NCBI RefSeq assembly: GCF_001194135.2 | Contig: NC_068986.1 | Coordinates: forward strand, 53,694,085 to 53,758,084 | Direction of reading: 5' to 3' | DNA length: 64,000 nt | Source: Octopus bimaculoides | Lineage: Eukaryota | Part shown: positions 1 through 64,000 of the stretch, piece after piece | Layout: each line of letters begins with the position of its first letter | Numbering within the stretch: the first letter of the stretch is position 1 | Position numbers and translations under genes: made by a program | The notes under the pieces: model-generated | What the model was told of the DNA's origin: nothing | The model's input: only the letters and a program-made list of their open reading frames with translations | Databases searched by the model: none

Positions 1-1325
1 ACTGAGAGTACAGAAAGGAAAACCATCACACAAAGAACGTTGAATATAGCAACAAAGAAGGTAGAAATAGCAGCCGTAGAAGCGGTCGAGGAGTGCTTAA
101 AAGAGATAAAGGAGATAACCACGTTCTAGACCAGAGGACGAAAGTTCGGCACGGTAGAGGTGCGCTTCGCCAATGAAAACGAAGCTAAGAAATACTCCAC
201 CGTAGCCTTGAAATCGGCGGAGTGGGCACTGTTACCTACTTACTGTGGAAAACGTGCGGCCAGAGTAAGGATAGGGAGAGTGCCCCCTGAAATTGACGAG
301 GCATGGCTTGTGGCAGCCATCCTCTACAATACAGAAGATGAAGCGGAAGTCCTGAAAATGTCGAAGACTGCGAAGTTCAATTGGTGGGGATAACGGTAAT
401 GGTCTATATCGGCTTACCAGACCGCCATAAGATTGTTGAAGAGCTCGTTTAACCAAACTGAGAATTATAGTGGAAGGTAGACCTCCAATATGTTTTTCAT
501 GTGGAGTAAGAGGTCACATGAAAGCCAAGTGTCCCCAGTAACACGAACAGGAGGAGGCGGAGAAGGAGAGTCGGGAAGAAGAGATTGTAACGGCAGAGGA
601 GGAAAAGGAGTTTACATTGGTAGAAAGGCAGAGAAAAAACAGCGAATCTCCACCAAAAAAGAAAAGGAAGGTGGAGGAAAATGAGAACGAAAAAGAAAAA
701 ATCAGATATCAATGGGAGATCGAACGCAAAGACCAGAACCTTCAACTAGTAAGGAGGAGAAAAGACGGAAGTAGAAACTAGAAAGTGAGAAAGAGGAACA
801 AATACCGATAGAAATACTAACAACAGAGAGTGAGGTGATACAGGCGAGAAAGCCACCGAAGAGGAGATACGAAGGAATTCTGGTTGCATACGAAAAGAGC
901 ATGGAGATAGAGAAAAAGGATTGCCAAGATGAAAGGCGTTATAAGAATTATGCTGGCCGAAAAGGAGGGGAAACAGAATGAGAAAGCAGTGTTGCTGGAA
1001 GATGAGAGAGCAGGAAGATTGAGAGAAATATTCGGAGACAGGATAGAAATAACAGCATTACGATTTAGATACGACGAACTACCATCAGTGACAGATTTCC
1101 AGGAGTTAATAGAATTTATGGTGTGAACACGATACAAACTGGAAAAACAATTCTTGATGTAAAAACAGTAAAATGGAACTTTCTACTTTGGTAGGTAGGA
1201 AAGCCATTTCATTCTCATTATTTTCATAATTCATTCGCTAATTGTTTGTATGTACCCCATGTTCTGTGTTGTCTGTCTTTGTGGTGTCTTTTCAAAACTC
1301 AGGCTTTATGCCTATAGTAAAGAAA
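1..1325 (+). mobile_element. ORF1/Gag-only retroelement copy 1 (RRM-like + CCHC), decayed, 5' end outside the window
   Basis: Frame +1 reads ...TRGRKFGTVEVRFANENEAKKYSTVALKSAEWALLPTYCGKRAARVRIGRVPPEID, with stops at 127-129 and 391-393. Frame +2 carries the zinc knuckle CFSCGVRGHMKAKC at 491-532. A Glu/Lys-rich linker follows, then the C-terminal RLREIFGD segment (929-1126), a 3' UTR with AGGC-TTTAT-GCCT (1301-1313) and AGTAAA. Confidence 0.8.
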
Positions 1326-1629
1326 CCCATTGTCAACTGAAATTTCTTTTTTTAATAATTGGTAATGGTGTTATCTCAACAATGTCCTCTTTCTGATTAT
1401 CGGTTATATCAACATTTTATCCTAATTAAAAAGCCCTTTCCAGTAATGGTCTATAATCACACGACAAAACTGTCGAAATTTACAATGAGAACTTTTATTT
1501 CTCAGCCTACCTTGTTAGCTAAAAAGAAACTTCTGAAACACAAATGAAGCATTGAAAATCTGAATTTGTTATATTCCGCTAATGTATTCGAGGGATACCT
1601 TTTTTTTTTCTTTATGTAACATAAATTAG

Positions 1630-1672
<43 letters not shown>

Positions 1673-3407
1673 GCTTTCATACTTTTCGTTTCTTCTTCAG
1701 CTTGATCCCAGCAGCGTCGGTAATTTCCTGGTGGTATCTATATTGCTAGAAGCTAATGGTTCTAAGAACATATTCAGTCAATTGGTTTGTACGACTGCTA
1801 TTTTAGCGAACTTTATCGAGGACAACTGTACGTTGAAACCAGCTACATTTTTTTGTGTCGATAAATCAGTCGGAAAATTTGTCCATTGCTTTCAGCAGTT
1901 GGCTTCAAAGACCAGATTCATTCCAATCTGACGACCCGAAGAGAGATTTTGTCTACTAATTGCTTGGATAACCTCAGTTTATTCGAAATACTGAAACTCG
2001 CTATATTAGACATAAGTGTTTGTATTAGTTAGCAGAATAGTTTCTTTGAAGCATTTACAGTCGGCCATTTGATATTCAGTCGATATGTTAATAATTTTAT
2101 GTGAAACAGCATAACTAATATTCTAACAATTGAATGTTTTGAAAAATACTTTCAATTTCGTTCTTACGTGGGTACTTCTACAACTACTACCATTTCAGCA
2201 AGTCTCTAGTTCAAATTGTCATGAAATCTTTGTGAAAGCTGGAGTTTTGTTGTACATTTTCCTGTTTAGTTATTTATAATTTTAACTGTTTCAAAACAAT
2301 CTTTTGAGATTGATTGAATATGCAGAGACTTAAAATTTTTCTTCGCAAATAATTCTTAAGTATTGGTGACAATTAATTTTAGCCAATTTCTTATAACACC
2401 TGTTTTTCTAAACCGAAGTTATTTGTGAAATGTTTTTAGGCTGCAAACTAACCAGATGGCTTTCTTTTTAACGTGAGGTAGGACTTGGATACGTTTGTTT
2501 TTTTTTAATTTAAATTTTGTATTTTAAATTCCCTTTGTTATCGAAGTCTTCCACATTACTCGTACTATATACTTGCAATGGATATGTGTAATAAGCTTAC
2601 TCAAATATCCAGGTCGCAGTATATGTATTGGGCATATTTGGTATTTGCACGAATTTGATACATCTATTTTTAATGTAGTAAGTTTGTATTTAATATATAT
2701 CTATAATATTGTCAGTAAAGAGGGATTCAAAAATGCAAAAGAACAGGCATTCTAACTTTTGAAAACCAACTCCACCCCCCCACCCACCAAACTTTTTTTT
2801 TTTTTAGCAACGATTAAATTTTGGCGTGGTCGTCATTATCTATTTTATATACACACACACACACACACATATGATTTACAGTACTCATTGAGTGCAGGTT
2901 CTGAATAATGCTTCTTTGCAGTGAATTTATAACCTAACTTCTTAATGTACAATGAAGTGTTAATTAGGAAGCTACGAGTATTTAATACTAAAATATCGAC
3001 TCCAAGTGTGTTTAATTAGTAGATTTAGAGCACATATCAGCACGCGTAAATTATTCTTTAACATAATTAGCTCTCCACTTCTCAAATTACATTAGTGTGA
3101 CTGACTCTATTGGTGCTAATTACTCTTGAGAAAGCATAAATATTACAATCTCGCCCTCTAAAAGAAATCAGGACCATATCTATTACAATTTTCCAAATAC
3201 GTGGTCACGTTTAAGATTATTTTAAACTGTTGCTGAACTTAGCTCCACTATCCTTGCCTGATTTGGTACTTATCTTGGCACTGTTGCCAAAGGTGTTGAA
3301 TCTGAAGTTGTTGAGTCCCTAAATTATATGAAGTTGGAGGTCCTTTTAAAAAGAAAAAAAACCTTGCCAGATGGTCTTTAAGAGAAAATTAGCAGAATTT
3401 GTTATTG

Positions 3408-3514
3408 GAGACTCGGCGAAAGTAAAGAATACGTACACCCTGTGTATAGGGGTTGTGGTTTTTGTTACGCCGAAAACAAGTGGTGTACGTATTCTTTAGA
3501 GCCGCCGAAGTCTC
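3408..3514. repeat. Small inverted-repeat (MITE-like) element
   Basis: Perfect 17-bp inverted repeat TAAAGAATACGTACACC (3423-3439) / GGTGTACGTATTCTTTA (3482-3498), extended by GAGACTCGGCG / CGCCGAAGTCTC. Confidence 0.5.
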
Positions 3515-3999
3515 TGCTGTCGAAGTCTCTGCTCTAAGCTGAAAGTTTGTTTAGCTTATGTTCATCTGATTCCGATTACATGGGCCAGAATTGTTAGGTG
3601 ATGGAGACTTGTTTCCAATTACTAATCACTGTTTACAGAAGTTTGACATTATCTCAGATATTCTAAACTTCAAATTTAAGAACTACAGTCTTTCAACTTT
3701 AATTTTTGGCAAAAAATTTCCTTTCTTTTTTTTCTTTTTTTTAGCAAGCAAAAGTTCTTTCATTCTTCGGTTATAATAAGTACCCACCAGGTATTACGAT
3801 CATTTCAATCGATTTTTTATACTTTCAAAATCTGTGATCTGTTAATCTTGGAAATATATTTGCTTGGACTTCATCAAATTACCCTTCGGTCATGACTGAT
3901 CATGGAATATATACTTGATGGAGTGTTATCACTTAGCAATAGCAACATTACTTGAGATTAAAAGACGAAAGCTGGAGTGACATTCTCCGTGGTAGAGGT

Positions 4000-4390
4000 C
4001 GCATCTGTATGACTTCAGATAGCGATTTAGGATTTTCCTTCGCCGCCCTCCGTCAGCCACAAAGCTCTCTCAAGAATGTGAATTATTACCAAGTGACTTT
4101 CATGTAGACCTACCTCCTTTTTAGCGCCAATTGTGACGGCCAGTTCCCCGGGATGCCAACTATCCATGGAACCTTTGGGAAGCAGCCTTCTTCAATATAG
4201 CGACATGGCCCAACCAGCACAATCTTTGCTGCTTGGGCATTGTACATTCTGGGAGGTCCAGTATGAGACAGGACCACTGCGTTTGTTACTCTTTCTAGGA
4301 TATAGTCAGGATACGACTGATGCACCTTAAGCTGAAGGTGTTCAATCTTCTCAACTGTTCGTGGGGCATATCTCACTATCGTACAGAATT
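4000..4390 (-). mobile_element. RTE (BovB-like) LINE, 3' ORF2 fragment
   Basis: Frameshifted translation RLNTFSLRCISRILTIS*..RVTNAVVLSHTG..KQQRLCWLGHV matches the RTE C-terminal motifs RLNTFHLRCLRRIL..W.DRVTN and RRLRWLGHV. Confidence 0.8.
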
Positions 4391-4832
4391 GGATTGATCG
4401 AGATGAACTTACAGAAAAGCTATCGCTCATTTTATCACAATTCGATATTAACTGATATTTCATGTATCGATAGGAGTGGTTTTTGATCCATTATCATCTA
4501 ATTATCGGCTGTAATTGGCGAACTCCGATTATTGGAATGCATATTCTGGATATTTACCAAACTGTGATAGCTTAGGTGATGGTTCCAAGTTTCTTAGCTT
4601 CAATGCTGAAATTTGAACAATGAAATGTGACTATAACGCTGATTAACAGCACGAGTTGTATTGCACAAATATATATTGTGGGTTCTTCTCCTTGTATACA
4701 TGATGCCAATTTTTACTTTATAGTAAAACACATTGACTTTGGCATGTCATTTCTTCTCATCTATATTTCTGAACTATTATATTCTACCGCTTAAATCATT
4801 TACTTTTGCGTATTAACATTTTATAAATGAAA

Positions 4833-4990
4833 TGCAGCGAACTGGCGGAATCGTTAGCAAAATGCTTAGCGGCATTTCGTCCGTCTTTACAATCCGAGTT
4901 CAAATATCCACTGAAGTCGACTTAACTTTCATCCTTTCGGAGTTAAAATAAACACCAGTTGAAAACTGGAGTCGACTTAATCTCTCAGCC
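4833..4990 (+). mobile_element. tRNA-derived SINE family S2 (Deu/Nin-like central domain)
   Basis: A box TGGCGGAATCGTTAG, B box GAGTTCAAAT, then TTTCATCCTTTCGGAG...AAATAAACACCAG. Related copies lie at about 22668-22840(+), 24195-24340(-), 24565-24690(-), 48080-48310(-) and 58830-59400(-, stacked). The domain name is from recollection. Confidence 0.7.
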
Positions 4991-5865
4991 CCTTCACTGA
5001 CCATCGCTTTCTTCTGTATCTATGAAACTTCCTCTCTAGTCAATGGTTATGCAAAGCAGAAAGGCTCACCGTACCGTCTTCCCCAGTCATTTCCCATCCC
5101 TCCTTTACGGAAAAGGCCGATTAGATGTCAACTGAAGCACATGCTTTTGTTTACAAGAATTATAATCACAACGAAGGATAGCCTATCGAACTTGTACTCC
5201 TTTAATAGATGTACGCAATCCAAATGCTATGGTAATTTTTCGATATCCAGATCAATTTGCCACATTTCATATCCGCTTTTAAACTTTGGGATTTTTTTCT
5301 TTTTGCTCCTCATTTAATAACGGGCTGCAATGCCCCCCCCCCTCCTTGTACGTTATCAAATTTATTCGTGTCCACTGATCTTATGTCTTTCCACTTCCTA
5401 ATTTTCCTCGCACAGTTTATTGTTTGTACTGTGAATACATTATAGCATAGTTGTTTTTCTTTTCTTCGGGAGGTGGGGAAGTTGAAAGGCTTGTGTCCGT
5501 ATGTATTTGTGTCGGATGGGGACGGGTAGGTTCAGCGTCTGTAGGGGGCGGGTGGGAGGNNNNNNNNNNNNNNNNNNNNNNNNNNNNNNNNNNNNNNNNN
5601 NNNNNNNNNNNNNNNNNNNNNNNNNNNNNNNNNNNNNNNNNNNNNNNNNNNNNNNNNNNNNNNNNNNNNNNNNNNNNNNNNNNNNNNNNNNNNNNNNNNN
5701 NNNNNNNNNNNNNNNNNNNNNNNNNNNNNNNNNNNNNNNNNNNNNNNNNNNNNNNNNNNNNNNNNNNNNNNNNNNNNNNNNNNNNNNNNNNNNNNNNNNN
5801 NNNNNNNNNNNNNNNNNNNNNNNNNNNNNNNNNNNNNNNNNNNNNNNNNNNNNNNNNNNNNNNNN

Positions 5866-6670
5866 NTCAATATTTTATAAATTGACAACTTTTCTATAGT
5901 GTAGTAATTATAACCAATATATTCCCCTTATGATATTGGCCATTATTAGTGTAACTCTGTTAATCGACTCTTTTGTTTCGTACTTCCTAAACTTATTTAA
6001 ATTGTGGATTTCTTATCGAGTTGCTGTGCTTATCTCCCACTGTCTTCTAGTGTACTGTTCCAAAATCGAAGTTTTGTACTAGTTACGGTGCTTTTATTTC
6101 ATCGTTTGTCTGTGGGATAAAAACTCTTGTTGAAAGGTTAAGTTGTCGGATAAATGCGACTCTTATCGTACTAGATTGGAAAATAGGGTGTGAAGTGGGG
6201 TTAGGGTCATTTATATCTGTACTATTTTCTATTCTATCATTTCCATAGTTACTATCTCTTTGGTTGTTGGTGGCGGTGGTGTTTCTATGTGTATTGTTGT
6301 CAGTAATGTTTGTGTTGTCTTCTATGTTTTCATGGTTGTGGTTACCATCCCAATTATTATTGTTATTCTTATAGCTACGATTATTATCAACCTTGTTACT
6401 AGTAGTCTTCTCATTGTAGGTGTGGGTATCATTATTCATGTTACTGTTGTCTTTGTCACACCAGCTAGTGTTGGTGGTGGTTTTATCGCTGATTCAAATG
6501 TTGAGGTTTGTGGTCTTTGTATCTTTCGTTGTGTTGACCTCTCCGATCTCATTTTTTATTGCTGCTGCTATTCTGGACCCTTAGTTTTTGCGTGCTTATC
6601 TTTGTATTCGTTCTTTAGTGTCGTTATTGTTACTGTCGTTCTTAATGGTATCAATATTTGGTATGTTGAC
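5866..6670 (-). mobile_element. Unclassified repeat with an Asn/Thr-rich degenerate ORF (minus copy)
   Basis: Its reverse complement matches 7235-7900 over hundreds of bases (e.g. TATCTCCCACTGTCTTCTAGTGTACTGTTCCAAAATC). ORFs 6083-6439 and 7299-7631 are homologous low-complexity sequences. Confidence 0.6.
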
Positions 6671-6671
6671 C

Positions 6672-6882
6672 CTCTTTTACTTGTTTCAGTCATTTGACTG
6701 TGGCCATGCTGGAGCACCGCCTTTAGTCGAGCAAATCGACCCCAGAACTTATTCTTTATAAGACCAGTACTTATTCTATCACTCTTTTGCTGAACTGCTA
6801 AGTTACGGGGACGTAAACACACCACCATTGGTTGTCAAGCGATGGGGGGGGGGAACAAACACACACACAAACAAATACACAC

Positions 6883-6916
<34 letters not shown>

Positions 6917-7074
6917 GACTGGCTTCTTTGTTTCCATCTACCAAATCCACTCACAAGGCTTTGGTCGGCCCGAGGCTATAGTAGAAGACACTTGCCCAAG
7001 GTACCACGCAGTAGGACTGAACCTGGAACCATGTGGTTGGTAAGCAAGCTACTTACCACACATCCACTCCCGCC
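6672..7074 (-). mobile_element. tRNA-derived CORE-type SINE family S1 (octopus OR-like), full length
   Basis: Head GGCGGGAGTGGATGTGTGGTAAG...GGTTCAGTCC, CORE-like ACCTTGGGCAAGTG, internal (TA)n/(CA)n. Other copies at about 23960-24100(-), 26397-26765(+), 27262-27520(-), 35838-35970(+), 40560-40890(-), 49678-50098(-) and 53975-54125(+). Confidence 0.85.
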
Positions 7075-7234
7075 TACATTTTTTTTCTGTTGTTGCTGTT
7101 ATTCTTGACCCTTACCTTAATATTCTTGTATCTTTGTGTGTTCATGTTGTTGCCATCGTGACTGTTTGTCGGTTTGCACCATAACAGTAACTTCACAAAC
7201 TGCTGCAACAGCATGAACAACATCATGTAGGCGA

Positions 7235-8000
7235 GAAGGTCAACGTACCAAATATTGGTACCATTAGGAACGACAATAACGGTAACGACAATGATACTGT
7301 GAAGAACGAACTCAAAAATACAGAACGACACAACGACGCAGTAAAAGAAATGAGGACGGAGATAAGGTCAACAGAACGAAAGATACAAAGATCACAAACC
7401 CCAACACCAGCAGCAGCGGGAGTGACAGACAACAGTAACATTAATAACGACAGCCACACCGACAATGAGAAAGCTAATAGTAACAAGACTGATAACAATC
7501 GTAACTATAACAGTAGGGATGATAATGACAGCATCATCGAAAACAACGATGAAAACATGCAAACCAACACATTACTGACAACAATAATACATATAGAAAC
7601 ATCACCGCCACCAAGACTACCAAGGAGATAGTAACTAGGGAAATCATAGGATAGAAAATAGTACAACAGATATGACACTAACCCGCTTCACATCCTATTT
7701 TTCAATCGATGTGATATGTCGTACGATATGAGTCGCATTTATCCGACAATCTTACCTTTCAACAAAAGAATTTGTATCTCACATCAAACGACGAAATAGA
7801 AGCACGCTTCACCATAACTAGTACCAAACTTACTGATTTTGGAACAGTACACTAGAAGACAGTGGGAGATAGGGACAGCAACTCAATAAGAAATCCGCAA
7901 GTGGCCTGCATTATTTAAATTGTATAAATATTCAACTCGTCAATTATCTGTTGAAAGGTTTCGGCTGTTGGGGGTGGGTGGAATATTCTGGAAACACGAC
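7235..8000 (+). mobile_element. Unclassified repeat with an Asn/Thr-rich degenerate ORF (plus copy)
   Basis: Inverted homolog of 5866-6670. ORF 7299-7631 has a coiled-coil-like start (AVKEMRTEIRSTERKIQ) followed by an N/D-rich linker. Confidence 0.6.
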
Positions 8001-8063
8001 GATCACTTTAGTCTCACCACAAACTCAAAGCAATTGTTTGTTTTTTTAAACGAGGACAACTGC

Positions 8064-9517
8064 TGATTCTTTATTCACAAAGGGATTAAGCAGAGGAGAC
8101 TGTATAGGACATTACAAAGTGGGGTGAAATCGAATTAAAAATGAATGATTATATAAGGAAAAAGTTTGAATGATGGTTACCGGGCCCCACGACCCAGGTA
8201 ACATCATTGAACATTTTTTTTTTACAATGTACATAAATTTTCAGTTAGTTTTACTTTGCTTGAAGTCGCTACAGTTTTCATCATTTCTTTTCTTTTTTGA
8301 GAATTTATTTCTCTCTGCAGTTACTTGCTCATGTGTGTTTGTGTATTCGTGATTTTTCACTTTTGTTTATGGGAGGGAGAGAACGAGCGTTTTTCTTCCT
8401 CCCAGCAACTTTCCATTCACCATCACTTACCTCTGTAGACGTTGATATTAACGGTGTCATCTTTTGTCGTGACCATTTCTCTCTCCATCTCCTGCTTCTC
8501 CCCTGGGACCTCCTCTTCACCTTTCCTCCTGCTGCACACTGGCCTCCCTCTGACTTTCTTCCTGTGCTTCAGGTTGTAGGGCTGGGGGGGGCACGTTTTA
8601 CTTGTGTGCCCCGTCTGTCTGCACTCTAATTCTGCCCTGCACGGTGACTTTTAACTTCGTTTCATCCGGAAGAATGACGAATTCCGGTATACCATCAATG
8701 TCCGCTGGTATGGCTTGAATCGTTGCTCTTAAGCCTCTGCCACACCAATTCTGAACACTTTTCTCCTCCAAACTCCCAGTGTTACCTCTTTTCTTGGCGA
8801 AGGCGGCTGCCAGGAGCTATGTCGGTTTAATTTCCCATGCGAACCCTTGTATCGTTATTTTTGTTTTGCCGAAGTATGTCGGCAAAAGAGCCAGTTCCTT
8901 GGTCTGCAGGGTGATTGCTAAGTAGACCTTGGCATCATTCTCAGCTATAAACTGAGCCTCACCCTACCATATTTCCTTTCACGTCTCACAGATGCTAGTG
9001 TGTACATAATAGGCTTCAATGCTTTCCATCTCCTCTATCTTCTTAGTCTTCAGCGACAGCGTCCTGTAAATCAGTTTTGCTCTTCATTTCCTCCATTACC
9101 TCTTTGGTGGGAGCTAACCTTACGTTAGCTCCCTCCCCGCGAAAAATTATTTGAAATTTCTTTATGGCCTCTGGCTTGATGTTGGACCGTTTCAAGCATA
9201 TCCTTCCGTGCTTTCTCCTGAATCGCTGGTGTATCCCAAGTCACCGTCGCTCTTCCAGAGCTCGTACATATCATCTTCCATTTTGTGTAGGCACACCCTA
9301 TACGAAGTGTAAATAATTCGCCGCTAAACGGAGGAAAACAGCAGGAAACAAGCCTGTAAAGGCCAACAATATGTCGCAAAACACTAGCAGTTCTTTGACA
9401 ATTTTTCAACAAAGGTCGTCCCAAAAGCGAAAACCTTCAACAAAAATCAACGGTAGTTCAACAATTGACTTTCGATAATAAATATGAATAACCGTTACAC
9501 GCGATGAAATCAACTGT
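8064..9517 (-). mobile_element. ORF1/Gag-only retroelement copy 2, apparently full length (~1.45 kb), with a 14-bp flanking direct repeat
   Basis: ACGAGGACAACTGC occurs at both 8050-8063 and 9518-9531. Candidate ATG at 9281-9279. The decayed ORF reads LIYRTLSLKTKK..RKYGRV..QFIAENDAKVY..ELALLPTYFGK, then the knuckle remnant CRQTGHTSKTC and EWKVAGRKKN. AATAAA at 8075-8070. Confidence 0.8.
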
Positions 9518-9531
9518 ACGAGGACAACTGC

Positions 9532-9790
9532 AATATCACTTTTCCATTCTCAGTTATAAATATATTGCATTCAATATTAAAAGGTGGTACGCCATATGCT
9601 TCAAGAATATGGAACGTTCTTTTTCTATGTATGGAATTAAATATCTTGAAAAATAATGAATATTGATGCTAATGGCAAATTCTTTCAAACTCTTGATGAT
9701 TCTCCTTAGAACTAAAATGTTTGATAGTGGTGCAGGATTTTTGAAAACCACATGAAGTCCTGCTCAGTAAAGGGTCTATACATGCTTGGA
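9532..9790 (-). mobile_element. RTE LINE reverse transcriptase fragment
   Basis: CGFQKSCTT..LSNILVLRRIIKSLKEF resembles the RTE RT segment NGFR.GRST..QIL.LRRIIE. Confidence 0.6.
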
Positions 9791-10589
9791 TACGATTTAG
9801 TATCAGTTTATCATATAATTTTGATGCAATAGTTTAAGCTAATACCCCTCTGGTGTGAAAGCATGGAAGCAGTGGTAGTCTTCGGAAGAAAGCACTTACT
9901 TAACCAATACCACCAATTGTAGCATTGGAGTTCTTTATTATAGTCGACGATGTAATGAGTGTAAAATCTGAGTAAAGCTGATAGTATTTTATCTATACCT
10001 TTTTGTATGAACCTATCTTCTTGAACGTGTACAATATCTAAATTATGCTCTATTGCTGAGATTAGAAATTCATTTATGCGGGAGTCTTTTGTTATTGTGT
10101 GAGCATTGTGTTGTCACTGAATGCGTTTTATTGTAATTTAAGTTTTCTAGGTTTCTATAAAGAATTAGCATCAATACCCACCTTTCCAATTGGATTTGGG
10201 ATGGGCATGTCATATTTTGGAGAATACGATTTATCCTTTCAACTTGCCAGAAATCTAGAATTGTTAGAGGGTTTTTTACTCAAGTGTTTTTAGTGTCATA
10301 GCTTTGTGTGCAAAAATAGTATTAGTTGGTTGAAAGTCCTCGCTGAATGGCTTTTATTTCAGAGATTTCCTTCTAGATCGCTTGTCTTCACTACGACTGT
10401 GGAGCACCGTCTAGCCTTGCAGATTTTAATGTTACCTTCTAGATATTATACGGGATGGCCGTTAATTCTCCCGAATTTCTTTGCCCTATCTTGGTTTTTT
10501 CAATGTGTCTAAAAATCCTCCTCACTAAGAACGCTTGATGGGGTTGCCGGTTTAGTCGCCGATGACCCATCTATGCAACAGATTGTACT

Positions 10590-11440
10590 GGGCACATGTT
10601 ACCAGTAGCACTCGAGCGATCTCGAAACTATGAAAACGCAGCCCAGGTGATAACCTCTGATGGCAAAACCTATTTTTTCAGTATTTTAGCTGGTATATTT
10701 CAAGGTGATACATTAGCTCCATTTTCGCTTTGGCTTATTTATTGAAAGTATTTAAAATATCTAGAGATAATGGAATTGTTATAGAACTTAGAAAGGAGAC
10801 CAAGTGTCTAGAGATACTAGATACGATTTGGTTTATAACGACACTGCACTGATCAATTAATATCGCAGCTAACGAGAAATAAATTACGTTGTATTGAAGA
10901 TACAGCGAATTTAATTGGTTTACATCTTAATGCAAGAAAAATAGACGTAAAATCTTTTACTGGTCAAACCATTAACCGAGTGGATCAATTTAAATTTTTA
11001 GGGAAGGATGATTTTAATGTAAGGAAAGGATTGGCATGGGCTGCAATAAAGAAGCTAGACAAAATATGAAAGTCTAACATGGACAGAAAACTGAAACTTA
11101 GACTTTTAAGGGCATGTGTAGAACGGATTCTGCTATACAACTCAGTAACTTGGACTAGAGCATGAAACTTAAAAATGAAAATTGATATACTCTAGCTATT
11201 GAGAATTTTTAACGCCAGTTGGAAAGATCATATAGCCAACAGGGAGTTATACAAAGGCCTTCCACGGCTATCACACCGTTCGGCAGAGAAGATTGCTCTT
11301 TTCTTACCTTTGTCACAAAGTAGGAAACCAACCGGTTTCTAAGCATTTACTTTGGTCGCAATCAGGAGGTCGGCGGCGCAGAGGTGCAGGAATGAAGATC
11401 TTTCCCAAAATGCTTAGCAAGGATACAGACGTCTGAGATA
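10590..11440 (+). mobile_element. RTE LINE, decayed RT and C-terminal region
   Basis: Motifs ILAGIFQGDTLAP (~10680-10725), decayed YADD (Y.DTALI), DQFKFLG, GLAWAAIKKLDKI*KSNMDRKLKLRLLRACVERILLYNSVTWT and VRQRRL. Ends at a (TA)n tract. Confidence 0.85.
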
Positions 11441-11461
11441 TATATATATATATATATATAA

Positions 11462-13485
11462 CAGATGTGTGTGTAATCGCTTATCACGTGAAAACGGCTT
11501 CACTATTTACTTGTGATACATGAATAATTTGACCTCGGATAAATCTTAGGCTCTTCATTTGATTTTTTTTATCTCTAATTAAAAATAAATATTGCTTTAT
11601 ATTTAAGATTCACTTGTTTAAAAAGGTTTCTCAATGTCAACTTCCGGTACGGACATGACAAAAACGGCGACGTCTCTCACTCTCTACTTTTAATGTTCGC
11701 TTTCTGTAAACAACTACGATNNNNNNNNNNNNNNNNNNNNNNNNNNNNNNNNNNNNNNNNNNNNNNNNNNNNNNNNNNNNNNNNNNNNNNNNNNNNNNNN
11801 NNNNNNNNNNNNNNNNNNNNNNNNNNNNNNNNNNNNNNNNNNNNNNNNNNNNNNNNNNNNNNNNNNNNNNNNNNNNNNNNNNNNNNNNNNNNNNNNNNNN
11901 NNNNNNNNNNNNNNNNNNNNNNNNNNNNNNNNNNNNNNNNNNNNNNNNNNNNNNNNNNNNNNNNNNNNNNNNNNNNNNNNNNNNNNNNNNNNNNNNNNNN
12001 NNNNNNNNNNNNNNNNNNNNNNNNNNNNNNNNNNNNNNNNNNNNNNNNNNNNNNNNNNNNNNNNNNNNNNNNNNNNNNNNNNNNNNNNNNNNNNNNNNNN
12101 NNNNNNNNNNNNNNNNNNNNNNNNNNNNNNNNNNNNNNNNNNNNNNNNNNNNNNNNNNNNNNNNNNNNNNNNNNNNNNNNNNNNNNNNNNNNNNNNNNNN
12201 NNNNNNNNNNNNNNNNNNNNNNNNNNNNNNNNNNNNNNNNNNNNNNNNNNNNNNNNNNNNNNNNNNNNNNNNNNNNNNNNNNNNNNNNNNNNNNNNNNNN
12301 NNNNNNNNNNNNNNNNNNNNNNNNNNNNNNNNNNNNNNNNNNNNNNNNNNNNNNNNNNNNNNNNNNNNNNNNNNNNNNNNNNNNNNNNNNNNNNNNNNNN
12401 NNNNNNNNNNNNNNNNNNNNNNNNNNNNNNNNNNNNNNNNNNNNNNNNNNNNNNNNNNNNNNNNNNNNNNNNNNNNNNNNNNNNNNNNNNNNNNNNNNNN
12501 NNNNNNNNNNNNNNNNACTTTTACGAAAATTAAAATGGGGATTAAATGAAAACAATGATTTACGTGAATATCCTCACAAGAGTAATTGAAATAAATGGCG
12601 ATTGTGGAACCCCCCACGCACGCACGCGCGTGCGCATATACACGTTTGTCTTTGTAAATATGTTTGTATACATTTATATATGTGTGTGTTTGTAAGAGAC
12701 AGTGTGAGTGTGAGAGGTTTGTTGTCATGTATACGTACATGCATAAATATACATACATCTTTGGATGTATGCATATGACAACACAGCCCTTGACTCACTC
12801 ACTCACACTCTCTCTTACAAACACGCCCGCACGCGCATACACACGTGTGTCTTTGTAAATATGTTTGTGTACATTTATGTATGTGTGTTTGTAAGAGACA
12901 GTGTGAGTGAGTCAAGGGGTGCATGTGTGTGAGAGCGGTGTGTATGTAGTATTTACTCTCTCTCTCTCTCTCTCTCTCTCTTATACACACTCACACACGA
13001 AATAGAGAGTGAAGCTTTTTGCCGTTGTTACGTCAATACCGGAAGTTGACATTGAGGAACCTTTTTAAAGTGAATCTTAAATATAAAGCAATATTATTTA
13101 TTTTTAATTAAAAAAATCAAATGAAGAGCGTAACATTTATCCGAGGTCAAATTATTCACGCATCACAAGTATGGAAGCATTTGAAGTCGATTTCACGTGA
13201 AAAGCGATTACACACGCATCTATTTTATATATAGTATAGATTTACTCTCCCTCTCTCTCTCTCATACACACGCACACACACACAAAGATGTATGCATGTA
13301 CGTATACATAACAACAAACCTCTCTCTCTCTCTCTGTCACACACACACACACACTTCCATTTCATCTGATGTGTGTGTGTGAGAGGGGTTCCACAATCGC
13401 AATTTATTTCAATTACTCTTGTGAGGATATTCACGTAAATCATTTTTTCATTTAATCCACATTTTAATTTTCGTAAAAGTTTCCA
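11462..13485. repeat. Composite foldback/inverted repeat with microsatellite core, interrupted by a gap
   Basis: 11462-11690 is the reverse complement of 13001-13225. 12518-12613 is the reverse complement of 13385-13480. A direct duplication lies at 12618-12716 / 12822-12918. Confidence 0.65.
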
Positions 13486-13639
13486 AGTGCCAATGAGGCT
13501 TTTTGGCGCATCTTCAATTTTTCAATTCATGAGTCTATCTACAGAATGTCCTCAGATTTCTATACAGCATATTTTGCTTTTTTCCTTCCAGTGTATAAGC
13601 AACAATTTCATTCCCGAGCAACGCCGGGTTACTCTGCTA

Positions 13640-13683
<44 letters not shown>

Positions 13684-14599
13684 TCAGTTACTTGACTTTA
13701 TACATATTAGTTTCTGACGTATATCAGGAATTTATATAAGAATAAAACAGTTCTTGATTTGGATTTTGCTTTTATTGAAGTCGGTCAAACTATATGTCCG
13801 GTTGTCTAAAATCTTATCCGCTAGAAAATTTCAGTTCTGTAAATCAAATATTGGACGGTTGCTATTGATAGCTTCTTTTAAAGATCATTCTGTATCCTGG
13901 ATATTTAGTTTGCTTGTCCTTGGAAATTCTCCAAACGTTTCATTACTTGACATTTATCCCTCTCACTGTCAGTTACTCATGCCGTTTCACTAGCTAGTGG
14001 TAATTCTCTGACTACTTCAGTTTACAATTCGTTAAGCATATTTAATATCTAGTCGTTCTAAGGATCAGTTATAGCAGGGTTTTTTTGTTTTTTTTTTATT
14101 ATATTGTTTAGTTGAATCATTGAGGACAAATCTGAGGTAGGCTCTGGTGGAAATATGTTGACAGCATGGCACGGTTTGAAATGCTAGATCTCAAAATAGT
14201 CGAATACGATGTTACTATATTTCTTTCTTATGTTTACAAGATGTACTGTTTATAACTGTTTTTTTTCATTTATAAAGGCAGATATATTTACATTTATTTT
14301 CGGAAAAAATTCCGTCGGCACAGTTCTCAATTTATAGCATGAAAATCGGAGGAAATATAGGTTTCACGTTACGACCTGGTGAATTTTGAAGTACACAGGT
14401 TTCGTAACTTGGATGTCTATATTTTCATTCTACTAGATAACTATATTACGTGAAATTTTTCTGAAAAAAAAAAAACTGAACTTCCCTCATGCATCTCGGC
14501 TTCTAACCTTGAAATCAAGTTGGAATGGAAATAGCTTTTGCGTTACCGAATTCCGAGAAGCGACAAAATAAATGCCTATCAAGCATTGAAGCCTAATTA

Positions 14600-14900
14600 A
14601 TCGATAATTTTCTTTAGCCCTTTACTCCCTATGGAACTTAGGCCATTGGTAACTTTTCTCCACAGTTCTCAGCTCTGTGTTACCTTTCCTGCTTCTCTCC
14701 AGTTGGCGCCCTGCCTTTCCTGCTCTGCATCTATATCCTTCCTCCAGCTATTTGTTTTTTGTTGTGGTGGTGGTGGTGGAAGGGATGTCCCACCTTTTTG
14801 GGTTTCAGGTTAGAACCTAACGTGTAGTGAAAAATTTTGGTTTTTGATTTTAAGCGGTGGCTTAGGAAACCTTTCGGGTTTTTTCTCCCTAGAAGGAAGG
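14600..14900 (-). mobile_element. RTE LINE 3' end remnant
   Basis: Translation fragments LSHRLK..VLT*NP..WRKDIDAEQERQGANW..LWRKVTNGLSS resemble the RTE C-terminus GHTLRK..ALTWNP..WRRD..W.. followed by GLCS. Confidence 0.6.
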
Positions 14901-16939
14901 CATTCTTTTTGGTTTTCAATTGTCATCGACGCTTCTGTGACTACGTTGTTTTTCTTTTTTTACCTCTGTCCCCAGAATTTGGTCCATATTAGTCTGGCCT
15001 CTACCCAGCATAGTTGTCCTATCAGGAGCTTGCACTTTCTTGGCATAGTTCTCAGGCTCGTTGAGGCACACACACCAGCACATCGTAACAAGGACTGGAC
15101 CTTGTCAACTAATCGGCAACACCGCTCATCTATACTATATTCGTGCAGCTATTAGAAATCGTATTGGCAATTGTAGTAATTCTATTAGGACACCTACTGA
15201 TACTTCCAAATTTGTTCCGTTTTATTACATTTTCTGATTATCCAACTCTTGCTAATCGATAACTGTTTGGTTAGAAGCAGCAGTAGCCCTAATTCTTCAA
15301 TGTCAGAATATTGCTACCATTTTAGTCGATGTCTAATTCGTTGAATTGCGTTCTACATTCTATAGAAGTGGGGTTTTTATTTTGAGTAATTATCTCCTCC
15401 AGGCGTTTACTTCTGTAGCTGGAGCTAAAGTTGTAAAATGCTTTACTGTTTAACCAGAAATTAGTTCTGTTCGAGCAGACGCATGATCGAGGGCGTTCTA
15501 ACTATGACTATTCCGCTTTGTTTTTAGCCTCTCTTCGATTACATTATCTAACGAGTTATCACTTTTAAAATGGAAGTGTAGTGTTTTTTAAGCTATTTCT
15601 AACAGTTCAAATGATGTAGAGGCTTTATCGTTGCCTCGGCCATTTACAGCTGCAGTCAGCACCGGATTTACACTTAGTGAGGCCCTAAGCTATATAAAAG
15701 CTTGGAATCCCTTTGTTATATTACAAGTTTCACAAAAATTGAAAATGTATGCACTTTAATTATTTTGAAAATCCTACGGATTGAGATTCGAAATTGTAGC
15801 TGGGTTAGCTATGTCTTAAATCTCACACTGGTAGTTGTCAATTTAGCACCGCTCTGCGTAACACCACTTTGTAATGTTTTTGCTGAGCGTTTTGTTCCAA
15901 GTATTGGCACTAAGCATCTGTCAGAGGGTGTTATTCGGTGCCTGTGAAAGCTTTCTTAGCTGAAGTGGAATAGAATAACCTCTCTTTTAGTAATTAATGA
16001 ATGGTGGCTTTTTCAAGCATTGTGCGGTGTGGAGAGGCCCTGCAAAAATCACTGATTTCTGACATGCTGGCGATTATGATTTAACCTTAAGTTCATCTCT
16101 TCATTCACTGAACGTACACTTTTTTTCGTTACTTTCTTTCAATGAATTGAAAATTCGTTGGATAATTCTTTTTCCTTCTGCCAATAGCCAGTTCGGTTGT
16201 TTTTGTAAATCCTATGGTATGTTCAAGCTGTTTTAAGCCAACTCTTCGGAAAATGTTTTCACTTAGTATCTACTGGCCTGCCATCTCCTTTCGCTTGAAT
16301 GTTAGCAATAAAAATATCCAGAAACAGCATTCCTCTAAGCGTCTCTTTTCCGACCTCATAAAAAAAAATCTTTACTATATTTCATCCTCTATTGAAGACA
16401 TCTAGGTCATATTTTTCTGCTGCTGATTTTTTTTTTAAAATCAGTACACATATTTCCTCTTGTCTTTCAAACTCTTCATATTGAAGACGATTATTTTACA
16501 TCGTAATCAGTCAGCACTGGAGTCTAACCTATTTATTTCTCTGGTTAACACATTTACTTTCTAAATACTCCGACGCCTTTCGTACTGCAACTATCCCCCG
16601 TTTCTGTCTTTTTCATAAGGCCAGTCAATTAACCTCCTGAACAACCCAGAACCTCTTGGTAATTTAATTCAACTGGCCTTAGCCACTTCTACTTTTCATA
16701 TACATGACAGGAAAAGTGCTTTCTCTCGAGCGTATCCAAGTTAAGCTGAACTTTTCAGAAAACCGATACCATCTTCCTAGATCATACCATCAACATTCAC
16801 AGCACTAAAAATCCCAAGTAGTTTACTTTCAAATAAGCTACTTCTGTACAATCGCAGAACACTGCTGACAATATCCCAAATGAGTTGTTACTAATTCTAA
16901 TCAATTAGTAGGCATTTACTACCACAATGCTTGCAAAAT

Positions 16940-17340
16940 TATGAAAACCAAACAATATCTTCGTGCCGTAGTCTGCAAGATCCATCGCCTTTCAAATTGT
17001 AATCGAACTCTTTGGTTGCTTTATTAAAAGGCTCTGACTTTCCAGATTTCATCATTTCACTTTCAATAACTCTACACATTTTTTTACCCCTCGCTTCCAA
17101 ATTTTTTATTCTTGGTGAAATCATGGATCCGTATCTGGAAAGCGTGTACTTTCGTCTGTGTTGGTTGGGCGCGATGGTGTACCTATTCAGGGTTAAGTTG
17201 TACTTCTACCTAGCTCACACAAAAAAAAAAGCAAATTCGCTTACCCTCACGGTGTCCTTAGGCGTGCAGCTCATAGCTCCGTCTATCTTCAATGGTAACT
17301 GGAACTAACTAACTTAAACGCATGCGCATAAGCGAGCTAC
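16940..17340 (-). mobile_element. ORF1-only element array unit E (5' region and possible N-terminal ORF1 remnant)
   Basis: Begins GTAGCTCGCT directly after the AATAAA of the preceding unit. It shares ACC..GAGGTA.G.GAAT..T-run..TGAGCT with 20435-20300. ISPRIKNLEARGKK..VIESE weakly resembles ITFKVFSLKGKK..VEAE. Confidence 0.45.
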
Positions 17341-18534
17341 TTTATTACAATATCTTTGCCATAAAGGCATTACACAGAGGGGACACTACAACACATGTGG
17401 GGACATATAACAATTAAAAATGATATAATGAATGATACATGAAAATGCACGTGAATAACAAATTTAAAATATAACATGAATGATATCTGAAAATGATACG
17501 AAGAGCGTGCTACTCATCCCACAGAGTAACGCCACTCGCTGCCTCTGAGNNNNNNNNNNNNNNNNNNNNNNNNNNNNNNNNNNNNNNNNNNNNNNNNNNN
17601 NNNNNNNNNNNNNNNNNNNNNNNNNNNNNNNNNNNNNNNNNNNNNNNNNNNNNNNNNNNNNNNNNNNNNNNNNNNNNNNNNNNNNNNNNNNNNNNNNNNN
17701 NNNNNNNNNNNNNNNNNNNNNNNNNNNNNNNNNNNNNNNNNNNNNNNNNNNNNNNNNNNNNNNNNNNNNNNNNNNNNNNNNNNNNNNNNNNNNNNNNNNN
17801 NNNNNNNNNNNNNNNNNNNNNNNNNNNNNNNNNNNNNNNNNNNNNNNNNNNNNNNNNNNNNNNNNNNNNNNNNNNNNNNNNNNNNNNNNNNNNNNNNNNN
17901 NNNNNNNNNNNNNNNNNNNNNNNNNNNNNNNNNNNNNNNNNNNNNNNNNNNNNNNNNNNNNNNNNNNNNNNNNNNNNNNNNNNNNNNNNNNNNNNNNNNN
18001 NNNNNNNNNNNNNNNNNNNNNNNNNNNNNNNNNNNNNNNNNNNNNNNNNNNNNNNNNNNNNNNNNNNNNNNNNNNNNNNNNNNNNNNNNNNNNNNNNNNN
18101 NNNNNNNNNNNNNNNNNNNNNNNNNNNNNNNNNNNNNNNNNNNNNNNNNNNNNNNNNNNNNNNNNNNNNNNNNNNNNNNNNNNNNNNNNNNNNNNNNNNN
18201 NNNNNNNNNNNNNNNNNNNNNNNNNNNNNNNNNCAACAAGGACAGCTGCCGTCACTCAAGCTACTTCTATATCCGGTGGAATTGCTTCTATCCTCACCTT
18301 GGAAGTCTTTCTTCCAAGGTATGTGTGCAGAAGCACTACCTCCTCTGTTTTCACCGCCACACTCGCCAGCTTCCTCGCCTCCTCTATTGTTCTAAATTGT
18401 ACGACCATTGTGCCATATTTTCTTCCTTTCGTCATGTATATTATTTCTTTCGACTTCTCTGTTAGTGCTTTTTCCGTTTCAGCTTCCACCTGCTCGGCCT
18501 TTTTCCCTTTTAGTGAGAACACCTTAAAGGTGAT
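17341..18534 (-). mobile_element. ORF1-only element array unit D (RRM-like region, gap, 3' UTR)
   Basis: Intact-looking frame ITFKVFSLKGKKAEQVEAETEKALTEKSKEIIYMTKGRKYGTMVVQFRTIEEARKLASVAVKTEEVVLLHTYLGRKTSKVRIEAIPPDIEVA at 18534-18256. The 3' UTR has the TGCC-TTTAT-GGCA stem (17369-17357) and AATAAA (17346-17341). Confidence 0.8.
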
Positions 18535-18839
18535 NNNNNNNNNNNNNNNNNNNNNNNNNNNNNNNNNNNNNNNNNNNNNNNNNNNNNNNNNNNNNNNNNN
18601 NNNNNNNNNNNNNNNNNNNNNNNNNNNNNNNNNNNNNNNNNNNNNNNNNNNNNNNNNNNNNNNNNNNNNNNNNNNNNNNNNNNNNNNNNNNNNNNNNNNN
18701 NNNNNNNNNNNNNNNNNNNNNNNNNNNNNNNNNNNNNNNNNNNNNNNNNNNNNNNNNNNNNNNNNNNNNNNNNNNNNNNNNNNNNNNNNNNNNNNNNNNN
18801 NNNNNNNNNNNNNNNNNNNNNNNNNNNNNNNNNNNNNNN

Positions 18840-19830
18840 AATTTGCCACGAGGGCAGAACACAGAGGTAGCTTTGCGGGCTGGACATAAACATTAACGAA
18901 CATGAATGATTATGAAATGAAACAAGATGGGGGAGAACGAACGATGCCCACCAATCGCCGCCTCTCGAAAACACTGTTCTTTTTCAAAAACACATTGAGG
19001 TTTTAAACCTTTTAAATAAAACTAATTTGAGGTTCTCTTGTTACAAAAAAAAACACAATATATAACTTTAATCAGGCACTAGTCCTCTTATCAATTTGAC
19101 TGCTTCAAAGCAGTCCCTAGTTTTCACGTTATGGTGAACTATGCTGACAAAAGAGTCTTCGGAGAAGATCTCGGCAATCCTGCTGCGGACCTCCCCGGTT
19201 ACGATCTCCGCAGCTATGTGCGAAGGCCACCCCGGAGCATCCGTACAGCTCAGTTCGTATCCGTCCTCTCCTACTAGCTCATGAATCTTTGCTTGTACAC
19301 TTATTCCCACCTGACAAAAGAAAACATATCCTTTTAGGTTGGGTGGGGTCTGTACACTCTGTGGTAGACACACTTCCTCTTGACGGAGTTTCGTCCTCCT
19401 TCAGTGGCCCAATTCCCTCTGAAGGAGTCTCAATCTCTGCCGGTAGCACACTACCTGCTGCCGGCNNNNNNNNNNNNNNNNNNNNNNNNNNNNNNNNNNN
19501 NNNNNNNNNNNNNNNNNNNNNNNNNNNNNNNNNNNNNNNNNNNNNNNNNNNNNNNNNNNNNNNNNNNNNNNNNNNNNNNNNNNNNNNNNNNNNNNNNNNN
19601 NNNNNNNNNNNNNNNNNNNNNNNNNNNNNNNNNNNNNNNNNNNNNNNNNNNNNNNNNNNNNNNNNNNNNNNNNNNNNNNNNNNNNNNNNNNNNNNNNNNN
19701 NNNNNNNNNNNNNNNNNNNNNNNNGGGGGGGGGGGGTCCCTCAAGAATCACTGGGTACCTTGACCACGCCGTCCTTAAAAGGCCCGGAAACACCAGACTA
19801 GCAATCGACTGGGACCAGAGGGTCAATACC
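18840..19830 (-). mobile_element. ORF1-only element array unit C (5'-truncated; C-terminal domain and 3' UTR)
   Basis: YPVILEGPPP precedes the gap at the position where copy 1 has IIVEGRPP-CCHC. ORF 19373-19068 contains GWPSHIAAEIV..RIAEIF. The 3' UTR matches 20646-20436 (GTCCAGCCCGCA..GCTAC) and carries the stem TGCC-CTCGT-GGCA (18856-18844). Confidence 0.75.
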
Positions 19831-20435
19831 GCTTTTGAAAACCAAAATTAGAAGAAATAAATGAAATGAGAAAAGAAAATAATTGTGTTCCGGCAGGGAA
19901 TCCTATTTTCTGAACAAAAACGTTCACTTCGACTGTTATTCCAGCTGTCTGAGTTCTGTTCTTGACACACTCCGCAATGCAGGGTAAATCCACAGGGAAT
20001 GTTCAAATTTGGCAAAAAATGCCACTCAAAATTTCACGAGAATTGAAACAATTCAAAAGTTCACCTTCTTCGTAATGGTAAATCCACATGCAGAATTAAA
20101 TTGGCAAAAATGCCACACCAAATTTCACGAAGAAATCTTTCCCCTTCGTCGCTGTGTTGGCACGCCCACCCACAACGACGAATGAGGAACACAGATTTTT
20201 CTCGCAAAGCGAGCAACAACTACAGTAGCATAAAGGAGAGGAGTTGCCCAGAGCTTGTGAAAAGATATATACAACAATAATTCTCACTCAGCTCAAAAGA
20301 AAAACGATTCCACCTACCTCGGTCGACTTCTTCGTAATCACTTCTTCGGGAGAGTGTAGACTTTCGACCGCCTTGTTCAATGTTCTTACCGGAAGTAGCT
20401 CATCCGCGCAAGACCGGAAATGGTGAGCAAGCTAC
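19831..20435 (-). mobile_element. Array unit B: ~600-bp non-coding segment starting with the family 5' junction motif
   Basis: Starts GTAGCTTGCT after AATAAA. No ORF1 homology was seen. Internal duplication at 19983-20040 / 20077-20132. Confidence 0.45.
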
Positions 20436-20963
20436 TTTATTTCAATAAATTTCGCCATTAACGGCGTTACATAGAGGGGACAGACAAAGATGAAGTAGCT
20501 GCGGGCTGGACATGGACATTAATGAGATGAGGGTGATAAGGATGAAACAAATGAGAGAGGCACCAGCGCCCGCCGACTAATAACCCTTCGAAAACAGTTC
20601 TTTTTTTTTCCTTTTAAAATTACAATTTTTCCACAATTTCAATATATTAACAATTAAAAATATCACAATTTTCCTCATTCCACCCGTCCGCAAGCAGATA
20701 TGCTGTCCCTGCCAAACAAGTGTCTATTGTTAGGCTTGAATTTGCGGCGAGGTAATAGAAATCTTTATGGTTATATTTTTCTATGACTTTTGCCAATATG
20801 TTGTCATTTAGAACCTCCGCAGTTACCTGTGGAGGCCATGTGGAACTACTCGCACAATCCGAATAGCTCCAAGAATTCATTCACCGCCCCTCCCTCATAG
20901 TACATGATAATATAATCATTATCCACACTGGGAGGGACGTCACGCCACTCTGTCATCGGCACA
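20436..20963 (-). mobile_element. ORF1-only element array unit A (C-terminal domain and 3' UTR)
   Basis: ORF 20880-20647 contains TWPPQVTAEVL, homologous to GWPSHIAAEIV. The 3' UTR has the CGCC-GTTAAT-GGCG stem (20466-20453) and AATAAA (20441-20436). Confidence 0.75.
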
Positions 20964-22249
20964 NNNNNNNNNNNNNNNNNNNNNNNNNNNNNNNNNNNNN
21001 NNNNNNNNNNNNNNNNNNNNNNNNNNNNNNNNNNNNNNNNNNNNNNNNNNNNNNNNNNNNNNNACTGGCAATATGACCATCCCCAAGTACAACAATATAT
21101 ATATATACTTATACATATATATATACATATGCATGTATGTATGTATACATATAGGCTTGAAACTCATAACTTTTCATTTCTTCGTACTAAATAAATTTCT
21201 GCTGTTTTGACTAGTTAGGGCAGTTCAGCTTTAACGTCACTCAAGTAGTATTATAATACCCGATGTGGCATGGTTATCTCCCTGTATGATTTTCAACCAT
21301 GGTGTAGCTGCGATTACCTCCCTTAATCTTGTTTATGCACGAATCGCTGTTTTCTATGCAGGACTCCCCAAACTTTTTAGACTAGTAGTTCTCAACCTTT
21401 TCCTGGCCATCGTTCCCTAAACGCTATTTTTGACATAAGCTAACTGATAATCGCCCACCAAAAAATTATGACAAATATTAAATATAATGTAATTGCGACT
21501 AATCAACACGAAAGAAATGTACATGTAAATGCAAAAGCTAAACGAATTAAAATAAAACTTTATTTTAGATTTAAATGTAGAAAAGGACTAGCTAGTGTGA
21601 GCCATGAAATTGGTGATGTTCCGCTAAAAATTCAATGTCAGGCTTATTGCTGCTCAAACAAATACGAATATCTCCACGTGAAATATTGTCAAATCTGTTT
21701 CTTTCCTTCCGCAAAATGTGATGGACAGTACTAAATCCAGTTTAGACAAGATATGACGTCGGGAAACTCAATCTTAATTTGAAATTTATCATTACATTTC
21801 ATCTCGATGATTTCCTCCTGAATATTTTCGTATGCACTGTGAAGAAACAATTTGTCATGATATTTGAATTTCCTTATTGTTAAATAAAATTTCATCAAAC
21901 AATTTCTTTATTTGTGACTTTATCCACTCCTTATCGTTTTCTCTTGTATTGTACTATATATTCTATATGTCTTGTAGAATGATACAATAAGGAGCTTTTT
22001 TTATGAGTACTACCGGATTACGTAAATCCGTATACAGTGACTTAAATTTATATATTTCAAACCTCCGAGTATGACATCCTGCTGTCTAAAATGTAAAGAA
22101 TATATTGGATAACGTAACATGAAAAAAAGAAAACAGAAATGGTCACAGATAAAATATCTGTTTTCATAGATTTACTCAACCATGAGTTGAAATGGAATTA
22201 AACAAGACCAATTTTATAACAGACGATTTCCAAAATTGACGCGAAACCA

Positions 22250-22371
22250 CACTTTTATAGGGAAGCAGAATTTGAACTATATACACGTGTATCTCAAATG
22301 TAAATATATCACTTTTATAGGGAAGCAGAATTTGAACTATATACATGTGTATCTCAAATGTAAATATATCA
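22250..22371. repeat. 60-bp tandem duplication (2 copies)
   Basis: CACTTTTATAGGGAAGCAGAATTTGAACTATATACA(C/T)GTGTATCTCAAATGTAAATATAT is repeated with one mismatch. Confidence 0.9.
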
Positions 22372-35080: not shown

Positions 35081-38000
35081 CCAGGCCAAATCAAACTGGA
35101 ACCTGGTGCAGCTCTGCTTGCCAACTCTGGTCAAACTGTCCACCAACCCATGCCAGTATGGAAAATGGATGTTAAAGGATGATGATGATATATATAGCAG
35201 AGATTTAGAAATTCCAAGTTAGTATATGGTATGTTGTAAGACCACTCCCTTAGCTTTTGTTAAGCATGACTCTGGGTGACAGTAGTAGTGTTCACAGTTA
35301 CACCAGTGGTACAGGTAGACAAGTTCACTCTGTAGCCAAGAAATCAACCAGACAAGGAGACAGACAACTCCAAGCATATAAACCCTCACTGCCTGTGAGT
35401 GCCTGTGAGAAAGGTGAAAGTTAAGGCAGCCAACTCTGACAATAAATTGAGTAAAAAGAGAACATGGGTTCCAGCGATACTGATCCCAAAGACAGTATGA
35501 TGAAGGAATGAATGGATGAGAAGAATGGTGATTGTTTCTGGGGTCTCTAACCTTTGGTCACGAGTATGGGAATTTCCATTCACACATCTGTATGTCTTTT
35601 GTCGAATAAATGCGTAACTTTCACTGATATCTAGAGCAATGTAGGATGTAACTGAAGGTGCAAAAAAAAGAAAAAGTAAATGTACGTGTTCAAACTAAAA
35701 TACTTTGTAATATTCTTTCTTTTTCTTTTTGCCAGTTAAACACTCCCTTCTTACTACACTATCAGAAATGCAGTCAACCAATGAATACTATCATTGTTCA
35801 CGAAAACCTACACTGTATAGGTGCAAGCATGACTGTGCATACAGGTTCAGGTATGGCTGTGCAGTTAAGAAGATCACTTCGCAGTCATCTGATTTTGGAC
35901 TCAGTCCCACAGTGCATACCTTGGAAAAGAGTCCACTACTATAGTCCCAGGTTGACCAATGCCTAGTGAGTGAATTTAGGGGGGGGGGGGACTGTCTAGA
36001 AGCCCATCATATATATCATCATCATTCTTTAATGTCTGTTTTCCATGCTGACATGAGTTGGGTGGTTTGACCAGAGCTGACAAGCAGGAGAGCTGCACCA
36101 GGCCTGATTTGGCTTGGTTTCTATAGCTGGATGCCCTNNNNNNNNNNNNNNNNNNNNNNNNNNNNNNNNNNNNNNNNNNNNNNNNNNNNNNNNNNNNNNN
36201 NNNNNNNNNNNNNNNNNNNNNNNNNNNNNNNNNNNNNNNNNNNNNNNNNNNNNNNNNNNNNNNNNNNNNNNNNNNNNNNNNNNNNNNNNNNNNNNNNNNN
36301 NNNNNNNNNNNNNNNNNNNNNNNNNNNNNNNNNNNNNNNNNNNNNNNNNNNNNNNNNNNNNNNNNNNNNNNNNNNNNNNNNNNNNNNNNNNNNNNNNNNN
36401 NNNNNNNNNNNNNNNNNNNNNNNNNNNNNNNNNNNNNNNNNNNNNNNNNNNNNNNNNNNNNNNNNNNNNNNNNNNNNNNNNNNNNNNNNNNNNNNNNNNN
36501 NNNNNNNNNNNNNNNNNNNNNNNNNNNNNNNNNNNNNNNNNNNNNNNNNNNNNNNNNNNNNNNNNNNNNNNNNNNNNNNNNNNNNNNNNNNNNNNNNNNN
36601 NNNNNNNNNNNNNNNNNNNNNNNNNNNNNNNNNNNNNCTCTCTGAGTGGTTGGCGTTAAGAAGAGCATCCAGCTGTAGAAACTCTGCCAAATCAGATTGG
36701 AGCCTGGTGTAGCCATCTGGTTTCACCAGTCCTCAGTCAAATCGTCCAACTCATGCTAGCATGGAAAGTGGACGTTAAACGACGATGATGATGATACATG
36801 TATGTATATATATATATATATACCAATTCCAGGTGAATGTGCTGTTTTTTTTTTTTTGTAATTGGTAGAATGTTTAGGAACACACAAAAAAAAAAAAGAA
36901 ATAGATTCCATTTCTAAACTTATATTAAGAAAACAAAGTTATACTTCTAGATTAATAATCAGATTTAGACAAAGTTGTACAATACCAAATTACAAGAGAC
37001 ATCCAAGATGGGAAAATGAGAAAAAAGTAGGCAAGCTATCTTTATATGACAATGTAGATAAGGAAGATAGAGTGGTTTGTCTTATAACCAGAGTCGATGT
37101 TGAGAAATAGGTAAGAAGGGAAATGATCAAACTGGATGTAACAGATGGAAAGAAACAACATAGATGTTATGGTTTTAAATGTTGTTACGTTGTCATTATT
37201 GTTATTTAACTCCAGGTCAAACCTTACTGAGGTTTATCATCATATATATATATATCATCATCATTTAACGTCCGCCTTCCAGGCTTGCATGGGTGGGACC
37301 GTTTCATAAGAGCCGGCTAGGCCAAAGCCTGTACCAGACTTCTATGACTGTTTTGGCAGGATTTTTACAGCTGGATGCCCTTCCTAACACCAACCACTCA
37401 GCAATATATATATATCCCTATATCAAAGTATTAAACAGACTGTCAGATGTTATACACTGCTGGTCACATATTGAGCTTCTCATTCTTTTAGTTTTTGAAT
37501 GATACCACCGAACTTGTTAAGCAAGCAGACCAACATTCTCTATGACCAGAAGGCTATTCCATCACTCAGTGGACTGGAGCAACATGAAATGAAGTGTTTT
37601 GTCAAGAACTCAATGCACTACCTGATCCAGGAATTGAAACTAGGATCTAGTGACCACGAATGCAATACCCTTAACACTAGGTCATGTGCCTTCACACACA
37701 CACACACTGTTGACAGGCAGTCTTTGACTTCTTCAGTCCAAAGGATTTTTAACCCACAGGCATGTCATTTAGGCCATGTCTCCCACTCCATACCCACTCT
37801 TCTTAGCTGAGAGGCGTTTGTCTTGCAGGCTCATTGGTGCCATGTTAAAGGCACTCATGCCGGTGCTACATTAAAAGTACTTGTGTCAGTGCTGCATTAA
37901 AAGCACTTATGCCAGTGCCACATAAGAGGCACTCATCCAGTACCACATTAAAAGCATTCATACTTGTGTCAAGTTAAAAACACTCATTACACTTTGTGAA

Positions 38001-41000
38001 GTCGTAGGTGTTAGGAAGAGCATCCAGCTGTAGAAACCATGCCAAAACACATAACTGAAACTTGAACAGCTTCCAGGCTGACCAGATTCTGTCAAACCAT
38101 CCAACCCATGTCAGCATGGAAAACAGACGTTAAATGATGATTATACACACACACACACATAATTGCATTTGTCTGTGCTTGTCCCCCACCCCCACTACTT
38201 AACAACCAGTGTCGGTTTGTTTATGACTCCGTAATTTAGCAGTTTGGCAACAGACACTAATAGAATTAGTAACAAATTTAAAGGTATACACACACACACA
38301 CACTATACATGTATGCTTATAAGTATACACATACACGCAAACATAGTTTATTTGAAGATACAACACAACTACAAAATACATATCCATACAACCTTCTCTA
38401 AAATACAAAAATTGGTGCTGTAAATATGACTAAAGTGAAAATATCTACTTCCAAAGATTTTATAGTATAGATACACATCATTAAAACTTTCTATTTCAAA
38501 TCCTCAAGATGTTTCATTCCTGTACCAAACAAACCAATCTTTTTAGTTTCATTTTTATTTTTCATTTTCAAAACTAGGTTATTGATAATGATGAAAGTGA
38601 TAGTGATAGTGATGGTGGTGGTGGTGACAGGAAGTTCAAAGTAATGACAGAGTAGTAGGGAATCACAATGAATGACAAAGGAAGAAAAAAGGAGGGAAAG
38701 TACAAAAATGAAAAAAAGAAAAACAGCAAATAGGTTTTGTTTGTAGCACATAATTGGCATTGATGACAAATCTATGGCTCATCCAAGTAGAATTTCAAAT
38801 CCTGAAAACAATGCAAAATTCTACAGCTATGATTACATAGCTACAAGTCCACAAAGGTGGTGGGAGTTACATGACTGTTGGACCTGCTACATATAACAGC
38901 AAATTTCTTTCAGCTCATTCACATTGTTCAGTCTTAAAAACAAGGATACATTGGATCCCGACATTCTACATTAGATCTTAGAAAACAAAATTAAAACGAA
39001 AAGCAGTGATAGACAGGATGCCTTTGATTAAATCAACAAAATAAAACAGCTCAACCCCTTCCCAAGAAAAAGAATTTAAAAATAGAGGTGCAAATTTTTT
39101 TTTATGTATAAAAAAAAAAAGACAGACATGAGATGGCAGTTAATAACTTTGGAAAATAGAAGCTTTGAACCAAGAGGAAGTTTGTGAGAGATAGTTGCTG
39201 AGATAGAAAAGAAGAAAAGCTTCATCACAAAATTAATATTTCTTGTGATGATTCTAATGATGATGGCGGTGGTATTTAATGATGGTGGTAGTGTTACTGC
39301 TGCTGAAGATGATGATGATGCTAGTGGTAGTGGTTGATGATAATAATAACAATAAGTTACTGGGGGGGTGATTGATGATGATAGTTGTTGGTGTTGGTAG
39401 CCGTATTGCTATTTGATCACAGCAGAGGTGGATGCTGACAATTGCACTTAATTATGTGCCCGCTATAATATATGTGCATATGCACATACACACACAACTT
39501 AAGTATTGGTAGAGAACAGAAACTCACTATGCAAGTATCTTTATGTTTGTAGCAATGAAAAAAAAATTTTAACTATTAAAAAAAAGAAAAGCATCAACCA
39601 ATTGAATTCAAACAGTAAACGCAGAAGAAACACAACTTGAAAGATTCAATTTTAAACACCACCCATTTTCCCTCTCCACTTTTACAAAACCAACACCACC
39701 ACTTCAGAAGAGGGAACAAATTAACAGAATATTTTTGCAACACAAATTTCTGTTAGAAATTATGGATGCTTCTCCAAATCACAAGGTAGAGGGAGATCAT
39801 AAATAAATAAACAAACAAACAAACAGTCTACAAATCCATGAATGGGAGCATGGGGCAATGTTTAGCTGCTCATGTTTCATGATATTCAGTGGAGATAATA
39901 GATTACAAATCTCCACATGGATAAGATGCAAGTCTATCACAAGATAACATTCCCAAGTGATTTAGTTGGTACCCCATTCTTAAACATCTAAATGAAACTG
40001 AGATGTGTGTATGTGAGAGAGAGAGTGTGTGCACATGCACATATACACATGCACGTATACACATGTATATATGATAGACTGACAGTCAGACAGATAGATT
40101 GCAACATAAGAGTTGTACAATATAGTAAAAATATATTTTACCAAATCCAAACACACTCTGTGTGTGTGTGTGTGTGTGTTCATCATCATCATTTAACATC
40201 CACTTTTCCATACTCGCATGGGTCAGACAGGATTTGCTGGGGCAGATTTTTATGGCTAGGTGCCTTTCCTGTCACCAGCCCCCACCTATTTCCAAATGAG
40301 GAAAGATTTCCCCCAAGACCAGATACATTATATAATTGGAAACAAGACAATACTTGCATGACATTGACACTTGTTGCCAACTATCATACGATGTCAAGGT
40401 GAGGAAACACAAACACACTCACACATATGAACACATACATCAGTCTCCAACTACCATATTCCTTTGGAACTATAATAGAAAATACTTGACTGAGCTGCTA
40501 CGCAGAGGGACTGAGCCTAGTAGTTAGGAAGTAGACTTCTTAATACAAAACCACACCTGTATCTTTTAATTGTCTTAGTCATTAGACTGTGGCCATGCTG
40601 GAGCACCACATTCATGAATTTTAGTCAAGTGTATTGACCCCAGTATTTATTTTTTCTTTTAAACCTGTGTCTTTTGCCAAACCATTAAGTTAAGAGACAC
40701 ACCAACACCATATGTCCTTTTATCACACATATACAATGGGTTTCCTTCAGTTTCCATCTACCAAATTCACTCACAAGGTTTCGGTCAGCCCAAGGTTGTA
40801 GTAGAAGACACTTGCCCAAGATGTCACACAGTGAGACTGAACCTGGAACCATATGTGGTTGGGAAGCAAACTTCTTACCACACAGCCATGTTTATGTCAA
40901 TATATGTATTTGAAAAAATGAGGAGAAATTACTTTTCTGAAAATTTTCCTCACCTTAATAATTAGATGTTTATAAATCATAATGCATAAGCACCTACTGA

Positions 41001-41365
41001 TTTATAAACATTTATAAACTGATTTATAAAAATGTTCAAGTAGAAAAATTTTTCAGGTAAGCCATTTCTATTTTTTTTTTTTTTTTTTTTTCAAATATAT
41101 AATACTGTACCAAGGCACTCATAAGTTGGGTAGTATGACCAGAGCTGACAAACGGCATTCATCCAGTACCACATTAAAAGCACTCGTACTTGTGTTAAGT
41201 TAAAAGCACTCATTACACTTTGTGAAGTAGTAGGTGTTAGGAAGGGCATCCAGCTGTAGAAACCATGCCAAAACACACAACTGAAACTTGGACAGCTTCC
41301 AGGCTGACCAGCTTCTATCAAACCATCCAACCCATGTCAGCATGGAAAACAGACGCTAAATGATG

Positions 41366-41429
<64 letters not shown>

Positions 41430-41997
41430 GTTTAAACTATGTAAAACTAGGTATCACACACATGTAATGCTAAATGTCTGTCGTTTTCAAGAATGCAAAA
41501 GATGAGATGATGATAATCCTTACTAGGATTTATTTAGGCCACCTTGAGTGGTCCTCATATTTCAAGAAACTTCTCTCACCCATGTCTCTTTGAGTGAGAG
41601 GAAAGGCAAGACTAGTAGATCTGGGAGAGAGAGAGTGAGAAACAACCGGCTGCAGAGGTTGTCAATAGAGTTAGCAATGCTAGAATCCAAAACCTTAATG
41701 GAGGACGCCCTCGTCCCACTCCATTTTTAGGTTTGATGGATGCTTCCTGACTCCTTGCAGACAGATATTGCTTTTTTTCTTTTTTCTATTTTTGTCCTGT
41801 CAGAATTTTCATCCACTCTCAACACACCAATGTTTCCCAACCTATTTTCCCTAGGCTACACTATAACTTTCCAGAAAAACCTATGCCCCACCAGTGCTTG
41901 GAAAAAAAAAGACTTTATTTTTAATATTTTATCACAATTATTTAAACACAGAAGTATCTATCAGTAACTCTTTTATTAAATACTGAGTACAGAAAAG

Positions 41998-42345
41998 TGA
42001 AGGCCCATGGCTCAGTAATTAGAGTGCAGGGCTCACAGTCATGAAGTAGTGAGTTCGATTCCTAGGCCAGGCTGTGTGCTGTGTTCTTTAGCAAGACACT
42101 TTATTTCATGGAGCTTGAGTTCACCAAGCTGTAGAAATGAGTTGCAACATCACTGGTGCCAAGCTGTATTGGCCTTTGCCTTTCCCTTGGATAACATCAG
42201 TGGCGTGCAGTAGGAAGGGTGGTATGCATGGGCAACTGCTAGTCTTCTATAAACAGCCTTGCCCAGACTTGTGCCTTGGATGGGAACTTTCTAGGTGCAA
42301 TCCCATGATCATTCATGACAGAAGGAGGTCTTTACCCTTTACAAA
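41998..42345 (+). mobile_element. tRNA-derived CORE-type SINE family S4
   Basis: A box TGGCTCAGTAATTAG, B box GAGTTCGATTCC, then TGTGTTCTT.AGCAAGACACTTTATTTCA. A related head lies at 59415-59730(+) and a body fragment at about 56005-56110. Confidence 0.75.
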
Positions 42346-45300
42346 AAAAATAAACAACATTATTGACTAGGGGGAAAAAAAGTGAATCACTTTAATGAGA
42401 ACCTTGTGCCTGGCAACTACAGCACCATGCCCCACCACAATTTTCCCAGGTTCCATACGCAGGGTGTATACCCATGCTGGGAATCACTGCACTAGAGTAA
42501 GACCTCACAGTGATGTTGTCCAACCTCAAAGCAAGCAGTGGTGATAACTTGTAGCAAATCATTTTCGATGTGACCTTACACATACACACAATATATCCTG
42601 CCTCCACACTCCCAAGAGAAAAAGAACAGAAAAGATTTGAACCATAAAGTTGTTATGAAATGGTAGTATAATACCCTATCCACAAGGCACCTTCACCTCC
42701 ACAAAGTCAGTTGTCATAAAGCCAATCACAGCTTCAGTTCTGCTAAGCAGGCAGCAAACTTACCACCACTGCCTTCATTTCAATGGCATGTCTCCAATAG
42801 CTGTGTCCATTGAATCATTAATGTCTTCCTCAGAGATACTACAGAACTTGAACTAGTAACACACTGTCTGAATCACTTGGTCACTTGGCCTTTACAACCA
42901 TCATCATCAGTGTTGTTGTTTTAACATTTGTTTTTCCATAGCATCATGAGTTGATCACCTGTCTTAGCTTTCCTCTCCTAGAAATACTCTCCATCATTGT
43001 TTATTTCCAGACCAGCTTTAGTCAAGCAGACCAATAATCAATGGCAACCCAGCTGTGATCACCCCATCCATTTTCATTCAAGCAATATATCTAGAACAAC
43101 AGTATTCAGTGCATACTTCCTTTTTTAAGATGATAGGGTGTGGTTGGAGTAAGATTTGGCTGCTATTTCTAGCACATTCAACAACTGCAACAGGCTCCCT
43201 CTTTGGCATGTAGACAAAACTCTTTGTTGCTGTTTAACTCCCAATCAAACAAATCTATGATCAAAGGTATTCCCACCATGATAATCTCATCCTTAAGAAA
43301 TATCTCGCAGACTACATCATTTTGTATGTCCTTCACTTTTTTAAAGATGCTCAAGTATTATTTGAAGGATTTGGCTACTATGTCTAGCAGGTCAAATGAC
43401 AACAATAGAGACTTTCTCATTGGCTCAAGAAATCCTTTGCCCCTTGCATAAGTAACAATTCCCAGGACACAAAAAGTTAACTCAAGAAAACCCAATGAAA
43501 TTTCATTCTATTGCCAACTGTTAATTCAATTCACTGCCAGTGCCTACAAATACATAACTCAAAATAGCAGTCAAATCTTTCTCAAATCACACTTTACTAT
43601 TTAAAACAAAAAAAAAAGGAACAAACACACTGGATAATGTAATCTTAGATACGCTAGTGTTGGGAAATAAAACAATACAGTTAAGGCTGAAATAACTTTT
43701 ATTAGAGATCTTCTCAACCAAAGTCAAACTGGGGTTCAACAACAACAGAACAAATAGTCAAGCCAGTGAGAAGGTCTCTATGTGGTCACTGGATCTGCAA
43801 AAAACAGCAACCAAATCTTCAATTCACAGTATACTATCTTAGAAGAGGAAGAACAATAACTGATGTAGCCATGGATATAAAAAATACAGCTAGCCTCAAT
43901 CATGAGCAAGTAAGGCATGGTAACATGTACAATGTTTTTACCAATTGTTTTAGGCATCCATGTTAGTCATAAGCACACAGACACCCTCTCAAACCCCTCA
44001 CCCATGTCTAAGTGGAACATCCAGGGCATTACAGCTAAAGAGAGAAGCTGCACCAACACCCAGATGGTATTATCGCATCTGAGCTGACTGGAACAGCATA
44101 AAATAGAATGACTTTCTCAAAGGTACAACGTGCCACCCTAACCCGGAATTACACTCACAACCATTTGTTCATGAACATTCTAACCAGTACACTATGCACT
44201 TTCACCAGCCATAGATATAGTATGATTGAAAACAAGGGGATACAGTGATGACTGGAGCCTATTTCATCACAGATCTACACAATCGGGATTGATATGACTA
44301 AACAATAGAAAATACAGAGTAAAGCAGAAGTAGTTAATTCCATATATTAACTCTATATATGAAAAGAAACAAGACAGAGAGGTTCTTTCCAGTCCAAGTC
44401 ACACTGGACAGCCTCTCCAGTATCAGTGGCACAATAAAAATGAACCCAGCATTCTATAAGTGGTAGTTGATAGGAAAACACCCAGCCATAGAAACCATGC
44501 CCAAAATTAAACAAATGAACAAGATGTAGATTTCACAAGCTGCATTACAGGATGCCTGTCTAGAAGGTCGGTAACACTAATTAAGAACTACCATGGATCA
44601 TGACAACCCACTGGGCCCAGCAAGGAAAAATGAACATAAAACTGGTGGTGATGACACTGACACCAACATAGTTTAGCAACAAATTTTTTCTTCATGCTTG
44701 TTTAAAATGAATAAGACTTCACTATTGCATGTTTTCTCAAATTTATTCCTTCATGTATCCAAATGAAAATTCTCTATATTCTATTTGAATACATAACCAT
44801 GAAGATCCATAACGTTCTTCTCTGGGACACTAATTTCTATGTACAGATCTGAGCTTCATTAAAATAATCTAACACTTACAATATTACATCTATTATGCTG
44901 AATAAGAGTGTATATCAATTCACATTGGGCAAGTGTTTTCTACTATATATAACCCAGAGCTAACAAAAGCCTTTTGAGTAGATTTGGAAGACAGAAAAGA
45001 AACCCATTTACACACACATAGGTACATGTGTGTGTCTCCTCGTGTTGACATGAGATATTTGTAAAGGCAAATCAGTGTCATAAAAAGGAAAAAAAAACAC
45101 AAGTGGTCTTGTTTATTTCCAATTTCCCATGAAACATGACCAGCCACAGGAATATTATCTTAATTAAAAACAGTTAAGATTTAATGACACAAAGGGCATC
45201 CAACCATAGAACATCTACCTCAATAAATTCTGTTTGACCAATGCTAACAGGGGGAAGTTGACATTAAAACGATGATGACAACATACCACAGTATGCAAAT

Positions 45301-46628
45301 TGGTACACTCACGTTTGAGACATCAACCAAAGATCTCCTCCAGTTTAATAATACATAAGTTCTTGTTAATAAATTAATACCTCTCATCATAATTGTAAAG
45401 TAAGAACTTTTTGTTAAATAATGTTTCAAACACCAGATTAATTATGAAATGATTAATTATATCACTAAACTCTTCTAAATTATTGAGTAATTTTTTCAAA
45501 TTAATTAATGCACATAAAGCAGTGAATTTCATTACAAATATATTTAAGGTCATGAAAGTGTAAGAAAACATTTTCTAAATAGTTAGGAACTGTTCGTTCT
45601 CAGTATCACAACAATAACAGTTACACTTTGGTTTTAAAGGCTTTAGAAGTTCAAAACTGTGAGACCAATACTTACATTGCGTTACTAATGTTTGCCAGGA
45701 ATACCCAACTTTCACTCCATAGACTATATATTTTTTCTTTTGTAACTTTAGGTATACATACACTAATATGTTATATAGTTTTATAATTGTTTGAATATGA
45801 AAAATAGCTTAAAGAATATTATATACTATTGAAAATAAATACTTAAAAAGTAGAATATAACAGCATATGTATGTTTTATAACAGGAGTTGGAACCTCTCG
45901 CTTGTGAATAAAATTTCACTTGGATTCAAATTTGAAACTTTCCACTGCCAAAGTCACTAAAAGCCTTTATGAATTTTTTCCAGTTATAAAACCAAAACAC
46001 TGAATGCAAGTGTCATATCTATGAATTTGCAAAATTAAAAATTAATTTTCTCAGCACAGATGTTTTTTAATCTACTTGCAATCTGTTCTTCATACCAAAA
46101 CGAGTTCCCCATCCCTGTTCTAAAAAGACAAAATGCACCTACCATGACATAACCAACTGATCTAAAATGCTTTAAATAAACAATAATCTCATAATTACAC
46201 AACTAGAGATGACTCCATAAAATAGTTTACAATCAATTCAATATTTGTGCTGTGCTGCTGAAAGCTAGTGTATGTCTCCCAAGTTGAAGTCCACAAGACC
46301 AAATGTATTTTAAGTATGTTAATATATTGGTGCAATGGTTGTGTGGTTAAAAAGTTCCCTTCATAGCTATATGCTTCCAGATTCAATCCTCTTAAGTGAA
46401 CCTTAAGTTAATGCACTGTAGACCTCTTGATTTAATGGGTCCTTTTCTAAGATAGCCAGGTGCTATTTGAGAGAAATTTGCTTGCTGTTTCTAGTAGATC
46501 AAGCAACCACACAAACTTTTTCATTGGATTTATTGGTTAGTGTCCTTTAGAGCAATATTTCAAATAGAGATGGAGAAGGAAACTATAAGCACTGTAAAGA
46601 GGACAGAAAAATGCCAAATTTAATCAAA

Positions 46629-46808
46629 TTAACCCTTTAATCAAATTAACCAGATCAGGCCTCTCACACATACCCTACAATGTCATTCCAAAAATATACA
46701 ATCACATCATCAAAATCTCAAAGCTACGAGATAATGTGTGATTCATTCAGAACAATAGGAATAAATAAGCATCACATTTGATAGAGTATCTGAATGCTAA
46801 AGGGTTAA
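46629..46808. mobile_element. TTAA-flanked MITE (piggyBac-like termini); second copy at 47052-47281
   Basis: TTAA|CCCTTT...TGCTAAAGGG|TTAA. The internal sequence is shared with 47110-47281. Confidence 0.6.
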
Positions 46809-46811
46809 GAT

Positions 46812-47050
46812 GGTATGGACATGTAATAAATATGGATGATGACAGATGAGTGAAAAGGTGGTAGGAACCAATGGAAGAGGAAAACTAAGGAAGACATGAG
46901 TATAAATGGTGAAGGCTGATCTCAGGAAGATGAAACTCAGAAAAGAGATGACAAAAAAATGCAGCAAGTGGTGGGATGCAGTGTTGGATAGGACCTAGCC
47001 AACTCATGCAAGCATTGAAAAAACAGATGTGAAAACGATTATGATGATGG
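46812..47050 (+). mobile_element. RTE LINE extreme 3' end (ORF2 C-terminus plus tail)
   Basis: WYGHVINMDDDR..GTNGRGKLRKT*..VKADLRKM..WWDAVL, followed by CCAACTCATGCAAGCATTGAAAA..GATG(T)..ATGATGATG, the same tail as family S3. Confidence 0.75.
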
Positions 47051-49677
47051 TTTAAAACTTCTTAGCATCTAAACAAACTATATCCAGCGCAAATACTGTA
47101 CCTGCTTTATGTTCAAACCAGCCAGATCTGGCCTCTCACACATACCTTACAATATCATTGTAAAAAAAAACAACAACATGATCGAAATCTTGGATCTATG
47201 AGATAATGCATGATTAATTCAAAACAATGTGAATAAATAAGTATTACATTTGACAGGGTAATCTGAATGCTAAAGAGTTAAACTTGTCCCATATTATAGC
47301 AAAGAAAGAAAGACTTATATGGATGCCAAATCTTTCGTCCTCTCATAAATAACATTTCTAATATTCTAGCAGGGTGCTGGTAGATGTCAGTTTCTCTAAG
47401 AAGAATGTTTGAAGGATGGAATCTAACATACTGAGATTGATAGCAAAGAGAAACAATGAAATAATCTTTTTTTTTTTGTAGGTCACATTTACTTCTAATC
47501 ATGTTTGGTATATTTAGAAATGATGTGTCAAGAGTTCAATCTTCAGGTGCTGATATTAAAGGTTGAGGTTGATAAAATGGAAGATATATCAGTTTGATAC
47601 TATAGTCAAAATTCAAAATTGATGTGTGTCTGTGTGCATGCAAATGCAGGTTTTTCATATAGGTGTATCTAATATATAGACATCTATGCACACATACAAA
47701 TATATACACATACAAATATATACACATACACATCTGCAATCCATGCATACAAATAACTGATTTCAGTTATTGGACTGTGACCATACTGGACATGATACTG
47801 ACCACAGTTTTTATTTCAGTTTTCTACTCATCTCTATTCTTTTGGACAACTAAAAAAGATAATACTAATTTCAAGCTTAGACAGTAGGCCACACATTTCA
47901 GAAAGGCACATTAAATTACATTGACCTCAATATGTAACTGGTACACATTGTATCAACTATAGATGGATGAAAGGTAAAGTTGAGTCTGGCACAACGAACT
48001 TTGCCAAAGTTGACTTCCTTTCCTACTCTTTGAATTTGAACAACATCTTAGGCACACAGCAGTTTCAATGGGAGCAAGTTAGCTAATTGCATCAACTCCA
48101 GTACATCAATGGTACCTTATTTTACTGGTCCCAACCCCCCACCCCCGCCCACAAAAAAAAAGGAGGATAGACTAAGTCAACTTGTTGACTTCAGTAGGAC
48201 TTGAACATAACAATAAATAATTGTTTCTGATTTAGGCACAAGGCCAGCAAATCTGACTGGTACTTTATTTAATCAACCCCAAAAGGATGAGAGCCAAAGA
48301 GAACTGAAAAGGAGACTTTACAGTGATACTTAAAAAAACAACAAATTATAGTACAAACTATGTTCTGTGAAACATTAAGATTCAAAGATACATCACCATC
48401 TCTGTTTTTTTTTTGCTCTTTTTCTTTCTCTCTCTCTCTCTCTCTCAACAGCCTAACTCTTCCACCTGAACTCTCATTNNNNNNNNNNNNNNNNNNNNNN
48501 NNNNNNNNNNNNNNNNNNNNNNNNNNNNNNNNTTATAGTACAAACTATGTTCTGTGAAACATTAAGATTCAAAGATACATCACCATCTCTGTTTTTTTTT
48601 TGCTCTTTTTCTTTCTCTCTCTCTCTCTCTCTCAACAGCCTAACTCTTCCACCTGAACTCTCATTCTCTTTTCCTCTCCCTCCACCCATTCTACAAACAT
48701 CAGTAAGATAGTTCTTGTTATTTTTATGTATAAGATGGGTATGTGAACTACTACCCAAGTTAGCATTTCACAACAACCACACATCTTGTTAAGATCCATA
48801 CCTACCACTTACACATGCCAATATATATATCTACCTACACACACACACACACAGACATTTATTATATATTTAAGAAAGTTTGAGCTTATACATATTTCCT
48901 TGCTCCCCATCACCACCACCACAGCTCCACAAAAGCACTGACTGTATTTTACTATTCTACTCCTCTTCCAGCACCTCACAGAAAGTTTTGCCATTTCCAA
49001 TCTTTCTCTTTCCTTTCTCTCTAGTTCTTTATTCTCTTTTCTATCTTCTCTTTCTCCCCACTTTACTATTATTCAATTAGTTTACTCACTTTCTCTGTCT
49101 CTCACATACTTTCCAGTTTTCATTCTTCTTTCTCCTGTTCTAATACTACCAACATCTCATTCAATTCTTTGCTTCCCTTTCTCTTTCCCTTTCAAAATGA
49201 AGTAGCAAGGTGACAGTTTTAGCAGAAGACTTGATTAATACAGAGCTTCAGCTGACCATGCCAGTACCAGTCAATTACTAAAAGTGACCAAATCAGCTGA
49301 TTGTAATTAGTTTAAGCAGAGGAAAGTCAAATGGTTACAAGTTCAAATTATGGTCATAGTCAAATTTGCCTCCTCCCTTACAAGCAATTTGTTACAAATG
49401 AAGTTTCCAACACTAATGTCATAAAATGAGGTTTTCCATAAGCACATATTTTGATCTGGTTAACAAATCTGGTTAACAAATCCACTTCAATCAAACCAAT
49501 TCCATCATATCTGCAGAACTTCCTACACCTATACAAAAAAAAGAGAGAGAGAGAAAAACGAAACAAAAAACTTCTCCAGATGGTTCATGGTCTCTGTGGT
49601 GCTCTCTGAACAATAAATGCACCAATGGTATCCAATACTATTTGTCAAGGAAACCCAAACAGGTGAGAATGGCTAGT

Positions 49678-49898
49678 CCTACTCTTTTACTTGTTTCAGT
49701 CTTTTGACTGTAACCATGCTAGAGCACCGCCTTTAGTCAAGCAACTCAACCCCAGGACTTATTCTTTGGAAGCCTAGTACTTATTCTATCGGTCTCTTTG
49801 GCCGAACCGCAAAGTTACAGGGACGTAAACACACCAGCATCAGTTGTCAAGCGATGTTGGGGGGACAAACACAGAAACGCAAACACATACACACATAC

Positions 49899-49943
<45 letters not shown>

Positions 49944-50098
49944 TACGACGGGCTTCTTTCAGTTTCCGTTTACCAAATCCACTCACAAGGCTTTGGTCGG
50001 CCCGAGGCTATAGTAGAAGACACTTGCCAAAGGTGCTACGCAGTGGGACTGAACCCGGAACCATGTTGTTGGTAAGCAAGCTACTTACCACATAGCCA
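49678..50098 (-). mobile_element. SINE family S1, full-length intronic copy
   Basis: Colinear with 6672-7074 throughout. Confidence 0.85.
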
Positions 50099-53000
50099 GA
50101 AAAAAAAAAGCACAAAAGGCTGAAGGATTTCAAAACTTGGTTTGATAATATGAAAGAGATAAAAGATGACTAGTTCTCTACTTATCAATTTTGAGTTCTG
50201 CAACTGAATAAAGTCATCAAACATGCCAGCAAATATATTATTAAGGGATCTAACACTGCGATGTTTGTTCTGACACAACAAAACAGACAAGATAAAGTCA
50301 CCCAATTCCAGCAAGGACAATGCAAAAGCATCAATAAGGTTTTCTGGTGCATTTTGTTTCTTCCATTCATGAAGTTGCCACAGCATTCAAACTTGGAAAA
50401 TCCACACAAAATCCAAAGGACACAACAATTACAGCCTTTTTCAAGCAGTAGCTGTACAGTTCCTTTGCAAAAACATTATTGTACCGTTAGGATCCATTCT
50501 ACTATATATGGAACAACAAGCAACAGAAATGAAGTTGCAATGAGTCTTTATTGAAGGTCAACCTGACAAGTATTGAGAGTGCCATTGGAAGATAGTTTAC
50601 TGCACACACACCAGTCAACTTGAATGCTTCTTTTAATGACTTCTTCATAAAGTGCAAGGTTTAAGTTCATTACAAGATCGTTAAATAGTCTATGGCAAAG
50701 TTTGTAACACTTATAAAGAGTGACAATGCTTTACATATGGATTGCTGAAGAATGACATCCAGTGAGAGGTAACATAGTCAGGAGCTTCTGTACCTCAAAC
50801 AGAAAGAGTTTCAAGGCTCTTACAACATGCTGTTAAAAATCCAATCAGACTCAAGTATCATGATGACCTTATTAGAAGTTTCAAGCATTAACCTTAAAGG
50901 ATGAACCCAGATGTGAAAAAAGGGTACACTAATAAAATTTACAATGCTGCCTTCATTGATAAAGTCAAGGATATAAATAGCACAGAACTCCAAAAATAAT
51001 GTCTCTCTCAGCTTAGAGACACTGAATCAAGAGAAATTTTAAAGAATCATCATATAATGTTAATACAGTAATAGGATATATCCATGATGAACCCAAACCC
51101 ACTGAAACCAGAGAGCAGTTTATTTAGCTATTTTTGACGAGGTTCAGCAACAAGATAAAATTTGCTTCCTTGATATTCATGACTGAACTGGAATGTCAAT
51201 CTTGATCAGTCTATTACTTGTCAGAGTTTGTCAACAGAATAGCATAGCTATTGCAGTTGTTTTTCCAGGTATAACCACAAACTAATTCCTGTAAGTCATA
51301 TAGTACATTTCTTCTTTCAAGCTTCTTATGGACTTGAGCAGAAATGATGCACCATTTCGCAACACTGTATTCATTGTATTGAAATGATGCACCCTTTTGA
51401 AACACTGGACAAGCTTTCAAGAAATTCATAAGCATCTCCCAATCCACTGCCTTTCTCCCAATGCCTCCTTTTTCTCTACTGCCCCCTTAGACACCAGCAA
51501 CCACCTGGACCCTCTCAACGCCCACCAGGGGGGCGGTACCACCCACTTTGAGAACCTATGCTTTAAATCATCATTACTTTGAACAAAGGCTAAAATGTTC
51601 AAACAGTCAACAAACATGAGAGCCAATCTTTTTGGATGTCATCTGTCATGTCATTTTGCCAAGAATTTCTTATAAGTTAGGGAGAAAAGATTTCTTTCCA
51701 ATAGTAACAACAGCATAGACACAGCTCCTATAAACACATTAGTTAAGACAGTAGTGAAATGATAGCAAGGGTGTTCCTCAAATTGCAACATCATTAACAC
51801 CAGAGTGAATGTGTGGAAAAAAAAAAAAATCAACTAGCAACTGTTGTAGGAACACACAGAAAACAGTCAAATTTACAAATTAATAAACGGTATTGTCTAT
51901 TAAATAGTTCACTGCCCATCAGAATTTTTAAGTTCACTGGAACCTTCAGGTCTACCACCAAACCTTACTTACAGATCTATGTATACATGTGTATGAGTGT
52001 GTGTAAATATATACATAGGTGTGTGTGTGTGTACACATCTGAAATTTCCTTGTAATCTGTAGCAGAATTAAGAAGAAATTCCATGTATGGAAGCAAAATG
52101 TGGAATCAAAGGGCATCAAGCTTAAGCTACTAAAGACCACTATTCTAGCAAGTAGGAAAAACAGAAATGTTCAGGAAATTGACTTTGATATGTATAAAAA
52201 AGTGCAAGCAAAAATTTCATACAGTGTATGCAGTACAAAATATGGACACACAAAACACGCAGCAATTTGACAGGAAGATTAATATTTTTCTATTAACCTT
52301 CTTGTAGGTTTTGTATGTGGTAAATGTGCAGGAGCAATTAACATTAAGAAGACATGAAACAGATTTTTTCAAATGCCCAGGAAGATCCCTTGAGGTAGAC
52401 GGACATTAAATAATGGTGTTAATGATGACATACATATACACACATACATGTATGTATGTGCATGCATATGTGTAAGTGCAGAGCCAGAAATATTCAACAG
52501 GGAGAAGAGGCATACTGAAAAACTATTTTAGGAATGATTGATCCATAGCTTTGGTGAGAACATCTGTCAAAGAACAGGGTATATAAGGACCTTTAAGTGT
52601 GGCAAGGACGCCCTAACTCCAGTACTACATTGTTTTGTGGATGAGTTCAGGAAGACAAAGCCTAAGAAAGTTACTCCTTGAGAGAAAAACAAGCTGCAGT
52701 GGTTAGCTTTGAGGGCAAACCTGACAGATTGGATTTCTATTTGCCTCCTGCAGTTGAGAGGAGTTACCAATCTTCTTGAGTCACTCTTACAATAAGATCT
52801 ACCTCCTTCACAGGGGAGATAGTGATATTGAGAAATGTGCACCTCCAATGAAGCTTTATTGCACAACCGAAATGATTGTTTGGCAGTCATGCTTTGATAA
52901 TGGTTGATATTTTTGTGTTTCCTCTCATTTGGTGGGGAAACGGCTATGTTTTTTTTTTCTTTGACTCCTTGTATTATTAGAAAAATTATCTTTCGATTGA

Positions 53001-53649
53001 TATATCATATAAGATATATATCATAGAAAATGTGTAACCTTATGTCAATGCTAGAAATTATTATTATTATTGCACTTAGAGAAACTCTTAGGTTGAACAT
53101 GTGTTGTATGAGCTGCATTACTATATTTAGTGGCTTTTTTGTAGAATGTAGAATGTACTTAGTATAATCAATTACTCAAAGATTACACATTAATTTGTAA
53201 GTCCTTTAGATGCTGATTCAGTATTTATTCGATGACATTGCCCCTAACACTTATGCGTGCGTATATGTGTGCATATGTATATGTGTGTGTGTATGTGTGC
53301 GCGCATGTGTGTGAGTGTGTGTGTGTGTGTGATTAGAAGATTGTTAATCAACCACACTATAGCCATCAGCCGAACAAAGCATCATGAGTGGATTTGGTTG
53401 GCTGATGGCTATATCATAGAAAAAAAAAGTAAAACAAAAAGCAAAGTTTATTAAAACTGTGCAGTTACAGTGTTCAAATTCTTGTTCAAATTCATACATT
53501 ACAATATTTCAAATAGAACTCACAAAACAAGTTAAAATTATGCACACACACACACACACACTTCTTCACTTTATGAGTTTATTCAGGAGAAGCACCAGTA
53601 CCTATGACTAAAACATGATCTCCAAAATTGATATGATTTGTGCAGCTTT

Positions 53650-53960
53650 ATGTTGCCTGAACATCTCTAAGTCAATGTCAGCAGGATGTTTATTGGTGTG
53701 AGGGAATTAAGAGTGTCGACACTGATGGTGATCTAATCACTTAGCTGACTTGAACTGTCATAGGAGTGTAGAGAGTATGAAATATATGGCAACTGGTTTT
53801 GATTAGGCAATGGAAAAGGATCCGATAGATATAAAGATAGTGACAGCCTGGTAAAGACTGGCACTGGAGGTAAGAAAAAGGTCAACTATGTGTGGAGTGT
53901 TTGTGCATGAGTCAGGGACACAAGTGACAGTACTGTTGCAGTAAGTTCCTATTTGCATAT
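53650..53960 (-). mobile_element. CR1-group LINE AP-endonuclease fragment
   Basis: TCVPDSCTNTPHIVDLFLTSSASLY..IGS resembles the CR1 APE end TRIPD..P..LDLFLTS.P..Y...LGSSDH. Confidence 0.6.
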
Positions 53961-56900
53961 GCATTGTTAAGAAAAAGTTTGCTTTCCAATCAGACGGTTT
54001 CAGATTCAGTTCCACAGTAAGGCACCTTGTGCAAGTGCTTTCTACTATGGTTCTGGGCTGACCAAAGTCTTGTGGGTGAACTTGGTAGACAGAAACTGAA
54101 AGAAACCAATCATGTGTGTGTGTGTGATCATCATCATCGTTTTAACATCCACTTTTCCATGCTTGTATGGATCAGGTGGAATTCACTGAGAAAGCTTTTT
54201 TAAGATCTGATACCCTGTCTGTTGCCAACCCTCGACTGTTTTCAAACAAGATAATATTTCCTTATGATCTGACATGCTTTACATGGAAGACTGGAAATGA
54301 GGAACATCACGTGATGTCAAGACAAGGAAACATACATACATACACACAAACACACATGTGTCCATGTGTGTGTGTTCTCCTTGCTTTGACATTACGTAAT
54401 TTCCACAACTCTACAATGTGACCGTCATAGCAATATAATTTGCAGAACTATACGTGAGACATCTGCATGAGATTGAACATGTATATAGTTCTACCAATTA
54501 TATTTGGAGTTATATTTCAAAAGTCTTCGTTTTGGCATGCCAAATGCCACTTACGTTCTGGCGTTTGCTGAATTTTCCTTTCAGTTTCCACCTATCAAAT
54601 CTGCCTATAACATTTAAGTCAGTTTGTTTGGCAAACAGGTGGATTCAGATCCAATACCACTGTCCAGAACCTCAAGCAAATATCTACTATGTCCCTGGGT
54701 CAACCAGTGCCTTGTGAGTGAATTTGGTAGAAAGAAATTATGTGAAGGTCTGTCAAATGTATGTATATATGTTACATGGTTGGGTCATCAGTGACTAAAC
54801 TGACAACCTCACCAAGTCTGGTGAGTAGGGTGGCTTTTGGTTTTGTGGGATGCAAAACAAAACCTGTCAAAGGGCAGATGAATTCAGGAGAATCAATGGC
54901 TATCCATTTAAAACCACCAGCAGTGAGGGACCCCTGGCTGTTGTTGTAACATCTTTTGATGAGAGGGACACTCTGATGCAAAACGCGCAGTTTCACATGA
55001 TTACCAGTTATCTCACTTCAACCTATCACTAGGTATTAACCATGGAGACTTAGAGAGTGGTACTCATGTTGTACAAGTATTTCTCACTATAATCCAATGG
55101 CCTACATATGTCTCTCTATGTTGGCCTCGTTTGTTATTCCATCTGCTGAAAATCCCATGGTAATGGAAGAGTGGCAACAGGTGCAGAACTTAACCAGCTG
55201 AAAAGTGCAAAGTTACAGAGATCTGCAGCAAGACTGAATAGTCATCTGAGAGATCATGGATGGAAAGTCAGTAATGCCATTGACAATGAGCCAGTGAAAA
55301 GAGACAGCAATCATCTGTTTAAATGGAGCTGTCACCATGTGTAGGTAGGTGTGAGTGTGTATATATGTGTCATTGTGTTTGTCTCTTACAGCTTGACAAC
55401 TAGCGGTTTAACAGGGAGATTGATAGAATACATACCAGACTTAAAGAAGAAAGTACTAGGGTCCATTTGACTGAATAAACTATTCAAGGCAGCATCTAAC
55501 TGAAACCATTAAGAGTATACATATATGTGTGCATGCATATATATATATATATGCATACACACACCATATATATACATATATATAGACACACAGATAACAA
55601 ACTATTTCAAATATATACATTGCGAAATGTATGTTACAATATATGGTAAGTATTCTGCAAATCAATTGTGTAACTATAATTTATTTCCTCGTTGTAACTC
55701 TTTCTGTCTCATTGCCACACCAGCATTTTCCCATGGATTAATTATCACCATTAAGACCATGAATTGGAAAAAATCATTAGGATGTTAGGTAGAATACTAT
55801 ACAGTTTTGGGGGTTTTTTTTGTTGTTTTATTTTTTGGCTCTCTGCACTCCTGTTGTGGCTTGTTTTGCCTTTCATCCTTTCATGGTCAATAAATGAAAA
55901 GTACCAGTCCAAAGCAGCAGATTGGCAAAATTGTTGATGTAGTATATCTTGCAGTATCTCCCACAGCTCTTTGCATTCTGAAGAAAACACCTGCAAAAAC
56001 AAGTGCACTGTTGTATCAGCCCTTGCCTTTCCCTAAGATAATGTTAGTGATGTGGAGACAAGAGACCTGCATGCATGGGCAACTCCTATTTATCTATAAA
56101 TGAACCTTGAGTAGACCAGCACACAGGAGAGAAACTTTCCAGGTACATATAGAAAAAAAATCAGACATGATTGTAGCTATTTTTCAAATCTCCATTCTTT
56201 ATAACTGACATTTAAGCCATGCCCAACCTATCTTCTCTGGAACGTTATATTTAGGACCACTTTTCTTTTGATAATAGACTCAAATGTAAGATTTGGTTAC
56301 ATTTCTGTAAAGGCTCACTTATTGTCTCGTATGTATATTTTATAAAGCTCTGTTACTTTCAGTGTGCAAAAGTGACTGTTGTTATTGTTGTTGAGCACCA
56401 GGTCAGTTCTGGTCAAGCAGGCTTATGGTATATAGTTATTTGAGTGACAACAAGCATTCCAAATATCAGCACGACTGGACCTAACCTGGGGCTACACTTC
56501 AAAACACCAAAACTTAATGACTATTTTTCAGGGGCTTTTTCTCTTTCTCTTTTTTTTTTTTTTTTAGTTTTTGTGAAAATACAGCATCTATATAGAATAT
56601 TATTTTTTTTTCTTTTTAGGTGGTGGATGAACTTGGTATCTTTAAACATCTAATTGAATTTTAGTTGTTTTTCTCACATGAGTTATATTTCCTTTGATTT
56701 AATTTTTACACTTGTAATATAGAAATAACATCAATTGAACAAAATAATAACCAGGTAACTTTAATTATTTCTACCAACATTAGAATCACTACTAAAACAG
56801 CAATCACCACCAACCCCAACAGACTTAATAATCATCACAATCACACATACTGGCAATAGTAATCAATACTCTCTCAAATTATACCCTACCACCTTGAAAA

Positions 56901-57331
56901 AAATTGGAAGAGGACATTGTATAATGTAGTTCTAGATACATATGTAAGTAAAAGATAGGATGGCCATAGCTGGAATGTCTGTGATAATAGACTCCTGGAT
57001 CAAAGCTGACTTGCTGCTTAACAGCAAAGTCATAGAACTCAATCAGTGGAGTGACCAAGCAAGAAGCAGTTTACAGTATATTAAATATATAGTAACAAAG
57101 GTAGTCGGTAGTGAGCTCAGTCGCTACTTCAGGGTCTGACAATCCTGCTTGACAATCATGTAGTGGTGTTCATTAATGCTCAGTGGCATGTCTTCTGGTT
57201 CTTCATGTTCTTAGTTCAAATTCTGCCTTACATCTTTTTGGAGCCAATAAAAGAATGTATTAGTCAAGTATGGGAGGCAAGATAATCAACTCATCATCTC
57301 CCCCTAAAAAATTACAGGTCTTCTGCCAATT

Positions 57332-57375
<44 letters not shown>

Positions 57376-59730
57376 AAGGGTAGATGATAGATAGCAGAAT
57401 CAGTAGCAGGATACACAAAATGTGTTGCAGTTTTGGATTATGACTCTTTATATACGAAGTTCAAATCCTGTTATGGTTGACTTTACCCTACAGTCTTCTG
57501 GGGCTGATAAAATAAATATGCTATGCACTAGTAGTGACTAAATCACTTCTACATTTTCCCTCATAATATCTAGACTTGTACCTACATTGGGAATTATCTA
57601 CCAATATTCAGTCTGTCACAGTCTTTGACAGTTCATGTCAAACAACCATTACAACAGAATGTAATCTGAGTATTAAGCTTTCAATAACCTTTAGCTATGG
57701 AATGAAATGAAAAATAAACATTATCAAGATTGAAGCTAAGATAAAACAAGTTTGATTTTATACTTTAAGCAACATTAACTATGGAACACAAAATATTTAG
57801 CATAATGAAACAATGTTATGAAGATCTATTAAATTTATGGAACAAAATAGAAAAAAAAATGAAAATCCACAAAATGTGGAATTTCACTGGTCCTGTTAGT
57901 TAATATCAACATGGTTGAGAATGCTAGATATTGTTGAGTAGGGGTCAAAATTACTAACAATATTTAGTTACATCCTTTTATGGTCTGAGTTAAAATCATG
58001 TCAGGTTCAACTCTGATCTCTATCCTTCCAGGTAGGAAATTTTAAATTCTAGAAACAGGTACTGCGGTTGTGTAACCCAACTACATCACTCATCAAAAAC
58101 ATGCATAATGATTTTAAAAAATCATTATTATTAAAAGGACTATGAATGAACAAAATGCCATACAATTTAGTTAGGATTTTTTTTTTATATATGTTCTGTG
58201 TTCAAATCATTCAAGAGTCAGATCTCTCAATTTGTGTCTAAGTAATTATTATTAGCAGTTCTGTATTAGAGGATATCAAGTCTCTGGTAAAACAGATATC
58301 ACATACTCAGTGAATAACAGTAGTTCCCTTCCCTTTTCCCTTCCACAAACTACTATACCTCACAGTGGGTAAAAAAAATATAGTCTTTTCTCTTTATTTA
58401 TTTATTCTGTCACAATATATGAAAACATTGCAAGCAGTGCCAAATTTTTCAACCAATTGAAATCTCCAATAAAATAATAACAAAATAAAATAGAATTAAA
58501 GAAATCTAAATATTTGGAATGTATTATTTTGGAATGTCAAACAAACAAACAAATCAACATTTCAGGAGTAAAATAATTATTAGCTAGGTAAATGTTCAAA
58601 TATTTCACATACAAATATAAGCAAATTCAACATTATTAAAGGTATACTAACTGGCATCATATCTTTAACATATTCTTGAGAGAGAGAGAGAGAAAGAGAC
58701 AGAGAAGGTGTTGTCTTTAATGAGATCATTCAGGGCATCCTTAGAGGAAATTAATAAATACTATTCAAGAAATATGGCACAACCATTACCAAAGAGCTAA
58801 TCTTTAACAATGCAATGGTGCTAATAATTAATAACAATAATAATTATTTCTAACATAGGCACAAGACCAGAAATTTAATGGAGAGGAAACAGTAAGTTAA
58901 ATCTCTCCTCGGTGCTTGACAACTGGTTCATTATTTTATCAAACCTAGAAGAATGAAAAAAAAAAAAAAAAAGCTAAACTTAGCAGGATTTGAACAGAGA
59001 AGGTGGAGAGGCAAAACAAATACTACAAGGTATTTTGTCCAATGTTGGGATGAATCAGCCCTAATAATGGTTTCCAATTTAGGAATAAGGCTAGAAATTT
59101 TGAGAGGAAGGTATTAGGTGATACCATTGTCTCCATACTTGAACGGTTCTTTATTTTATTGACCCTGAAGGAATGAAAGGCAAAATTGACCACAATAGGA
59201 TATGAACTCAGAAGGCAAAGAGCTACAAGAAATACCACAAAGCATTCTTCCTAACACTCTAACACACCTTCCAGTTCATTACCTTATTCTGCCCAAATAA
59301 TTAATAACCACTTCTAGTATAATCACAAAGCCAGAAAAAGGCAAAGTTGACCTCAACCAGATTTGAACTCAGAAGGCAGAGCCGGAACAAATTTATATGT
59401 GTGTGAGTGTGTGTGAAGGAGTGTGGCTTAGTGGTTAGGGCATTCGGCTCACAATCGTAAGGCCATGAGTTCAGTCCCCAGCAATGCAGTGTGTCCTTGA
59501 GCAAGACACTTTATTTCACATTGCTCCACTCAGCTAGCAAAAATGAATAATACCTGTATTTCAAAGGGCCGGCCTTGCCACACTTTGTGTCATGTTGAAT
59601 ATCCCTGAGAACTACGTTAAGGGTACATGTGTCTGTGGAATGCTCAGCGACCTGCACGTTATTTTTTAACAGGCAAGTTGTTCTGTTGACAGCTGGGACC
59701 CTCGTCATAACCAACAGAGTGCTCTTTATG

Positions 59731-59812
<82 letters not shown>

Positions 59813-61063
59813 CAGATATATGTATATAAGTATTTTCTAATATTTCCACCAATCTGAATTTTTTTTTTTAAAGAAACAAGATGTTTTTTAAGACTTTTGG
59901 TCACAAAAAAAACAAAAAAAACTTGTATTAAAGGTATACTAACAGGCATCATATCTTTAACAATAATGAAGAACAAAGCTGAGTGTGAAAGCAGCAGTGT
60001 TATTCAACATCAAGTTAACCCTGATCAAGTAACCCTAGGAACAAAGACTCTTCCACTTTTTAAGAGAGTAAGATTATCATTTGAAGGAAATTTGACTTTT
60101 TTCTTTTTCCTTTTTAGAGATCAAGTGACATCAAATGGCTCTTTCACTGGTTGGTTAAACAAATTTCTAGTTTCAGTAGTGATGACTGCCACATGTTGAA
60201 GCATTTAGCTCTGATGATCCTAATTTAGATTCTCTATGCGAGACAAATTCACTTCACTTACAAGTCTTTAGGGATGGCATAAATGTTACAATAACCCATT
60301 TGTCTCCTATCATTAAAAGCAATAATCAGTTCAGCATTGTTATCGTTTAGTTCCCAAGGATGCCCTACACTGAGCAAACTTATGATCAAAAACATTCTAG
60401 TTGTGACCATCCTGCATCTTCCCAGATACTGTGCACCACAATATGATTTCAAGGAAAACTGGCTGCCATTTCTAGTAGATTGAGTAAGAACACAGAGTAT
60501 TCCTCATTGGCTGCCTCAAGTACATAGATTATTAAGGAAATAGACTAATATTGACAGAATTACAGAAAGTACAAAAGAAACAGTTCTAAGGACAAAAAAC
60601 TGGATAAAGTTTTCCAAACTGAGCTTTTGGAAGTAATCGACAGTTACAGTATACAAAGAAAACAGGGTAACGCCATTAGGAGAAGTTAGGATGAAATTAC
60701 CAAGATCTACGATGTCTTTAACAGTTTCCACCACAACAGCTAACTCTTCATAACTTCTCCTACTAATAGCATTACCCTATTCTCTTTCAATACTATATGA
60801 TAACCATGTTGCCTGAGATATACCAGCACATTATCATAATCAACAGAGTGAATACCACAGGTCTGAGAAGAGGGATGCATAATAAAGAGGTTCTAATAAT
60901 GAGTAAAGACCTTGCAAGTTTAAGAATAGTAGTATCATTTCAAGCAAAACATCAGCTACACAGGCCTTACTAGTATGGGAGGGCATTCAAGTGTTATTAG
61001 CTCAGAACTTACTGATCTGGGAGATCATCTAAAAGCCATAGGTCAAGAACTTGCTTGTTTAGA

Positions 61064-61280
61064 GGGGAATCCAAGAGCTTGTTGGTCCAGGATGGCACCC
61101 AAAAGTTACAAGCCAAGTTACTGGTCTGAGAGAGTGCCCAAGAGTTGTTAGCCTAGCACTTATTGTTCTGAGATTGGCATCCAAGAGTTATAGACACAGC
61201 ACTTGCAAGAGCAGAAAGTTTCCAAAGCCACAGGCCCAACATATGCTGGCTTGAAAGGGTATCCAAGACCCAGCACTTCT
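61064..61280. repeat. Degenerate ~41-bp minisatellite
   Basis: CCAA(G)A anchors at 61071, 61099, 61138, 61181, 61222 and 61263. Approximate consensus CCAAGAGTTATAGGCCCAGCACTTGCTGGTCTGAGAGGGCAT. Confidence 0.55.
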
Positions 61281-62229
61281 TTCTCAGAGTAGATATTTTT
61301 TCTCAACAAGAGTAAATGTAAAGAATGGCAATATTTCAATTATAGATCAGATAGACTAGTGACAGTTAGCAATAGTGGATTTTCTTTTTTCCTTGAATCT
61401 AGTAATGCAATTTGACAGAATGGTTCATGTAGTTTAGCCCCAAATCAGCCCAGATGAAACAAACCTAAGAGTGGTCAAAGGTATTCCAACTATGACTGAT
61501 ACATCTTTTTCAAACAAAACATTTAGGACTACCTTTCCAATGTGACCTTCCATTTCTAATGGTAGTAAGGTGTGATTGAAGTAAACAGTACCAACTGCTG
61601 CCATTTCTAGACAGTACAGATGATGACAGTGATAATTTTCTGAGAGTATGTGATTATTTTCTACTCTGCTACTTAACCACTGTCTGATAAACTGCTGGTG
61701 CAGTAGCATGACAGTTCTTCAACTTGATAGACTGAAGATTAAAATAGGTGTGCTATTTCAGATTTAAAAAAAAAAATTTCCTGTTAAATCAGATTTGGGT
61801 TTTGTAAAGGATCAGTAACTACTCAGATTAATAATCATTCAAACACGGAAAAGGATCACCCATCTCAATGATACAGTTTTAGCGCAGGATAGCAAATGGC
61901 TGAATAGACAAGTGGCAAAGTAATTCTGTTTCTATATGGGATTCTTAATAGTTGGATCTATACAGTAGCATTTGGTGAAAGTCATTCGAAAGTTTGACAC
62001 TATTTAATATTGATTTTGCCCAAAGTCAGCCCTAACTGAGCAGACCTATGATGAAAAACGCTCCAACTATGGTCTTACTGTCATTTTGCATGTCCAGGTA
62101 TACATTATTCCATGTGTCCTTTCTTTCCATTTGTCACCCTCAATAGGGTGTGATTTGTGAGAGAAGTCGCTATCTCTAGCAGGTTAAACAACTACACAGA
62201 AGTTCCTAAGTTGGCTTCAAACTATTAAG

Positions 62230-62390
62230 GATGCTAGAGGTGGAAGATTTGAAAAGAGGAGGGTGGTATCATCAACATAGGAGTGTACAGTGTAGAAGAG
62301 TAGGTTGATAATGAAGTTGTAGTATGAGGGTCGTAAGGGAGAGGAGACGATAAGTCTTAGTGGAGACCTGAGTCAATGAGGTAATTCGAC
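62230..62390 (-). mobile_element. CR1-group LINE RT fragment; a linker fragment of the same type lies at 62930-63130(-)
   Basis: FIINLLFYTVHSYVDDTTLLFS (YADD-like). The upstream piece reads FWS..NFGESPQPTLFNLDGSANNTP..K, resembling the CR1 ORF2 linker. Confidence 0.6.
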
Positions 62391-63622
62391 CCCCACCTTC
62401 CGCCACACAACAGATGCTAACAACCTACCAAATTCAAGTATTCAAACTCATTGTGTAATTCATAACCTGAGATTTTAAGAAAATTTGACTGGAAACTTGG
62501 TTGGTTTTTAATAACATTGAGTAGTATGAAAAGCCACGATCGAACGTATTCTAAGATCGTCTTCCTAAGTCAACTCCGAGCCAGCCTTATCAAACAAACA
62601 CAGTTTTCGAAGCTGTTCCGACCATGACCATCACGTTTGTTTGCATATTTTTCGGCAGTGGTGTATGTAAGAGAATTTGGCTGCTATTTCTAGCAGATAG
62701 AGCGATCACATGGAAGCTCCTCGAGTGTTGGAAACGGTTGGGCAATATTATAAGGAAAAGCTTATATTTCATGATGGGTGGATGGAACACAGAGTCACAA
62801 AGCTTCTTGGTTTTGGAACGAGTATCTTTTAGAGTGTGATAAACAATTCTAAAGCCAGTCACTCTGTTATACTAAATGTGAAGAATTTGTTTCATTTGAC
62901 GACTTTAGATATTAATAAAAGAGGAAATGTTTATCGGTGGACGATAGCGTTGGAGATGGGGATGTGACAACCATGCTGGCTTTTGCAGCAGGGGGTATTG
63001 TTAGCAGAGCCATCTAGGTTAAAGAGTGTTGGCTGAGGTGACTCACCAAAATTGGTGAAGCTGCACTTGGAGAAAAAGACCAGAATGCAAGACTGCAATT
63101 GGAAGAATAACTTGTTGATCGACTAGTGGACAAAGGAATTTCATATTCTTTCTTTGTTCTCATGGAAATATACACTTTTTAAAGGCATTTCATAAAACCA
63201 AACTTTTATGTGTACGTGAATATATATATATATATATATATATNNNNNNNNNNNNNNNNNNNNNNNNNNNNNNNNNNNNNNNNNNNNNNNNNNNNNNNNN
63301 NNNNNNNNNNNNNNNNNNNNNNNNNNNNNNNNNNNNNNNNNNNNNNNNNNNNNNNNNNNNNNNNNNNNNNNNNNNNNNNNNNNNNNNNNNNNNNNNNNNN
63401 NNNNNNNNNNNNNNNNNNNNNNNNNNNNNNNNNNNNNNNNNNNNNNNNNNNNNNNNNNNNNNNNNNNNNNNNNNNNNNNNNNNNNNNNNNNNNNNNNNNN
63501 NNNNNNNNNNNNNNNNNNNNNNNNNNNNNNNNNNNNNNNNNNNNNNNNNNNNNNNNNNNNNNNNNNNNNNNNNNNNNNNNNNNNNNNNNNNNNNNNNNNN
63601 NNNNNNNNNNNNNNNNNNNNNN

Positions 63623-64000
<378 letters not shown>

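What the first reader, a model, noticed from the sequence alone, without database searches (positions are those of the whole stretch)
1301..20466. 3'-terminal stem-loop conserved by compensatory substitutions across family members
Seen in sequence, on the element strand just upstream of the poly(A) signal: AGGC-TTTAT-GCCT (1301-1313), TGCC-TTTAT-GGCA (17369-17357), TGCC-CTCGT-GGCA (18856-18844) and CGCC-GTTAAT-GGCG (20466-20453). The stem sequence changes (GGC/GCC flips, outer pair A-T, T-A or C-G) while pairing holds. It is usually preceded by CCTCT.TGT. Copy 2 has lost the stem. Established knowledge: stringent LINE RTs such as eel UnaL2 recognise a 3' stem-loop. Inference: this is the cis signal that recruits a partner RT, or a 3'-end processing element.
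Basis: partly seen in the sequence, partly recalled or inferred. Interest (0 to 1): 0.72.

Follow-up and report, generated by a model that had tools for sequence, protein, structure and literature searches.

The report
Shared 3' tail hairpin of octopus retrotransposons
A four-base-pair RNA hairpin at the 3' end of these octopus repeats is real and kept by compensatory changes; it is the common tail of an L1-like LINE that encodes reverse transcriptase, of its copies that lack that gene, and of abundant SINE-like repeats, so it is a new example of a known way of sharing a reverse transcriptase.

Summary
All four hairpins are at the stated coordinates, and copy 2 has lost the stem. The window alone (5 copies) gives only weak statistics. 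Three other octopus loci change that.

- **Same tail on three kinds of element.** It ends full-length RT-encoding LINEs in O. vulgaris and O. sinensis (ORF1, then ORF2 with endonuclease, RT and zf-RVT). It also ends ORF1-only copies and SINE-like repeats in O. bimaculoides and in this window. The tail reads TGTCCCCTCTNTGT, then a 4-bp G+C hairpin with loop NUURU, then AATAAAG.
- **Covariation.** Across 18 tails, 90% of cells pair, against 64% when shuffled. Three of four pairs show changes on both sides, G-U pairs occur, and the fifth flanking position never pairs. RNAalifold predicts only this hairpin.
- **Retroposition.** Copy 2 has a perfect 14-bp target-site duplication and no poly(A) tail. 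Its end lies 5 nt after AATAAAG, which looks like part of the tail structure rather than only a poly(A) signal.

Best reading: this is the tail signal by which the LINE's ORF2 protein starts reverse transcription, and the ORF1-only and SINE-like elements borrow it. Binding is inferred, not tested. It is a new member of a known kind (shared LINE/SINE tails such as eel UnaL2). Assembly gaps leave the internal make-up of copies A, B and C open.

The parts
1..1328 (+). Copy c1: an ORF1-only LINE derivative, cut at its 5' side by the window start. The ORF1 remnant (RNP1-like RKFGTVEVRF, one CCHC knuckle, C-terminal domain) runs to the stop at 1124-1126 with several frameshifts and stops. The 3' UTR is 1127-~1328.
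   Evidence: zf-CCHC, E 1.7e-4; 67-74% identity to O. bimaculoides proteins; C-terminus like P0075. No gap lies between the ORF1 stop and the tail, so ORF2 is truly absent.
1301..1313 (+). c1 tail hairpin AGGC-UUUAU-GCCU, followed by AGTAAAGAAACC at 1316-1327.
   Evidence: Its position is homologous to the O. bimaculoides ORF1-only tail through the shared TTTGTGGTGTCTT, and its arms match the second SINE-like tail type (S2).
8064..9517 (-). Copy c2: a complete but decayed ORF1-only element of 1454 bp, ACAGTTGATTTC...GTGAATAAAGAATCA, with no poly(A) tail.
9518..9531 (-). 5' copy of the target-site duplication of c2, GCAGTTGTCCTCGT.
   Evidence: It is a perfect 14-mer; about 3e-4 such matches are expected by chance in the stretches compared.
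8050..8063 (-). 3' copy of the target-site duplication of c2.
8073..8085 (-). c2 site homologous to the hairpin, TCCC-TTTGT-GAAT. The stem is lost, apparently by deletion of the 3' arm in a dead copy.
17331..17549 (-). 3' UTR and tail of copy C: CCTCTGTGTAA at 17380-17370 and AATAAAGTAGCTCGCT at 17346-17331. Upstream it ends at the gap 17550-18233.
   Evidence: 26 of 28 identical to the O. vulgaris LINE tail just upstream of the hairpin.
17357..17369 (-). C tail hairpin UGCC-UUUAU-GGCA.
18259..18534 (-). ORF1 fragment (RNP1-like region) assigned to copy C and bounded by gaps on both sides. Its link to the C tail is not proven.
   Evidence: E 1e-15 to c1 ORF1.
18844..18856 (-). B tail hairpin UGCC-CUCGU-GGCA. 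The gap starts 4 nt downstream, so the end of B is unread.
18840..19465 (-). Copy B: 3' UTR 19067-18840, preceded by an unassigned reading-frame remnant 19465-19071.
   Evidence: 3' UTR homologous to A, E 5e-7; coding part unassigned.
20453..20466 (-). A tail hairpin CGCC-GUUAAU-GGCG, with a 6-nt loop.
20426..20963 (-). Copy A: an unassigned reading-frame remnant 20963-20650, the 3' UTR 20646-~20436, and AATAAAGTAGCTTGCT at 20441-20426.
24508..24552 (-). Tail of a SINE-like copy, second tail type (S2), with a decayed hairpin UCGC-CUUGU-GCCU at 24533-24521.
22794..22836 (+). Tail of a SINE-like copy with hairpin UGGC-CCUGU-GCCG at 22814-22826 (a U-G outer pair).
48221..48265 (-). Tail of a SINE-like copy, UGGC-CUUGU-GCCU at 48246-48234, with 3 of 4 pairs.
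58844..58888 (-). Tail of a SINE-like copy, UGGU-CUUGU-GCCU at 58869-58857, with 3 of 4 pairs.

Best explanation
The hairpin is the core of the 3' tail of an octopus LINE lineage of the L1/Tx1 superfamily.

**Architecture of the tail**
- A 4-bp G+C-rich stem.
- A pentaloop N-U-U-R-U.
- Usually a second, A/U-rich outer helix. It forms between the upstream UCUNUGU motif and the downstream AAUAAAGA.

**How it most likely works**
- The LINE's ORF2 protein (endonuclease, RT, zf-RVT) most likely binds this tail on the transcript. It then starts target-primed reverse transcription a few nucleotides downstream, without needing a poly(A) tail.
- RNAs that carry the same tail are copied in trans. These are ORF1-only derivatives such as window copies c1 and c2, and SINE-like elements.

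**Shown**
- The tail is shared between RT-encoding LINEs, ORF1-only copies and SINE-like copies.
- Pairing is kept through changes on both sides.
- c2 has a target-site duplication and lacks poly(A).

**Inferred**
- Binding by ORF2p.
- The start site of reverse transcription.
- Mobilisation in trans.
For: 1. **The tail sits on RT-encoding LINEs.**
   - L003 (O. vulgaris) holds head-to-tail full-length LINEs with a 5278-bp period: ORF1, ORF2 of 1132 aa, and a ~250-nt 3' UTR.
   - The 3' UTR ends TGTCCCCTCTTTGTTG-GCCC-CTTGT-GGGT-AAATAAA.
   - ORF2 matches Exo_endo_phos, RVT_1 and zf-RVT. Its best solved relative is human L1 ORF2p at E 2e-71, against 1e-24 for R2.
   - A second lineage in L002 (O. 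sinensis), with ORF2 44-60% identical, has the tail about 230-270 nt after ORF2.
   - In L004 the ORF1 relative P0056 is followed by the start of an endonuclease ORF2.
2. **The window ORF is this ORF1.** The profile of the window ORF finds P0018, which is the L003 ORF1, at E 1e-22. tblastn confirms the match.
3. **The tail is shared with non-coding SINE-like repeats.** The first SINE-like tail type (S1) matches the LINE tail at 41 of 45 positions, with 0 of 500 shuffles as good. There are further tail types, and a covariance-model search gives 23 hits at E < 0.1.
4. **Covariation over 18 tails.**
   - 90.3% of cells pair. Three of four pairs change on both sides.
   - Pair types are AU/GU/GC/UA/CG, GC/CG/GU and CG/GC/GU.
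   - All shuffles and all slid controls score lower. RNAalifold predicts only this helix.
   - The 8 G-U cells argue for pairing in sense-strand RNA rather than a DNA palindrome.
   - Loop positions 2 and 5 are invariant and position 3 is nearly so.
5. **Outer helix.** It differs in sequence between lineages. Summed length is 47 against 28.8 +/- 4.2 in flank shuffles, with 0 of 2000 as high.
6. **c2.** It has a perfect 14-bp target-site duplication and no poly(A) tail.
7. **Published mechanism for stringent LINEs.** PMC4176376 and PMC1636434.
Against: - No binding or retrotransposition assay exists for this element.
- The stem is only 4 bp. Single-sequence folding is not significant: z is -0.4 to -0.8 for 80-nt tails and about -1.8 locally.
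- The tails are related by descent. The 18 sequences hold perhaps five independent compensatory events, and the shuffle control overstates significance for related sequences.
- Mammalian L1 is the classic 'relaxed', poly(A)-dependent type, so a stringent tail in an L1-like LINE is not the default expectation.
- The outer helix is not predicted in window copies A and C.
- One LINE copy (O. sinensis) has an A-C mismatch at the outer pair.
- The full-length LINEs come from other Octopus species than, or at least other loci than, the window. No RT-encoding copy with this tail lies in the window itself.
Confidence: 0.7

Rival explanations
1. The hairpin acts in 3'-end processing, stability or export. 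It works together with AAUAAA on the Pol II transcript of the LINE, and RT recognition lies elsewhere.
For: - AATAAAG follows the hairpin by 0-10 nt in most lineages.
A dual role cannot be excluded.
Against: - No genomic copy has a poly(A) tail.
- c2 ends 5 nt after AATAAAG, which is too close for the usual cleavage distance.
- The motif and hairpin are also kept in short non-coding SINE-like elements.
- AAUAAAG is predicted to pair with the upstream motif.
- No known 3'-processing RNA family matched.
Confidence: 0.12
2. The hairpin is an inherited short palindrome in a conserved tail block and has no function. The apparent compensation reflects few events, shared ancestry and choice of alignment.
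For: - Only about five independent events.
- The stem is 4 bp and the folding z-scores are weak.
- The window-only test is marginal.
- The counting tool warns that related sequences can beat every shuffle.
Against: - Six different fully paired arm sequences occur across LINE, ORF1-only and SINE-like lineages of three species.
- Every stem change in lineage representatives is compensated, apart from one A-C. The fifth flanking position never pairs.
- Slid controls are far lower.
- The spacer next to the hairpin is randomised between c1 and C (2 of 13 identical, read directly from the sequences), while the hairpin keeps its loop and its pairing.
Confidence: 0.1
3. The signal works at the DNA level. 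The palindrome, or the A-rich end next to it, is the preferred target of the element's own endonuclease. This would explain the tail-to-head chains.
For: - Tail-to-head arrangements: LINE arrays in L003 and SINE-like chains and ORF1-only>SINE>SINE in L001.
- Three same-strand copies lie within 4 kb in the window.
- Sequence-specific insertion in some Tx1-group LINEs (from memory, not checked here).
Against: - G-T 'pairs' and arm flips (GCC to GGC) do not preserve any DNA sequence that a protein could read. They do preserve RNA pairing.
- c2 inserted into an unrelated RTE-like sequence.
- The flanks after A and C match no element head.
- This idea could be true in addition to the main explanation rather than instead of it.
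Confidence: 0.08

Closest known systems
Eel UnaL2 / UnaSINE1 and zebrafish ZfL2-1 / ZfL2-2, stringent-type LINEs of the L2 clade (PMC1636434, PMC4176376)
   Same: - A LINE and its non-autonomous partners share a conserved 3' tail.
- The tail forms a stem-loop with an internal loop or bulge.
- There is no dependence on poly(A).
- In those systems the ORF2 protein binds the stem-loop, and the loop gives specificity. Here the loop is likewise the conserved part (N-U-U-R-U) and the stem covaries.
   Different: - The ORF2 here is L1-like (zf-RVT; best solved relative human L1 ORF2p), not L2-like.
- The inner stem is only 4 bp.
- No (TGTAA)n-type terminal repeat is seen. The end is A-rich (AATAAAGAAAT...).
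- There is no experimental evidence here.
HAL1 (half-L1), the mammalian ORF1-only L1 derivatives (from memory, not read here)
   Same: A non-autonomous element that keeps ORF1 and the parental 3' end, lacks ORF2, and propagates as its own lineages.
   Different: - HAL1 relies on poly(A), as L1 does.
- The octopus copies rely, by inference, on a specific structured tail.
- Several diverged ORF1-only lineages exist here (c1, c2, the L001 copy).
L1/Tx1 superfamily LINEs with an ORF1 that has a CCHC knuckle
   Same: - ORF2 has an APE endonuclease, RT and a C-terminal zinc-binding zf-RVT domain.
- ORF1 has one CCHC knuckle after an RNP1-like motif.
- Head-to-tail arrays recall the site-specific Tx1 group.
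   Different: - No phylogeny was made, so placement within L1 as against Tx1 is open.
- Those elements normally end in poly(A) or simple A-rich repeats.
- They are not known, to my knowledge, for a covarying tail hairpin shared with SINEs.
Proposed 3' UTR stem-loops of human L1 and Alu (PMC5135761)
   Same: The idea that L1-type elements and their partners also carry a 3' stem-loop.
   Different: There the loops are not homologous sequences shared by LINE and SINE. Here LINE and SINE-like tails are 41 of 45 identical.
Octopus SINEs OK, OR1 and OR2 (Ohshima and Okada 1994, cited in PMC4758252)
   Same: Short interspersed repeats of octopus. The SINE-like elements seen here may be among them.
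   Different: No tRNA-like fold was detected in the heads here.

Membership tests
Stringent-type LINE/SINE system with a shared 3' tail | An RT-encoding LINE carries the tail at its 3' end | tested here: met
   L003: tails at 9663-9710 and 14941-14988, about 205-255 nt after ORF2 (Exo_endo_phos, RVT_1, zf-RVT). L002: tail at 15301-15343 after ORF2.
Stringent-type LINE/SINE system with a shared 3' tail | Non-autonomous elements share the same tail sequence | tested here: met
   The first SINE-like tail type (S1) against the LINE tail: 41 of 45 identical, 0 of 500 shuffles as good. ORF1-only copies c1, c2 and the L001 copy carry it too.
Stringent-type LINE/SINE system with a shared 3' tail | The tail forms a conserved stem-loop supported by covariation | tested here: met
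   90.3% paired, 3 of 4 pairs with changes on both sides, all controls lower. Caveats: few independent events, and a 4-bp stem.
Stringent-type LINE/SINE system with a shared 3' tail | Copies end at the tail without a poly(A) tract | tested here: met
   The target-site duplication of c2 places the end at ...AATAAAGAATCA. The other copies show no A-run. Only one copy has a proven boundary.
Stringent-type LINE/SINE system with a shared 3' tail | The cognate ORF2 protein binds the tail, and retrotransposition requires it | not testable with these tools
   Needs binding and retrotransposition assays.
L1/Tx1 superfamily of LINEs | ORF2 with an APE endonuclease, RT and a C-terminal Cys/His zinc-binding domain | tested here: met
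   Pfam: Exo_endo_phos 1.9e-15, RVT_1 8.2e-31, zf-RVT 5.4e-9. Human L1 ORF2p is the best solved relative at 2e-71.
L1/Tx1 superfamily of LINEs | Placement within the clade by RT phylogeny | not tested
   No reference set of LINE clades was at hand.
L1/Tx1 superfamily of LINEs | ORF1 of the RRM + CCHC type | tested here: inconclusive
   The CCHC knuckle is found. The RRM is only suggested by the RNP1-like RKFGTVEVRF. The AlphaFold model of that region has pLDDT 47 and cannot be used.
ORF1-only ('half-LINE', HAL1-like) non-autonomous derivatives | ORF1 followed directly by the parental 3' UTR, ORF2 absent, retroposed as a unit | tested here: met
   c1: ORF1 stop at 1124-1126, tail at 1301-1328, no gap between them. 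c2: 1454 bp between 14-bp target-site duplications. L001 copy. Not decidable for A, B and C because of the gaps.
tRNA-derived SINE | A tRNA-related 5' head with A and B boxes | tested here: inconclusive
   A B-box-like GAGTTCAAATTCC is present. ARAGORN and Rfam find no tRNA. Hence 'SINE-like'.
Helitron 3' hairpin | A hairpin about 10 nt before a CTRR end, with no target-site duplication | tested here: not met
   The ends are ...AATAAAGWA, not CTRR. c2 has a 14-bp target-site duplication.
Any curated RNA family (Rfam), such as the histone 3' stem-loop | A match at the gathering score | tested here: not met
   0 matches in the whole window.

The most novel reading that the evidence does not exclude
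An L1/Tx1-like LINE of octopuses has a stringent, structure-specific 3' tail, which is unusual for that superfamily.
- It, rather than or besides the RTE element reported so far (PMC9115989), is the reverse-transcriptase source for part of the very abundant octopus SINE-like repeats.
- It also supplies a family of ORF1-only half-elements.
- It tends to insert next to its own tail, building head-to-tail arrays.
Probability: 0.35. Interest if true: 0.6.

Novelty: new member of a known kind. Interest (0 to 1): 0.5.

Why it matters
- **Partner for the SINE-like repeats.** Octopus genomes are noted for their load of SINE-type repeats, and which LINE moves them is not settled. The open literature I could search names only an RTE element as a candidate active LINE (PMC9115989). 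A tail shared at 41 of 45 positions between SINE-like repeats and an intact-looking L1-like LINE gives a concrete, testable partner.
- **Evolution of tail recognition.** The finding shows a structured tail in the superfamily whose mammalian members are the textbook 'relaxed' type. This bears on how tail recognition evolved (see the discussion in PMC4176376).
- **Annotation.** The many 'uncharacterized' or 'CCHC-type domain-containing' octopus proteins of this family are LINE ORF1 remnants. Several long gene models are chimeras with them.

Tried and rejected
- **Self-comparison of the window.** Only C and A match at the DNA level (57 nt, 84%). c1 has no hit. Window-only covariation is therefore weak.
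- **Pfam on the window ORFs.** Only zf-CCHC matched.
- **Coding remnants of A and B.** They have no homologue and no significant match to the ORF1 C-terminal domain or to ORF2. They remain unassigned.
- **Search for related loci.** Metagenome and viral contigs gave nothing.
- **Exact look-ups of the UniProt-only octopus proteins.** All failed. Loci came only from RefSeq, GenBank, ENA and Logan products.
- **Rfam.** No hit in the window, and none of use in the SINE-like region.
- **tRNA search.** Negative.
- **AlphaFold on the RNP1-like region.** pLDDT 47, not usable, so no fold search was made.
- **Tandem host gene family.** This idea came from promoter-like GCGCATGCGC and CTTCCGG motifs and splice-donor-like sites after the tails of A and C. 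I dropped it because c2 has a target-site duplication and the ORF is LINE ORF1. The flanks after A and C match nothing else.
- **Other ideas dropped.**
  - Helitron hairpin and an NFI-type palindrome: the ends and arm orientation do not fit, and there is a target-site duplication.
  - Inversion of the hairpin as the source of c1's flipped arms: the loop would then read ATAAA.
- **Target-site duplication for the window SINE-like copy at 24.5 kb.** Ambiguous.

Full report
**What the window is.** The window has 36.7% G+C and 13 assembly gaps. The best protein matches of the repeat's reading frame are uncharacterized Octopus bimaculoides proteins at 67-74% identity. The window is therefore octopus, or a close relative. 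Positions 30-64 kb hold exons of a gene that reads like an ankyrin-repeat fem-1 homologue, judged by eye only. The finding lies in the repeat-rich stretch downstream of it.

**The observation.**
- The four hairpins are present letter for letter at 1301-1313 (+), 17369-17357, 18856-18844 and 20466-20453 (-).
- A profile of the ~200-nt 3' UTR finds exactly five copies in the window. I call them c1 (1127-1345 +), c2 (8270-8050 -), C (17549-17325 -), B (19067-18840 -) and A (20646-20425 -).
- At the DNA level only two pairs are significant. A matches B in the upstream UTR (E 5e-7). A matches C in the last 57 nt (E 7e-5, 84% identity).
- c1 is tied to the family by its protein: E 1e-15 to the C fragment and 4e-7 to c2.
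- c1 also aligns to C without gaps, from the shared TTGTRGTGTC to the hairpin (read directly from the sequence).
Its homologous site TCCC-TTTGT-GAAT (8085-8073) no longer pairs.

**Is it more than chance?**
- Four-bp perfect stems with at least 3 G/C pairs and a 5-6 nt loop occur at 0.8 per kb per strand here. Four at homologous places are therefore not independent chance.
- Homologous copies inherit such a feature, so the real test is whether pairing survives substitution.
- With the five window copies alone the answer is suggestive but weak:
  - 85% of cells pair.
  - Two pairs change on both sides.
  - Covariation is 0.40 against 0.11 in shuffles, reached by 12 of 500.
- The hairpin is in the minimum-energy fold of all four 80-nt tails. 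The folds themselves are not unusual: z is -0.4 to -0.8, and the local hairpins are -4.4 to -6.3 kcal/mol with z about -1.8 to -2.0.

**What the element is.**
- c1 carries a decayed reading frame with:
  - an RNP1-like motif (RKFGTVEVRF);
  - one CCHC zinc knuckle (Pfam zf-CCHC, E 1.7e-4);
  - a C-terminal domain that ends as P0075 does.
- About 200 nt of 3' UTR follow directly, with no gap in between.
- c2 is bounded by a perfect 14-bp direct repeat, GCAGTTGTCCTCGT (9531-9518 and 8063-8050).
  - The element between the repeats is 1454 bp and runs from ACAGTTGATTTC... to ...GTGAATAAAGAATCA.
  - It has no poly(A) tail.
  - About 3e-4 such 14-mer matches are expected by chance in the stretches compared.
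- c2 is therefore a retroposed, RT-less element. It inserted into a sequence that reads like an RTE-type RT fragment, judged by eye from its motifs.
- A profile search of 1.84 billion representative proteins finds 452 relatives.
  - The long ones are chimeric gene models with WD40, LDL-receptor, C2H2 or astacin parts.
  - P0007 (453 aa) looks like the intact protein.

**Bringing in other loci.** Exact look-ups of proteins that are on record gave four useful sources: L001 (O. bimaculoides chromosome), L002 (O. sinensis), L003 (O. vulgaris) and L004 (a 2.2-kb ENA contig).
- *L004.* The relative P0056 is followed at once by the start of an AP-type endonuclease frame, MALLKVGSINVRGL....
- *L003.* It holds full-length elements arranged head to tail with a 5278-bp period.
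  - Each has ORF1 (P0018), an ORF2 of 1132 aa and about 250 nt of 3' UTR.
  - ORF2 is intact in one copy and has one break in the next.
  - The 3' UTR ends ...CCACATCAGGTTGTATTGTCCCCTCTTTGTTG-GCCC-CTTGT-GGGT-AAATAAAATAAAACAC.
  - ORF2 matches Exo_endo_phos, RVT_1 and zf-RVT.
  - Its best solved relative is human L1 ORF2p at E 2e-71 over residues 3-868. R2 proteins reach only 1e-24.
- *L002.* It holds a second, diverged lineage (ORF2 44-60% identical) with ORF1 (P0016), ORF2 and the tail about 230-270 nt after ORF2.
- The window's 'Gag-like' frame is therefore ORF1 of an L1/Tx1-like LINE, and the hairpin tail is that LINE's own 3' end.
- c1, c2 and a copy in L001 are ORF1-only derivatives. The L001 copy has ORF1 at 9741-10510 and a tail ending at 10936.

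**The tail is shared with SINE-like repeats.** L001 contains short non-coding repeats with a B-box-like GAGTTCAAATTCC. They carry three tail types.
- *First type (S1).* ...TTGTTTGTCCCCTCTATGTTTA-GCCC-[A/C]TTGT-GGGC-AATAAAGAAATAAGAAAC. It is identical to the O. vulgaris LINE tail at 41 of 45 positions, with 0 of 500 shuffles as good.
- *Second type (S2).* ...AAAATTTC-[A/G]GGC-CTTGT-GCCT-AGAGTAGAAAAGAATA. These are the arm sequences of window copy c1. c1 in turn shares TTTGTGGTGTCTT with the L001 ORF1-only tail.
- *Third type.* TGGC-CYTGT-GCC[A/G/T]. It appears in L001, L002 and the window.
- A covariance model of the tail finds 23 matches with E < 0.1 in 158 kb. Six are in the window outside the five copies or are weaker SINE-like tails.
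- No tRNA fold was detected in the heads, so I say 'SINE-like'.

**Covariation with the larger set.** Eighteen tails align with the hairpin in register. One loop base of A was removed to keep register, as stated.

| Measure | Observed | Control |
|---|---|---|
| Cells paired | 90.3% | 63.7 +/- 4.5 shuffled (0 of 500 as high) |
| Covariation score | 0.65 | 0.20 shuffled (0 of 500); 0.02-0.17 when slid |
| Pairs with changes on both sides | 3 of 4 | |

- Pair types, outermost first:
  - AU 5, GU 5, GC 2, UA 2, CG 1
  - GC 8, CG 5, GU 2
  - CG 9, GC 7, GU 1
  - CG 18
- RNAalifold, run independently, predicts this helix and nothing else.
- Reading one representative per lineage, 35 of 36 cells pair, with six different fully paired arm sequences. 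The representatives are c1, C, A, the L001 ORF1-only copy, S1, the O. vulgaris LINE, the O. sinensis LINE, S2 and the third type.
- By parsimony this needs at least five double changes (inference).
- The next position outwards never pairs.
- Loop positions 2 and 5 are invariant and position 3 nearly so (N-U-U-R-U).
- G-U pairs, including one in the intact-looking O. vulgaris LINE, fit pairing in sense-strand RNA. They do not fit a DNA palindrome.
- Caveat: the sequences are related, so the shuffle counts are not probabilities. A phylogeny-aware test on many subfamily consensus sequences is still needed.

**A larger structure and the 'poly(A) signal'.**
- In several lineages the inner hairpin is flanked by a second helix.

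| Lineage | Outer helix |
|---|---|
| L001 ORF1-only copy | UUCUUUGU / AUAAAGAA |
| O. vulgaris LINE | UUUGUU / AAUAAA |
| S1 | UCU-UGUU / AAUA-AGA |
| c1 | UCUUU / AAAGA |
| Third SINE-like type | CAAAU / AUUUG |

- Over 11 tails the summed length of such a flanking helix is 47 against 28.8 +/- 4.2 in flank shuffles, with 0 of 2000 as high.
- It is not predicted in window copies A and C, which have about 10 extra nucleotides before AATAAAG.
- Three points argue that AATAAAG is mainly part of the tail rather than a conventional poly(A) signal:
  - no copy has a poly(A) tail;
  - c2 ends 5 nt after the motif;
  - the SINE-like elements carry it too.
- A double role is not excluded.

**Mechanism.**
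- The best-supported explanation is the one established for stringent LINEs.
  - The ORF2 protein binds the stem-loop of its own 3' tail and starts target-primed reverse transcription there.
  - RNAs that carry the same tail are copied in trans (PMC4176376, PMC1636434).
- Shown here:
  - the tail is shared across autonomous and non-autonomous elements;
  - pairing is kept through compensatory change;
  - the loop is conserved;
  - c2 has a target-site duplication and no poly(A).
- Inferred: binding, the start site and trans-mobilisation.
- Rivals, each argued in its own section: a 3'-processing or stability element, a functionless inherited palindrome, and a DNA-level target preference.

**Gaps.**
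- The hairpins of C and A lie well inside read sequence.
- B's hairpin is complete, but the gap 18535-18839 begins 4 nt after it, so B's end and C's 5' part are unread.
- The gap 17550-18233 separates C's ORF1 fragment from C's 3' UTR.
  - c1 needs about 800 nt between the equivalent points.
  - C has about 710 nt by the gap estimate.
  - This fits an ORF1-only copy, but an ORF2 could be hidden.
- The four gaps between 17.5 and 21.1 kb all fall in what looks like a same-strand cluster of related copies, which would explain why the assembly broke there.
- The coding remnants before the 3' UTRs of A and B resemble each other faintly (E about 0.01). They resemble nothing else.

**Comparison and novelty.**
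- The finding works like the UnaL2/UnaSINE1 and ZfL2 systems, and it meets every feature of that class that sequence can test.
- By its ORF2 the element belongs to the L1/Tx1 superfamily, not to L2. Its ORF1-only derivatives recall HAL1.
- The one paper I found on active LINEs in octopus reports only an RTE element (PMC9115989). It does not mention this LINE or its tail. Curated repeat libraries that I could not consult may hold it.
- I rate it a new member of a known kind.
- It has moderate interest because it offers a testable LINE partner for part of the abundant octopus SINE-like repeats.

Noticed in passing
window 30747-32096 (-) and 63661-63999 (-): Two exons of a host gene: a 450-aa open frame and an N-terminal ankyrin-repeat frame. 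Both read like a fem-1 homologue, judged by eye only. About 31 kb of repeat-rich intron lies between them.
   Followed up: no
window 9518-10113 (-) and 10566-11433 (+): RT fragments that look RTE-like (for example ...ILAGIFQGDTLAPF...) lie in opposite orientations. Copy c2 is inserted into the minus-strand one. The 3' end of the plus-strand one falls in or beyond the gap 11721-12516, so its tail could not be compared.
   Followed up: partly
L003 4935-16283 (O. vulgaris OX597840.1): Full-length LINEs stand head to tail with a 5278-bp period. At least three ORF1 copies are present, at about 4935, 10214 and 15498. This is either a tandem array or repeated insertion next to the element's own tail.
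   Followed up: partly
L001 36766-35981 (-) and 10884-11520 (+): Chains of SINE-like units follow one another tail to head, with about 13-nt spacers such as TTTCCTCTTAAAGA. One chain starts directly after the tail of an ORF1-only copy. The first and second tail types (S1 and S2) are mixed within one chain.
   Followed up: partly
window 19071-19465 (-) and 20650-20963 (-): The reading-frame remnants before the 3' UTRs of copies B and A share a W-P-x-x-[IV]-[AT]-A-E-[IV] stretch with each other (E about 0.01). They match neither ORF1, nor ORF2, nor any database protein.
   Followed up: partly
window 17230-17342 (-) and 20320-20439 (-): Directly after the tails of C and A come promoter-like motifs (GCGCATGCGC; two CTTCCGG) and splice-donor-like GAGGTAGG and GAGGGTAAG. 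After A there is also a 57-nt direct repeat (19983-20039 and 20077-20130). These could be element 5' UTRs or host promoters. No match was found elsewhere.
   Followed up: partly
window 48346-48478 and 48533-48665: Two 133-nt stretches are 100% identical on either side of a 54-N gap. This is most likely an assembly artefact.
   Followed up: no
window 6672-7073, 23940-24104, 26394-26762, 27238-27522, 40562-40888, 49682-50098, 53972-54141: Another abundant interspersed repeat family, 70-87% identical between copies, often next to (TA)n or (CA)n runs. It is unrelated to the tail studied here.
   Followed up: no
proteins P0005, P0028, P0064, P0109 (O. bimaculoides gene models): Database gene models fuse this LINE ORF1 to WD40, C2H2 zinc-finger, LDL-receptor class A or astacin domains. 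They are probably annotation chimeras caused by unmasked repeats.
   Followed up: partly
window 8064-8090 (-): In dead copy c2 the loss of the inner 3' arm leaves CUUUG-UGAA-UAAAG. This can still close as a small hairpin made from the outer-helix partners.
   Followed up: no

What the first reader, a model, noticed from the sequence alone, without database searches (positions are those of the whole stretch)
16940..20963. Head-to-tail array of diverged units joined by a conserved AATAAAGTAGCT(C/T)GCT junction
Seen in sequence: four to five same-strand units abut directly. Two visible junctions match at 15 of 16 nt (17346-17331 and 20441-20426), although the flanking units are quite divergent. 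After the junction both continue into related sequence (ACC..GAGGTA.G.GAAT..T-run..TGAGCT). Because the units are diverged, recent tandem duplication does not explain the array. Inference: either new copies insert precisely at the 5' end of an existing family member (self-targeting, as in HeT-A/TART arrays or site-specific Tx1 elements), or read-through transcripts copy the neighbour's 5' end. Three gaps obscure other junctions.
Basis: partly seen in the sequence, partly recalled or inferred. Interest (0 to 1): 0.75.

Follow-up and report, generated by a model that had tools for sequence, protein, structure and literature searches.

The report
Stacked LINE-derived retrotransposons in octopus
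The region is a same-strand pile-up of dead copies of an octopus L1/Tx1-type jumping gene (mostly versions that kept only its first gene), and the repeated 16-letter "junction" is the element's conserved tail plus ten letters that are most simply the duplicated insertion site; this is ordinary retrotransposon biology, though the family's habit of inserting exactly at the edges of its own copies is worth a note.

Summary
The 16-mer AATAAAGTAGCTYGCT is real: it occurs exactly twice, on the minus strand, each time inside a contig.

What precedes it is the conserved 3' module of a LINE family. The module carries a 4-bp hairpin with compensatory changes. ORF1 is a tandem-RRM plus CCHC protein. Relatives carry an L1-like ORF2 with endonuclease, RT and zf-RVT. 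The window holds five decayed copies: A, B and C in the finding, and E and F elsewhere. C, E and F show the ORF1-only layout (about 1.45 kb); A and B show only 3' parts. F has an exact 14-nt target-site duplication.

What follows the 16-mer shows no detectable family homology.

In gap-free loci of O. sinensis and O. vulgaris the same family forms head-to-tail arrays. In O. sinensis, two units are bracketed by 16- and 17-nt duplications that start exactly where the preceding unit ends. New copies therefore do insert at unit boundaries.

My best reading is that the window holds such an array and that GTAGCTYGCT is a sandwiched target-site duplication. It could instead be a subfamily 3' or 5' terminus; I could not separate these.

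Verdict: a new member of a known kind, of moderate interest.

The parts
20436..20963 (-). Unit A. It holds a decayed ORF remnant (20962-20647, one frameshift, stop TAA at 20649-20647) and a 3' UTR ending in AATAAA (20441-20436). Its 5' part is lost in the 100-N gap 20964-21063.
   Evidence: The 3' UTR is 72.8% identical to unit B over 125 nt, and the 57-nt module is 84% identical to unit C. The covariance model of the family 3' module hits 20446-20486. Assigning the ORF to the ORF1 C-terminal domain rests only on motif and position, which is weak.
20453..20466 (-). Hairpin of the 3' module in unit A: CGCC(G)-TTAA-(T)GGCG.
   Evidence: The pair types differ from those of units C and B (TGCC/GGCA), unit E (AGGC/GCCT) and the O. 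sinensis and O. vulgaris copies (GCCC/GGGT).
20426..20441 (-). Junction 1. AATAAA (20441-20436) is the family 3' terminus. GTAGCTTGCT (20435-20426) is a candidate sandwiched target-site duplication.
   Evidence: The stretch AAGTAGCTTGCTCACCA also matches the head of an abundant SINE at 16 of 17 positions.
19725..20425 (-). Post-junction stretch B5 (701 nt). It has no long ORF and contains an internal 55-nt repeat (20130-20077 / 20039-19983). It is either the long 5' UTR of unit B or unrelated DNA. A poly-G run lies at the gap edge, 19725-19736.
   Evidence: There is no hit to the family core or N-terminal HMMs and no similarity to any known 5' UTR. The internal repeat was found.
18840..19465 (-). 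Unit B, 3' part. It holds an ORF remnant (acidic stretch and C-terminal piece, stop TAA at 19070-19068) and a 3' UTR running up to the module hairpin (18856-18844). The 3' terminus itself is hidden in gap 18535-18839.
   Evidence: The covariance model gives a weak hit at 18836-18876 (E 0.67); this copy was not used in training and is cut by Ns.
18234..18534 (-). Unit C, ORF1 piece covering the first RRM-like domain. A TGA at 18258-18256 stands where relatives have W, so the copy is dead.
   Evidence: The family HMM matches 18537-18235 with E 1.9e-38. The piece is 38.7% identical to copy E. A phmmer search found 96 relatives, the best 78% identical.
17341..17549 (-). Unit C, 3' UTR with the 3' module. 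The hairpin TGCC-TTTAT-GGCA lies at 17369-17357. The unit ends in AATAAA (17346-17341).
   Evidence: The covariance model scores 44.2 bits at 17349-17389.
17331..17346 (-). Junction 2: AATAAA followed by GTAGCTCGCT (17340-17331).
16939..17330 (-). Post-junction stretch D5. An ATG lies 206 nt after the junction and opens a 61-aa ORF (17124-16939) with no detectable relatives. Nothing family-like follows down to 12517.
8064..9517 (-). Copy F, an isolated ORF1-only element of 1,454 nt. It is flanked by the exact 14-nt target-site duplication GCAGTTGTCCTCGT (9531-9518 and 8063-8050) and ends in ...AATAAAGAATCA with no poly(A).
   Evidence: HMM hits at 9089-8304 (E 1.6e-24) and 9192-9073 (N-terminal model). 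Covariance model hit.
1..1326 (+). Copy E, an ORF1-only element running off the window start. It holds the tandem RRM-like region, a CCHC knuckle (about 490-540), a K/E-rich stretch, a C-terminal piece, and a 3' hairpin AGGC-TTTAT-GCCT (1301-1313) followed by ATAGTAAAGAAAC.
   Evidence: HMM match at 4-945 with E 1.1e-57. Covariance model hit.
17550..18233 (.). Assembly gap inside unit C. The other gaps in the finding are 18535-18839 (which would hold the B|C junction), 19466-19724 and 20964-21063.
   Evidence: Continuity could not be tested with reads.

Best explanation
The finding is a local head-to-tail stack of at least three dead copies (A, B, C) of an octopus L1/Tx1-type LINE family. Copy C has the ORF1-only layout seen in E and F (5' UTR, ORF1, 3' UTR; about 1.45-1.7 kb); A and B show only 3' parts.

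Each copy ends in a conserved 3' module. The module consists of GTCCCCTCT.TGT, a 4-bp hairpin, an A-rich tail and AATAAA. It is presumably what the family's reverse transcriptase recognises.

The stack grew by successive target-primed insertions at one and the same spot, immediately behind the 3' end of a resident copy. Each insertion duplicates the few bases that follow that spot. Every junction therefore reads 'family 3' end + the same short duplication'. In this window that is AATAAA + GTAGCTYGCT, and what comes after it differs from junction to junction.

Shown:
- family membership, the 3' module, and a target-site duplication on the isolated copy F;
- in O. sinensis, two insertions exactly at unit boundaries, each with a 16-17-nt duplication.

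Inferred:
- that the window's ten bases are such a duplication;
- that the hidden B|C junction carries it as well;
- that the homing comes either from endonuclease preference or from pairing between a short read-through 3' extension of the RNA and the target.
For: Family:
- The ORF1 piece of unit C has 96 relatives. The named ones are Octopus bimaculoides, O. vulgaris and O. sinensis proteins.
- The ORF1 core folds as tandem RRMs (pLDDT 80-95 over residues 100-260; the top PDB matches are all tandem-RRM proteins). It also has a CCHC knuckle (Pfam).
- Relatives carry an ORF2 with Exo_endo_phos + RVT_1 + zf-RVT. Its closest solved structure is human L1 ORF2p (E 2e-71).

3' module:
- It is shared by copies A, B, C, E and F and by all O. 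sinensis and O. vulgaris units.
- The hairpin pair types are CGCC/GGCG, TGCC/GGCA, AGGC/GCCT and GCCC/GGGT.

Arrays as a family trait:
- Locus L006 (no gaps) has six same-strand abutting units that are 75-89% alike. Locus L005 has three units.

Boundary insertion with a sandwiched duplication:
- In L006, GGATGTGATATAATGA occurs at 2479 and 4186, around the ORF1-only unit Ua.
- AACTGAATACTCGTCAT at 14629 and AACCGAATACTCGTCAT at 19899 bracket unit Ud.
- Each duplication starts at the end of the preceding 3' terminus, and similarity is lost abruptly after it. The window shows the same signature.

Window geometry:
- The three 3' ends lie about 1,620 and 1,475 nt apart, using the gap estimates. 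That equals the ORF1-only unit length (F is 1,454 nt; Ua is 1,691 nt).

Precedent:
- Tandem SINEU-3 insertions 'sandwiching a TSD' in a target-preferring SINE family, discussed alongside the target-preferring Tx1 clade (PMC4494074).
Against: - Only the two outer copies of the putative duplication are visible. The B|C junction and the 5' side of unit A are in gaps.
- Ten bases is shorter than the family's other duplications (14, 16 and 17 nt).
- The visible 701 nt of B5 contain none of the ORF1 that a full unit B should have. B must therefore have a long 5' UTR with an under-estimated gap, or an internal deletion, or the contig is misplaced.
- A third copy of the same hairpin type (contig L016, same species) is followed by ATAGCTTAAT. 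This fits a subfamily terminus or a target preference at least as well as it fits a duplication.
- The same 10-17-mer also sits in the head of an abundant SINE, which I cannot explain.
Confidence: 0.5

Rival explanations
1. GTAGCTYGCT is simply the last ten bases of the 3' terminus of the A/C subfamily, and what follows is unrelated flanking DNA. The three copies would then be a chance or scaffold-made cluster.
For: - Conservation rises toward the very end: about 80% in the module and 15 of 16 in the terminal 16-mer.
- Similarity stops dead after GCT, and neither downstream stretch has any family signal.
- In copy F the element ends six bases after AATAAA (GAATCA), which aligns with GTAGCT in the pattern G.A.C..
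- Contig L016, which has the same hairpin type, is followed by ATAGCTTAAT.
- A 14/16 version of the 16-mer (AATAAAGTGTCTTGCT) exists as a contiguous string inside another SINE.
Against: - Every family 3' end whose limit is fixed by a target-site duplication stops 2-6 bases after AATAAA. This holds for copy F and the O. sinensis units.
- The spacing of the three 3' ends equals one unit length, which this reading does not explain.
- The family demonstrably stacks in two sister species.
Confidence: 0.25
2. GTAGCTYGCT is the conserved 5' terminus of the next family member. The units would be joined without any duplication. This could happen by reverse transcriptase jumping from the 5' end of one RNA to the 3' end of another, or by retrotransposition of read-through transcripts.
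For: - Contig L013 (same species) has GTAGCTTGCTT about 270 nt upstream of an ORF1 start.
- In D5 an ATG lies 206 nt after the junction, which is a typical 5' UTR length.
- The duplication-defined 5' end of copy F, ACAGTTGATTTCAT, can be aligned by eye with GTAGCTTGCTTCAT of L013.
- Genuine 5' UTRs of this family do not resemble each other, so missing similarity is weak evidence against.
Against: - In L013 the ten bases are the continuation of a SINE head. The 25 nt upstream match that head at about 20/25 by eye, and nhmmer gives E 0.0015. They need not belong to the LINE.
- No ORF1 follows in D5 within 4.8 kb of contiguous sequence, nor in the visible 701 nt of B5.
- In O. sinensis the joins do carry duplications.
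Confidence: 0.15
3. The array is wholly or partly an assembly artefact. Short repeat contigs (301 and 626 nt) from other loci would have been scaffolded between two unrelated insertions.
For: - There are four gaps in 4 kb, one of them a 100-N placeholder.
- A poly-G run lies at a gap edge.
- The two middle contigs consist of repeat sequence only.
- B5 does not fit the expected unit layout.
Against: - Both junction motifs lie within contigs.
- All four contigs have the same orientation and follow the order a stack would have.
- Gap-free assemblies of two sister species show the same kind of stack.
Confidence: 0.1

Closest known systems
Target-preferring L1/Tx1-clade LINEs, and the tandem SINEU-3 insertions that 'sandwich a TSD' (Kojima 2015, PMC4494074)
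   Same: - The ORF2 has an APE endonuclease, an RT and a C-terminal zinc motif. ORF1 has RRMs and a CCHC knuckle.
- Target-site duplications are 14-17 nt.
- Repeated insertion into one site leaves one duplication copy between neighbouring units.
- L1-Tx1 elements are listed as recently active in O. vulgaris (PMC13282606).
   Different: - No single external target sequence is evident here. In O. sinensis the re-used site is the boundary between two copies of the family itself.
- Dispersed copies at unrelated sites also exist (copy F).
- Placement of the RT within the Tx1 clade proper was not tested.
HAL1 ('half-L1') elements of mammals, which are ORF1-only derivatives of L1 (from my own knowledge: Bao and Jurka 2010)
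   Same: - They keep the 5' UTR, ORF1 and the parental 3' end but lack ORF2.
- They spread as families with their own target-site duplications. Examples here are copy F in the window and unit Ua in O. sinensis.
   Different: - The host is different and the ORF1 type is different (tandem RRM + CCHC rather than coiled coil + RRM + CTD).
- The 3' end has no poly(A) tail; instead it has a stem-loop module.
HeT-A / TART / TAHRE arrays at Drosophila telomeres
   Same: - Head-to-tail, same-strand arrays of LINE-type elements.
- The arrays include a member that encodes only the Gag-like ORF.
   Different: - Those elements attach to chromosome ends without target-site duplications.
- Here the O. sinensis and O. 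vulgaris arrays lie 32 Mb into a 40-Mb record and 71 Mb into a 110-Mb record, and their units carry duplications.
R1Bm and SART1Bm, where bases at the RNA 3' end pair with the nicked target to set the start of reverse transcription (PMC7265360, citing Anzai 2005)
   Same: They offer a way for a short read-through 3' extension, here the first bases of the downstream neighbour, to guide new copies to the same kind of site.
   Different: This is purely an analogy.
Double insertion of transposable elements as a source of tandem dimers (McGurk and Barbash, bioRxiv 10.1101/158386)
   Same: Two or more insertions at one site produce head-to-tail copies that can later expand. The three 99.4%-identical units in O. 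vulgaris may be such an expansion.
   Different: That work describes Drosophila populations and mostly other element classes.

Membership tests
L1/Tx1-group non-LTR retrotransposon (autonomous LINE) | An ORF2 with an apurinic-type endonuclease and a reverse transcriptase | tested here: not met
   No ORF2 was seen in any of the five window copies. In C, E and F, ORF1 is followed by a roughly 200-250-nt 3' UTR. Relatives do have it: in L005, ORF2 is 1,132 aa with Exo_endo_phos, RVT_1 and zf-RVT, and it matches human L1 ORF2p at E 2e-71. The window copies are therefore derivatives, not autonomous members.
L1/Tx1-group non-LTR retrotransposon (autonomous LINE) | An ORF1 with RRM fold(s) and a CCHC zinc knuckle ('type I' ORF1p) | tested here: met
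   The AlphaFold model of P0041 (same species, intact ORF1) has pLDDT 80-95 over residues 100-260. The top 20+ PDB matches are tandem-RRM proteins (E 7e-5 to 1e-3). Pfam zf-CCHC scores 27.2 bits in P0041. Copy E carries CFSCGVRGHMKAKC. Pfam RRM models themselves do not match.
L1/Tx1-group non-LTR retrotransposon (autonomous LINE) | Insertion by target-primed reverse transcription, leaving target-site duplications | tested here: met
   Copy F has an exact 14-nt duplication. The O. sinensis units Ua and Ud have 16/16 and 16/17 duplications.
L1/Tx1-group non-LTR retrotransposon (autonomous LINE) | A 3' poly(A) tail | tested here: not met
   All 3' ends stop 2-9 bases after AATAAA with no A-run. 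The family looks like a 'stringent' type with a 3' stem-loop.
Sequence-specific Tx1-clade element | The same target sequence at independent insertions | tested here: inconclusive
   RTAGCT follows three 3' ends of one hairpin type (A, C, L016), and GTAGCTTGCTT precedes one 5' UTR (L013). Copy F and the O. sinensis units sit at other sequences. The sample is too small.
Sequence-specific Tx1-clade element | The RT groups with the Tx1 clade in a phylogeny | not tested
   No reference set of LINE RTs was available. Only the L1-like versus R2-like distinction was made.
ORF1-only ('half-LINE', HAL1-like) non-autonomous derivative | Keeps the 5' UTR, ORF1 and the parental 3' end, lacks ORF2, and spreads as its own copies | tested here: met
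   Copy F is 1,454 nt with its own duplication. O. sinensis unit Ua is 1,691 nt with its own duplication and has the same 3' module as the full-length units. Copies C and E have the same layout.
Telomeric LINE array (HeT-A/TART type) | Located at a chromosome end, with units added without target-site duplications | tested here: not met
   The related arrays lie at 31.9 of 40.2 Mb and at 71.0 of 109.7 Mb, and their units carry duplications. The chromosomal position of the window itself is unknown.
Tandem (segmental) duplication or satellite | Units diverged evenly along their length | tested here: not met
   In the window, identity is 84% in the 57-nt module, 60-73% in the rest of the 3' UTR, and about 20% at the amino-acid level in the ORF remnants. 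The criterion is met only for the three 99.4%-identical O. vulgaris units.

The most novel reading that the evidence does not exclude
This octopus L1/Tx1-type family homes to the boundaries of its own copies. The first nick would fall exactly behind a resident 3' end, perhaps guided by pairing of a short read-through RNA extension with the neighbour's first bases. Full-length elements and their ORF1-only parasites would then build kilobase head-to-tail arrays at many internal chromosome sites. This would be a self-made 'safe harbour' that has not been described for cephalopods. The unexplained sharing of the 10-17-mer with the head of the most abundant SINE could mean that SINE heads are a second preferred landing site.
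Probability: 0.3. Interest if true: 0.6.

Novelty: new member of a known kind. Interest (0 to 1): 0.4.

Why it matters
- It explains a puzzling 'conserved junction between diverged units' without invoking a new mechanism.
- It identifies an abundant octopus repeat family: an L1/Tx1-type LINE with ORF1-only derivatives and a SINE that shares its 3' module.
- It gives direct sequence evidence from a gap-free O. sinensis locus that this family re-uses the exact boundary of resident copies as an insertion site.
- If that holds genome-wide, it would be a clean natural example of self-targeting by an APE-type LINE. It would also be a practical warning for octopus assemblies, since such stacks are where short-read scaffolds break.

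Tried and rejected
RNA-gene explanations:
- Spliced-leader, snRNA, tRNA or hammerhead genes. Rfam gave nothing at gathering score over the whole window. Only one chance-level hit appeared at E<=10 in 16.5-21.1 kb. ARAGORN found no tRNA.

Other sequence explanations:
- A tiny intron at GAGGTA...T-run...GAG. It would be too short (26-31 nt), and the similarity is not significant.
- A host gene cluster. Rejected because the ORFs are broken and relatives carry an RT.

Searches that gave nothing useful:
- Pfam on the ORF fragments found nothing.
- The word-indexed protein search with the unit C piece found nothing. The exhaustive HMMER search did find relatives.
- Comparing B5 and D5 with seven to nine known 5' UTRs gave nothing. 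The known UTRs also fail to match each other, so the test has no power.
- A SINE-head HMM over B5 and D5 matched only the 18-mer at the junction (E 1.1).
- A covariance model of the 3' module found no further copies in the window.
- Two scans of metagenome contigs for the junction and for the module gave 0 hits.
- A paper search for the SRA run ids gave 0 hits.

Folding:
- Energies of the junction regions are not better than shuffles (z -0.9 to +0.8). Only the small hairpin is supported, and that support comes from covariation.

Full report
**What the window is.**
- The window is animal DNA with about 33% G+C, thirteen N-gaps and many (TA)n/(CA)n runs.
- An intact ankyrin/TPR ORF at 30744-32021 is found letter for letter on Logan contigs of runs SRR11869384/85/94.
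- The repeat family described below has named relatives only in Octopus bimaculoides, O. vulgaris and O. sinensis.
- The window is therefore from an octopus, most likely O. bimaculoides.

**The observation.**
- Read on the minus strand, AATAAAGTAGCTCGCT lies at 17346-17331 and AATAAAGTAGCTTGCT at 20441-20426.
- With up to two mismatches allowed, 0.06 matches are expected by chance.
- Two further two-mismatch hits, at 42090 and 59500, lie in copies of an unrelated SINE.
- Both exact copies are inside contigs (12517-17549 and 19725-20963), so they are not scaffold joins.
- The conserved block is 57 nt at 84% identity and lies almost wholly upstream of the 'junction'.
- Downstream, similarity stops after GCT. 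The first 200 nt after the two junctions align no better than 9-36 of 500 dinucleotide shuffles, and longer stretches give z = 1.2.

**The gaps.**
- Exact-protein look-ups of three ORFs of the region found no public contig.
- Homology gives a partial answer. Both flanks of gap 17550-18233 belong to the same unit (C), and the estimated size fits the family layout.
- The other three gaps, including the one that must hold the B|C junction, cannot be judged. No statement about reading frame is possible.

**What the units are.**
- The piece 18534-18259 translates to an open 92-aa stretch. Exhaustive HMMER finds 96 relatives.
- A profile of those relatives hits three places in the window: C (18537-18235, E 2e-38), E (4-945 on the plus strand, E 1e-57) and F (9089-8304 on the minus strand, E 2e-24).
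- The protein has a variable N-terminus, a core that AlphaFold models with confidence, and a CCHC knuckle. A low-complexity stretch and a small C-terminal piece follow. Foldseek matches the core only to tandem-RRM proteins.
- On an ENA contig, ORF1 is followed 34 nt later by the start of an endonuclease ORF.
- In O. vulgaris, ORF1 is followed by a 1,132-aa ORF2 with Exo_endo_phos, RVT_1 and zf-RVT. This ORF2 matches human L1 ORF2p at E 2e-71 and R2 proteins only at 1e-24.
- The family is therefore an L1/Tx1-group LINE. L1-Tx1 elements are listed as recently active in O. vulgaris (PMC13282606).
- No ORF2 was seen in any window copy. F is a complete 1,454-nt element with an exact 14-nt target-site duplication, so ORF1-only derivatives transpose in their own right.
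- Copies A, C, E and F show stop codons or frameshifts.

**The 3' module.**
- All copies, all O. sinensis and O. vulgaris units, and the tail of one SINE share the same module. It reads GTCCCCTCT.TGT, a 4-bp hairpin, an A-rich stretch and AATAAA(G).
- The hairpin keeps pairing through changes on both sides: CGCC/GGCG, TGCC/GGCA, AGGC/GCCT and GCCC/GGGT.
- Overall folding energies are unremarkable.
- There is no poly(A) tail.
- A covariance model of the module finds A, B, C, E and F and nothing else in the window.

**Arrays in sister species.**
- Two 21-kb loci were fetched through family proteins: O. vulgaris OX597840.1 and O. sinensis CM016867.1.
- Both consist of same-strand, abutting units.
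- The O. vulgaris units are 99.4% alike, so they probably arose by a recent DNA-level duplication.
- The gap-free O. sinensis locus has six units that are 75-89% alike, one of them ORF1-only.
- At every join the 3' module is followed directly by the next unit's 5' UTR.
- Two units are bracketed by direct repeats. GGATGTGATATAATGA (16/16) brackets Ua. AACTGAATACTCGTCAT and AACCGAATACTCGTCAT (16/17) bracket Ud.
- In both cases the repeat begins at the base after the preceding unit's 3' end and consists of the first bases of the downstream unit. After the repeat the two flanks diverge abruptly.
- For Ua's repeat, those bases can be aligned by eye with the 5' terminus seen at the left edge of the O. 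vulgaris array, where it meets non-family DNA.
- New copies therefore did land exactly on an existing unit boundary, twice, in one 21-kb sample.

**Reading the window in that light.**
- The two junctions have the same signature: a family 3' end, a short near-identical string (9 of 10), then unrelated sequence.
- The three 3' ends are about one unit length apart.
- The simplest account is repeated insertion at one site with GTAGCTYGCT as the sandwiched duplication. 'Tandem insertions sandwiching a TSD' have been described for SINEU-3, a target-preferring SINE family, in a paper that also reviews the target-preferring Tx1 clade (PMC4494074).
- I hold this at about 0.5 because three facts do not fit neatly.
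  1. The visible 701 nt after junction 1 contain no ORF1.
  2. A same-species contig with the same hairpin type (L016) is followed by ATAGCTTAAT. That would also suit a subfamily terminus or a target preference.
  3. The string AAGTAGCTTGCTYACCA is native to the head of the window's most abundant SINE (16/17, z 5.9; at least 11 copies). On contig L013 that SINE head runs straight into a family 5' UTR at GCTT.
- I could not tell whether the third fact reflects a preferred landing site in SINE heads, a chimera made by template switching, or chance.

**Mechanism.**
- Shown: insertions leave target-site duplications of 14-17 nt, a conserved 3' stem-loop module stands where other LINEs have a poly(A) tail, and unit boundaries are re-used.
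- Inferred: the family's reverse transcriptase recognises the module, and the first nick falls just behind a resident 3' end.
- Speculative: because AATAAA sits only 2-9 bases from the element's end, transcripts should run a few bases into whatever lies downstream. In an array that is the neighbour's first bases, which could pair with the same sequence at other boundaries and guide the next insertion. A requirement for downstream target sequence is reported for R1Bm (PMC7265360).

**Verdict.**
- The thing itself is a new member of a known kind: a target-preferring L1/Tx1-type LINE, ORF1-only derivatives, and tandem insertions that sandwich a duplication.
- The self-boundary homing is the only part that would interest a specialist. 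It needs a genome-wide count, which these tools could not provide.

Noticed in passing
window 30744-32021 (-): An intact 425-aa single-exon ORF with ankyrin repeats and a TPR-like stretch, resembling fem-1. The identical ORF is found on three Logan contigs of runs SRR11869384/85/94.
   Followed up: partly
window 7082-6680 (-), 50110-49690 (-), 27528-27346 (-), 40907-40723 (-), 26387-26572 (+), 53945-54125 (+) and others: An abundant SINE with at least 11 copies in 64 kb. It has a head of about 165 nt, an internal (TA)n run and a tail ending ...GAAACAAGTAAAAGAG. Its head contains GGTAAGTAGCTTGCTTACC, the same 10-17-mer as the junction of the finding. This sharing is unexplained.
   Followed up: partly
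window about 42300-41990 and about 59700-59400: Two copies of a second, tRNA-like SINE. It carries AGCAAGACACTTTATT, the reverse complement of a 14/16 version of the junction motif. By eye it matches the A|B junction region at 19 of 23 positions.
   Followed up: partly
L013:439-479 (Logan contig SRR11869391, same species): The first 37 nt or so of the abundant SINE head run directly into a LINE 5' UTR and ORF1. This is either an insertion into a SINE head or a chimera made by template switching.
   Followed up: partly
L006:590-650 (O. sinensis): A SINE tail carries the same 3' module as the LINE family (…CCTCTCTGTGTTTAGCCCCTTGTGGTTAGTAAAGAAAT). This suggests the LINE is that SINE's mobilising partner.
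   Followed up: no
L005:4445-19184 (O. vulgaris OX597840.1): Three full-length LINE units of 5,273 nt, 99.4% identical and in tandem, followed by a 100-N gap. Unit 1 has open reading frames of 503 aa (ORF1) and 1,132 aa (ORF2), so it may be an active element.
   Followed up: partly
window 19725-19736: A run of 12 G directly at a gap edge, probably a sequencing or assembly artefact. Most gaps in the window are bordered by (TA)n or (CA)n runs, for example 21095-21153, 32484-32520 and 63623-63660.
   Followed up: no
protein P0001: A 484-aa predicted protein. Its first 160 residues or so are 78% identical to the ORF1 piece of unit C. The rest is a C2H2 zinc-finger array. This is either a chimeric gene model or an exonised element.
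   Followed up: no
L004 (ENA ERZ25513664 NODE_109, 2,209 nt): An intact 603-aa ORF1 of the same family, followed by the start of ORF2, from a sample of unknown organism. The family may therefore not be confined to Octopus.
   Followed up: no
L006:14691 and L006:9348: The 5' UTR of unit Ud holds a second, internal copy of CTGAACTTTGACCGACTGAATAC. The same string also forms the extreme 5' end of unit Uc. This hints at older nested boundary insertions.
   Followed up: no
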